A stretch of 36,566 bases of DNA from an uncultured Solibacteraceae bacterium. Lineage in GTDB: Bacteria > Acidobacteriota > Vicinamibacteria > Vicinamibacterales > SCN-69-37. The stretch is taken from NCBI GenBank assembly GCA_964548865.1, contig CAZJTG010000005.1, positions 1 through 36,566 of the forward strand, in the 5' to 3' direction. This document shows positions 1 to 36,566 of the stretch, in pieces. Numbering within the stretch: the first letter of the stretch is position 1; each line of letters opens with the position of its first letter. The translations under genes and the position numbers were made by a program. The notes under the pieces were generated by a model. The model was not told where the DNA came from, did no database searches, and worked only from the letters and a program-made list of their open reading frames with translations.

Positions 1-41
1 AGGCTGATAAGCTCGTTAAGATTGCCGGGCCGCAACCTCTC

Positions 42-2015
42 GTGACTCGATTTCTCGCACTGATCCTCCTGCCCGCCGCCTTCGCGATGCACAGTGCCGC
101 TGCCACGGCGTCGGCCCAGGGCCTGCCGTTCATGTACGTCGCGCCGATTCCCGTGCCTCAGAAGGTGACCCATGAGGAGGCGGTGACGGTGTCGGCGACG
201 CGCACGGGCGCGCGGCTCGAGGACACGCCCACGCGCGTCGAAGTCCTGAACCGCGAGGAGATCGAGGAGAAGATGCTCATGACGCCCGGCGACATCGTCA
301 TGATGCTGAACGAGATGGGCGGCATGCGTGTGCAGACGACCTCGCCGGGACTCGGCGCGGCGACTGTCCGTGTGCAGGGCATGCGCGGCCGCTACACCCG
401 GTTCTTCTCAGACGGCCTGCCGCTCTTCGGTGAAGTCGGCGGCATCGGCCTGCTGCAGATTCCGCCCATGGATCTCGGCCAGGTGGAAGTCATCAAGGGC
501 GTCGCGTCGTCCCTCTACGGCGCCGGCGCCATGGGCGGCGTCGTCAACCTGATCTCGCGGCAGCCGGGGGAGGAACGGGAGCGGGAGATGCTCGTGAATC
601 AGTCCACCCGCGGCGGAACCGACCTCGTCGCCTGGTTCTCGACACCGGCCCGGACGGGCTGGTCGGCAACGCTCCTTGGCGGCGGGCATTTCCAGATCCG
701 GACCGACGTGAACGGCGACGCCTGGGCCGATCTGGCCGGTTATTCGCGAGGCATCGTGCGGCCTCGATTCTTCTGGAACAACGGCGCCGGCAGCACGTTC
801 TTCGGCACTGTCGGCGTGACCACCGAAACGAGAGAAGGTGGGACCAGCGACGACGGCGTGCTGCCGACCACGGGCCTGCCGTATCGCGAGGAACTGCGCA
901 CGCGCCGGATCGACGGCGGCGCTGTCGGCCAGGTGCTCGCGGGCCAGTACCTGGTCAGCGCCCGAGCGGCGTTCTCAACCGCGCGCCACGACCACCAGTT
1001 CGGCGAGAGCCGCGAGCGGGATCGTCATGACACGGTGTTCAGCGAAATTACCGCCCGCAGGCCCGTGGGCCGGACGACGCTCGTGATCGGAGCGGCGCTC
1101 GAGTACGACCGGTACGCCCAACGCTTTGCTCTGTTGAACCCGCCCGACTACCGTTTCAGCCACTGGGTGCCCGGCGCGTTCGTCCAGGCCGACGGCGAGC
1201 TTCGCCAGTGGGTGTCGATGAGTGCCAGCGCGCGCGTGGATTACCACACCGAGTACGGCACGTTTGTCAGCCCGCGGCTGTCGGCGCTCTTCAGGTCCGG
1301 CGTATGGACGAGCCGAATGTCGGTAGGCGCCGGATTCTACGGCCCGTCGCCGCTCACCGAGGAGACCGAGGCGGCCGGTCTCCAACGACTCCTGATTCCG
1401 GCGCCGCTCGTCGCCGAGCGCGGGACGAGCGCGTCCGTCAATCTCACGCGCAGCCAGGGGCCGTTGTCCGCCACCGTCACGGTGTTCGCGTCACGAATCG
1501 CGCATCCGATCAGCGTGGACCGATCCAGCGGTCTCGTGCTGACGAATCTCGACGATCCCGCGACGAACGCCGGAGTTGAATTGATCGGTACGTTGCGACG
1601 TGAGCCCTTCGCGGTCACGGCCACGTATTCGTTCGTCAGGTCGAAGGAGACGACGGGCGGCATCGCGCGCGACGTCGCGCTCACGCCACGCCACAGCGCA
1701 GGCGTGGTCGCCATGTGGGAGAGGGAAGACGTGGGCCGCGTCGGCCTCGAATGCTATTTCACGGGCCGCCAGCGTCTCGAGGAGAACCCGTACGCCTCAC
1801 ACAGCCGGCGGTACGTCATCGTCGGACTGCTCGCCGAGCGCCAGTTCGGACGGATACGGCTCTTCATCAACGGCGAGAATCTGACCGGTGTCCGGCAGAC
1901 GAAGTGGGATCCACTCATCCGGCCGTCTCGCGCCGGCGACGGGCGATGGACGGTGGACGCGTGGTCGCCCCTCGAGGGCCGCAATATCAACGGCGGAGTG
2001 CGGTTGCGTTTCTAG
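42..2015 (+). CDS. TonB-dependent outer-membrane receptor
   Basis: GTG start followed by a signal peptide (LALILLPAAFAMHSAAATASAQG). Plug-domain motifs are present (DTPTRVEVLNREEIE, GMRVQ..RG, IKGVASSLYGAGAMGGVVNLIS). The long beta-barrel-like region ends in ...NGGVRLRF, a terminal aromatic residue. High GC3 coding frame. Confidence 0.85.
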   Translation: MTRFLALILLPAAFAMHSAAATASAQGLPFMYVAPIPVPQKVTHEEAVTVSATRTGARLEDTPTRVEVLNREEIEEKMLMTPGDIVMMLNEMGGMRVQTTSPGLGAATVRVQGMRGRYTRFFSDGLPLFGEVGGIGLLQIPPMDLGQVEVIKGVASSLYGAGAMGGVVNLISRQPGEEREREMLVNQSTRGGTDLVAWFSTPARTGWSATLLGGGHFQIRTDVNGDAWADLAGYSRGIVRPRFFWNNGAGSTFFGTVGVTTETREGGTSDDGVLPTTGLPYREELRTRRIDGGAVGQVLAGQYLVSARAAFSTARHDHQFGESRERDRHDTVFSEITARRPVGRTTLVIGAALEYDRYAQRFALLNPPDYRFSHWVPGAFVQADGELRQWVSMSASARVDYHTEYGTFVSPRLSALFRSGVWTSRMSVGAGFYGPSPLTEETEAAGLQRLLIPAPLVAERGTSASVNLTRSQGPLSATVTVFASRIAHPISVDRSSGLVLTNLDDPATNAGVELIGTLRREPFAVTATYSFVRSKETTGGIARDVALTPRHSAGVVAMWEREDVGRVGLECYFTGRQRLEENPYASHSRRYVIVGLLAERQFGRIRLFINGENLTGVRQTKWDPLIRPSRAGDGRWTVDAWSPLEGRNINGGVRLRF

Positions 2016-2062
2016 CGGCGTGCCCGGCGTAACCTCGGCGCCGAGCGGCGGTCAAACTGATC

Positions 2063-2881
2063 GTGAGACGTCCCGTCGCAGTCCTGCTTCTCGCATCGAC
2101 CATGGCCGCGGTCGCCGGAGCTCAGGGCCGGCGGCAGGCGGTTCCGGCCGGCCTCGAGCGCCGCAGCTGGACCGTCGGCGGTGTCGAGCGCACCGCGCTC
2201 ATCGCGGGCCCGAAACCCGGCGAGCGCGGAACCGCGGCCAAGGCGCCGCCGGTCGTGCTGGTGTTTCACGGGCACGGTGGGACGTCCCTTCAGGCGTCGC
2301 GCTCGTTTCGCATTCACGAGGCGTGGCCCGAGGCGGTCGTCGTGTACCCGCAGGGCCTCCCGACCGTGGGACAGCTCACCGACCCACAGGGGCAGCGGCC
2401 CGGCTGGCAGCACATGCCCGGCGGGGAGAACGATCGCGACTTGAAGTTCGTTGACGCGATGCTGGCCTGGATCGGCGAGACCTACGGGCTCGACGCCTCG
2501 CGCACGTTCGCCGCCGGACACTCGAACGGCGGTTCCATGGTCTACACCCTCTGGGCCGCGCGAGGCGATCGGCTCAAAGCCGTCGCCCCATCGTCATCAA
2601 TCTTCCGGCCCGACGTCAGCGCGCGCGCGAAGCCGATGCCGGTGTTCATCGTCGCCGGCAGGCAGGACGCCCTCGTTCGGTTTGCCGGGCAGGAGCGCAG
2701 TCTGCGATCCGTCGTGCGACTCAACCAGGCGTCGGAGTCTCCCGAGCCCTGGTTCGCGGGCGCCACGATTCGCCGCTCACGCGCCGGCGCGGACGTCGTG
2801 GCCTACATCCACGAGGGCGGCCATCAGCTGCCCGACGATGCGGGCACGCTGATGGTCCGCTTCTTCAAGATGTTCATCTAG
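2063..2881 (+). CDS. Secreted alpha/beta-hydrolase, PHB-depolymerase-family esterase (LpqC-like)
   Basis: Signal peptide (MRRPVAVLLLASTMAAVAGAQG). VLVFHGHGGT oxyanion-type motif and GHSNGG nucleophile elbow (G-x-S-x-G). C-terminal His region (HEGGHQLP). Confidence 0.7.
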   Translation: MRRPVAVLLLASTMAAVAGAQGRRQAVPAGLERRSWTVGGVERTALIAGPKPGERGTAAKAPPVVLVFHGHGGTSLQASRSFRIHEAWPEAVVVYPQGLPTVGQLTDPQGQRPGWQHMPGGENDRDLKFVDAMLAWIGETYGLDASRTFAAGHSNGGSMVYTLWAARGDRLKAVAPSSSIFRPDVSARAKPMPVFIVAGRQDALVRFAGQERSLRSVVRLNQASESPEPWFAGATIRRSRAGADVVAYIHEGGHQLPDDAGTLMVRFFKMFI

Positions 2882-2897
2882 GCGCTTCAGGGAGCGT

Positions 2898-3752
2898 TCA
2901 GCCGCAACAGTCCGGACCGCAGCACGCCGTTGACGGGGACGCGCCCGCCGGCCGCGTGGCCCGCACGAAGGCGCTTGCGAACTTGCCGCTCGCCTGTTCC
3001 GCGATTGTAGCGGGGTCGATGCCGGCGTCGGCCAGGAACTGGCTCGCGTCCTTCACGTCGTACACGCGCCAGGGATCGACGGACACGTCGGAGAAGCCCG
3101 CGGCTTCGAGCCGGGCGCGATAGTCGGTTTCCTGCAGCGCTCCAGCGACGCAGCCGATCCAGAGCTCCACGTTGCGCCGGATCTCGTCCGGCACCGGCCC
3201 ACGCACCACCACGTCGGAGACGGCGAACCGGCCGCCAGGCTTGAGCACGCGGAAGGCCTCCCGCAGCACGCGATCCTTGTCGGTCGAGAGGTTGATGACG
3301 CAGTTGGAGATCACGACGTCCACCGACTGGTCGGGGAGCGGGATGGATTCGATCTCGCCCTTGAGGAACTCGACGTTGGTGACGCCGGCCTTCTGTTGAT
3401 TCGCGCGGGCGAGCGCGAGCATCTCGTCGGTCATGTCGAGGCCGTAGACCTTGCCGGTCGGACCGACGCGTCTGGCGGAAAGCAGCACGTCGATGCCGCC
3501 GCCGGACCCCAGGTCGAGCACGGTCTGTCCCGGCTTGAGCTCGATCAAGGCCGTTGGATTCCCGCAGCCGAGGGAAGCCGAGACCGCCTCGTTCGGCAGT
3601 CCGGCCTTCTGGTCATCCCCGTACAGGTTCGACGTGATCGGGTCGCCGCTCTCGCTGCCGCCGCAGCAGCCGCCCGTCTTCACGCCCGCCGCGATGCGGC
3701 CGTATTTGTCCCGAATCGCCGTCTGCATCGCTGTCCGTGTCGTGTCCGCCAT
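2898..3752 (-). CDS. arsM: Arsenite S-adenosylmethionine methyltransferase (ArsM-type)
   Basis: SAM motif I VLDLGSGGGIDV. Conserved Cys positions: GGCCGG near the N-terminus, SNCVINLS and IGCVAGAL. Cys-rich tail TACCGPDCCG. Divergent from an ArsR gene. I chose the ATG at 3752 (MADTTRTAMQ...) rather than the track start at 3797. Confidence 0.8.
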   Translation of the reverse strand: MADTTRTAMQTAIRDKYGRIAAGVKTGGCCGGSESGDPITSNLYGDDQKAGLPNEAVSASLGCGNPTALIELKPGQTVLDLGSGGGIDVLLSARRVGPTGKVYGLDMTDEMLALARANQQKAGVTNVEFLKGEIESIPLPDQSVDVVISNCVINLSTDKDRVLREAFRVLKPGGRFAVSDVVVRGPVPDEIRRNVELWIGCVAGALQETDYRARLEAAGFSDVSVDPWRVYDVKDASQFLADAGIDPATIAEQASGKFASAFVRATRPAGASPSTACCGPDCCG

Positions 3753-3773
3753 CACTCGCGCTCCATGGGTTAC

Positions 3774-3833
3774 ATACGCCTTAACGAATATGGACAATCA
3801 TCCCCGCGACCGAGTATATTTGTCAAGGCGTAT
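3774..3833. promoter_or_regulatory. Candidate ArsR operator: 18-bp inverted repeat (16/18 match) with 24-bp spacer in the arsM/arsR divergent intergenic region
   Basis: ATACGCCTTAACGAATAT (3774..3791) versus the reverse complement of ATATTTGTCAAGGCGTAT (3816..3833), which is ATACGCCTTGACAAATAT. The right arm abuts the arsR ATG at 3834. Confidence 0.4.
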
Positions 3834-4247
3834 ATGGGACACGGAGTTCACGGAGAGCGTTCTTCGCACAGGGGCGACCGGGAGCTGGCGGCCGTCGATC
3901 GACTGCTGAAGGCCCTGGCCGATCCCACCCGCATGCGGATGGTCGGTCTGCTCGCAGGCGGCGAAATCTGCGTCTGCCACGTGCACGACAGCCTGAGGAT
4001 TTCGCAGCCGAAGGCCTCCCGGCACCTCGCGTACCTTCGCCGCGCCGGCGTCGTGCAGGGGGAGAAGCGGGGACTCTGGGTGTATTACAGGCTTGCGGAC
4101 CAGCCAACCGAAGGGGCGCAGCGCCTGCTCGACGCGGCAATCGCGTGCGCCAGCGGACTCGAAACCACGAGAAGGGACTGCTGCCGCCTCGAGAAGGCGC
4201 GGCCGGATCGCCCGGCCGCGTCATCGCGAGCCTGGCGCCGACTGTGA
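3834..4247 (+). CDS. arsR: ArsR/SmtB-family metalloregulator
   Basis: wHTH core LLKALADPTRMRMVGLL...SQPKASRHLAYLRRAGVV...G..VYYRL. Canonical type-1 As(III) site ICVCHV (CVC motif), plus a C-terminal CC pair. The start is taken at the in-frame ATG at 3834 inside the longer track ORF 3396..4247. Confidence 0.8.
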   Translation: MGHGVHGERSSHRGDRELAAVDRLLKALADPTRMRMVGLLAGGEICVCHVHDSLRISQPKASRHLAYLRRAGVVQGEKRGLWVYYRLADQPTEGAQRLLDAAIACASGLETTRRDCCRLEKARPDRPAASSRAWRRL

Positions 4248-4305
4248 CCTGAGCGGGCGGTTGGCGACGACAGCATCGCCTGCTAGGCTGCACGAACCTG
4301 TGGCG

Positions 4306-6567
4306 ATGAACGCGCGGACGCTGATACTCGTCGGCCTCTTCTTCCTGTCGGGAATCAGCGGCCTGATCTACCAGTCGCTCTGGCTCCGCCTGCTGTCCCT
4401 GGTGTTCGGCGTGACCGTCTATGCCGCCAGTACCGTCCTGGCCAGCTTCATGGCCGGTCTGGCCCTGGGTACGTTATTCGCCGGCCGGCTGGCGACCCGG
4501 ACTCGGCGCCCTCTGGTGTGGTTCGGCGCCATCGAGCTTGGCATTGGCGCGCTCGCGCTGCTCACACCATGGGCGCTCGAGCTCGTGGCCCACGTCTGGA
4601 TCGCCCTGCACACTCGTGTGCCTGACAACCTGTGGGCGGTGACCGCGGCGCGCTTCTTCTGCTCGCTGGCCGTGCTCGTGGTCCCGACGATGCTCATGGG
4701 CGCCACGCTGCCGCTCGTGGTCCGTTCATCGGTGGCAGGCAGAACTCTCGCCGGTCCGGCAGTGGGTGCGCTGTACGCCTCCAACACGACCGGAGCCATC
4801 ACGGGGGCGCTCGTCGCCGGCTTCGTGTTGATCGGTGGCGTCGGTATCACGCGGAGCTTTCACATCGCCGCCGCCCTCAATGCGTTCGTGGGCCTGGCGG
4901 CCCTGGCGCTCTCGGCCAGGGAGGCTCCGATCCGTGCCGGGCACGAGGGTCCCGCGACAGATTCGGCACCGGTCGTCAGTCGAATCGGACAACTGGCGTT
5001 CGCCTTCTCGGGATTCGCGGCGCTCGCCCTCGAGGTCGTCTGGTTCCGCGTCCTCGTCATCGTGGTTCCGGCAACCACGTATGCCTTCACGACGATGCTG
5101 GCCGCAGTCTTGATCGGACTTGCCGCCGGGAGCGCGCTCGCCGCGCCGTGGCTGCGGCGTTCGCGAAACTGGGTCAGTCTGTACGGTGGCATCCAGATGG
5201 CCACGGGCCTGCTGACCGTCGGCGCCATGGGCTGGTATCTCGATGGGTACGGCGCGGGTTCGGTGCGCGGATCTGATTACATCGCGTCGCTGTTCGTCAT
5301 TGTTCCGCCGGCACTGGCGATGGGATTTGCGTTCCCGGTCGGCATTCGGGCGTGGGTGGACGTACCCGGCGCACCTCACGATCAACGCGCGGCTCGGGTG
5401 GCGCGCCTCTACGCCGCCAACGTTGCGGGCGCCATCCTCGGCGCCGCCGTCGGCGGATTCCTGCTGCTTCCTGGCGCCGGCAGCCTTCTCAGTCTGATCA
5501 TCCTCGGCGCAGGCTTCGTGCTCTCGGGGTTGCTGCTCGTCTGGTACGGCGGGTCGGGCCGACGTCCTGTCCGGATAGCGACTTCGCTCATTGCCGCTGG
5601 CGCGTTCGGGTGGCTGGCAGCGGGAGTGCCAACGCCGTTCGCCGCGGTGGAAGGGCGACGAGTCCCTCAAGGCCAGCGCCCGCTGTTCATTGAGGAAGGT
5701 GTGCAGACGACCGTTGGCGTCTACCGAAACTCCGAGGGCCGGCACACGCTGTATCTCGACGGTCTGCATCAGGCGAACGACTCGCCATCGATGGTGCGCG
5801 TGCACAGGGAGATAGGACTGCTGCCGGCGGCGATTCATCCCGCCCCAGGGAAGGGCCTCGTGATCGGGCTTGGCGGCGGAGTTACCGGCGGCGCCCTTTC
5901 CACGATCGACGGGCTCACGCTCGATATCGTAGAGCTGAGCGAGTCCGTGATCCGCGGTGCGAACTGGTTCCGGCACGTCAACGACGACGTACTGAAACAG
6001 CCGAACGTGCGGCTTCGTGTCGGCGACGGACGCAATCATCTGCTGACGACGCGCGAACGCTACGACATCGTCACCGCCGACATCATCCAGCCGATTCACG
6101 CCGGGGCCGGCAACCTGTATTCAGCCGAGTACTACCGGCTCGCGAAGAATGTGCTGGCCCCGGGCGGAGTGATGCTGCAGTGGATCGGCCACCGGCCGGA
6201 AAGCCAGTATCGGCTCATGGTGCGCACCTTCCTCGAGGTGTTTCCGCACGCGACGGCCTGGGCCGGCGGCACCCTGCTCGTCGGCACAGCGGAACCACTG
6301 ACACTCGATCCAGTGATGTTCCAGGCGAAGTTGTTGCAGGAGGGCACCCGTCGTGCGCTGGCGTCAGTCGATCTCGCGAGCTTCGAGGCCCTGCTCCGTG
6401 GGTACACGGCCGGACCCGACGAACTGCGCGCGTTTGTCGGTCCCGGTCCGATCCTGACGGACGACCATCCACGCGTGGAGTATCACCGCTCACTCCCGGC
6501 GAACGAGCCCGAGATCGACACCAGCCGGCTTCGAAGCGACCCCGCGCGGTGGGTCATTACGCGGTGA
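4306..6567 (+). CDS. Fused MFS-like polytopic membrane domain / spermidine-synthase-like domain protein
   Basis: N-terminal ~480 aa of repeated hydrophobic helices (LILVGLFFLSGISGLIYQSLWLRLL...). The C-terminal part has a class-I MTase/spermidine-synthase-like fold with motifs LVIGLGGGVTGGA, DIVELS and YDIVTADIIQP. The ATG at 4306 was chosen (GTG at 4300 is possible). The track's N-terminal extension overlaps arsR. Confidence 0.8.
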   Translation: MNARTLILVGLFFLSGISGLIYQSLWLRLLSLVFGVTVYAASTVLASFMAGLALGTLFAGRLATRTRRPLVWFGAIELGIGALALLTPWALELVAHVWIALHTRVPDNLWAVTAARFFCSLAVLVVPTMLMGATLPLVVRSSVAGRTLAGPAVGALYASNTTGAITGALVAGFVLIGGVGITRSFHIAAALNAFVGLAALALSAREAPIRAGHEGPATDSAPVVSRIGQLAFAFSGFAALALEVVWFRVLVIVVPATTYAFTTMLAAVLIGLAAGSALAAPWLRRSRNWVSLYGGIQMATGLLTVGAMGWYLDGYGAGSVRGSDYIASLFVIVPPALAMGFAFPVGIRAWVDVPGAPHDQRAARVARLYAANVAGAILGAAVGGFLLLPGAGSLLSLIILGAGFVLSGLLLVWYGGSGRRPVRIATSLIAAGAFGWLAAGVPTPFAAVEGRRVPQGQRPLFIEEGVQTTVGVYRNSEGRHTLYLDGLHQANDSPSMVRVHREIGLLPAAIHPAPGKGLVIGLGGGVTGGALSTIDGLTLDIVELSESVIRGANWFRHVNDDVLKQPNVRLRVGDGRNHLLTTRERYDIVTADIIQPIHAGAGNLYSAEYYRLAKNVLAPGGVMLQWIGHRPESQYRLMVRTFLEVFPHATAWAGGTLLVGTAEPLTLDPVMFQAKLLQEGTRRALASVDLASFEALLRGYTAGPDELRAFVGPGPILTDDHPRVEYHRSLPANEPEIDTSRLRSDPARWVITR

Positions 6568-6586
6568 ACAGGAGTATCCTTTCCGC

Positions 6587-7879
6587 ATGCTGACACGACG
6601 TGCGTTTCTCAATGCCACCGGCGTCGCGGGCGCGACCCTTGCGGTGAAAACCAACGGCCTGGCCGAGGTGCTGGCCGCATCCACGCAGGTGGCCGGCAGG
6701 TCAGCCGCCGACGTCGCGCAGGACGAGTTCTACTGGCGCGAGATCCAGCAGTCCTTCGCCCTCGATCGCACGGTCATCAATCTCAACACCGGCCATCACT
6801 GCTCGCAGCCCACGGTCGTCCTCGACGCCGTGAAGCGCTACCTCGACCTGGAGAACATGCTGCCCGTGCGCTACGGCGGCCAGATCAACGGGAACATCGA
6901 GACCGTGCGCCGCGAGCTCGCGAAGGAGTTCGGTTGCGACACGGAGGAGATGGCGATTACGCGCAACGCCAGCGAGTCGCTCCAGATCCTCCAGAACGGA
7001 ATCGACCTCGCGCCCGGCGACGAAATCATCACCACCGATCAGGACTACGGGCGCATGCTGACGACGTGGGATCAACGCCAGCGGCGGGACGAGATCGCCG
7101 TCAAGCGCGTGCAGTTCCCCGTGCCGACCACCGCCGACGATCTGTACACGCGCATCGCGCAGGCGATCACGCCGAAGACGAAAGTTCTGCACTTCTGTCA
7201 CATTACGAACCTCACTGGCCAGCTCTTTCCGGTGCAGCGGATCTGCCGGATGGCCCGCGCCCGCGGCATCGTCACCATCGTCGACGGCGCGCACGCCGGC
7301 GGGCAGTTTCCCTTCAAGCTGCGCGAGCTCGAGTGCGACTCCTACGGCGTGAGCCTCCACAAGTGGCTGCTCGCGCCGAACGGCACCGGCCTGCTCTTCG
7401 TGAAGCGCGACATGATCCAGCGGTTCTGGCCGCTTCAGGCGGCCCCCGCGACGAACACCGCGGACATCCGCAAGTTCGAGGAGATTGGCACGGCGCCCGC
7501 GGCGATCAAGGCCGGCATCGCCGACGCGCTTGCGTTCCACCAGGCAATCGGCGCCGAGCGCAAGGCGGCGCGGCTCTACTACCTGACCATGCGCTGGGCC
7601 AACGCGCTCAAGCCGCATCCCCGGATTCGCATGCACTCGAGTCTGAAGCCTGGCGAGACGTGGGGCGTCGCCACCGTCGGCATCGACGGCATGGAGCCGG
7701 GGAAGATCACGTCATTCCTCTGGGACAAGTACCGCATCGTGACCGCCGGCATTTCCGGCGGCCAGCCGCCCGCGCCGCGCTTCGACTACAAGGGTATTCG
7801 CGTCACGCCGAACGTCCACACGACGATCGGCGAGATCGATACGTTCATCGACGCGATGCAGGAGCTGCTCAAGACCTGA
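6587..7879 (+). CDS. Tat-signal class-V-fold PLP-dependent aminotransferase (cysteine desulfurase/isopenicillin-N-epimerase-like)
   Basis: Twin-arginine leader MLTRRAFLNATGVAGATLAV. Fold-type I motifs: ITRNASESL, TIVDGAH, and SLHKWL (candidate PLP lysine). Confidence 0.8.
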   Translation: MLTRRAFLNATGVAGATLAVKTNGLAEVLAASTQVAGRSAADVAQDEFYWREIQQSFALDRTVINLNTGHHCSQPTVVLDAVKRYLDLENMLPVRYGGQINGNIETVRRELAKEFGCDTEEMAITRNASESLQILQNGIDLAPGDEIITTDQDYGRMLTTWDQRQRRDEIAVKRVQFPVPTTADDLYTRIAQAITPKTKVLHFCHITNLTGQLFPVQRICRMARARGIVTIVDGAHAGGQFPFKLRELECDSYGVSLHKWLLAPNGTGLLFVKRDMIQRFWPLQAAPATNTADIRKFEEIGTAPAAIKAGIADALAFHQAIGAERKAARLYYLTMRWANALKPHPRIRMHSSLKPGETWGVATVGIDGMEPGKITSFLWDKYRIVTAGISGGQPPAPRFDYKGIRVTPNVHTTIGEIDTFIDAMQELLKT

Positions 7880-7885
7880 CTTTCG

Positions 7886-7929
7886 ACACACACGGAGATC
7901 GCGGAGCAGGCGCGAAGATCACGGAGAAC
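7886..7929. repeat. Partial copy of the CACACGGAGATC repeat family (forward units only)
   Basis: ACACACACGGAGATCGCGGAGCAGGCGCGAAGATCACGGAGAAC lies in the convergent gap between the aminotransferase and OsmC. It shares CACACACGGAGATC with the elements at 10380 and 12531. Confidence 0.4.
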
Positions 7930-7959
7930 TACTTGGGGAAGGCGGCGTGCCGCGCCGCG

Positions 7960-8391
7960 TCATCGTTCGATCTCGATCTGCAGGTGAGCCCTGGCCTTCA
8001 GCGATTGGGTGATGAGGCACGTCTCTTCAGCCTTGGCCAGGATCCGGCGAGCCTGATCTTCGGCAACGGTCTCGGGCAGCACGGCTCGCACGCGCAGCTC
8101 GAACCTCGTGAACTGCGTCACCCGATCGGGCCGCTCGAGGGTGCCGACGCACTCGACCGAGACGCTGATCCACCGCATGTTCGAGGCTTTCGCGATGCCC
8201 CTGAACGTGAGCAGGAAACAGTCGGCGACCGCGGCCACGAGCAGTGTCTCCGGCGACCACCGTCCGCCGGGTCCGTCGAATTCAGGCGGCGCGGCCGTCG
8301 CAAGCGGCGGGACGCCTTCCGTGTGGAGGACGATGTCGCCGTCCGGCGCAGCGGTGGACGTGACGGTGTACACGTGAGGAAACGGATGCAT
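7960..8391 (-). CDS. OsmC/Ohr-family peroxiredoxin-like protein
   Basis: 143 aa. Motifs typical of the OsmC fold: PEFDGPGGRWSPETLLVAAVADCFLLTF and AEETCLITQSL, with two conserved Cys. Confidence 0.85.
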   Translation of the reverse strand: MHPFPHVYTVTSTAAPDGDIVLHTEGVPPLATAAPPEFDGPGGRWSPETLLVAAVADCFLLTFRGIAKASNMRWISVSVECVGTLERPDRVTQFTRFELRVRAVLPETVAEDQARRILAKAEETCLITQSLKARAHLQIEIER

Positions 8392-8494
8392 ATCTTGTGA
8401 GGAGCAACTCCCGTGCCGGTCATCAGCGACAGATCGGCCGGGGTGTGCGACGAGTCTGCCCCAGGTCGGCGCGGGCTATTCCCCACGTGCCTTC

Positions 8495-10336
8495 TCAACC
8501 TTCCATCTTCACCGGTTTCACGAGGTGATGTTTCGCGACGTCCTGATAGGCCCTGGCGAGAGCGAGCAGTTCCATTTCGCCGAACGGCCGCGCGAAGAAC
8601 GTGACATTCGTCGGTGTGCCCGCCGCCGTGAATCCGTTCGGGACGTTCACGGCCGGATAGCACGCGAGATTTGCCATCGTTGAATGCCGCTGCGCGGGTC
8701 CGCCGCCACCGCCCGGCCCGCCTCGGCCACCGCCGGCGCGACCGGCGGCTGGATCGCCGCCGCGTGCCGTCGCGGCACCCGTCGCACCCGCAACGCCCGG
8801 CTCCGGTTCGCCGGCCCGTCCCCCGCGCCCTCCCGCCCCAGCGCCGGCGTTCGACGCGACGAGGTACACATCCACGTCCTTCGTCGCGGCCGCGAGCTCC
8901 GTCATCATCATCATGCGGAGGCGCTGCTGCTGCAGGTACTCGACGGCTGGCAGCAGCCTCGCCGTCGGCCGGTTGGCGTTACCCATGCGCGAGCCGGTGA
9001 GCTTGCCGGCGCGACGCATCTCGTCGAAGTACACGAACGACTCCACGCCCAGGCTGGCGACGTTGGTCTGCGAGTTCGGGATCTTCATCTCGATGAACTT
9101 CGAGATACCGAGATTGCGCAGCGTGTTCAGGAGGTTCTCCGCGTTCGTCTTCGCGTCGGCGTTCGTCAGTTCGTCGAACGACTCCTTGATGTAACCGACG
9201 CGCAGCTTGCGGATATCCAGCCGGGCGTCCCAGTTCCACGGGATGTCGGACACGCTCATGTCGCGGCCGTCGAGCTTCGAGATGGCCTGCATGACCAACG
9301 CGGCATCTTCGGCGTAGCGCACCATGGGACCAATGCGGTCCTGGGTCCACGACAGGGCCATGATGCCGTAACGTGACACGCGGCCGAACGTCGGCCTGAG
9401 CGATGCGATGCCGCAGCGCGCGGCGGGGCTGAGGATCGATCCGCTCGTCTCCGATCCGATCGCGAACGCCACGCAGCCGGCAGCGGTCGCCGACGATGAG
9501 CCGGCCGACGATCCGCTGGAGCCCTGCGCGGGATCCCAGGGGCTGTTCGTGCGGCCGCCGAACCACATGTCACCCGCGGCGAGCTCGCCGGTCGAGAGCT
9601 TCGCCACGAGCACCGCGCCGGCATCGCGCAACTGCTCGACGACGGACGCGTCGTAGTCGAACACCTGTCCTTTGAGCGCCGCGGTGCCCCAGGTCGTCGG
9701 ATAGCCCTTCACCGAGATGATGTCCTTCGCGCCCCATGGAATCCCGTGCAGCGGCCCCTTGTACCTGCCCGCCGCGATCTCGGTGTCCGCCTGCTTTGCC
9801 TGCGCCATCGCCAGGTCGTCGAGGAACGTGACCACGAAGTTCAGCTTCGGGTTGTACTTGTGGAGGCGGGCGAGATACATCCCGGTGAGCTCGCGCGACG
9901 TGACCTGCCGCGTGCGCACGAGCTCCGCGAGATGCCGCACCGGCCAGAACGCGACGTCCTCGAGGTTCGAGGGCCGTCTGATCGAGGGAGCGACGCTCAT
10001 GCGGAACGGCAGCCGCGTCCGGTTGGGCTCGATGCCCGGCGCGAGCGCGCTGAAATGGAACGGCGGCGAGACGTCGAGCGGAATCGATATCTTCCGGACC
10101 TCTTCGAACCGCGTCAGGTTCTGATTCGCGCCGGCCACCATCGCCTGGATGTCGGCGTCCGGTACCTCGACGCCCTGCAGTTTCAGCGCTTCCTTGAGCA
10201 TCGCGGCGGTCACGCGCTGGGTGCCCTGATCCTGCATGCGCGCCCAGACGACACCGGGCACGAGCGTGGATCCCAGCCCGATGCTGGCGAAGTGGGTCAT
10301 GAACCGTCTGCGCGTGTCTTCAAGCGAATGCGGCAT
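8495..10336 (-). CDS. Tat-exported amidase-signature (GatA-family) amidase with Gly/Arg-rich insertion
   Basis: Tat leader DTRRRFMTHFASIGLGSTLVPGVVWA. AS-family motifs: GIPWGAKD, the Gly/Ser-rich signature GSSGSSAGSSSATAAG, and GSETSGSILSPA. A 53-aa G/R/A/P insert (~8693..8851) lies before the C-terminal NVPNGF block. Confidence 0.85.
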   Translation of the reverse strand: MPHSLEDTRRRFMTHFASIGLGSTLVPGVVWARMQDQGTQRVTAAMLKEALKLQGVEVPDADIQAMVAGANQNLTRFEEVRKISIPLDVSPPFHFSALAPGIEPNRTRLPFRMSVAPSIRRPSNLEDVAFWPVRHLAELVRTRQVTSRELTGMYLARLHKYNPKLNFVVTFLDDLAMAQAKQADTEIAAGRYKGPLHGIPWGAKDIISVKGYPTTWGTAALKGQVFDYDASVVEQLRDAGAVLVAKLSTGELAAGDMWFGGRTNSPWDPAQGSSGSSAGSSSATAAGCVAFAIGSETSGSILSPAARCGIASLRPTFGRVSRYGIMALSWTQDRIGPMVRYAEDAALVMQAISKLDGRDMSVSDIPWNWDARLDIRKLRVGYIKESFDELTNADAKTNAENLLNTLRNLGISKFIEMKIPNSQTNVASLGVESFVYFDEMRRAGKLTGSRMGNANRPTARLLPAVEYLQQQRLRMMMMTELAAATKDVDVYLVASNAGAGAGGRGGRAGEPEPGVAGATGAATARGGDPAAGRAGGGRGGPGGGGGPAQRHSTMANLACYPAVNVPNGFTAAGTPTNVTFFARPFGEMELLALARAYQDVAKHHLVKPVKMEG

Positions 10337-10379
10337 TGTGGGGACCTCGGTGGGCGAATTCTATCGCTGTCTTTTCCCT

Positions 10380-10482
10380 CAAACACACACGGAGATCGGT
10401 AAGGCAACATGGAGATCACCAAGGTCCCAAAAACCAAGCCTTGGTGGTCTTTCTTGTGCTTGGTGGTCTCTGTGTGTGTTTG
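10380..10482. repeat. ~103-nt nested-palindrome intergenic repeat element (copy A)
   Basis: Two forward units (CACACACGGAGATCGGTAAGG and GGAGATCACCAAGG) are followed by two reverse units (CCTTGGTGGTCT and CTTGGTGGTCTCTGTGTGTGTTTG). The 18-mer CAAACACACACGGAGATC is identical to copy B. Confidence 0.6.
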
Positions 10483-10490
10483 AAGCGGCC

Positions 10491-12488
10491 CTACCGCACG
10501 ACCCGGAACGCCAGCAGCTTCTGAATCTTCTCGCCCGAGGCGGTCACGGTCGCTTCAATGACGTAGTCGCCGTCTGCCAGGGGCGCCAGGATTACATCGG
10601 CGGCGAGCACGGTGCGGCCGCCGTCGACGCGTTCCACGAGTGTGACGGGCACCGGCATGGCGTCGCCCCGGCGGCTGAGCAGCCGGGCGGTGCGATCGTC
10701 GATGGGCTTCGAGAGCGTCCACTCGACGCGCACGCGCTCGGTGCGGAAGAACTTGAAATCCGCGACCGGGCGGAGCGGCGAGCGCGGGCCCGCGCCGCCT
10801 CGAAAAACCGTCGGCTCGCCGATCCAGGCGACCGGCGCCGGCGACGCGAGAGCGATCTCGTCATCCAGCGGTTCCTCGCCGCCCTCGACGCGCGCGCGAA
10901 TGCGCCAACCCTGGGCGCCGGCTTCGGTCGATGGCACTTTCACCAGGACGCCACGCATGCCCGGCTCGAGGCTGGCCTCCGCCCTCGCTTCTCCCGTGCC
11001 GCCACCCTTCGGCGAAATGCGCACCGTCACCGTCCCGCCCGTCGGCCGGCGCGACATCTCCGCGGCCGCAAGCTCGACCACGACGTCGAAGCCCGAGGGC
11101 GCGACGACGGCCGACGTGTAGAGACGCGCGTCGGCGCGCAAGCGCGACAGGCGGCCGAGCTCGAGATCGACTGCGGTCGTTTCGCGGATTGGTCTCGAGG
11201 CCGCTTCGAGTTCGGCTTTCCGCATCTCGGCCGTGGGCGCGTAATAGCCACGACGCGCGCTGACTTTCACGCCAGGCTGCTTCACTTTTACGTCGATCCG
11301 GCGGAACCTGCCGTCGGCCTCGCCGTTGCTGGAGTAATAGCCGAGCAGGTAGAACGCCGAGAGCTCGTCGGCGATCCGGCGAACGCCGGCGACCAGGTCG
11401 TTCGTGCTGGTCACAGCCCTGCCGTCGGTTCCCGACGCCAGATCGCGCAGCATCTCGACCGGAGCCATGTTCAGCGGCACGCCGCCCGTCGGCGCGCGCA
11501 GTCCTCCCACGTCGATCGGATAGAACGCCACGTTCGCCCGGACCGCCCGGTTGACGAGCTCGCGAAAGCGCGTCGCGTAGTCGATGCCGGAATACGCGGC
11601 GTATTGCGCGTCGCACCACGCGCGGTCAGAGTCGCCGCTCATGCTCGTGCCCATCCCGAGCCGGCCGGTGGGGCCGACGCCGATCGTCGGCGTGCTCGGA
11701 TACGCCGACCTCGAGGCCCCGACGCGCGCCGCGGGCAGCGACCAGCCCTCCGAGATGAACAGGATGTTCTTGCGCTCGTCGCGCAGCCCGCCGAGACGGT
11801 CGATCATCTGTTCGACGCTTCGCACCGTCTGATCCTTCCGGTAGGCCCTCACGAGCGCCTCGCCGTCGGTGCCGCAGACCATCAACCGGCCTTCGTACTG
11901 ATTCCTCGGAGTAACGATCTTCCGATCGGGCCCTTCGGCCCAGTCCCCGTGCTTCCGGAGTTCCGCGTCGAGCGTCTCCGAACGGCGGGCGAACGTCAGC
12001 GCCGTGACCGGCAGCTCAGGCGTCATCACCGCGAAGAGATCGTGCTGGCCGATCGACCGGTTCAGAAACTCGACGATCGGCGCGCGCGCGTAGTTGCCGC
12101 CGAAGAGCGTGGTGTTGAAGATGTCCAGGTACACGACGAACACGCGATTCCGCGGATCGGCGGCCTGCCGGTTGCTGTCGGCGATCGACGTGGGATCCCG
12201 TCGCTCATCGTCCGATGTAATCGGCGAGACTCGGATGAACTCGAACTGCTCGACCGACTGCGGCTTGCCGTCTTCGGAGATCTCGAAGTCGGCCTTGGTC
12301 AGTCCCTCGACGACCTTCTCGTCCTTCCGCGGATAGGCATCGACGGACACGAAAACCGCCCCGGACCTGAAGACAGGGCGCTGTTGAGACTGCGGGGGCG
12401 ACTGCGGAACCGGAGTGTGGGCGGCGCCGGCCGCCAGAGTGGCGACGGCAATCACGCACGAAAGCAGCACGACAGAGCGTCGCTTCAT
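10491..12488 (-). CDS. VWA-domain protein of the Acidobacterial TIGR03436 type, secreted
   Basis: Signal peptide MKRRSVVLLSCVIAVATLAAGAA. N-terminal block FRSGAVFVSVDAYPRKDEKVVEGLTKADFEISEDGKPQSVEQFEF is typical of this family. VWA-like VFVVYLD...FISEG region. The ATG at 12488 was chosen. Confidence 0.8.
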   Translation of the reverse strand: MKRRSVVLLSCVIAVATLAAGAAHTPVPQSPPQSQQRPVFRSGAVFVSVDAYPRKDEKVVEGLTKADFEISEDGKPQSVEQFEFIRVSPITSDDERRDPTSIADSNRQAADPRNRVFVVYLDIFNTTLFGGNYARAPIVEFLNRSIGQHDLFAVMTPELPVTALTFARRSETLDAELRKHGDWAEGPDRKIVTPRNQYEGRLMVCGTDGEALVRAYRKDQTVRSVEQMIDRLGGLRDERKNILFISEGWSLPAARVGASRSAYPSTPTIGVGPTGRLGMGTSMSGDSDRAWCDAQYAAYSGIDYATRFRELVNRAVRANVAFYPIDVGGLRAPTGGVPLNMAPVEMLRDLASGTDGRAVTSTNDLVAGVRRIADELSAFYLLGYYSSNGEADGRFRRIDVKVKQPGVKVSARRGYYAPTAEMRKAELEAASRPIRETTAVDLELGRLSRLRADARLYTSAVVAPSGFDVVVELAAAEMSRRPTGGTVTVRISPKGGGTGEARAEASLEPGMRGVLVKVPSTEAGAQGWRIRARVEGGEEPLDDEIALASPAPVAWIGEPTVFRGGAGPRSPLRPVADFKFFRTERVRVEWTLSKPIDDRTARLLSRRGDAMPVPVTLVERVDGGRTVLAADVILAPLADGDYVIEATVTASGEKIQKLLAFRVVR

Positions 12489-12530
12489 CAAAAACCTGAC
12501 TTTCGGGCGCTGGCAGAGAGAGCTTAGCCG

Positions 12531-12633
12531 CAAACACACACGGAGATCACCAAGGGACGGCGAGACCACAGAGCCATGGTTTTCAAGCCCAATCCTTGGT
12601 GATCTCCCTGTGTCTTAGTGGTCTCCGTGTGTG
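12531..12633. repeat. ~103-nt nested-palindrome intergenic repeat element (copy B)
   Basis: ACACACGGAGATCACCAAGG (12536..12555) pairs with CCTTGGTGATCTCCCTGTGT (12594..12613) at 19/20. The outer unit GTGGTCTCCGTGTGTG (12618..12633) is the reverse complement of CACACACGGAGACCAC. Confidence 0.6.
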
Positions 12634-12648
12634 CCTGGGACCGTGTCG

Positions 12649-13671
12649 CTACAGAATCTGCCGCGCGAGACGCTTGCGGAGTTCCCGCGTGTCATCCCCT
12701 CGGAGGTCCCGCAGGGCGTACGTGACGAGCGGCCGGATCATCTTCTTGCGCCAGACCAGCTCGTAGTCCGTGTTGTCCATCGGCTTGCCGAGCGTGTAGG
12801 CGGCGTCCGCGGCCGCGGTGATCAGCTCGTCGGTCAGCCGCTGGCCGCGAAGGAGTTCCGCGGCGGCGGGGATACCCAGCGGCCGCGATGCCACGGCGCC
12901 GAGGACGATGCGGATGTCTTCGACCGTGCCGCCGGGATCGATGCGGCCGGCGACAGCCACCGAGGCGACCGGGAAGTCGAACGAACCGCGGCGGCGAAGC
13001 TTCCAGTACGCGCTGCGCCGGCCGTGGATGTCCGGGACCGTGACGTCCACAAGAATCTCGTCGGGCCGGCGCGTGAGGTAGTGCATGCCGTCGTTGGCGT
13101 ACAGGTCACTGACGGCGATGGTGCGCTCACCGCGCGCGGACATCAGCCGCACGCGCGCGTCGAGTGCCTGCAGCATCGGCGCAGTATCGGTGGACGACAC
13201 CGCGAGGCACTTGGGGCTCGACGTCGCCACCCAGCACGTGTCGCCATCCTTCTTCATGCAGAAGCTGATGGCCTGCCGCCATTCGTAGCTCTGGTCGTAG
13301 TACGTGCAGCGCGTGTCGAGGCAGAGGTTGCCGCCCACCGTGGCCATGTTGCGCAGATGCGGTGTCGCGACTTGCGCGGCGGCCTGCCAGAGACCAGAGC
13401 AGACCGCGCGGAGTTCCTCGTTGCGGACAATCGACGTCAGCGTCGCCATCGCGCCGACGCGAAGGTCACCGTTCAGCGACGCGCCGTGGAGTTCCTGCAC
13501 GCCCCGCAGGCCGACAACGACTTTCGGCACCTGCTGGCGGCGCTTCATGTTGGGCAGCAGGTCGGTTCCACCGGCGAGCAGCATCGTCTCGGCCGGCGCC
13601 TTGGCGAGGTGATCCGCGGCCTCGGCAAGGGAGCGGGCGCCGATGTAGTTGAAGCGGGGAAGCCTTATCAC
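12649..13671 (-). CDS. FAD-binding (medium/beta) subunit of a xanthine-dehydrogenase-family molybdoenzyme, with Cys-rich insertion (HcrB-like)
   Basis: GTG start in a GTGA overlap with the stop of the upstream subunit. FAD motifs LLAGGTDLLP and ATVGGNL are followed by the insertion C-LDTR-C-X15-C-X7-C-X8-C. The CO-dehydrogenase flavoprotein C-terminal region is present. Only the last 340 codons of track ORF 12649..15138 are real. Confidence 0.8.
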   Translation of the reverse strand: MIRLPRFNYIGARSLAEAADHLAKAPAETMLLAGGTDLLPNMKRRQQVPKVVVGLRGVQELHGASLNGDLRVGAMATLTSIVRNEELRAVCSGLWQAAAQVATPHLRNMATVGGNLCLDTRCTYYDQSYEWRQAISFCMKKDGDTCWVATSSPKCLAVSSTDTAPMLQALDARVRLMSARGERTIAVSDLYANDGMHYLTRRPDEILVDVTVPDIHGRRSAYWKLRRRGSFDFPVASVAVAGRIDPGGTVEDIRIVLGAVASRPLGIPAAAELLRGQRLTDELITAAADAAYTLGKPMDNTDYELVWRKKMIRPLVTYALRDLRGDDTRELRKRLARQIL

Positions 13672-16154
13672 TTGGCACCCATCTGCGACTTCAACGCCGC
13701 CTTGGCCTCGACGCCGGCGTCCACTGCGCGGCCCGTCGGCGCCTGAGGCGGATTCGACGCGCGGCCGTCGCCACCCTCCCACGGCGGCGTGACTCTCACC
13801 GGATCCGGCCACGGCACGGCGGGGAATTCTCCCGGGCCGACGCGCGCCACTTTGCCAGACGCCTTGAGCGCGAGGGCCCTCAGGATCTTCTCGGGCGTGA
13901 CCGGCACTTCGTCGATGCGCACGCCGACGGCATCGTAGACGGCGTTTGCGACCGCCGGCATGATTGGCAGGAGCGGGCCCTGTCCGACTTCCTTCGCGCC
14001 AAACGGTCCGGCCGGATCTGGATGCTCGACGAGTTCCGTAAAAATCTCCGGCATGTCGAGGCTCGTCGGACTCTTGTATTCGAGGATCGACGGGAACTTG
14101 TGCACGAGCGCATGCGACAGGCGCGCGGGAAGACGCCGGAACGCCTGCTCCTCCATGAGGGCTTCGCCGAGGCCCATGTAGACGCTGCCCTCGACCTGCC
14201 CGCGCGCGAGCGTCGGATTGATCGCGCGGCCGATGTCGTGGGCGATCCAGACGCGCGGCACGACGATCCAGCCGGTGTCTGGATCGACCTCCACTTCGAC
14301 GACGGCCGCGGTGTACGAGTACGTTGGCGAGGGACCCACGCCGCCGCCCTTGAATCGCGCCGGCGATTTTGGCGGCGTGTACGAGCCGGTCGTGCCGATC
14401 GATCCGAATTTCGCCTCGGCCACGCAGACAGCTTCCTGAAACGTCATGCCCTTCGACGGATCGGACGCGTCGAACACGCGGCGATCGGCCAGCACGACGT
14501 TCTCCTCTGGAATCCTCAGGCGTTCGGCGACGGACTTGGCGATGAGATCGCGGGCGCGTTCGGCGGCCTGAATCGCCGCGTTGCCCATCATCAGCGTCAC
14601 GCGGCTCGAGTACGAGCCGAGATCGACCGGTGTCAGATCGGTGTCGCCGGTGACGGCTCTCACGTCGATCGGTGGAATTCCGAGGACCTCCGCCACGCAT
14701 GCCACCAGGACGTCGTCCGATCCCTGTCCGATCTCGGTGGCACCGCAGAATGCCGTGACGCCGCCGCTGCGATCCAGTTTGAGGTGCACCGCCGAGTGCG
14801 GCAGATCGTTCCAGTTGATCGGGAGACCGGCGCCGGAGAGGTACGAGGAACAGGCAAGCCCGAAGCCGCGACCGTAGGGCAGCTTGCCGTGCTTGTCCCG
14901 CCAGCCGGAACTGGCGACGACCTTCGTGATGCACTCGGCGAGACCGATCGTTCCGACACGCAGATAGTTGGCGGTCAGTGAATCCGGTGGCGCGACGATG
15001 TTGAGGCGGAGATCGGCGGGGTCGATCGACAGGGCGTGCGCGATCTTGTCGAGCTGGACCTCCTGTCCAAAGCGCGCCTGCGGCGTGCCGTGGCCACGCT
15101 TGGGCCCGCACGGTGGCTTGTTCGTGAACACGCGGCAACCCCGAAAGCGGTACCGCGGAATCTCATACGTCACCGTCTGGAGCGCGCCGGTATAGAACGT
15201 GCTGGCCGCGCCGTACGAGCCGTACGAGCCGCCGTCGAGCAGGGTCTGCAGATCGACGCCGGTGATGCGGCCGTCGTTCGTGACGCCCGTGCGGAAGCGC
15301 ATCAGCACGGGATGTCGGCCGCGATGGCAGTAGAAGACTTCCTCGCGGGTGAGGCAGAACTTCACGGGCCGGTCGAGCATCAGCGCGGCCTTCGAGGCCA
15401 CGACCTCGTGGTTGAACGGATCGCTCTTGCCGCCGAACCCGCCGCCGTTCGGTGTCGCGACCACGCGGATATGAGCGGCGGGCATGGCGAGCGCCTTCGC
15501 GAGCGCGCGATGCACGTAGTGCGGCGTCTGCGTGGACGAGTACAGGACGAGCTTGCCGTCCGGATCTTTCAGGGCGACGCAGGCATGCTGCTCGAGCGGG
15601 AGGTGCGTGTTGCCCTCGAAGAAGAACGTGTCGTCGAACACGCGGTCGGCGCCGGCGATCGCTTCTTCGATGTCGCCGAACTCGAGTGCGACGACCTTGT
15701 GGATGTTACCCACGTCGCCGTAGTCGTGAATACGCGGTTCGGGCCGCGCGAGGCTCTCCTCGGGCGTGGCGAACGTCGGCAGCACCTCGTACTCGACGCG
15801 GATGTGTTCGAGCGCGTCGTTGGCGGTGGCTTCGTCGGCCGCGATGACGGCGGCCACAGGATCTCCGACAAAACGAACCACATCCAGGCACAGCGCGTGC
15901 TCGTCGTGGCTGACCGGCAGAATGCCGTAGGGAATCGGCAGCGCCGAGCCTGTGAGCACCAGGTGCACACCCGGCTGCGCCTCGACCTTCGACGTATCGA
16001 TGTTCAGGATGCGCGCGTGCGGATGCGGCGAGCGGAGCAGCTTGCCGTGCAGCATGCGCGGAAACACGAGGTCATCCGCGAACTTCGTCTGGCCGGTGAC
16101 CTTTGCGCGACCGTCGACGCGGCGGCGGGGTGAGCCGATGACGCGCATGGTCAT
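13668..16154 (-). CDS. Molybdopterin-binding (large/alpha) subunit of a xanthine-dehydrogenase/aldehyde-oxidase-family enzyme (HcrA-like)
   Basis: N-terminal block RVIGSPRRRVDGRAKVTGQTKFADD...HGKLLRSPHPHARI, then GGGFGGK, EIGQG and GAKEVGQGPL motifs. The ATG at 16154 forms an ATGA overlap with the 2Fe-2S subunit stop. Confidence 0.85.
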   Translation of the reverse strand: MTMRVIGSPRRRVDGRAKVTGQTKFADDLVFPRMLHGKLLRSPHPHARILNIDTSKVEAQPGVHLVLTGSALPIPYGILPVSHDEHALCLDVVRFVGDPVAAVIAADEATANDALEHIRVEYEVLPTFATPEESLARPEPRIHDYGDVGNIHKVVALEFGDIEEAIAGADRVFDDTFFFEGNTHLPLEQHACVALKDPDGKLVLYSSTQTPHYVHRALAKALAMPAAHIRVVATPNGGGFGGKSDPFNHEVVASKAALMLDRPVKFCLTREEVFYCHRGRHPVLMRFRTGVTNDGRITGVDLQTLLDGGSYGSYGAASTFYTGALQTVTYEIPRYRFRGCRVFTNKPPCGPKRGHGTPQARFGQEVQLDKIAHALSIDPADLRLNIVAPPDSLTANYLRVGTIGLAECITKVVASSGWRDKHGKLPYGRGFGLACSSYLSGAGLPINWNDLPHSAVHLKLDRSGGVTAFCGATEIGQGSDDVLVACVAEVLGIPPIDVRAVTGDTDLTPVDLGSYSSRVTLMMGNAAIQAAERARDLIAKSVAERLRIPEENVVLADRRVFDASDPSKGMTFQEAVCVAEAKFGSIGTTGSYTPPKSPARFKGGGVGPSPTYSYTAAVVEVEVDPDTGWIVVPRVWIAHDIGRAINPTLARGQVEGSVYMGLGEALMEEQAFRRLPARLSHALVHKFPSILEYKSPTSLDMPEIFTELVEHPDPAGPFGAKEVGQGPLLPIMPAVANAVYDAVGVRIDEVPVTPEKILRALALKASGKVARVGPGEFPAVPWPDPVRVTPPWEGGDGRASNPPQAPTGRAVDAGVEAKAALKSQMGAK

Positions 16155-16708
16155 GGCTCGCGCCTTCTTTTTTCCAGTTCGCCTGGGGCCCCACCCCCAG
16201 GCGCTTGTCCACTGACGCTCGGCGCCCTCACTACGTTCGGGGCCTCGCAATGTCGCGCCGCCGCTTCCACGGCCTCAATAATCTGGTGATACCCCGTGCA
16301 GCGGCAGAGATTCCCTGACAGCGCTTCGCGAATGCGGTCCGGCGTCGGATTGGGCTCGCGGTCGAGGAGCGCCTTGGCCGTGACGAGGATCCCCGGCGTG
16401 CAGTAGCCGCATTGCGCCGCGCCGCGATCCGCGAACTCTTCCTGCAGCGGATGCAGCCGGCCGTCGAGGACGAGGCCCTCGACGGTCGTCACCGCGCGGC
16501 CGTCGCATTCGGCGCCGAGCGTCAGGCACGACAGGACGGGCTCGCCATCGAGGAGCACAGCACACGCGCCGCACTCGCCGAGCTCGCAGCCGTGCTTGGT
16601 TCCGGGAAGATTGAGATCCTCCCGCAACACTTCGAGCAATGTCTTGTAGTCCTCGACCAGGACGTCGGCCGGCTCGCCGTTGACAACAAGGGAAAGTCTG
16701 AGCTTCAT
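16151..16708 (-). CDS. [2Fe-2S]-binding (small/gamma) subunit of the molybdoenzyme (HcrC/CoxS-like)
   Basis: Plant-type ferredoxin motif C-ELGE-C-GA-C...C, plus the second cluster motif QCGYCTPG...CRCTGY. First gene of the three-gene minus-strand operon. Confidence 0.9.
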   Translation of the reverse strand: MKLRLSLVVNGEPADVLVEDYKTLLEVLREDLNLPGTKHGCELGECGACAVLLDGEPVLSCLTLGAECDGRAVTTVEGLVLDGRLHPLQEEFADRGAAQCGYCTPGILVTAKALLDREPNPTPDRIREALSGNLCRCTGYHQIIEAVEAAARHCEAPNVVRAPSVSGQAPGGGAPGELEKRRREP

Positions 16709-16796
16709 CTACGCCGCGCGATAGGAGTCGCGCTCTCGGATGCTAGCACCAGTTGCCTTGCAATTCCCTCGGCCGGCAAAGGAAGATCGGCGGACG

Positions 16797-19139
16797 ATGG
16801 TGAAACATGTGCTTCGAAGGGTGAGTGTCCCGCTCGTGGCCTGCGCCACGCTCCTGCCGATCGAGATCGGTGCAGGCCGCGAATGGCGCGACCCGGCGCA
16901 GGCGTCACCGATTCCGCAGGATCTCAGGCCCCTGCTCGCGGCGCCCGTCAGTGAAATGCGCATGGTCGTCACCTGGTACACCGCGGATCGAAATACATTG
17001 ATCGGCCACTTCGCGGGGGCGGGACGAGGAGGGCGCGGCGGACAGGGCGGAGGTCGCGGGGGAAGGGCCGGAGGTGCCGGAGCGCAGGTCACCGGAGGCG
17101 GTGCTGCGGGAGCCGCTGCTGCTGCGCCCGTGGCGCAAGTCGTTGGTCCGGTACCGATCTCGCCGGCGCGAATCGCGCGTCTGAAGCGCTATGACCTCGA
17201 CTGGCATTCCGCGCTCAGGAAAATCGATCCGGCCAGGCTCACGGCCCTGGCCAGACCTGATCTCGCCGCGCTCAACTCCATCATCGAGAACAACCTGAAG
17301 CAGGTCGAGGCCGACGCGCTGACGCTGGCCCAGATCGCGCCAGCCGTTCCCTTCGCCTCGAAGATCGTGGACATGGCCGAAGCGCGCATTCGGGTCGATC
17401 CGATGGACGCGCAGAAGGCCGCGGAAACGACGACGGCGATCGTCAGGGAACTCCAGGTCATCCGCACCGCGCTGGAGTCCGGCGCGGCGAACGCGCCGAG
17501 GCTCGATCGGATGACGGCGCTGCGCGCGGCTGAGGCGGTCACGCAGCTGCGGTCGATCGCGGCCGAGTGGTTCGGCTTCTACAACGGCTACGACCCGATG
17601 TTCACGTGGTGGATGGGGATGCCATACCGGCAGATGGACGCGGGGCTGCAGGAGTACGCGGCCGTGCTGCGCGACAAGGTGGCCGCGGCGGCCGTGGACG
17701 GCGCCGCGACGCCCGCGGCGATCGCCCCTGTGACGCCGGCGCCTGCACCCAGGTACTCCTCGGTGCCGGATCTCCAGGACATCCTCCGACTGCCGCAGGA
17801 CGAGATGCGGGACATCGTCGCGCGTTTCAACAGCGGACGTCCCGGACAGGGAGGACGCGGAGGACGGGCCGGAGGCGCCGGTGCGGAGACCTCGGAGGCG
17901 GCTGGCGCCGCGCCGGCCGTCGCCGGCGACGCCTACTACGGTGCCTGGCTCGAGTCGCTGAAGTCCCTCGACTTCGACACGCTCACGCGCAACGCGCAAG
18001 TGGACTACCTCTACATCAAGTGGACGGCCGAGACGGAGATCGCCCGGGCGGCCGAGGTGATTCCGCCCGGCCCGCCGCGCAAGGCCGACACCTCGGACAT
18101 CAAGGGGCAGCCGCGCGGACGGGCCGGCCTCATCCGCGAGCTGGCCGACAACATGATTCCGTACACGCCGGAGCAGCTGAAGGCGCTCGCGACGCGGGAG
18201 TTCGCCTGGTGCGTTGAGGAGATGAAGAAGGCCTCGCGCGCGCTCGGCTTCGGCGATGACTGGAAGAAGGCGATCGAGCATACGAAGCGGACCGCCGTCG
18301 CGCCCGGCGAGCAGCCCCGCATGATCATGGGCCTGATCGAGAAGGCCGTCGCGTACTTGCGCGCGAACGATCTGATCACGGTGCCGTCCGTCGCCGCCGA
18401 GACGGTGCACATGAACATGATGTCGCCGCAGGCGCAGCTGACGTCGCCGTTCTTCCTTGGCGGCGTCGGCGGCATCATCGTGTCGTATCCGACGGATACG
18501 ATGGAGTTCGACGCGCGCATGCAGAGCATGCGGGGCAACAACCCGGGCTTCTCGAATGCGACCGCGCATCACGAGACGATTCCCGGGCACCTGCTCACGG
18601 GCTACCTCGGCCAGCGGTACGCCGGGTATCGCGCGAGCCTCCGCGGCGGCGGGCCGTTCTACGGCGAAGGCTGGCCGCTCTACTGGGAGCTGACGATGTA
18701 CGAACTCGGGTTCAACAAGACACCCGAGGAGAAGATCGGCGCCCTCTTCTGGCGCATGCACCGCTGCGCGCGCATTGTGTTTTCGCTGAACTTCCATTTA
18801 GGCTTGTGGTCTCCGCAGGACAGCGTGGACTTTCTCGTGAATGAGGTCGGTCACGAGCGCGACAACGCGACCGCCGAGGTGCGCCGGTCGTTCGAGTCCG
18901 CGCAGTATGCGAATCAGCCGCTGTACCAGGCGGCGTATCTGCTCGGCGGACTGCAGTTCCGCGGCCTTCGCAAGCAGCTCGTGGACTCGAAGGTCATGAC
19001 CAACAAGCAGTTCCACGACGAGATCCTGCGGCAGGGCAACATGCCGATCGCGTTGATCCGCCTGGCCGTGACGCGCGAGAAGCTCACGCGCGACATGAAC
19101 ATCAACTGGAAGTTCTACGGGGAGCTGCCGGAGAAGTAG
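16797..19139 (+). CDS. DUF885-family protein (metallopeptidase-like HExxPGH), secreted, with two Gly/Arg-rich inserts
   Basis: Signal peptide MVKHVLRRVSVPLVACATLL. C-terminal region has ATAHHETIPGHLL and EGWPLYWE blocks characteristic of DUF885. Inserts lie at ~17013..17135 and ~17835..17925. Confidence 0.75.
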   Translation: MVKHVLRRVSVPLVACATLLPIEIGAGREWRDPAQASPIPQDLRPLLAAPVSEMRMVVTWYTADRNTLIGHFAGAGRGGRGGQGGGRGGRAGGAGAQVTGGGAAGAAAAAPVAQVVGPVPISPARIARLKRYDLDWHSALRKIDPARLTALARPDLAALNSIIENNLKQVEADALTLAQIAPAVPFASKIVDMAEARIRVDPMDAQKAAETTTAIVRELQVIRTALESGAANAPRLDRMTALRAAEAVTQLRSIAAEWFGFYNGYDPMFTWWMGMPYRQMDAGLQEYAAVLRDKVAAAAVDGAATPAAIAPVTPAPAPRYSSVPDLQDILRLPQDEMRDIVARFNSGRPGQGGRGGRAGGAGAETSEAAGAAPAVAGDAYYGAWLESLKSLDFDTLTRNAQVDYLYIKWTAETEIARAAEVIPPGPPRKADTSDIKGQPRGRAGLIRELADNMIPYTPEQLKALATREFAWCVEEMKKASRALGFGDDWKKAIEHTKRTAVAPGEQPRMIMGLIEKAVAYLRANDLITVPSVAAETVHMNMMSPQAQLTSPFFLGGVGGIIVSYPTDTMEFDARMQSMRGNNPGFSNATAHHETIPGHLLTGYLGQRYAGYRASLRGGGPFYGEGWPLYWELTMYELGFNKTPEEKIGALFWRMHRCARIVFSLNFHLGLWSPQDSVDFLVNEVGHERDNATAEVRRSFESAQYANQPLYQAAYLLGGLQFRGLRKQLVDSKVMTNKQFHDEILRQGNMPIALIRLAVTREKLTRDMNINWKFYGELPEK

Positions 19140-19220
19140 CGGGGGCTCGCCCGCGTTGCCTCGCGTTGTCCACGACGATAGACTGCGGCTCCACCATCCT
19201 AATCAAGCGAGGCCAGCACT

Positions 19221-19622
19221 GTGACCAACGCCGAGATTCTGAAGAACACCTACGATGCCTTCGTCCGGGGTGACATCCCGACCGTGCTCGGGGCCATGAG
19301 CCCGGACATTCGTTGGCATGAGGCCGAGAGCCATCCCTACAACCCGAGCGGCGACGCCTGGGTTGGACCCGAGGCGGTACTCAACAACCTTTTCATCAGG
19401 CTGGGTTCTGAGTGGGACCACTTCGGTCTTCACACGAAGGCCTTCCATGACGCCGGCGACACGGTCATCGTCGAAGCCCGTTACAGCGGCGTGTACAAGG
19501 CGACGGGCAGGCGCCTGGACGCGCAGGTGTGCCACGTGTGGGATTTTCGGAACGGCAAGGCCACGCGCTTCCAGCAATATGTCGACACCAAGAAGATGAA
19601 CGACGTGATGCAGCCAGGCTAG
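19221..19622 (+). CDS. SnoaL-like / NTF2-fold (ketosteroid-isomerase-like) small protein
   Basis: 133 aa with a GTG start. Pattern ILKNTYDAFVRGDIPTVLGAMSPDIRWHEAE...VIVEARYSG...HVWDFRNGKATRFQQYVD is typical of the SnoaL_2 fold. Confidence 0.7.
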   Translation: MTNAEILKNTYDAFVRGDIPTVLGAMSPDIRWHEAESHPYNPSGDAWVGPEAVLNNLFIRLGSEWDHFGLHTKAFHDAGDTVIVEARYSGVYKATGRRLDAQVCHVWDFRNGKATRFQQYVDTKKMNDVMQPG

Positions 19623-19680
19623 GCGGCAACCGCGTCTCTCCACTTGACCATCTAGTGATACGCGTGCTACGGTCGGCGGC

Positions 19681-20004
19681 ATGCCGTCATCGCTGCTGCA
19701 GGGTACGCTCGACCTGATCGTGCTCCAGATGCTGCAGGCGCAGCCGACCAACGGCTACGACCTGACGCAGAGGATTCAGGCCACGACCGGCGACGTGCTG
19801 AACGTGAACGCCGGCTCGCTCTATCCGGCCCTGTACCGCCTGGAACGGCGCGGATTGATCACGGCCGTCTGGTCCGAGACCCCCGCCGGCCGGCGCGCGC
19901 GCCTGTACTCGGTCACCCGCGCCGGGAAGAAACACCTCTCGGGGCAGCGCGACGAATGGCAACGCTTCACGGGCGCGCTGGGCGCGATTCTCCGCGTGAC
20001 CTGA
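19681..20004 (+). CDS. PadR-family transcriptional regulator
   Basis: GTLDLIVLQML...NGYDL...GSLYPALYRLERRGLI...W winged-helix signature. It lies 4 nt upstream of the ADOP permease. Confidence 0.85.
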   Translation: MPSSLLQGTLDLIVLQMLQAQPTNGYDLTQRIQATTGDVLNVNAGSLYPALYRLERRGLITAVWSETPAGRRARLYSVTRAGKKHLSGQRDEWQRFTGALGAILRVT

Positions 20005-20008
20005 TCCC

Positions 20009-22675
20009 ATGCTGACCCGCGTCAGATTGTGGCTGCGGTCGGTCCTGCTTCGGGGCCGCTTCGAACGCGACATGCAGGAGGAAATGCGGGCGCATCTCGA
20101 GCGCGCGGCGGCGCGGCTCGAGGCGACCGGCGTGCCGGCCGACGAGGCGAGAACCGAGGCGACTCGCGAGTTCGGCAACGTCGGTGCGATCCAGGAACAG
20201 GCGCGTGATGCGCGCGGCGGCCGCGGCGTCGAAACCCTGCTTGCCGACGTCCGGCACGCCTTCCGTCACTTCCGCCGCACGCCCGTGACCGCACTGACGA
20301 TGGTGATCATCTTCGCGGTGGGCATCGGCTTCAATGCGGTCAACTTCGCCGTGCTGCGGTCGTTCACGAGCCGCGCACCCACCGGTGTCACGACCGACGA
20401 CTCAATGGTCCGCATCCGGGGTATTGAGCGCGCACGCGAACGACCGATCGGTCGCGAGTTCTCGTATCCGGAGTTCCGCGACTACGCCGCGGCCACCGGG
20501 ACGTTCAGTGCGGTCGGTGCCTGGACCTCGTCGGATACCGTGCTGCAGGCCGATTCCGGCGGCGCCATTCACAGCGGCGCGGTGTCGTACGTGACGCCGG
20601 GGTTCTTCCCGGTGCTGAACGTGAGGCCGATGCGTGGCCAGGGTCTGCCGATTGTCGATCGGGCGGATGCGAGAGGCGATGCCGCGTCGGACGCTGTCGC
20701 GGTGATCAGCGACGTGGTGTTCGAGCGCGTCTTCGATCGCGCACCGGATATCGTCGGCCGCACGGTCACAGTCAATTCGATTCCGGTCACGATCGTCGGC
20801 GTCGCGCCCAGGGGATTCAACGGCGTCCGCACGGGCGCGTCGCGAATGCGTGTCTGGCTGCCGCTCGGCGCGCGTCCTGTCGTGCAGCCGGCATCGCCGT
20901 CGCTAATCGAGGATCGCACAACAGCCGTCTTCGGGCTGGTGGCGACGCTCGCGCCCGGTGTAGAACCGGGGGCGGCCACGCCGGTCGTCCAGACGATTGC
21001 CGCGCGCAGCTCCGCGCTGCTTGATCCGCCGCGCACTCCAGGCGTTCTCACGTCCGACGTCGTGCCTCTGTTCCAGAACAACTACTTTCCGCCTTCGGGC
21101 GAAGGACCGGACGCCCTGAGCCGCGTGACGCAACTGCTGATCCCGATTCTCGTGATGTTGATCACGTGCACCAACGTCAGCGCGCTGCTGGCGGGTCTTG
21201 GATCGAGGCGCCGCCAGGAGATCGCCGTTCGTCTGTCACTCGGCGCGTCACGCGGCCGCATCGTTCGTCAACTGCTCACAGAGAGCATCATGCTGGCGCT
21301 CGTGGCCGGCCTGTTCGCATCGCTCGTCGTCTGGCTCCTCCTGCGCGTGTTCGAAACCAGTATCGAGGGCACCGAGGTCGCCCTCGACGCTTGGGGCGTC
21401 GCGTACACGGCCGCAATCGCGATGCTCGCCGGCGTCATTTTCGGCACGTCTCCAGCGCTGAACGCGACCCGCCTGGCGCTGGCCGACGCGCTCAAGAACA
21501 CGGCCGGTTCCGTGGCCGCGCGATCGCGGCTGCAGGCGGCGCTGGTCGTCGCGCAGATCACCTTGACGCAACCGGCGCTGCTCGCGATGGGATCGCTCGT
21601 GCTCGAGATGGCGGCGGAGCTCAGGGGCGTGCCGTCGCCGATCTACGGCGATCGCATCGTCGACATTCAGTTCAACACGAATCCGCGCTACGGCGCGATG
21701 ACGCCCGAGCGCGAAGCGACCGTGGCACGCCTCGAGCGCACGCTCGCGGCGCTGCCGGATGTCGTCGGCGTGGTGCGGCAGGATGCCCACGACGATGACC
21801 TGCGTATCGAGGGTCTCCTGTCCAGGTCGGGCGGGGATACCGAGATGCAGGCCCAGGGCGCTCCGCCTGGCTACTTCGACGTGGTGGGGATGCCGGTCGT
21901 GCGCGGCCGTGACTTCCGCTCCGGCGACGCAGGAACTGGTGTCGTGATTGTCGGCACCCGCGCCGCGGCTCTCCTGTGGGGCGGAGCCGATCCGATCGGA
22001 CGCGAGATTCGCGCGTTCAGCGGCCATCGCCAGCAGGCCGTCACTCTGACCGTTGTCGGTGTGGTCGACGAAGTGGCGGCAGGGTTCACAGGGGAGGATG
22101 GTCGCGAACGGGTGTTCGTGCCTGAGGTGCGGGCGACGGGACATCTGCGGCTCAGAACTCGGGTGCCGGCTGACGCGGTCGTTGAAGGTGTGCGACTGGC
22201 CGCCGCAGCGGAAGCACGGGAACTGCCCATCGTGGGTGTTCGCTCACTCCGAGCGCGCGAAGCCGAACAGCGGCAGTCGCTCTATCAGATCGTCGGGATG
22301 GCGGCGGGCGCGGGCCTGCTCGCACTCTTTCTGTCGGCCGTTGGGCTCTATGCCGCCGTGGCGTTCCTTGTCGCCGACCGTGTTCGCGAGATCGGGATTC
22401 GCTCGGCGCTTGGCGCCGACGAACGCCGCGTGGTCGGTCTCTTTGTTCGCCGTGGCCTGCGCCTCGCCGCGATCGGACTGGCCGGCGGCCTCGTGATGAG
22501 TTTCATGTTCGTTCGGTTGATGGCGCTGGCCCGCGACGTCGAAACGTCCGGCGACCTCTATGGCGTGGCCGCCGGAGTCTCCGCCCTCGTGATCGCCGCC
22601 GCGGCATTCGCGTCGTGGATACCCGCCCGCCGCGCCGCGCGCGTCGATCCGCTCGCGGCGCTACGTATGGACTAG
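20009..22675 (+). CDS. ADOP-family duplicated FtsX/MacB-like permease
   Basis: Characteristic N-terminus (RLWLRSVLLRGRFERDMQEEMRAHLE...EFGN). Two MacB-periplasmic-core/FtsX modules (...EIAVRLSLGASRGRIVRQL... and ...EIGIRSALGADERRVVGLF...). C-terminal PARRAARVDPLAALR. Confidence 0.85.
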   Translation: MLTRVRLWLRSVLLRGRFERDMQEEMRAHLERAAARLEATGVPADEARTEATREFGNVGAIQEQARDARGGRGVETLLADVRHAFRHFRRTPVTALTMVIIFAVGIGFNAVNFAVLRSFTSRAPTGVTTDDSMVRIRGIERARERPIGREFSYPEFRDYAAATGTFSAVGAWTSSDTVLQADSGGAIHSGAVSYVTPGFFPVLNVRPMRGQGLPIVDRADARGDAASDAVAVISDVVFERVFDRAPDIVGRTVTVNSIPVTIVGVAPRGFNGVRTGASRMRVWLPLGARPVVQPASPSLIEDRTTAVFGLVATLAPGVEPGAATPVVQTIAARSSALLDPPRTPGVLTSDVVPLFQNNYFPPSGEGPDALSRVTQLLIPILVMLITCTNVSALLAGLGSRRRQEIAVRLSLGASRGRIVRQLLTESIMLALVAGLFASLVVWLLLRVFETSIEGTEVALDAWGVAYTAAIAMLAGVIFGTSPALNATRLALADALKNTAGSVAARSRLQAALVVAQITLTQPALLAMGSLVLEMAAELRGVPSPIYGDRIVDIQFNTNPRYGAMTPEREATVARLERTLAALPDVVGVVRQDAHDDDLRIEGLLSRSGGDTEMQAQGAPPGYFDVVGMPVVRGRDFRSGDAGTGVVIVGTRAAALLWGGADPIGREIRAFSGHRQQAVTLTVVGVVDEVAAGFTGEDGRERVFVPEVRATGHLRLRTRVPADAVVEGVRLAAAAEARELPIVGVRSLRAREAEQRQSLYQIVGMAAGAGLLALFLSAVGLYAAVAFLVADRVREIGIRSALGADERRVVGLFVRRGLRLAAIGLAGGLVMSFMFVRLMALARDVETSGDLYGVAAGVSALVIAAAAFASWIPARRAARVDPLAALRMD

Positions 22676-22746
22676 GCCGCCTGGCGGGGCGGCTGCCTGG
22701 CCGGATCGACCTGCCCGAAAGTCGGGTATTCTCTGCTGCATCAGCC

Positions 22747-23616
22747 ATGGCTCAGATTCGTGCATTCCGCAGGCCCTCGATTCAGACAGTGCTCGTCGCC
22801 GGGGGCGCCGCGCTGTTATCCGCGTCCATTGCCGTTCGAGCCGAGCAGGGTCCGCCCCAGGGCGGCGGCGCCCGCCCGCTCGTACCCATGACGGCCAGCA
22901 CCATCGTTCGCGATCCGGCCGCGCACCTGGGCATGAACGTGTCGATGACGGCGTCGGTTGATGCCATTCTGTCGAAGACGGTCTTCACCGTCGATCAGGA
23001 CAAGTCGAAATCAACCGGGCACGACGTGATCGTCATCGCGCCAACGCTGCAGGCCCCGCCGGAGCTGAACGCCTATCTCACCGTGCAGGGCGAGGTGTTC
23101 AGGTTCGATCCGGCAGAGATCGCGAAGCGGAATCGCGCCTACCAGCTCGATTTGTCGGCGGAGCTGATCGAGAAGTATCGCGGCAGGCCCGCGGTCATGG
23201 CCGCCGTCGTCGTGACGCCGGCGCTGATCGATCTGGCGAAGCGGCCGATCGCGCCGCCGACACCAGCCGAGATTGCGATGAGCGGCGCGATGAAGACGGT
23301 GAATTCGGCGATGGGCGTCGTGCGCGCCGGGCTCGAACAACCGGACGCCGCCCAACTCAAAGAGCAAGCCGCCGCGCTGAAGAAAGCGTTTGCGGAAACC
23401 GAGGCGATCTTCAAGGCACGCAACACCCCGACCGCCGTGGCCTGGGCGAGCGAGGCCCTGAAGCACGCCACCGCGATGGAAGTCGCGGTCGCCGCCGGCA
23501 AGTGGGATGACGTCAAGGCCGCCGCCAGCGGCATCCAGCCCCTCTGCGCGCAGTGCCACAACGAGCATCGCGAGCGGCTTGACGACGGATCGTACCGAAT
23601 CAGAAGCGGCGGCTAG
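22747..23616 (+). CDS. Exported protein: unknown N-terminal domain fused to a class-II (cytochrome c'/c556-like) four-helix haem domain
   Basis: Signal peptide (VLVAGGAALLSASIAVRAEQ). The Ala/Lys/Glu-rich helical C-terminal ~110 aa ends in a single CAQCH haem-c motif about 20 aa from the C-terminus, as in class II cytochromes c. The ATG at 22747 was chosen. Confidence 0.6.
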   Translation: MAQIRAFRRPSIQTVLVAGGAALLSASIAVRAEQGPPQGGGARPLVPMTASTIVRDPAAHLGMNVSMTASVDAILSKTVFTVDQDKSKSTGHDVIVIAPTLQAPPELNAYLTVQGEVFRFDPAEIAKRNRAYQLDLSAELIEKYRGRPAVMAAVVVTPALIDLAKRPIAPPTPAEIAMSGAMKTVNSAMGVVRAGLEQPDAAQLKEQAAALKKAFAETEAIFKARNTPTAVAWASEALKHATAMEVAVAAGKWDDVKAAASGIQPLCAQCHNEHRERLDDGSYRIRSGG

Positions 23617-23677
23617 GACAAACGACAAGAACGGCGCCGCCGGCCGGAACGACGCCAACGAGATTCTCGGAGCAGGC

Positions 23678-25468
23678 ATGCGACGAATTGCAATCGCGGT
23701 GATGTGTGCGTGTGCGCTGGCGCCAGCCCTGGCGCAGCGGCCCGCTGACGCCCCGAAGACGGCGCCCTCCGGCAAGCCTCCGGACACGGTCTTCATCGAG
23801 GAACTCACCTGGGCCGAAGTGCGGGATCTCGTCAAGGACGGCTGGACGACCGCCATCATCGGCACCGCGGGCACGGAACAGAAGGGCCCGCACATGGTGG
23901 ACGGCGAGCACAAGTTCGTCATGGAGTACGCCGCCGACAAGATCGCCCGCCGCGTCGGCAAGACGCTCGTCGCACCGGTCATTACTTACGTGCCGGAGGG
24001 CAGCTGGGTGAATCCTGGCGGGCACATGGGCAAGCCCGGGACGATCACGCTGCCCGACGATCGATTTCTCGAACTCCTTCTGGCGGCCGGCCGCAGCCTG
24101 AAATCAGGCGGCTTCACGACGATCCTGTTCCTCGGCGAATCGGGCGGCAATCGCACCGGGATGCGCAACGCCGCGACGCAGCTGACTGAGCTGTGGAAGG
24201 GTGAGGCGAAGGCGTTCTGGATCGACGATTACTACACGAAGAGCCACGCCGATCAGAACGCGCACATCACGAAGACGATGGGGATTCCGGCGAGCGAGAT
24301 CGGCGGGCACGCCAACCTGCTCGACACGTCGGAGCTGTTGTTCGTCAACCCGAAGCACGTGCGCAAGAACAAGATCGCGCCGGGCGGCGGGTATCCGAAC
24401 AGCGGAGTCAGCGGAGATCCGACGAGATCCTCCGCGGCGCTCGGCAAGGTGTTTCTCCAGATCAAGATCGACAACGCCGTGGCGCAGATCGGGGCGCTCA
24501 CGTCAGGTACGTCGGGTACGGCGAGTGCCGCGAGCGCGGGCGAGGCCAGGCGCGGCGGCGCCGCCGCCGCGGGTGGTCGAGGTGGGCAGGCCGGAGGACG
24601 CGGGCAAGGGGGAGGGCGTGGCGTACAGCCGGGAGGACGCGGAGCAGAGAGCACGGCGGCATCCGCCGTCCCGAGACCCACAATGGAGACGGCGCCCGCG
24701 GGCATTTCGCCGACGAACCCGCCGGACACGGTGTTCATCGACGAGCTCACGTGGGAAGAGACGCGCGATCGGATGAAAGCGGGCTGGACGACCGCCGTCA
24801 TTCCGACCGGCGGCACGGAGAAGAACGGGTACCACATGGCGCTCGGCAAGCACAACGCCATCGTCACCCACGCGGCCAACCTGATGGCGCGGCGCCTGAG
24901 GAACACGCTTGTGGCGCCCGTGATTCAGTACGTGCCCGAGGGCAATCCCGAGCGTCAGAATCCAGGCGCGATCTCCCTGCCCTCGCCGGCCTACGACCTG
25001 CTGCTCGACGCCGCGGCGCGCAGCCTGCAGGCGCACGGCTTCAAAGAGATCATCTTCATCGGCGACAGCGGCGGCAATCAGGCCGGCATGCGGAACGTGG
25101 CGAACGTTCTGAACGAAGAGTGGAAGGGCCGCGACGTCAGGGTCTTCGCGCTGACCGACTACTACGAACAGGGCCGGCTGCACTACCGCGCGTGGCTCGA
25201 GGCCGCGTTCGGCTACGACGACACGATCGTCGGATCGCACGCGGGGATCAGCGACACGTCGCAGCTCCTGCACGTGAAGCCGTCCATGGTGCGGAAGAAC
25301 CAGGTCAAGCCGTGGGGCGGCCCGACGGACTCCGGGGTCTCAGGCGATCCGACGAAGGCCACGGCCGAAATCGGCCGCATGGGCATCGAGTTCAAGATCA
25401 ACGCCGCGCTCGCGCAGTACCGGGCGCTGAAGAATCCCAGGGGCGGACGGGGCGGCGGCGGACAGTAG
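23678..25468 (+). CDS. Secreted tandem-duplicated creatininase-fold (creatinine amidohydrolase family) protein
   Basis: Signal peptide MRRIAIAVMCACALAPALAQ. Two homologous modules start PPDTVFIEELTWAEVRD...GTAGTEQKGPHM...LVAPVITYVPEG...FLGESGGN and PPDTVFIDELTWEETRD...PTGGTEKNGYHM...LVAPVIQYVPEG...FIGDSGGN. They are joined by a Gly/Arg-rich linker. Confidence 0.7.
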   Translation: MRRIAIAVMCACALAPALAQRPADAPKTAPSGKPPDTVFIEELTWAEVRDLVKDGWTTAIIGTAGTEQKGPHMVDGEHKFVMEYAADKIARRVGKTLVAPVITYVPEGSWVNPGGHMGKPGTITLPDDRFLELLLAAGRSLKSGGFTTILFLGESGGNRTGMRNAATQLTELWKGEAKAFWIDDYYTKSHADQNAHITKTMGIPASEIGGHANLLDTSELLFVNPKHVRKNKIAPGGGYPNSGVSGDPTRSSAALGKVFLQIKIDNAVAQIGALTSGTSGTASAASAGEARRGGAAAAGGRGGQAGGRGQGGGRGVQPGGRGAESTAASAVPRPTMETAPAGISPTNPPDTVFIDELTWEETRDRMKAGWTTAVIPTGGTEKNGYHMALGKHNAIVTHAANLMARRLRNTLVAPVIQYVPEGNPERQNPGAISLPSPAYDLLLDAAARSLQAHGFKEIIFIGDSGGNQAGMRNVANVLNEEWKGRDVRVFALTDYYEQGRLHYRAWLEAAFGYDDTIVGSHAGISDTSQLLHVKPSMVRKNQVKPWGGPTDSGVSGDPTKATAEIGRMGIEFKINAALAQYRALKNPRGGRGGGGQ

Positions 25469-25492
25469 TGTCCGGTGTCCAGGTGTCGGCGT

Positions 25493-27028
25493 TCAGTACT
25501 TCTTCCACGTAAACGAGCTCATCATGAACGCGCCGCCCACCATGAAGTCGTTCTGGAGGCGGCGGTCGTAATGGAAGTGCGTTCCACCGCTCTCACTGAC
25601 GGACTTGCCGACAACTGATCCATAGATGTGCGATCCGCCGGTCATGTTGACCGGCGCGTTCGGCGCGTAGATCATGACCGCCGTGTTGGTGCCGCCGCTC
25701 ACGCTGACGGCCGACGTGCCGCCGTAGAGGATCTGGAAATGCGTCGGGTCGAACGTCGGGTTCGAGATGGAGTTGCCGGCGAAGCTGATGGGCTGGTTGG
25801 TGCCCACCCCGGCAACATTCATGTACACAGGGCCGGTTTCGATGATGACCTGGGCGTTGCCGTTCACGGTAATGTTGTTCAGGTTGTACACACCGGCCCT
25901 CAGGCGGATCGTGGCGCCGGCGTTCAGGGTCACGTTGCCGAACGTCAGGGTTCCGCCCAGTGGATCGAGCGTCAGATTCCCCGCGCTGCCGCTGCAGGTC
26001 GTGCCAGCGAGGCCGAGCTGGGCGCACGTCGAGGTTGCCCAGCTCACATTGGTTGTGGGCGGCATCGGGTTCGGCGGCGCCGGCGTCGGGTATTGAATCG
26101 CCTGCGGCAGCTGGATCAGGCCCTCGCTCACTTTCGCAAGGCCGCCTGTCAGGGCGGTGACCGTCCCGTTCTTGCAATTGCCGACGCCCGTGCGCGGCGT
26201 CGAAAGCGATCCATAGATCTGTGTCGAGCCGCCGTTGACGGTCAGGTTGCCGTTGGAGCCGACGGCGCCGCCCGAGAGCTGGACCTGTGGCGCGCCGTTC
26301 ACCATCGTCATGTTCGATGAATCGTAGCTGTCGCTTGTGGACCCGCCGCTGAAGGTGAGGGCGCCGCAGCCGGCGGCGGTCGCGAACACGCCGAAGCTGT
26401 GCGCCGACGACACCTGCCGCTCGAGGATGCTCGTAACCTCGACCGCGGCGGGCCGCGTACCGCCGAGCGACCCGGTGCCGACGAGATGCCACGTCTGGAT
26501 CACCCTGGGCGCCGCGGCACCGTACTCCTGAATCGTGCGCATCGACAGCAGGGTGGCGTAAGCGTTGTACGCGACCGTCTGACCAGCGTTCAGCGTGCCC
26601 TGAACCGCCGCGCTGAACGCCGTTTGGGCGGCCGCGTACGGGTAGTTCGACGCCTTGTTCGGGTCCGCCGAGAGGACCACGGGGTTGCCGTTGTAGGTCA
26701 CCGGCGACACGTTCATGTTGTAGTTGCTCAGAGGATCGCCGGCGAGACCAGGCGCCTGATACGTCTGCGTGAGGTAGTTGACGGCGCGAAGCACGCCGGC
26801 CTCCGCGCCGTACCGCGCCTGCGACATCATCCGGTAGTTCATGCTGGCGTATGTTTCCGTATTGGACAGCATGAGCAAGCTTGCGCCGATCGCGGAGAGC
26901 GCGACCGCGAGAAGCAGCACGACAACGATCGCGACACCGGCGTCGTTCGGCAGACGGCGGGACACGGCGTCCGGAGTGGCCGGGAGATCGCGGCGGATCG
27001 AATCAGACGTCGTCATGGTCGTCCTCAT
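25493..27028 (-). CDS. PilX_N-domain pilus assembly protein with large Gly/Asn/Thr-rich C-terminal domain
   Basis: The ATG at 27028 forms an ATGA overlap with the upstream stop. Hydrophobic helix GVAIVVVLLLAVALSAIGASLLMLSNTE followed by QARYGAEAGV (PilX N-terminal signature). About 400 aa of repetitive beta-rich sequence ends in SFTWKKY. Confidence 0.7.
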   Translation of the reverse strand: MRTTMTTSDSIRRDLPATPDAVSRRLPNDAGVAIVVVLLLAVALSAIGASLLMLSNTETYASMNYRMMSQARYGAEAGVLRAVNYLTQTYQAPGLAGDPLSNYNMNVSPVTYNGNPVVLSADPNKASNYPYAAAQTAFSAAVQGTLNAGQTVAYNAYATLLSMRTIQEYGAAAPRVIQTWHLVGTGSLGGTRPAAVEVTSILERQVSSAHSFGVFATAAGCGALTFSGGSTSDSYDSSNMTMVNGAPQVQLSGGAVGSNGNLTVNGGSTQIYGSLSTPRTGVGNCKNGTVTALTGGLAKVSEGLIQLPQAIQYPTPAPPNPMPPTTNVSWATSTCAQLGLAGTTCSGSAGNLTLDPLGGTLTFGNVTLNAGATIRLRAGVYNLNNITVNGNAQVIIETGPVYMNVAGVGTNQPISFAGNSISNPTFDPTHFQILYGGTSAVSVSGGTNTAVMIYAPNAPVNMTGGSHIYGSVVGKSVSESGGTHFHYDRRLQNDFMVGGAFMMSSFTWKKY

Positions 27029-27978
27029 GGCAGGAGTGCCTGAACGCTCGGCGGCATGGGCTGCTGGCGATTCGTGATGCCGATGCTGGCCATGCTCCAA
27101 ATCAGGAAGATGTTCCGGGGGGAGACGTTCAGGAGGGTCTTCGTCGCCTGCTGAGTCGCCTTCGAGAAATGATCCTGCTGCTGCGAGTGCACGCTGAGCG
27201 TCACGGCGACGCCCGTCACGTACGTCGTACCCAGCACAACCTCGGTCTGATACGTGAAGCAGGGCGAGTTCCCGGGGTTCGGGATCACGTTGTTCAGGAT
27301 GACCATCGATGCCGTCTTTACCGGCTTCGAGGCCGCATTCCACGGCATGACGTTCCGGTAGAGGTGCCCGGCCGCCGTGTCGCACGTGTATTCGACGTAC
27401 AGCATCTGGCCGTCATCGTTGATGTCGCCGTAGAGCTTCAACACCGATCCAGTCGATCCGTTCGCCATTGACGGCGGCACGACACCGGAGGGAAACCCCC
27501 CGAGAATCATCAGCGGCTCGCCCGCGTAGTGCGCCAGGCCGAAAACGCCACTGAACGACGTACCTGTCAGCGCCGTGATGGCCACCGTTTCGGTCTGGTC
27601 TCCAGCGCCAAGCACGACCTGCGCGCCGACGAAGAGTCCTGTCGTGGTGTTCACCGAGATCGTACCGGCGCCCTTCAGCACCGACCCGGTCGTCGTGATC
27701 GCGCCCGGCAGGGCGACGCGGCCCGCCTGACCGATCTCCTGCTGCATCAACTCCGTGGCGCCGCGGACCGACCCGTGCATCTCGGCGCGGTTGCCGACGA
27801 CTTTGCTGAGAATGACGGTCTGGTTCAGCCCGTTGGTCGCGGCAGTGAAGAGGATCAGCAGCACGGACACGGCAATGAGCGCCTCGACCAGTGAGAAGCC
27901 GGACTGGGACGAGCCGGGTGCGGAGTGCCGTGTGCCAGGTGCCGGGTGCGGTGTACGCGGTGCCGAGTGTGGATGCAT
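27025..27978 (-). CDS. Prepilin-type N-terminal cleavage/methylation protein, PilW-like minor pilin
   Basis: G|FSLVEALIAVSVLLILF class-III signal with Glu at +5. 27-aa leader. Position in the fimT-pilV-pilW-pilX gene order. Confidence 0.7.
   Translation of the reverse strand: MHPHSAPRTPHPAPGTRHSAPGSSQSGFSLVEALIAVSVLLILFTAATNGLNQTVILSKVVGNRAEMHGSVRGATELMQQEIGQAGRVALPGAITTTGSVLKGAGTISVNTTTGLFVGAQVVLGAGDQTETVAITALTGTSFSGVFGLAHYAGEPLMILGGFPSGVVPPSMANGSTGSVLKLYGDINDDGQMLYVEYTCDTAAGHLYRNVMPWNAASKPVKTASMVILNNVIPNPGNSPCFTYQTEVVLGTTYVTGVAVTLSVHSQQQDHFSKATQQATKTLLNVSPRNIFLIWSMASIGITNRQQPMPPSVQALLP
27912..27974 (-). repeat. Degenerate heptanucleotide tandem tract, 9 units (TGCCGNG on the + strand) inside the PilW-like leader-coding region
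   Basis: AGCCGGG TGCGGAG TGCCGTG TGCCAGG TGCCGGG TGCGGTG TACGCGG TGCCGAG TGTGGAT. It translates on the minus strand to the 7-aa periodic HSAPRTP HPAPGTR HSAPGSS. Confidence 0.7.
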
Positions 27979-27990
27979 GACGACTTTCTC

Positions 27991-28566
27991 TCAGAACGGG
28001 AAGCTCTTGAGCGAGACCAGCGTAGCGGTCGGCCTCTGTCGCCTGCCGATACTGCGCGCGACGGTTGCCGTCACCCGAACTTCCTTCAACGTTGCCGAGA
28101 TTGCGGTCACCTGCCAGACGCGCTGGTAGAACCACCCCGCCGGCGGGGTTGCCGAGTTACTCACGAGCAGGTTGCCCCCGGCGTCAAGGTAGTCGGCGTA
28201 CCCGACCACCGGCGCCGCAGGGTTCGCGCTTCCGCCGGCTGCGATGCCCGTGCCGCCGATGGCGGTTGCGGGAAAGACTCGCGTGTCCGACGAGTCGTCG
28301 CCGAACGACAGCACCAGGAGCTGCTCCATCTTGTCCTGCGCGTACTCGGCCGTGCGCGCGGCAAGGTGGCCCTGGTTTTCCGACTGCGTCAGCGAAATCG
28401 CGGCCATCGCGAGCAGGCCGGATGCGAGCGTGCCCATGATGACCACGGCCACGATCACTTCCACCAGCGTGGATCCTGAATCGGTACGGGGTGCCTGGTG
28501 CCGGGTGCCGAGTACCGGGCGCCGGCTGTCGGGTGCCTGCAGGCTACGGTCAGGGGAGGTGCTCAT
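27991..28566 (-). CDS. Prepilin-type protein, PilV-like minor pilin
   Basis: G|STLVEVIVAVVIMGTLASGLL with Glu at +5 but Ser rather than Phe at +1. PilV-type continuation (AISLTQSENQG...AEYAQDKMEQL). 31-aa leader. ATG at 28566. Confidence 0.65.
   Translation of the reverse strand: MSTSPDRSLQAPDSRRPVLGTRHQAPRTDSGSTLVEVIVAVVIMGTLASGLLAMAAISLTQSENQGHLAARTAEYAQDKMEQLLVLSFGDDSSDTRVFPATAIGGTGIAAGGSANPAAPVVGYADYLDAGGNLLVSNSATPPAGWFYQRVWQVTAISATLKEVRVTATVARSIGRRQRPTATLVSLKSFPF
28484..28539 (-). repeat. Degenerate heptanucleotide tandem tract, 8 units (GTGCCGG on the + strand) inside the PilV-like leader-coding region
   Basis: GTACGGG GTGCCTG GTGCCGG GTGCCGA GTACCGG GCGCCGG CTGTCGG GTGCCTG. On the coding strand it shares the core GCACCCGGCACC[A/T]GGCAC with the tract at 27912..27974. 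Confidence 0.7.
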
Positions 28567-28580
28567 CGTCACATGACCTC

Positions 28581-29210
28581 CTAGTTGAGGGCCCACGATC
28601 CGCCGCCGGTGAGATTCGAACGCCACAACTGGATCATGCCGCCCGTCGTTGTCGTGACGGCGAAGACCGTCGCCCCGTCCCCGAGGTAGTAGGCGCCGGT
28701 CGGCGTCGGAGCGTTCGTGCTGTCGATGGGCACGCCGCGTGAGTTGAAGATGATGCAGGCCGTACCGGCGATAGGCTGGTTGGCGGCATTGAGACAGACC
28801 GCCGCCTGGCCGATCACCGGCTGCGTGTTGGGTGGCGGGGTCGTCACGCCAGAGAAACCGAACGACACGTTGGGTGAGAGCTGCTTGACCACGCCCTCGG
28901 CCACCCACCCAGCCGGGTTCTTTCGCCAGCGCTCGACATAGTACGTGTTGGTGCCGAGCACCACGACGACGCGCGCCTTTGTGAAGCTCGCGGCGGCGCG
29001 CATCTTCGCCAGTGACACCGAACTCAGTACGTTGCGCGCATCGCTGGTCAGGTTCATCGCGTTCAGCGCCCCGCGCGTGAACGGCAGGATGAACGCCGCG
29101 ACCGTCACCATCACCGCCATGAACGCGATGAGTTCGACCAGCGAGAAGCCGGGCGAAGACGAACGCAGAACGGTCGCAACGGGGGAGGCTGAGACGTTTC
29201 GGGTGGTCAT
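28581..29210 (-). CDS. Prepilin-type protein, GspH/FimT-like minor pilin
   Basis: G|FSLVELIAFMAVMVTVAAFILPF class-III signal followed by the GspH-like block (NLTSDARNVLSSVSLAKMRA). ATG at 29210; the track start at 29282 is a TTG. Confidence 0.7.
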   Translation of the reverse strand: MTTRNVSASPVATVLRSSSPGFSLVELIAFMAVMVTVAAFILPFTRGALNAMNLTSDARNVLSSVSLAKMRAAASFTKARVVVVLGTNTYYVERWRKNPAGWVAEGVVKQLSPNVSFGFSGVTTPPPNTQPVIGQAAVCLNAANQPIAGTACIIFNSRGVPIDSTNAPTPTGAYYLGDGATVFAVTTTTGGMIQLWRSNLTGGGSWALN

Positions 29211-29256
29211 GTGATCCAGGTCGCACCGGGAACCCCGGGCGCGACGCGCAGGAATG

Positions 29257-29272
29257 AGCAAGGACCGTACCT
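29257..29272 (-). promoter_or_regulatory. Candidate sigma54 (-24/-12) promoter for the minor-pilin operon
   Basis: The minus strand reads AGGTACGGTCCTTGCT, against the consensus TGGCACG-N4-TTGCW. The GG and TTGC elements have exact spacing, with one core mismatch (C to T). It lies ~47 nt upstream of the fimT-like ATG. Confidence 0.4.
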
Positions 29273-29375
29273 CAGGGGGCAAGGCCAGCTCGCCCGTAAC
29301 CTCCTCTATTTGCTTGGCTTAGCGGGACTCCAGGTCATCCACCAAAACTGTGGGCCTGGCGTGGGTGGGTACTTC

Positions 29376-29391
29376 TGTAACGGCCGTTACA
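29376..29391. promoter_or_regulatory. 16-bp perfect palindrome TGTAACGGCCGTTACA, candidate activator (UAS) site
   Basis: Perfect dyad centred ~113 bp upstream of the -24 GG of the sigma54-like element, the usual distance range for bEBP binding sites. Confidence 0.3.
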
Positions 29392-29417
29392 ACAACGGGC
29401 CGTCGTTCGCCTGAGCC

Positions 29418-29450
29418 AAAAAAAGGGGCGGCCCGCTTGCTGGCCGCCCC
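29418..29450 (-). terminator. Rho-independent terminator downstream of the ankyrin gene
   Basis: The minus strand reads GGGGCGGCC-agcaagcg-GGCCGCCCC followed by TTTTTTT. This gives a 9-bp GC stem, an 8-nt loop and a 7-U tail, starting 33 nt after the stop at 29483. Confidence 0.75.
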
Positions 29451-29482
29451 GGATCGAGCCACGCTCGCGCCCTGAACGGCGC

Positions 29483-31483
29483 CTACGGCGCGCAACTGGC
29501 GCAACGGTTGTTATTGGTCGCTCCAAGCTTCACGAGCAGATCGCGCGCTTCAGGGAACGGTGAGATTCGCGAGACCGGCCCGTTGGCCATGTCGGCGGTC
29601 GACTGGCCGCGCCGGCTGACGGCTTTCACGTCCGCGCCCTTCGACACGAGGTAATTGATCATCTCGACGTCTCCACGCGCGGCCGCGTGGTGAAGCGGCG
29701 TGTAGCCGCCGTCGTCGCGTGAGTTGACGTCGATGCCGATCTCCTCGATTAGGTATTTCACCGCGGCCAGCCACGCCTCGGGGGCGTGACGATGGGCATT
29801 GCCGGCGAAGCCTTCGCCGTACTCGGCGCCGGCGGCGGCATGCAGCGGATTGACGCCTGGTCCGCCCGCCGGAACCGGCGGCAGGCCCGACGGATCGACC
29901 CGCGGCCCTGCCGGAGCCGCCGCGGGTGTGCCGCCGTCTGGGCCGCCCGCGCCGCCACGCCCTCCGGCTGCTCCGGCACCGAAGCCACGGCCACCTGCCG
30001 CACCTCCGCGCCCGGCGCCGCTGGTCATCGTGGGGATATTGGGATCGGCGCCGTATTTGACGAGCAGGCGCATCGCGTCGACGTCAGTGCCGTATGCGGC
30101 GCGCCAGAACGCCGTGGAGCCTGTCACGTTCGCCAGGCCGCAGTTCGCGTTGCCGCAGTCGCTGTAGACCATGTACCAGGGATGGCCCTTCACCCGCACG
30201 TCGGGATCCGCGCCGGCTTCGAGCAGCGCCTTCATGACGTCGAGGTATGTGGCCTTCTGGTAGTCCATTTCCTGCGGCTGGGGGAATCGCGTGCGCGGCT
30301 GCCACCGCGTGTTGACGGCGGCCCAGAGCGGCGTGATCCCGTAGCCATCGCCGGCGAGGTTGACCTTGGCGCCTTTCTCGATGAACTGCATGGCGATGTC
30401 GAACTGTCCGTTGACGAGCGCGACGAGGAGCGGCGTGTTGCCGTCCGCCGACTTCCGGTTGATGTCCGCGCCGGCGTCGAGGAGCAGCGTGACGGCCTGT
30501 GCGTGTCCGTCGCGCGCGGCGAAGTGGAGCGGCGTCATGCCGCCCTTGGCCGTGCCGGACACCGCGGGGCCATCGACGCTCAGAGGATCCTGCACCACCA
30601 GTCCGGTGCCGTCGGCCGCAGGCGTGCCGCCGCGCCCGGCGAATTGTCCGCGTCCACCGCCGGCCGCGCCCGCAGGGGAGGCGGCAGCCGCCACGGCGGG
30701 ATCCGGAGCGCCGCCGCGCCCGACCGCAGGGGCCGCGCCCGGGGGAGGCGGCAGCTTGCCCGTCGCGTAGAACTCGCGGGTCGCCGCGACGGCGGCCTGC
30801 TGGGCCGCGGCCGTCGGCGTTTGTCCGGGCGGCGTTGCCGCCGCGATGATCTGCCGGCGCAGCGTCGCGCCCTGACGGTCGATGGCCTGCTGCTGCGAGA
30901 TGTTGATCGGCGTGGACGCCAGGTCGACCGCCGCGCCCCGGGCGATCAGCGCCTTCATGGCGGCGACGTGTCCGCCGGTCACGGCGAAAACGAGCGGCGA
31001 CTGGCCGTTGACCGTGTCGCGCGCATTCACGTCCGCGCCGCCGTCGACGAGCGCGGTCACGGCCGCGGCGTTGCCGCCGCCCGCCGCCAGGTGAATCGCC
31101 GAGGCGCCGCTGGCGGTCGTGGTGTTCACGTCCGCGCCCGCCTTGACGAGTGCGGTCACGACATCGGCGGCGCCATTCCTGGCCGCGAGGTGGAGCGGCG
31201 TGTACTGGCCGAGCCGAGTCTCGGCGGCGAGGTTGGCGCCGGCCCGAATCAACACGTCGGCCATCGTCGCGTCGCCGCGCTCCGCCGCCCAGTGCAGCGG
31301 TGTCATGCCGTCGGCGTGCGGCGCGCTCGCGTCGGCGCCCTGCTTCACGAGGCTGCGAACCGAAGCGACGTCACCCTTCCTCGCGGCGTCGGCGACAGGC
31401 GTCGCGGCCTGCTCTGTGAACGCGACGGTGACCGACGCCAGCACGAACGTCGCGGCCAGACCTAACCCAAGTGCACGTGTCAT
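29483..31483 (-). CDS. Secreted ankyrin-repeat protein with Gly/Arg-rich inserts
   Basis: Signal peptide MTRALGLGLAATFVLASVTVAFT. Many ANK units (G.TPLH.AA..G....V..Ll..GAdvN). Two low-complexity inserts lie at ~29860..30030 and ~30610..30760. An alternative ATG at 31516 would overlap the DUF1552 stop by 8 nt; 31483 has the better AGGGGA Shine-Dalgarno. Confidence 0.8.
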   Translation of the reverse strand: MTRALGLGLAATFVLASVTVAFTEQAATPVADAARKGDVASVRSLVKQGADASAPHADGMTPLHWAAERGDATMADVLIRAGANLAAETRLGQYTPLHLAARNGAADVVTALVKAGADVNTTTASGASAIHLAAGGGNAAAVTALVDGGADVNARDTVNGQSPLVFAVTGGHVAAMKALIARGAAVDLASTPINISQQQAIDRQGATLRRQIIAAATPPGQTPTAAAQQAAVAATREFYATGKLPPPPGAAPAVGRGGAPDPAVAAAASPAGAAGGGRGQFAGRGGTPAADGTGLVVQDPLSVDGPAVSGTAKGGMTPLHFAARDGHAQAVTLLLDAGADINRKSADGNTPLLVALVNGQFDIAMQFIEKGAKVNLAGDGYGITPLWAAVNTRWQPRTRFPQPQEMDYQKATYLDVMKALLEAGADPDVRVKGHPWYMVYSDCGNANCGLANVTGSTAFWRAAYGTDVDAMRLLVKYGADPNIPTMTSGAGRGGAAGGRGFGAGAAGGRGGAGGPDGGTPAAAPAGPRVDPSGLPPVPAGGPGVNPLHAAAGAEYGEGFAGNAHRHAPEAWLAAVKYLIEEIGIDVNSRDDGGYTPLHHAAARGDVEMINYLVSKGADVKAVSRRGQSTADMANGPVSRISPFPEARDLLVKLGATNNNRCASCAP

Positions 31484-31508
31484 CAGCAGTCCCCTGAAGG
31501 AATCGATT

Positions 31509-32894
31509 CTACGCATTCAGCGAGAACTCGCCGGTGCTGTCGCCGAACTGCTTCACGTCGTCCATGCCGAGCAGGTGCATCGCGGAAAGCATCGGGTTGG
31601 CCATCGGCGTGCCGTCCGGCGTCTTCAGGTGAACGCCGCCCTGCAGCTTGCCGTCGGCCTTCCCGAAGAACGCGAGCGGGCAGCGGCGGTGGTTGTGGAG
31701 GTTGGCGTCCGCCATCGGCGAGCCCCAGATGATCATGCTCTTGTCGAGCAGGCTCTTGTCGCCGATCATCGAGTCCTTCATCTTGTCGAGCAGGTACGTC
31801 AGCTGTCCCGTGCGGTACTTGCAGATCTTGTTGAACTCGACCACGCGCGCCTCGCCGCCGCCGTGATGCGACGCCGGGTGGAACGGCTGGCTCGATCCGC
31901 TTTCGGGGAACACGCGGTTGTCGGCGTCGCGGCCGATCTTGAACGAGATGACGCGCGTCAGATCGGACTCGAGCGCGAGCACCTGCACGTCGAACATGAG
32001 CTTCATGTGCTCGCTGAACGAGTCCGGGACCCCCGGAGGCGCGTTCGGAAGGTCGCGGGGCTCGCCGCTCAGGTTGCGGGCCTCGACGGCCTTGATCCGG
32101 CGCTCGATTTCCCGCACGTTCTGCAGGTAGCGATCCATGCGCTGGCGATCGGCGGCGCCGAGCTGTCGCTTGAGCGACACCACCTCGCCGTTGATCCAGT
32201 CGAGGATGCTCTTGCGGGAGTCCTGGCGCGCCTTGCGCGCCTCCGGCGTGCCGCCCGCGCCGAACAGCATGTCGAACGCGAGCCGCGGGTCGCGAATCAT
32301 CGGCAGCGGCTCGTTGGGCGACGCCCAGCTGATCGAATCGATGTACACGCAGGAGTAGTTGTAGGTGCAGCCGCCGGCCTGATCGAGGTTCTCGATGCAG
32401 AACTGCATCGACGGAAACGGATTCGCGAGCCCGACCTTCTTGGCGTACATCTGGTCCAGCGACGTGCCGGCCCAGATGTCCGATCCCTGCGTCTGCTTCG
32501 GATGGGACTGCGTGAGGAAGACCGCGCTCGACCGGAAGTGGTCGCCGCCGATTTCCGGCGTGGCGAAGGCTTCGGCCATCTTTACGTCGGTGTTCGAGAC
32601 GATCGTCATGTAGTCGCGATACGGCTCGAACGCCTTCATCGGGTTCTCGGCCACCATCGTGTAATCCCGGCCCGTCTGCTCCGGCGCCCACAGATGCTTG
32701 CTCGCGCCGAGCACGTTGCAGCCGGCCTGCCCGTGGACTTCCTCGATGCAGATCAACCTGGTCGGGTCGGCCATCGCGTCCCGCTGCGCGCGCGCCGCGG
32801 GCGCCATGGCGTCCAGGAACGGCAGGGCCATGGTGGCGCCCGCGCCTCGGAGGAAGGTGCGGCGGGGGAGGTGGTTGCCAGTGATGAAATTCAT
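31509..32894 (-). CDS. DUF1552-domain protein with Tat signal
   Basis: N-terminus MNFITGNHLPRRTFLRGAGATMALPFLDAM is the canonical DUF1552 start. ~460 aa, immediately downstream of a DUF1592-type gene. Confidence 0.85.
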   Translation of the reverse strand: MNFITGNHLPRRTFLRGAGATMALPFLDAMAPAARAQRDAMADPTRLICIEEVHGQAGCNVLGASKHLWAPEQTGRDYTMVAENPMKAFEPYRDYMTIVSNTDVKMAEAFATPEIGGDHFRSSAVFLTQSHPKQTQGSDIWAGTSLDQMYAKKVGLANPFPSMQFCIENLDQAGGCTYNYSCVYIDSISWASPNEPLPMIRDPRLAFDMLFGAGGTPEARKARQDSRKSILDWINGEVVSLKRQLGAADRQRMDRYLQNVREIERRIKAVEARNLSGEPRDLPNAPPGVPDSFSEHMKLMFDVQVLALESDLTRVISFKIGRDADNRVFPESGSSQPFHPASHHGGGEARVVEFNKICKYRTGQLTYLLDKMKDSMIGDKSLLDKSMIIWGSPMADANLHNHRRCPLAFFGKADGKLQGGVHLKTPDGTPMANPMLSAMHLLGMDDVKQFGDSTGEFSLNA

Positions 32895-32915
32895 CTGCTC
32901 GGACTCCTTGGGAAA

Positions 32916-35426
32916 CTACCGTCTGCCAGTCGTATTCGCGGCGGCCGTCTTGTCTGTCTTATCGGTGTCGTTCACGGGTTCCGCAAGTTTCATGCGGAAC
33001 GGATCGCTCTTCACGACGCCGAGGATCAGGGTCGAAATCTTGTAACCGCCGGGCTCGGCCGCCTTCGTGATGGCGCGTACCGTGGGCTGGTCGTAGTACT
33101 CGACGCGGCGGCCGAGGGCGTACGCCATGAGGTTGTCGGTGAACGTGCGCACCAGCGGGATCGGCCGCTTGAGCAGCACGGCCGCGAGTTCCGCCGGGTT
33201 CGTCACGGGCGTGCCGTCGTAGAAGTCGCCACGCGTGTCGAGCGGCATCCCGTTCTCGCGCGCGCGCAGCTTACCGGTGACATCGAAACCGTCGAGCGCG
33301 AGGCCGATGGGATCGATGAAGCGATGGCACGAGTTGCACGTCGAGTTTGATCGGTGCAGCTCCATGCGCTCGCGCGTCGTGAGCGGCCGGCCAAGCTTGC
33401 CCTCCGCCGTTTCCTCCAGCGCGGGAACCGAGCCGTCCATGGGCGGCGGCGGCGGCGGCGTGCCCAGCAGCACTTCCATCACCCACTTGCCTCGGAGCAC
33501 CGCCGACGTCCGGTTGGCGTAGGACGTCTGCACGAGCACGCTGCCCTGGCCGAGGAGGCCCCGCCGGCGATCGTCGGGGTACGTCACGCGGCGGAAGTGC
33601 GTCCCCGCCACGCCCGGAATGCCGTAGTGCCGCGCGAGTCGCTCGTTGAGATAGGTGTAGTCGGCCCGGAGCAGATCGAGCACGCTCCGGTCCTCGCGCA
33701 CGAGCGAATTGAAGAACAGCTCGGTCTCGCGCTTCATGAGATCGCCCAACTGCCCTTCGAAATTCGGATAGAAGTTTGGATCCGGATGCACCTTGTCGAC
33801 GTCCTGCAGGCGCAGCCACTGGGCGGCGAACCGGTTGCCCAGCGCTTCCGAGCGCGGATCGGCGAGCATGCGGCGCGCCTGACGATCGATGCCCGCCGTG
33901 GTGGCAAGCTCGCCCTTCGCTGCGGCGGCGATCAGCTCGCGGTCCGGCGGCATGCCCCACAGAAAGAACGAGAGGCGCGACGCCATCTCGTAGTCGCCGA
34001 CGCGGTACGCCGTGCCCGGCCGAGCGGTCTCCGGCTGCCGTTCGAGCCGGAAGATGAAGTGCGGGCTCGCCAGGATGGCCTCGAGCGCCTGGCGGATGCC
34101 TTCCTCGAATCCGCCGGATTTGGTCGCCGCGCCCCGATCGTAGAACTTCAGCAGGCCGTCCACTTCCCCGGACGACACCGGGCGTCGATACGCCGCGGAC
34201 GCCAGGTTGTTGATGATGGTGCGGGCGCAGCCGCGCTCCTCGGTCGCGGCCGTCGGGCGGCACGTGAAGATTTTCTGCCGGCTCGCGGTGTTGGACAGCC
34301 CCGTCCGCTTGAACGGTCCATGCACGATGACATCGCGCAGGTGAGGCAGCGTCGTGATGCCCGCGCCGCCGGAGCCGGCGCCGGCGAACGACCAGTCGTG
34401 CGGCCGGATGAGATCCTCGTACGGACCCTCGAAACGGCGCACGAACGCGGCGGACAGCGTGTACTGTCCGGCCCGCACGAACACCGGCTCGGACTTCATC
34501 GGCACCGCGCCGCGCCCGTCGGCCGCGCCCGCTTGTCCCTGCTCGTACTTGACGAGCGACACGCGGTGGCCGTCGAGCGAAATGTCCACGTCCTCCATGC
34601 GGGTGTTGTTGCCGCCGAGGAACGTGACGGTGAACGAATATTCGCCGTCCACCGGGAAGATGTGCTTCACGACCATGCCGCCGCGCGAGCCGATGGGCGC
34701 GCCCTCGACGCGATCCCACGGATGCTGCGAGACGTAGCTCGTGTTGGTGTACGTGCGATTGACGGCCGGCGCCTGGCGATCGCCCACCGCGAGGCGGCTG
34801 ATTTCCGCCGCTGCGTTGAGGTACGACTCGAGCAGCGTTGCCGAGATAGTCTGCTCGTCGGCGATGTTGTCGAAGTTCGCGCTCTTCTGATCGAGCGGCA
34901 GCCACTGGCCCGCGTCCACATCGAGATCGAGCAGTGCCTGGATTGAGTTGCGATACTCGGTGCGGTTGAGACGCGGGAAGACCCGGCTGCCCGGATTGGG
35001 CCGGGCCAGCGCCGCGGCGTCCGCCTTCGCTTCGAGCGCCGAAATGAAGCGCAGGTAGGCGGCTGACTCCGGCTTGTCATTGCCCGGCGGCGGCATCATG
35101 CCGGCCTGAAGCTTGCGGACCATCTTCTCCGCAAGCTCGCCGTTCTGGCCGACCTTGGCGATGTCGAACCGTTCGAAGGAAATGCTGCCACTCTTCGTCT
35201 GGTCGTTGTGGCAGTCGGTGCAGTAGGTCTCGACGAGGTCGTTGAGGTCTACGTCGCCCGACGCGGGCGGAAGCGCCGTTCGCTGCGCCTGGATCCCGGA
35301 ATCACCGCCTGGCGCGGCGACTCCGCCATCGCCCTCCACGGTGCCTCCCGCGCGCAGGGAAATTGCCCCGCAGAGTGCGAGGGCAGCGACACAGATAGAC
35401 GTGGTCCCGGCGAGTCGTCGTGCCAC
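32916..35426 (-). CDS. DUF1592/DUF1588/DUF1587/DUF1585/DUF1595-type multidomain protein with two CxxCH motifs
   Basis: N-terminal YCTDCHND and C-terminal CNSCHRFIDPIGLAL haem-c-like motifs. Blocks EYRNSI, FLWG.PPD, RHYGI and QTSYANRTSAVLRGKWV are typical of this family. The start is uncertain: GTG 35426 (VARRLAGTTSICVAALALCGA signal peptide), TTG 35432 or GTG 35474. Confidence 0.8.
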   Translation of the reverse strand: MARRLAGTTSICVAALALCGAISLRAGGTVEGDGGVAAPGGDSGIQAQRTALPPASGDVDLNDLVETYCTDCHNDQTKSGSISFERFDIAKVGQNGELAEKMVRKLQAGMMPPPGNDKPESAAYLRFISALEAKADAAALARPNPGSRVFPRLNRTEYRNSIQALLDLDVDAGQWLPLDQKSANFDNIADEQTISATLLESYLNAAAEISRLAVGDRQAPAVNRTYTNTSYVSQHPWDRVEGAPIGSRGGMVVKHIFPVDGEYSFTVTFLGGNNTRMEDVDISLDGHRVSLVKYEQGQAGAADGRGAVPMKSEPVFVRAGQYTLSAAFVRRFEGPYEDLIRPHDWSFAGAGSGGAGITTLPHLRDVIVHGPFKRTGLSNTASRQKIFTCRPTAATEERGCARTIINNLASAAYRRPVSSGEVDGLLKFYDRGAATKSGGFEEGIRQALEAILASPHFIFRLERQPETARPGTAYRVGDYEMASRLSFFLWGMPPDRELIAAAAKGELATTAGIDRQARRMLADPRSEALGNRFAAQWLRLQDVDKVHPDPNFYPNFEGQLGDLMKRETELFFNSLVREDRSVLDLLRADYTYLNERLARHYGIPGVAGTHFRRVTYPDDRRRGLLGQGSVLVQTSYANRTSAVLRGKWVMEVLLGTPPPPPPMDGSVPALEETAEGKLGRPLTTRERMELHRSNSTCNSCHRFIDPIGLALDGFDVTGKLRARENGMPLDTRGDFYDGTPVTNPAELAAVLLKRPIPLVRTFTDNLMAYALGRRVEYYDQPTVRAITKAAEPGGYKISTLILGVVKSDPFRMKLAEPVNDTDKTDKTAAANTTGRR

Positions 35427-35560
35427 TTCCAAACACCCCGTAAATAAAGATTTAGAACACCGGAAATATAACACCGCTATCGGCCTGGTGACGCCCTGTC
35501 TACGGTGCCGGGAGGGGGACCGTTTCAGGGCCGGCCGGCGTACGATCCAGCCTGATATTC

Positions 35561-36566
35561 ATGGCAAAACTGGCCTTAGCGGCCGCCCTCCTGCTGGCCC
35601 CTTTCTGGGCCCAATCCGGCCCGGCGCCCGCCGCCAGGGGCGTGGATCTCGTCCGGATGTGGCTCGACCTCGCCCGGCAGCACGCCCCGGGGGAGGTTGA
35701 CGATTCCGTAAGACGCCTTCGCCTGCTCACCTTCGCCGAACTCGCGGAGGCTCAGTCCGGCCTCGAGGCCATGATCGAGTTTCTGAAGCACCCGGGACTC
35801 ACCAGGCTTGGGCAGTCGCGGCGGCCCTACACCGACCAGGAGCAGGCGCTCCTCAAGGACATCGCCGTGGCCGAAGCGGCCCGCGGTACGGCCAACGTGC
35901 TGATGCGGCAGATCGCGCTGCTGCACGCGGACGCGATGACGCTCCGCGGCGCCGTCACGTTCGTCGCCGACACCACCGCACGGGGCTCGGCGTCCGACCT
36001 CCCGGTTGTTTCACTGGTGAGCGACGGCGTCGCCATGGGCGGCGCTCTGATGCCGCCGCTCTGGCCGATCGCCCGCGCGGCAATCGACGGAATTCAGCCC
36101 CGCGCGTCGACCGACGCGTGGGCGCGTCAGTGGTATCAGGCCACGACGTCCTACCTGTTCTACAGCTTCCAGCTCGCGGCGTTGCCCGCGCATCTCGAGG
36201 CGCGCCGCGCGTCGATGCCCGACGACGTGCGCGCCGTGTTCGACACGGGCTGCCTCTACGAAGCGTTCGCCGGATCGCGCGTGCAGGCGACGGTTCGATC
36301 GGAGAGAGCGCGCGGCATCTCGCTCGCCGTGCCCGGCGTGGAGGAGGCCCTCGCGCGCGCGCGGCGCGAGTTCGACGAAGCTCTCGCGCGCGATCCGCTG
36401 CACGTGGAGGCGCGCCTGCGGCGTGCGCGCGTCCTGGCGCAATCCGGCGACGCGCGTCGCGCCGCCGCCGAACTTGCGGGCATCGCGGGCACGAAAGGCG
36501 CCGACCGCGAGCTCAGGTATCTCGCCTCGATGTTCCTCGGTGACGTGCACTGGTCGCTTGGCGATG
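35561..36566 (+). CDS. Hypothetical exported protein, 5'-complete and 3'-truncated by the window edge (not in the supplied ORF track)
   Basis: I translated it by hand from the ATG at 35561: MAKLALAAALLLAPFWAQSGPAPAARG... There is no in-frame stop for 335 codons up to the window end. GC3 is high, a signal peptide is present, and the distal part is TPR-like (DPLHVEARLRRARVLAQSGDARRAAAELAGI). The listed ORFs here (35576..35926 -, 36011..36550 -, 36118..36543 +) are Arg/Ala-rich shadow frames. Confidence 0.6.
   Translation, partial: MAKLALAAALLLAPFWAQSGPAPAARGVDLVRMWLDLARQHAPGEVDDSVRRLRLLTFAELAEAQSGLEAMIEFLKHPGLTRLGQSRRPYTDQEQALLKDIAVAEAARGTANVLMRQIALLHADAMTLRGAVTFVADTTARGSASDLPVVSLVSDGVAMGGALMPPLWPIARAAIDGIQPRASTDAWARQWYQATTSYLFYSFQLAALPAHLEARRASMPDDVRAVFDTGCLYEAFAGSRVQATVRSERARGISLAVPGVEEALARARREFDEALARDPLHVEARLRRARVLAQSGDARRAAAELAGIAGTKGADRELRYLASMFLGDVHWSLGD

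Follow-up and report, generated by a model that had tools for sequence, protein, structure and literature searches.

Gly/Arg-rich, RGG-like segments in exported proteins of Vicinamibacterales-like Acidobacteriota and their possible role as tethers or spacers

RGG/RG motifs and glycine-arginine-rich (GAR) domains are familiar from eukaryotic proteins such as nucleolin, fibrillarin, FUS and the hnRNPs, and formal patterns for them were reportedly defined by Thandapani et al. in 2013. Exported proteins have linkers of other kinds, Pro/Thr/Ser-rich in secreted glycoside hydrolases and Pro-rich in the periplasmic spacer of TonB, whilst Rickettsia palindromic elements are repeat elements inserted in frame into coding genes. 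In prokaryotes, a survey of >1500 proteomes, which also discusses RGG/RG motifs, found Arg generally under-represented in low-complexity regions, linked Arg/Gly regions to RNA binding and processing, and listed TonB among the proteins bearing low-complexity regions (PMC6821194). The modules described here resemble the Arg/Gly regions of bacterial RNA- and DNA-binding proteins in combining Arg with Gly at a fixed place across orthologues; unlike them, they have no nucleic-acid-binding host and belong, in 13 of 14 host families, to exported proteins. RGG-type sequence is otherwise known mainly from RNA-binding proteins within cells, and no published description of such modules in exported proteins was found in the literature. 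The lineage is that of Vicinamibacterales-like Acidobacteriota (soil; Vicinamibacterales and relatives), and the window is the whole 36,566-nucleotide stretch of DNA that was analysed.

Seven modules in four exported proteins

The sequence-only reading had claimed seven modules with a shared core in four proteins, all with N-terminal export signals. Translation of the four ORFs bore out every peptide and position, each in a coding frame, and Sec or Tat signals were confirmed for all four hosts in the window and among orthologues; the segments therefore end up outside the cytoplasm.

The first host is a Tat-exported amidase-signature enzyme at 8495..10336 (-) (Pfam Amidase, E = 4e-78), whose AF2 model has a mean pLDDT of 87.7 and matches GatA and peptide amidase best in Foldseek. 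Its signal reads TRRRFMxHFAGIGLGSTLVPGVxWA, the TRRRF motif and hydrophobic region being kept in full-length orthologues. The RG-rich insert (8693..8854 (-), aa 495-548) is flanked by VYLVASN and PAQRHSTMANLACYP, and pLDDT falls below 50 only at aa 498-542. Of 120 orthologues, 98% have an RG-rich insert here, whose length over the scored columns has its median at 65 aa and reaches 83 aa at most.

The second host, a Sec-exported DUF885 protein at 16797..19139 (+) (Pfam DUF885, E = 7e-44), has its longest ORF at 16740-19139(+) and its likely start at M20 (position 16797), from which the Sec signal begins; signal peptides are clear among its orthologues. Mean pLDDT in the AF2 model is 80.5, dropping below 50 nowhere but in the two modules and at the termini. 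Module 1 (17010..17144 (+), ORF aa 91-135) runs FAGAGRGGRGGQGGGRGGRAGGAGAQ... and then into an Ala/Gly stretch; its model residues 77-114 (ORF aa 96-133) fall under a pLDDT of 50, and it is kept as RG-rich in 98% of 121 sequences. Module 2 (17832..17925 (+), ORF aa 365-391; SGRPGQGGRGGRAGGAGAE...) has pLDDT below 50 at model residues 352-372 and is kept in 96% of 121 sequences, being present even at loci with 56-62% GC.

The third host is a Sec-exported, tandem double creatininase-fold protein at 23678..25468 (+), with two stretches matching Pfam Creatininase. Its longest ORF begins at 23507, and the true start is M58 at 23678, where the Sec signal begins; the N-termini of 120/120 orthologues follow M[KR]..hydrophobic..AQRPA. 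The inter-domain linker (24505..24700 (+)) has its RG core RGGAAAAGGRGGQAGGRGQGGGRGVQPGGRGA at 24551-24646 (aa 349-380). At least two RG triplets occur in the linkers of 97% of 121 sequences, 111 of which are distinct, over a scored-column length of 23-62 aa. The C-terminal tail KNPRGGRGGGGQ (25430..25465 (+)) is of RG type in 53% of orthologues, the others terminating at ..LKK(S/Q), and no transmembrane segment follows it.

The fourth host is a Sec-exported ankyrin-repeat protein at 29483..31516 (-) (Pfam Ank and related families), whose signal peptide is kept in the orthologues of L012, L014, L019, L032 and L057. Module A (30617..30727 (-), RG core 30626-30664; ..VGRGGAPDP..AGGGRGQFAGRGGTP..) separates blocks of ankyrin repeats, and in 5/5 aligned orthologues its position is taken by an RG-rich segment whose sequence differs. 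Module B, SGAGRGGAAGGRGFGAGAAGGRGGAGGPDGG (29927..30022 (-), RG core 29954-30022), likewise has an RG-rich segment at its position in 5/5 aligned orthologues. Disorder had been among the possibilities raised in the sequence-only reading; in the AF2 models of the amidase and DUF885, whose folds are otherwise confident, no internal segment apart from the modules is predicted to be disordered.

Insertion, retention and spread

Modules had been expected to be lineage-specific insertions, and this holds for the amidase, DUF885 module 1 and the propeller paralogues (PQQ-like and NHL). At the insert position, a loop of ~6-12 aa is all that amidase homologues of 37-50% identity have, and the aligned gap there is 25 aa in GatA 4wj3 versus 57 aa in the window amidase; DUF885 module 1 is missing (..RFYHVLSANRFSRLKRF..) in L160 and L162, homologues at 46-48% identity; and the propeller paralogues have short loops where modules sit. 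Since these positions hold at most a short loop in distant homologues and paralogues, the modules are insertions. Only one paralogous subfamily each of the PQQ-like and NHL families bears a module, so that modules are dispensable for many folds.

Among the ~120 orthologues aligned for each of three hosts (amidase, DUF885, creatininase), place and G>A>P~R composition are held in 96-98% at the four internal positions, and RG character is retained down to 58% identity. The same positions hold 94-113 distinct sequences among 120-121, length and sequence turning over through in-frame indels and substitutions in almost every orthologue. In two inserts, sharply conserved borders enclose a free interior: VYLVASN before and PAQRHSTMANL after it in the amidase, ..NFAG before and PVPIS.ARLARLK after it in DUF885.

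The four hosts are real but understate a lineage-wide habit that touches >20 families, as 2.1 Mb of related DNA holds such modules in ~20 further unrelated families. These include a PQQ-like quinoprotein, an NHL propeller, an S9 peptidase, a TolB-amidohydrolase fusion, a Tat-type PLP aminotransferase, a sortilin/BNR protein, a PmbA/TldD pair, an amidohydrolase and an S10 peptidase, and in the distant amidase paralogues P0375 and P0461 the RG module is placed in another loop. Modules are far commoner in proteins with signal peptides: counted by family, with the anchor families and the window left out, 13/14 module-bearing families are exported versus 216/522 without modules (Fisher one-sided p = 1.1e-4, odds ratio 18), and each of two samples taken separately shows the bias (p = 0.010 and p = 0.009). 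Signal peptides were called by our own heuristic rather than SignalP, with 22/562 in an internal false-positive control, and the heuristic detected no signal in the PmbA/TldD-like host of L102. Cytoplasmic RNA-binding proteins of the classical kind are represented in the 2.1 Mb by one cold-shock-like protein only, so that restriction to exported proteins is a statement about this sample and not about whole proteomes.

Composition, DNA and possible roles

The modules consist mainly of G (~36%), A (~22%), P (~12%) and R (~11%); Lys, His, Cys and the aromatic and aliphatic residues are all but missing. Relative to the background of the hosts, position-defined loops contain 0.01x the His, 0.06x the Lys and 0.58x the Gln, the last being tolerated, and almost no Leu, Ile, Trp or Tyr. 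His is one transition away from CGC, the main Arg codon, yet is depleted ~100-fold. Spacing between arginines peaks at 3 and 4 (RGGR/RGGGR). Mean net charge is +2.6 per strict module, and Asp-Pro or Glu in many modules (RGGDPA, GERGG) lowers it. The folded parts of the hosts are no more acidic than those of other exported proteins, and nothing therefore points to charge balancing.

Chance or misannotation in a high-GC genome, where Gly, Ala, Arg and Pro codons are GC-rich and wrong frames can yield RG-rich pseudo-peptides, is scarcely credible as a source of the modules. Low-confidence ORFs in the sample do yield R/G/L-rich junk (for example L059 19354-21627), but the host genes score strongly for codon usage, and the modules sit in frame, flanked by conserved domains here and by conserved sequence in ~120 orthologues each. 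GRGG/GGRG words number 26 in the called genes of the window, ~15-fold above the 1.69 +/- 1.39 (maximum 10) of 2000 within-protein residue shuffles; the observed count was matched in 0/2000 shuffles for each host, and a six-frame scan concentrates the words in the coding frames of the four hosts, with few in non-coding frames. Orthologue comparisons and shuffle counts refute the artefact. Very improbable, too, is selection on a nucleic-acid-level element with the peptide as by-product, whether Shine-Dalgarno-like GGAGG pause sites, G-quadruplexes or a small mobile in-frame repeat of the Rickettsia palindromic kind. GGAGG is dense in modules (9.2 per kb versus 0.79 per kb elsewhere), yet it occurs in only 29-36% of them, below the 55% expected from module peptides with module codon usage, drawn independently, and so is if anything avoided. 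Short DNA matches between modules occur, and the likeness of the amidase and DUF885 cores noted in the sequence-only reading is real but short (<=24 nt at 92%; DUF885 modules 1 and 2 share 32 nt at 87.5%); it is confined to the stretch encoding the shared peptide GGRGGRAGG, reflects that peptide and is no evidence for a common origin. Orthologous modules are alike in composition and unlike in sequence, and this element is largely refuted by the GGAGG deficit, the short peptide-bound matches and the mixed codons.

A more serious alternative, if still somewhat unlikely, is functionless filler: replication slippage would create and lengthen GGN/CGN-rich tracts in loops, and these would persist only in exported proteins, as cytoplasmic RGG-type segments would bind RNA or ribosomes and be purged, whilst outside the cytoplasm selection would maintain only a hydrophilic, unstructured state. 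The known RNA affinity of RGG motifs would account for cytoplasmic exclusion (PMC6821194), and low-complexity regions generally accumulate in extracellular proteins (PMC8004648). Extreme turnover among orthologues, the restriction to one PQQ-like and one NHL subfamily, the tail kept in 53% and a weak leftover DNA periodicity (21 bp x 2.3 copies at 17028-17075) fit as well. Slippage as a sufficient cause, one of the origins originally proposed, is nevertheless disfavoured: tandem repeats in the modules score weakly in TRF; module codons are more mixed and lower in GC3 than the rest of the genes (GGT/GGA 0.23/0.16 versus 0.09/0.08 of Gly codons elsewhere, CGT 0.21 versus 0.09 for Arg), the opposite of fresh slippage tracts; and locus GC (62-72%) is uncorrelated with RG richness (Spearman rho -0.06), modules being still present at 56-58% GC. 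Against filler also stand the 96-98% retention of RG character, the His depletion, and the independent gain of one composition by >20 unrelated families, and by more than one loop within a single family, where a neutral process should give varied repeat types. Translocating positive charge should carry a cost, and neutrality is therefore not a default to be taken for granted. Mixed, lower-GC3 codons, independence from GC and the exclusion of His, Lys and hydrophobic residues therefore favour selection on the protein, which appears to uphold the composition, over GC pressure or recent slippage alone. In another reading, which we regard as unlikely, a lineage-specific periplasmic or extracellular factor would act on the exposed Arg-Gly segments, whether an Arg-specific protease that excises the spacer (leaving a two-chain amidase or separated creatininase domains), an arginine-modifying enzyme, or a receptor sorting proteins to a surface layer or vesicles. 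Sharp borders around variable interiors, exposure and lack of structure in the AF2 models, and strict preference for Arg over Lys all suit it, and spacer peptides are cut out after export in other exported amidohydrolases, such as penicillin acylase. However, no candidate protease, modifying enzyme or receptor adjoins the hosts, the very different structural contexts (propeller loops, helical-domain loops, tails) suit a generic physical role better, and known C-terminal sorting signals have a hydrophobic helix and a basic cluster that the C-terminal tail lacks.

Our best, still tentative, explanation is that the modules are genuine Gly/Arg-rich, RGG-like, intrinsically disordered segments, gained repeatedly and independently in surface loops, inter-domain linkers and C-terminal tails of Sec/Tat-exported proteins, which act after export as tethers or spacers. 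To judge by composition, they would be flexible and polycationic, and their guanidinium groups could attach to anionic polymers of the envelope or matrix (LPS and phospholipid phosphates, peptidoglycan, acidic exopolysaccharide, extracellular DNA, soil polyanions), so that periplasmic and secreted enzymes may stay soluble and cell-associated. The RGGR/RGGGR spacing and the strict use of Arg over Lys may parallel polyanion-binding eukaryotic RGG boxes. Counted against a tether are the creatininase tail's 53% retention, the single PQQ-like and NHL subfamilies, the Asp-Pro and Glu residues, the host folds of ordinary acidity and the L102 host without a signal.

Comparison with known systems

Like Rickettsia palindromic elements, the modules place a similar, surface-exposed peptide segment in many unrelated conserved proteins, but they have no conserved DNA element (matches <=32 nt, explained by the peptide) and orthologous copies differ wholly in sequence. 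With slippage repeats and simple-sequence contingency loci they share in-frame length variation in close relatives and GC-rich triplets (GGN, CGN); they differ in having no pure codon runs, diversified third positions, weak TRF scores, length changes that never switch frame and a composition common to unrelated genes. The likeness to eukaryotic RGG/GAR segments extends to the residue pair and its spacing, disorder, Arg rather than Lys and fast turnover under conserved composition; DUF885 module 1 and the creatininase tail even match the formal Tri-RGG and Di-RGG patterns, respectively, though several other window modules do not. In contrast to the eukaryotic segments, the modules are far richer in Ala and Pro, Phe/Tyr are essentially absent, and the hosts are bacterial hydrolases, oxidoreductases and repeat proteins with Sec/Tat signals, at whose location RNA, arginine methyltransferases and the SAM cofactor are not expected. 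Compared with the linkers of exported proteins, the modules are Gly/Arg/Ala-rich rather than Pro/Thr/Ser or Glu-Pro/Lys-Pro, and most lie within a domain (amidase loop, propeller loops, DUF885 helical domain), but they are equally disordered, hypervariable in length and closed to hydrophobic residues, and the creatininase module is a true inter-domain linker.

RG modules in four exported hosts and their orthologues

The window has a GC content of 65-70% and carries ~24 genes with the codon-position GC pattern typical of real coding sequence; the nearest database proteins bear the names Vicinamibacterales or Acidobacteriota, as do the 80 related genome loci themselves. Pfam matches include a PadR regulator adjoining a MacB/FtsX 'orphan' permease, DUF1552 and DUF1592 genes, a TonB-dependent receptor and a VWA protein of the acidobacterial type. 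Between the VWA and molybdopterin-dehydrogenase genes, ~1.1 kb (12570-13670) contains no confident gene (the ORF at 12631-13746 has no Pfam match) and opens with two tandem copies of CTTAGTGATCTCCCTGTGT, a 19-bp direct repeat at 12595-12632. Imperfect repeats of 7-nt period (GGCACCC-like on the coding strand; 27913-27969 and 28484-28537) occupy the 5' ends of two minus-strand pilin-like genes, where, if read in frame, they yield unusually long Pro/His/Arg-rich prepilin leaders, MHPHSAPRTPHPAPGTRHSAPGSSQSG followed by FSLVE and ..APDSRRPVLGTRHQAPRTDSG followed by STLVE.

Four window genes carry Gly/Arg-rich, RGG-like segments (RG modules), and every peptide quoted in the sequence-only reading is present in them. 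The hosts are a Tat-signal amidase (8495-10336, −; insert at 8693-8854), a DUF885 protein (16740/16797-19139, +; module 1 at 17010-17144, module 2 at 17832-17925), a protein with two creatininase folds in tandem (23507-25468 as the full ORF, +, with the real start at 23678, M58; linker at 24505-24700, tail at 25430-25465) and an ankyrin-repeat protein (29483-31516, −; module A at 30617-30727, module B at 29927-30022). As had been claimed, all four exhibit export signals, which are conserved among orthologues, and the motif is not a product of chance: GRGG/GGRG words occur 26 times in called genes against 1.7 expected from within-protein shuffles, the observed count was reached by none of 2000 shuffles for each of the four hosts, and in a six-frame scan the words cluster within the coding frames of the four host genes.

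Pfam and NCBIfam scans of the hosts returned matches on catalytic or repeat domains only, with no model spanning the modules. Of the 445 profile positions of Pfam Amidase, 1-296 are matched, and the C-terminal remainder is recovered only in comparison with PDB sequences, as a weak stretch of its own; the match stops at two thirds of the domain because the RG insert splits it. RG inserts can degrade automated domain annotation, which is a warning for annotation and structure pipelines. AlphaFold2 models built from family alignments had a mean pLDDT of 87.7 for the amidase, which matches amidase-signature structures, and 80.5 for DUF885, and their internal low-confidence segments coincide with the modules only (amidase aa 498-542; DUF885 model residues 77-114 and 352-372), with pLDDT of 32-38 along the amidase module and 29-37 along both DUF885 modules. 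The creatininase-fold protein (23678-25468, +) is a tandem duplication in which the residues leading into domain 2 (PRPTMETAPAGISPTNPPDTVFIDELTWEE) mirror those at the mature N terminus ahead of domain 1 (QRPADAPKTAPSGKPPDTVFIEELTWAE), and the RG linker therefore sits where the signal peptide of the second copy would have been.

Alignments of ~120 orthologues per host (creatininase 69-85% identity, amidase 67-100%, DUF885 58-76%) exhibited well-conserved flanks with a module at the same place in essentially every orthologue of the three families, while the modules themselves exist in 94-113 distinct versions among 120-121 sequences and are not alignable with one another. Two or more RG triplets occur in 98% of both the amidase loops and the copies of DUF885 module 1, in 97% of the creatininase linkers and in 96% of the copies of DUF885 module 2, and the RG tail at the creatininase C terminus persists in just 53% of orthologues; all five aligned ankyrin orthologues have an RG-rich segment at both module positions. 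In scored columns the creatininase linker spans 23-62 aa, and the amidase loop and DUF885 module 1 reach maxima of 83 and 53 aa, with medians of 65 and 32 aa, respectively. Many orthologues contain clean GRGGRGGRGG runs, spacing between arginines has maxima at 3 and 4 (RGGR, RGGGR), and strict modules carry a net charge of +1 to +7 (mean +2.6). Within the modules, conservation of sequence was seen for one element alone, AGPGGFNM(P)G, which directly precedes the RG run in many DUF885 orthologues (aligned to 17010-17144) and is missing from the window copy. The modules offer a tractable test case for the evolution of disordered regions under compositional rather than positional constraint.

The expectation that the modules are insertions, lacking from homologues in other lineages, was borne out by distant relatives with a short loop or none. 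Amidase homologues at 37-50% identity, many of them with Tat signals too, have a loop of 6-12 residues (..PSFGGTNLLLTNLTGHP..) against 57-85 in the window lineage, and GatA, a protein whose structure is known, has 25 residues in the aligned gap against 57 in the window amidase. DUF885 homologues at 46-48% identity lack module 1 entirely, and in PQQ-like and NHL beta-propellers one paralogous subfamily carries an RG insert of 25-35 residues where its sisters have a short turn. Two distant amidase paralogues on other soil contigs, P0375 and P0461, have their RG module in another loop, the one that follows ..VVVPTGF, and the gains are therefore independent. P0375 (locus L081, 10001-11836, +) bears a Tat signal and is the sole module bearer among 26 genes of a 70% GC forest soil contig with flagellar and chemotaxis genes; these two paralogues possibly represent independent gains also outside Vicinamibacterales. 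RG modules are disordered, lineage-specific, recurrently acquired and compositionally constrained Gly/Arg-rich insertions in exported proteins. Independent gains of this composition affect more than 20 families in a soil-dwelling bacterial order that is abundant and for the most part uncultured.

Export status of module-bearing families

Genes were called with a self-trained codon-usage score in two samples. One joined the window to 80 genome loci that have the creatininase as anchor (1.42 Mb altogether), and the other consisted of 80 metagenome loci with DUF885 as anchor (0.76 Mb). The proteins were grouped into families by clustering, and modules were marked by a strict composition rule. Export was called with a home-made, conservative signal-peptide heuristic, which gave 22 false positives among 562 proteins in an internal-position control, together with a Tat pattern, added since the strict heuristic under-calls Tat signals; a looser first heuristic was dropped because it over-called (62% positive). 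With the anchor families and the entire window left out, 13 of 14 module-bearing families were of exported type versus 216 of 522 others (odds ratio 18, Fisher one-sided p = 1.1e-4), a comparison that applies to neighbourhoods of exported enzymes, classical cytoplasmic RNA-binding proteins lying outside both samples. Each sample was significant separately (p = 0.010 and p = 0.009), and no convincing RG module was found among the ~280 confident signal-less proteins of the sample. Low-complexity regions in the sample show a mild export bias (1.95% vs 1.17% of residues), which is expected, whereas the RG type and its ~18-fold bias are not.

New hosts include a PQQ-like quinoprotein, an NHL propeller, an S9 peptidase, a TolB-propeller/amidohydrolase fusion, a Tat-type PLP aminotransferase, a sortilin/BNR protein, an amidohydrolase, an S10 carboxypeptidase and a PmbA/TldD pair. 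The pair, at locus L102 (19432-20856 and 20861-22192, +), consists of adjacent genes that both have long RG modules, one of them (GGGGR)n-like, with a Tat signal in the downstream gene only; the upstream, PmbA/TldD-like protein, which has no visible signal and adjoins this module-bearing paralogue, is the sole exception in the comparison and may be co-exported with its partner. Exported PLP enzymes seem common in this lineage: a class-V aminotransferase of the window (6587-7879, +) has a Tat-like signal at its start (MLTRRAFLNATGVAGATLAV), and a HisC/PtaA-like PLP aminotransferase at two related loci (L019, 15402-16691, −; L057, 19388-20620, −) has a Tat-like SVTRRELF followed directly by an RG module. 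The observation behind the sequence-only reading thus extends far beyond four hosts, and its interpretation is supported in part.

Mutational origin and possible roles

Slippage of GGN/CGN-rich DNA, offered earlier as one possible cause of the modules, is unlikely to suffice. Length polymorphism among close relatives is present, as slippage would give, but near-perfect tandem DNA repeats of one or a few codons are absent: the best TRF array within any module is 21 bp in 2.3 copies at 85% matches, and the rest score 30-44. Within modules, codon choice for Gly and Arg is more varied than elsewhere and lower in third-position GC (GGT 0.23 vs 0.09, GGA 0.16 vs 0.08, CGT 0.21 vs 0.09). This lower GC3 also speaks against GC pressure as a sufficient cause, as do the lack of correlation between RG richness of the creatininase linker and locus GC over 62-72% (rho = -0.06) and the persistence of DUF885 modules at loci of 56-58% GC. 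The likeness reported between amidase and DUF885 core DNA is real but short, covering 24-32 nt and only the codons of the shared peptide GGRGGRAGG; since the longest inter-module matches (24 nt at 92%, 32 nt at 87.5%) all lie over this peptide, a common DNA origin or RPE-like mobile element was rejected. A reading at the mRNA level, through Shine-Dalgarno-like pauses, was likewise set aside: GGAGG is enriched per kb, yet occurs in 29-36% of modules versus 55% expected from module peptides and codon usage. Nor was support found for modules that compensate the charge of acidic hosts: the folded parts of the hosts have the same net charge as those of other exported proteins.

Residue usage likewise argues against GC pressure or recent slippage as a sufficient cause. 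Relative to the background of their own hosts, loops defined by position and not by composition are enriched 4.5-fold in Gly and 1.7-fold in Arg, with His at 0.01-fold, Lys at 0.06-fold and Leu, Ile, Trp and Tyr near zero; Gln is kept at 0.58-fold, though it is His that lies one transition from the dominant Arg codon CGC. Our tentative reading, drawn from sequence features, is that the modules would be held by selection for a role outside the cytoplasm, perhaps as a polyanion-binding tether or spacer, with LPS, peptidoglycan, acidic EPS, eDNA and soil polyanions as candidate partners. A tether or spacer would fit because of the strict use of Arg, regular RGG spacing, flexibility and positive charge. 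The main rival, which we regard as somewhat unlikely, holds that the modules are tolerated filler, able to persist only in places that offer them no RNA as a ligand. A processing or recognition site, which the sharp conservation of the insert boundaries suggests, is an explanation we consider improbable.

Selective retention of this composition in loops and linkers of exported enzymes would point to an unrecognised physical strategy for proteins outside the cytoplasm, for instance in retention, solubility, desiccation tolerance or matrix association. A broader and rather speculative extension is that they act as a common address or adhesive by which this lineage organises its proteins outside the cytoplasm. 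By binding to a scaffold of anionic nature, such as acidic exopolysaccharide, LPS, eDNA or polyphosphate, the modules would keep exported enzymes together or at the cell, maybe as condensate-like assemblies in the periplasm or matrix, or they would be read by a dedicated protease or receptor; were this shared address real, it would represent an extracytoplasmic bacterial counterpart of RGG-driven assembly in eukaryotes. RG modules are also a simple marker, at the sequence level, of the proteins that this lineage exports.

Relationship to known Gly/Arg-rich and sorting sequences

Among prokaryotes, a survey of more than 1500 proteomes found Arg to be heavily under-represented in low-complexity regions, and tied Arg/Gly low-complexity regions to RNA-binding proteins (PMC6821194). 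In the full-text literature searched, where subscription journals are mostly outside coverage so that absence is not proof, no paper describes modules of RGG type in enzymes that bacteria export. C-terminal sorting signals (PEP-CTERM, GlyGly-CTERM, LPXTG and similar), in which a signature motif precedes a hydrophobic helix and a basic cluster at the very C terminus, are unlike the creatininase tail, ..LKNPRGGRGGGGQ*, which has no hydrophobic segment and whose orthologous counterparts are just as hydrophilic, or absent. Inter-domain linkers of secreted enzymes describe the creatininase linker, which lies between two Pfam Creatininase stretches, and plausibly the ankyrin modules, whereas the amidase and DUF885 modules and the propeller loops interrupt a single fold.

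In eukaryotic cells, disordered Arg-Gly segments are modules of RNA binding and phase separation. Searched by regular expression for the formal RGG/RG patterns (Tri-RGG, Di-RGG, Tri-RG or Di-RG, spacers of 0-4 residues), DUF885 module 1 matches Tri-RGG and the creatininase tail Di-RGG, and Di-RG is matched by both the creatininase linker and ankyrin module A; the other three modules, in the amidase, at position 2 of DUF885 and at position B of the ankyrin protein, fall outside the strict patterns. No PRMT-like gene was seen in the window, its sole methyltransferase (2898-3797) being a generic class I enzyme. Like RGG/RG motifs, the amidase and DUF885 modules lie in regions that AlphaFold2 models as disordered; hosts of RGG/RG motifs are nuclear or cytoplasmic nucleic-acid-binding or RNP proteins, whereas RG hosts are enzymes, propellers and an ankyrin protein with Sec/Tat signals. 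The eukaryotic RGG/RG motif is the nearest known thing, alike in composition, spacing and disorder and different in host type and compartment, and the RG modules extend disordered regions of RGG type to a compartment and a lineage that are both new for them.

Follow-up and report, generated by a model that had tools for sequence, protein, structure and literature searches.

The 5′ coding regions of two adjacent minor-pilin genes, pilV and pilW, carry degenerate heptanucleotide arrays in a 36,566-nt stretch of DNA (the window, meaning the whole stretch analyzed) from a soil acidobacterium of the Vicinamibacterales type. These tracts are probably coding microsatellites that were born by slippage and are tolerated in the cleaved leader, giving rise to leader-length polymorphism rather than to an ON/OFF switch. 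A sequence-only reading of this DNA had recognized in them the architecture of slipped-strand phase variation. The part of that interpretation that stood is the presence of real heptamer arrays in the 5′ leader codons whose unit number varies; ON/OFF switching was not supported.

The arrays reside in a minus-strand operon of four minor-pilin-type genes in the order fimT-pilV-pilW-pilX (Table 1), that is, an H/T-like, V-like, W-like and X/K-like cluster. The same order was present in the syntenic relative L007 as well as in L074 and L076. In the window, the ATG of the pilX-like gene overlaps the stop codon of pilW (ATGA), and the sigma-54-type −24/−12 element GGTACGGTCCTTGCT upstream of the operon was conserved in five related loci (L006, L007, L039, L050 and L074). 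Class III signal peptide motifs, G↓(F/S)xxxE followed by a hydrophobic helix, were found with the cleavage/methylation sequences SG↓FSLVE, SG↓STLVE and PG↓FSLVE. NCBIfam matches to PilV (TIGR02523, for the PilV-like gene), XpsH and GspK were weak, each below its own cut-off, and the FimT-like gene matched Pfam N_methyl with E = 0.011, likewise below the family cut-off. Homologs numbered 1489 for the PilW-like protein, for the most part from Vicinamibacteria/Acidobacteriota, and 1689 for the PilV-like protein. An exact-protein look-up with the PilW of the window returned no record, the species-representative genome collection yielded distant relatives only (≤68% identity), and a literature search on acidobacterial minor pilins yielded no paper combining all search terms. 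The leaders of type IVa pilins and type II secretion pseudopilins are usually short, about 5–10 aa. Those in the window were longer, with 21, 31, 27 and ∼31 aa for the FimT-, PilV-, PilW- and PilX-like proteins, respectively, and among homologs the commonest leader length was 16–18 aa (range 6–45 aa; PilW 6–41 aa, PilV 8–45 aa).

Table 1. Positions of the minor-pilin genes, leader-coding segments and heptanucleotide arrays in the window
Feature	Position	Strand	Evidence or remark
PilX/GspK-like gene with DUF7305, 511 aa	25493..27028	−	PilX_N + DUF7305
PilW-like minor pilin gene, 317 aa	27025..27978	−	Pfam N_methyl, E = 6.8e-6
pilW-like leader-coding segment, 27 codons, MHPHSAPRTPHPAPGTRHSAPGSSQSG, then FSLVEAL	27898..27978	−	
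pilW leader heptanucleotide array, nine units	27907..27974	−	Tandem Repeats Finder, autocorrelation, motif count
Most consensus-like pilW units, CACCCGG CACCTGG CACACGG, encoding HPAPGTR	27928..27948	−	
PilV-like minor pilin gene, 191 aa	27991..28566	−	Pfam N_methyl, E = 3.9e-5
pilV-like leader-coding segment, 31 codons, MSTSPDRSLQAPDSRRPVLGTRHQAPRTDSG, then STLVEV	28474..28566	−	
pilV leader heptanucleotide array, eight units	28480..28539	−	Tandem Repeats Finder, autocorrelation, motif count
FimT/GspH-like pseudopilin gene, 209 aa	28581..29210	−	First gene of the operon
Sigma-54-type −24/−12 element, GGTACGGTCCTTGCT	29257..29271	−	Upstream of the operon, outside the repeat

The heptanucleotide arrays are real, though degenerate. 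Tandem Repeats Finder reported period-7 arrays at 27913–27949 (5.3 copies, 76% matches) and 28489–28537 (7.0 copies, 71% matches), with additional rows for periods 14, 21 and 28 at both tracts, and found no further period-7 array of more than 2.6 copies in the 36.6-kb window. By sliding autocorrelation, the two tracts were the top two period-7 places of the whole window (z ∼6), scoring 0.67 and 0.69 in a 56-nt window, where no other place exceeded 0.53; a score of 0.67 was reached by none of 200 dinucleotide-preserving shuffles. All nine matches to GCACNNNGCACNNNGCAC with at most one mismatch fell within the two tracts (expected, 0.75). Autocorrelation at 7 and 14 nt was as strong as at 21 nt. 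The primary unit is therefore 7 nt long, and we rejected a peptide repeat with 21 nt as its primary period. Across 354 kb, comprising the window and related loci, period-7 arrays outside the pilV and pilW leaders were few and short (L001, L007 intergenic, L049). A chance pattern or an assembly artefact has next to no probability: the degeneracy of the units is the sole point in its favor, while the shuffles speak against chance and, with respect to an artefact, neither tract exceeds 68 nt and the same array was also present in independent assemblies of other samples (L007, L008 and L009, sharing one allele, L010, L072 and L073).

On the coding strand, the pilW array reads CACTCGG CACCGCG TACACCG CACCCGG CACCTGG CACACGG CACTCCG CACCCGG CTCGTCC and the pilV array CACCCGA CAGCCGG CGCCCGG TACTCGG CACCCGG CACCAGG CACCCCG TACCGAT. 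Both have the unit CAC-NNN-G in common, with the consensus CACCCGG, three copies of which translate to HPAPGTR. Perfect period 7 extends over at most 12 nt in the pilW array of the window and over at most 14 nt in its pilV array, i.e. no more than two perfect units, and the stretch from the start codon to the cleavage glycine contains no alternative in-frame ATG, GTG or TTG in either gene. The units quoted in the earlier reading were present as read in its own phase (27912–27974 and 28484–28539), and both tracts indeed follow the start codon and precede the glycine of the prepilin cleavage site. Likewise, the shared coding-strand core GCACCCGGCACC[T/A]GGCAC and the 7-aa periodic leader peptides proved correct on checking. 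The third pseudopilin gene, the FimT-like one with its 21-aa leader, does lack the repeat, as does the PilX-like gene. A sigma-54 promoter within the tract, which contains TGGCAC, was rejected because TTGC is absent at the required spacing.

Comparing the unit number among relatives, which had been proposed as a test, revealed that it differs: the pilW leader array has 6 units in L007, L010 and L073/P0241, 9 in the window and 12 in L072. These alleles differ by clean indels of 21 and 42 nt, on either side of which the sequence is conserved; all five are in frame, and their leaders measure 20, 24, 27 or 38 aa. From the alignments, the most consensus-like units of the window array (Table 1) likely correspond to the extra 21 nt relative to the six-unit alleles, their placement within the repeat being ambiguous. 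The mature-pilW DNA of the window, L007 and L010 is mutually ∼79% identical, and the six-unit length has been kept exactly in two lineages, L007 and L010, that are ∼21% diverged in DNA. As the L007 and L010 tracts are equal in length and 80% identical, the tract appears to evolve mostly by point substitution. The L007 allele was identical in three assemblies (L007, L008 and L009), which possibly come from related samples, and the L072 array includes 35 nt of perfect period 14. The pilW array is common to one small clade; in the next clade (76% aa identity), pilW is without it.

For pilV, the closest syntenic relative, L007, had no array, and L073 carries another heptamer, with three perfect copies of CACGGCT and two near-perfect copies of TACGGCT. 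CAC-based heptamer arrays were thus found in the pilV leaders of at least two lineages with differing units (CACCCGG in the window, CACGGCT in L073). All three heptamer-type pilV alleles keep the frame; for P0126, this is known from the protein alone. Among ∼160 prepilin leaders of relatives, a period of 7 occurred in this clade only; other homolog leaders contained 11- and 12-aa tandem repeats in two or three copies. No other part of the pilV and pilW genes changes nearly as much as the leader-coding segment: flanks are 77–93% identical, whereas leader segments are length-variable or unalignable, as exemplified by L007 and L072, which are 91–93% identical and yet cannot be aligned over ∼65 nt of the pilV leader and ribosome-binding region. 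Peptide tandem repeats were only modestly enriched in leaders relative to size-matched mature segments (7/176 versus 4/175 at a score of ≥0.6; 5 versus 0 at ≥0.7).

We therefore favor, as the probable explanation stated at the outset, tolerated microsatellites. Their unit would consist of G-CAC and a 3-nt variable spacer; it would bring no stop codon into any frame and, reading H-P-A-P-G-T-R, would be harmless as a leader. Replication slippage or unequal exchange would create the arrays and alter their length, and the only length changes to survive would be those of three units (7 codons) or multiples thereof, because the minor pilins are presumably needed. Tolerance could be explained by the leader staying on the cytoplasmic side and being removed by prepilin peptidase; the sole demands on such a leader would be a hydrophilic or basic character and a terminal Gly. 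In the window, pilV would have gained its array within its own lineage, with the pilW array, at a distance of 570 nt, as the probable seed. What would result overall is the observed polymorphism in pilW leader length, with the mature pilin unchanged. Since the window arrays are interrupted often, slippage today should be slow. Two observations count against this explanation, namely that CAC-based heptamers recur in two adjacent genes and, in the case of pilV, in at least two lineages, as would be expected of a selected contingency locus, and that the G-CAC skeleton is conserved at synonymous sites, where pure neutral decay predicts otherwise.

Judged by the alignments, the repeat was shown to be a feature of the DNA and not a conserved peptide. 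The pilV and pilW tracts of the window aligned best out of frame (30/37 and 28/34 matches, compared to 26/34 in frame), and alanines on the repeat skeleton were encoded by GCA in 13 of 13 cases, a codon that accounts for 6% of the Ala codons of the window genes. Such use of a rare codon suggests that it is the DNA repeat, rather than the peptide, that gets copied. Both findings speak against selection on a heptad leader (H-x-A-P-x-T-x), e.g. for prepilin peptidase recognition or cleavage or for membrane insertion, as does the fact that the leaders of orthologs, at 6 to 45 aa, are unalignable. Four of the seven tract differences between L007 and L010 are synonymous, hinting at some constraint, and a net positive charge is kept across leaders, but on balance a peptide-level function is very unlikely. 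It is also unlikely, if less so, that selection acts in DNA or RNA on the GCAC that recurs at 7-nt intervals right after the start codon. Being unstructured and C/A-rich, this series could keep the region of initiation open in a genome of 67% G+C, or it could serve a putative regulator of minor-pilin translation as a binding platform. Such an element would account for the invariance of the G-CAC skeleton at synonymous sites alongside varying spacers (between L007 and L010, 0/6 third positions changed in the skeleton versus 4/5 in the spacer; Fisher p ∼0.015, small sample), for the constant use of the rare GCA and for a CACCCGG-type unit in two genes of one operon. The pilW 5′ region, moreover, folds worse than shuffled sequences (z = +2.5 for 101 nt, +1.9 for the tract alone). 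In contrast, folding of the pilV tract is not reduced (z ∼0), the unit differs in L073 pilV, and the skeleton/spacer contrast could stem from hypermutable CCGG/CCWGG spacers or from homogenization within the array. No known RNA family matched the tracts in Rfam (25000–30000, E ≤ 1). The element is also missing from the pilV gene of L007 and from nearly all orthologs and hence cannot be required; the earlier suggestion of a signal common to both genes, if taken as obligatory, is not supported, given this pilV gene and the repeat-less pilW of the next clade. Stable mRNA structure in the tracts was rejected, as pilW folds worse than shuffles and pilV like them; at the pilV tract, only the antisense strand showed slightly better folding than its shuffles (z = −2.1).

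What remains to be weighed is a contingency locus, in which slipped-strand gain or loss of one unit would switch the PilV- or PilW-like pilin OFF and ON and thereby affect pilus priming or the pilus tip. Several features are in line with it: a unit not divisible by 3 within the 5′ leader codons of two adjacent genes, the 6, 9 and 12 pilW units among relatives, the young near-perfect arrays of L073 pilV (sample ERZ1761212) and L072 pilW, which would be the likeliest to slip, the independent heptamer arrays in pilV leaders, and the precedents of neuO and opa. Adding or removing one unit would, as had been claimed, frameshift each gene early, with simulated products of 34–190 aa to the first stop. 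Nevertheless, such a switch is improbable. Unit number varies, but all eight alleles (five pilW and three pilV, P0126 by protein alone, in consensus assemblies that would hide minority OFF variants) are in frame, compared to about two thirds of neuO genomes out of frame. Alleles differ by 21 or 42 nt only, the six-unit allele is unchanged across ∼21% divergence, and the window arrays, with at most two perfect units, lack near-identical units long enough for frequent slippage. Furthermore, neither the nearest relative, in its pilV gene, nor the remainder of the family possesses the array. Two candidate OFF alleles (P0074 and P0208), which apparently start inside the transmembrane helix, turned out to be gene-calling artefacts with intact leaders in the DNA. 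We similarly doubt that CAC-heptamers have been recurrently recruited as contingency loci, with the 6-, 9- and 12-unit alleles representing the ON states that consensus assemblies capture and G-CAC being kept by selection for slippage.

If the tracts are tolerated microsatellites, they would provide a clean natural example of a cleaved signal segment absorbing slippage-derived DNA. Orthologous minor-pilin leaders, spanning 6 to 45 aa, would then be replaceable outright between genomes otherwise 91–93% identical. Phase variation cannot be concluded from a 5′ heptanucleotide repeat alone; one should also check how degenerate the units are, whether natural alleles are in frame and whether the array is stable between diverged lineages. 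Annotation also calls for caution, since homologs seemingly starting inside the transmembrane helix had intact leaders where checked. To our knowledge, repeat-mediated phase variation is known almost only from host-associated bacteria. A true switch would extend it to soil Acidobacteriota and to prepilin leaders: minor pilins of type IV pili would then undergo simple-sequence phase variation, located in a class III signal peptide, in a phylum that is free-living and non-pathogenic.

Among known systems, neuO, which encodes the K1 capsule O-acetyltransferase of the E. coli CUS-3 prophage, carries AAGACTC repeats in its 5′ coding region (PMC13001214). As in the pilin genes, a 7-nt tandem unit lies at the 5′ end of the reading frame, a full-length product requires a number of units divisible by 3, and three units equal 7 amino acids, so that ON alleles differ by heptads. 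In neuO, repeat numbers range from 3 to 53 and, of 64 genomes, 65.6% have the gene out of frame; within a culture, 93% had 21 repeats and the rest 20 or 22 (PMC13001214). Its repeats are perfect, vary between near-identical strains and lie in the mature enzyme, whereas the units of the window clade are degenerate, number 6–12, remain in frame, are stable over ∼21% DNA divergence and lie in a cleaved leader. The leader-peptide region of Neisseria opa genes contains CTCTT pentanucleotide coding repeats (PMC3960869), and here too a repeat not divisible by 3 falls within the region encoding the cleaved N-terminal signal sequence of a surface protein, where in-frame length changes leave the mature protein unaltered. 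In opa, perfect repeats switch at a rate of ∼1e-3 per cell per generation (PMC3960869). The window arrays occupy a class III (prepilin) leader rather than a Sec signal peptide. In Haemophilus influenzae, heptanucleotide repeats occur in the hmw1A/hmw2A promoters and, as AACAACC, in TonB-dependent receptor genes (PMC2651432). They resemble the pilin arrays in being tied to surface-protein genes and in their strain-dependent unit number, but are mostly upstream of the gene, perfect and present in 13–38 copies, and those in coding regions show frameshifted alleles. The Neisseria pilC gene, with a slippage-prone poly-G tract in its signal-peptide-coding region, is a proven ON/OFF switch in a pilus-associated gene; its tract, however, is a homopolymer, and PilC is not a prepilin-type protein. 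The tracts are best placed among ordinary in-frame coding tandem repeats or low-complexity regions of variable copy number, with which they share a copy number that differs between conserved flanks, in-frame changes only and a weakly constrained segment. The units of such repeats are usually divisible by 3, and coding repeats of other unit lengths are normally selected against; in the pilin arrays, with their 7-nt unit, only triple steps would be viable.

Tandem Repeats Finder placed a period-7 array in the leader codons of both the pilW-like and the pilV-like gene, and no further period-7 array of more than 2.6 copies in the window. By sliding autocorrelation over periods 1–30, the two tracts were the top two period-7 places of the window (z ∼6), with scores of 0.67 and 0.69 in 56-nt windows as compared to 0.53 at the best other place. 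None of 200 dinucleotide-preserving shuffles reached 0.67 and arrays were also found in the assemblies of relatives, which excludes chance or an assembly artefact. In both tracts periods 7 and 14 gave an autocorrelation as high as period 21, which makes 7 nt the primary unit. All nine matches to GCAC-N3-GCAC-N3-GCAC (≤1 mismatch; 0.75 expected) likewise lay within the two tracts, and these analyses confirm the heptanucleotide repeats claimed by the sequence-only reading. On the coding strand, unit and phase are common to both arrays (CAC, three variable bases and G; consensus CACCCGG). Three perfect units (CAC CCG GCA CCC GGC ACC CGG) encode H-P-A-P-G-T-R, the exact middle heptad of the window PilW leader.

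Both tracts belong to a four-gene minor-pilin operon, in which the ATG of the PilX/GspK-like gene overlaps the pilW stop codon. The leaders are long (MTTRNVSASPVATVLRSSSPG/FSLVE, MSTSPDRSLQAPDSRRPVLGTRHQAPRTDSG/STLVE and MHPHSAPRTPHPAPGTRHSAPGSSQSG/FSLVE, slashes marking the cleavage site), and contain no second in-frame ATG, GTG or TTG ahead of the cleavage site; translation must therefore run through the tracts. Upstream, one gene encodes ankyrin repeats and another a DUF1552 protein. About 45 nt before the FimT-like start is a sigma-54-type −24/−12 element (GGTACGGTCCTTGCT, GG-N10-GC), kept at the same position in the related loci L006, L007, L039, L050 and L074; owing to this conservation in place, the operon is probably sigma-54 dependent. 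Shortly past the ankyrin gene, a G+C-rich hairpin followed by T7 (GGGGCGGCCAGCAAGCGGGCCGCCCCTTTTTTT), with the same structure in L007, is likely an intrinsic terminator, predicted to separate this gene from the operon. In L007, the closest relative, the intergenic stretch from the ankyrin stop codon to the terminator also contains 4.3 copies of the heptanucleotide GGGTTCA, an array that is absent from the window; synteny of L007 with the window stops at a gene for a 653-aa protein with two creatininase (PF02633) matches and a Gly/Arg-rich linker (GGRGGQAGGRGQGGGRG) between them. Judged by homologs and a syntenic 574-kb contig, the window belongs to the Vicinamibacterales, Acidobacteriota.

Coordinates of features in the window and in related loci (L-numbers)
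Feature	Sequence	Positions	Strand	Remark
FimT/GspH-like gene	window	28581-29210	minus	prepilin N-methylation motif
PilV-like gene	window	27991-28566	minus	prepilin N-methylation motif
PilW-like gene	window	27025-27978	minus	prepilin N-methylation motif
PilX/GspK-like gene	window	25493-27028	minus	PilX_N + DUF7305
pilW period-7 array	window	27913-27949		span by Tandem Repeats Finder
pilV period-7 array	window	28489-28537
−24/−12 element	window	29257-29271	minus
Hairpin + T7	window	29418-29450	minus
Creatininase-match gene	window	23507-25468	plus
pilW tract	L007	10022-10063		6 units
pilW tract	L010	192-233		6 units
Unalignable pilV segment	L072	164-228
Intergenic array	L007	8579-8608
PilV-like gene	L058	∼1200-1310
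P0074	L074	2417-2500
P0208	L076	2443-2500

Leader lengths vary widely among homologs (6–41 aa in >1000 PilW-like proteins; 8–45 aa in PilV), and period 7 is restricted to a small clade. Six pilW units are present in the syntenic L007 (CACTCGG CACTCCG CACCCGG CACTCCG CACGGGG ATCGTCG; 81% aa identity), whose allele is identical in L008, L009 and L011, as well as in L010 and in L073 (partial DNA; leader of protein P0241, MTKHSALRTSHSARGSSEAG). Nine units are found in the window and 12 in L072, where 35 nt form a perfect period-14 repeat. The arrays differ in length by exactly 21 and 42 nt, between conserved flanks, and period 7 is absent from the next clade (L077, L078; 76% aa identity). The pilV array is not common to the clade: the L007 PilV leader (MQKKNATMDPRRSNDDAG) is encoded by non-repetitive DNA, and in L073 the heptamer array is a different and young one (CACGGCT x3 followed by TACGGCT x2). 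P0126, known from protein alone, has a heptad-like leader (MDRTQPALRTPHRALRTDEG). The window pilV array appears to be a lineage-specific gain, likely copied between the two leaders, since the window pilW array, 570 nt away, has the same unit in its most consensus-like part. A more distant PilV-like gene without heptamer array (L058) lacks an in-frame ATG, GTG or TTG from the upstream stop to the cleavage site, has a GTG in another frame, and may be frameshifted or have an unusual start.

In the alignments, the leader-coding segments are the most plastic part of these pilin genes. L007 and L072 are 91–93% identical from the fimT 3′ end through pilV to the start of pilW; no alignment at all is possible for the ∼65 nt of L072 with the pilV ribosome-binding region and leader, with break points at the fimT stop codon and the pilV cleavage site, and the two pilW arrays differ by 42 nt. 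A four-way alignment revealed the same hypervariable pilV leader segment between conserved flanks. In other lineages, leader tandem repeats have units divisible by 3 (a 12-aa AGLPAVA... unit in PilW homologs P0070, two copies, and P0245, three; an 11-aa SQAGCRxPRR unit in PilV homolog P0125, two copies). The mature-pilW DNA of the window, L007 and L010 is mutually ∼79% identical. Despite this, L007 and L010 both have 6 units, with tracts 80% identical, indicating that the pilW tract evolved mostly by point substitution, at the gene's own pace.

We consider it probable that the tracts are slippage-born coding microsatellites. In type IV pilin biogenesis, the prepilin leader is cytoplasmic and cleaved by prepilin peptidase, which is why such arrays would be tolerated; the heptamer is free of stop codons in all frames and encodes a hydrophilic, basic peptide. 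Slippage would create the arrays. With a 7-nt unit, the reading frame survives only steps of three units, and the observed alleles differ solely by such steps; the result is leader-length polymorphism (PilW 20, 24, 27, 38 aa) with an unchanged mature pilin.

A role of the repeat in the leader peptide is highly improbable, being contradicted by out-of-frame tract similarity and rare codons. All ungapped alignments between the window pilV and pilW tracts share one heptamer phase; the top two do not keep the reading frame (30/37 and 28/34 identities), and in frame no more than 26/34 was reached. Across alleles, 13 of 13 alanines on the G/CA of the G-CAC skeleton use GCA, which makes up only 6% of alanine codons in the window's genes. 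These observations indicate a DNA repeat, not a peptide repeat, and for the same reasons orthologues do not encode the same leader peptide in non-repetitive DNA, the outcome that the sequence-only reading had set against itself. A role of the array as DNA or RNA is doubtful. It would fit the pilW 5′ region, which folds poorly (z = +2.5), and the comparison of L007 with L010, where 7/7 tract differences fall in the 3-nt spacer (unit positions 4–6) and the skeleton is unchanged even at synonymous sites (third-codon changes: skeleton 0/6, spacer 4/5; Fisher p ∼0.015). This spacer-only change may stem from homogenisation within the array, from CCGG/CCWGG spacers being hypermutable, or from DNA/RNA-level selection. 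However, most orthologs lack the array, the pilV tract folds no differently from its shuffles, and Rfam gave no match.

The sequence-only reading had proposed slipped-strand phase variation. Its slippage-type length variation is real, but ON/OFF switching finds no support, since no frameshifted allele occurred among the alleles and homologs inspected. A unit not divisible by 3 that recurs in two adjacent genes and several lineages, nearly perfect arrays in some relatives, and the masking of minority variants by consensus assemblies speak for such a contingency locus, which we nevertheless regard as unlikely: the window's units are not near-perfect, and all natural alleles seen are in frame. 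As these two defining tests of a contingency locus failed, we class the arrays as coding tandem repeats whose copy number varies in a segment under weak constraint. Two homologs considered as OFF alleles, P0074 and P0208, were rejected; their annotated starts, inside the transmembrane helix, are start-codon miscalls, and in the DNA both have an intact leader further upstream, which in one of them starts with GTG. Other database homologs annotated from inside this helix are probably the same kind of case.

No account of comparable repeats in the leaders of prepilins came up in a literature search of limited coverage. In neuO, a proven heptanucleotide switch, the repeats are perfect, number 3–53 and differ even within a culture; of 64 complete genomes, 65.6% are out of frame (PMC13001214). 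The window arrays contain at most 12–14 nt of perfect period-7 repeat, and every allele seen in the clade is in frame. The arrays share with neuO the heptanucleotide unit, growth by heptads, the 5′ coding position and a frame that is open only at unit counts that are multiples of 3. Heptanucleotide repeats are also found in H. influenzae (PMC2651432), and the opa repeat, too, is part of the coding sequence of a leader that is cleaved off (PMC3960869).
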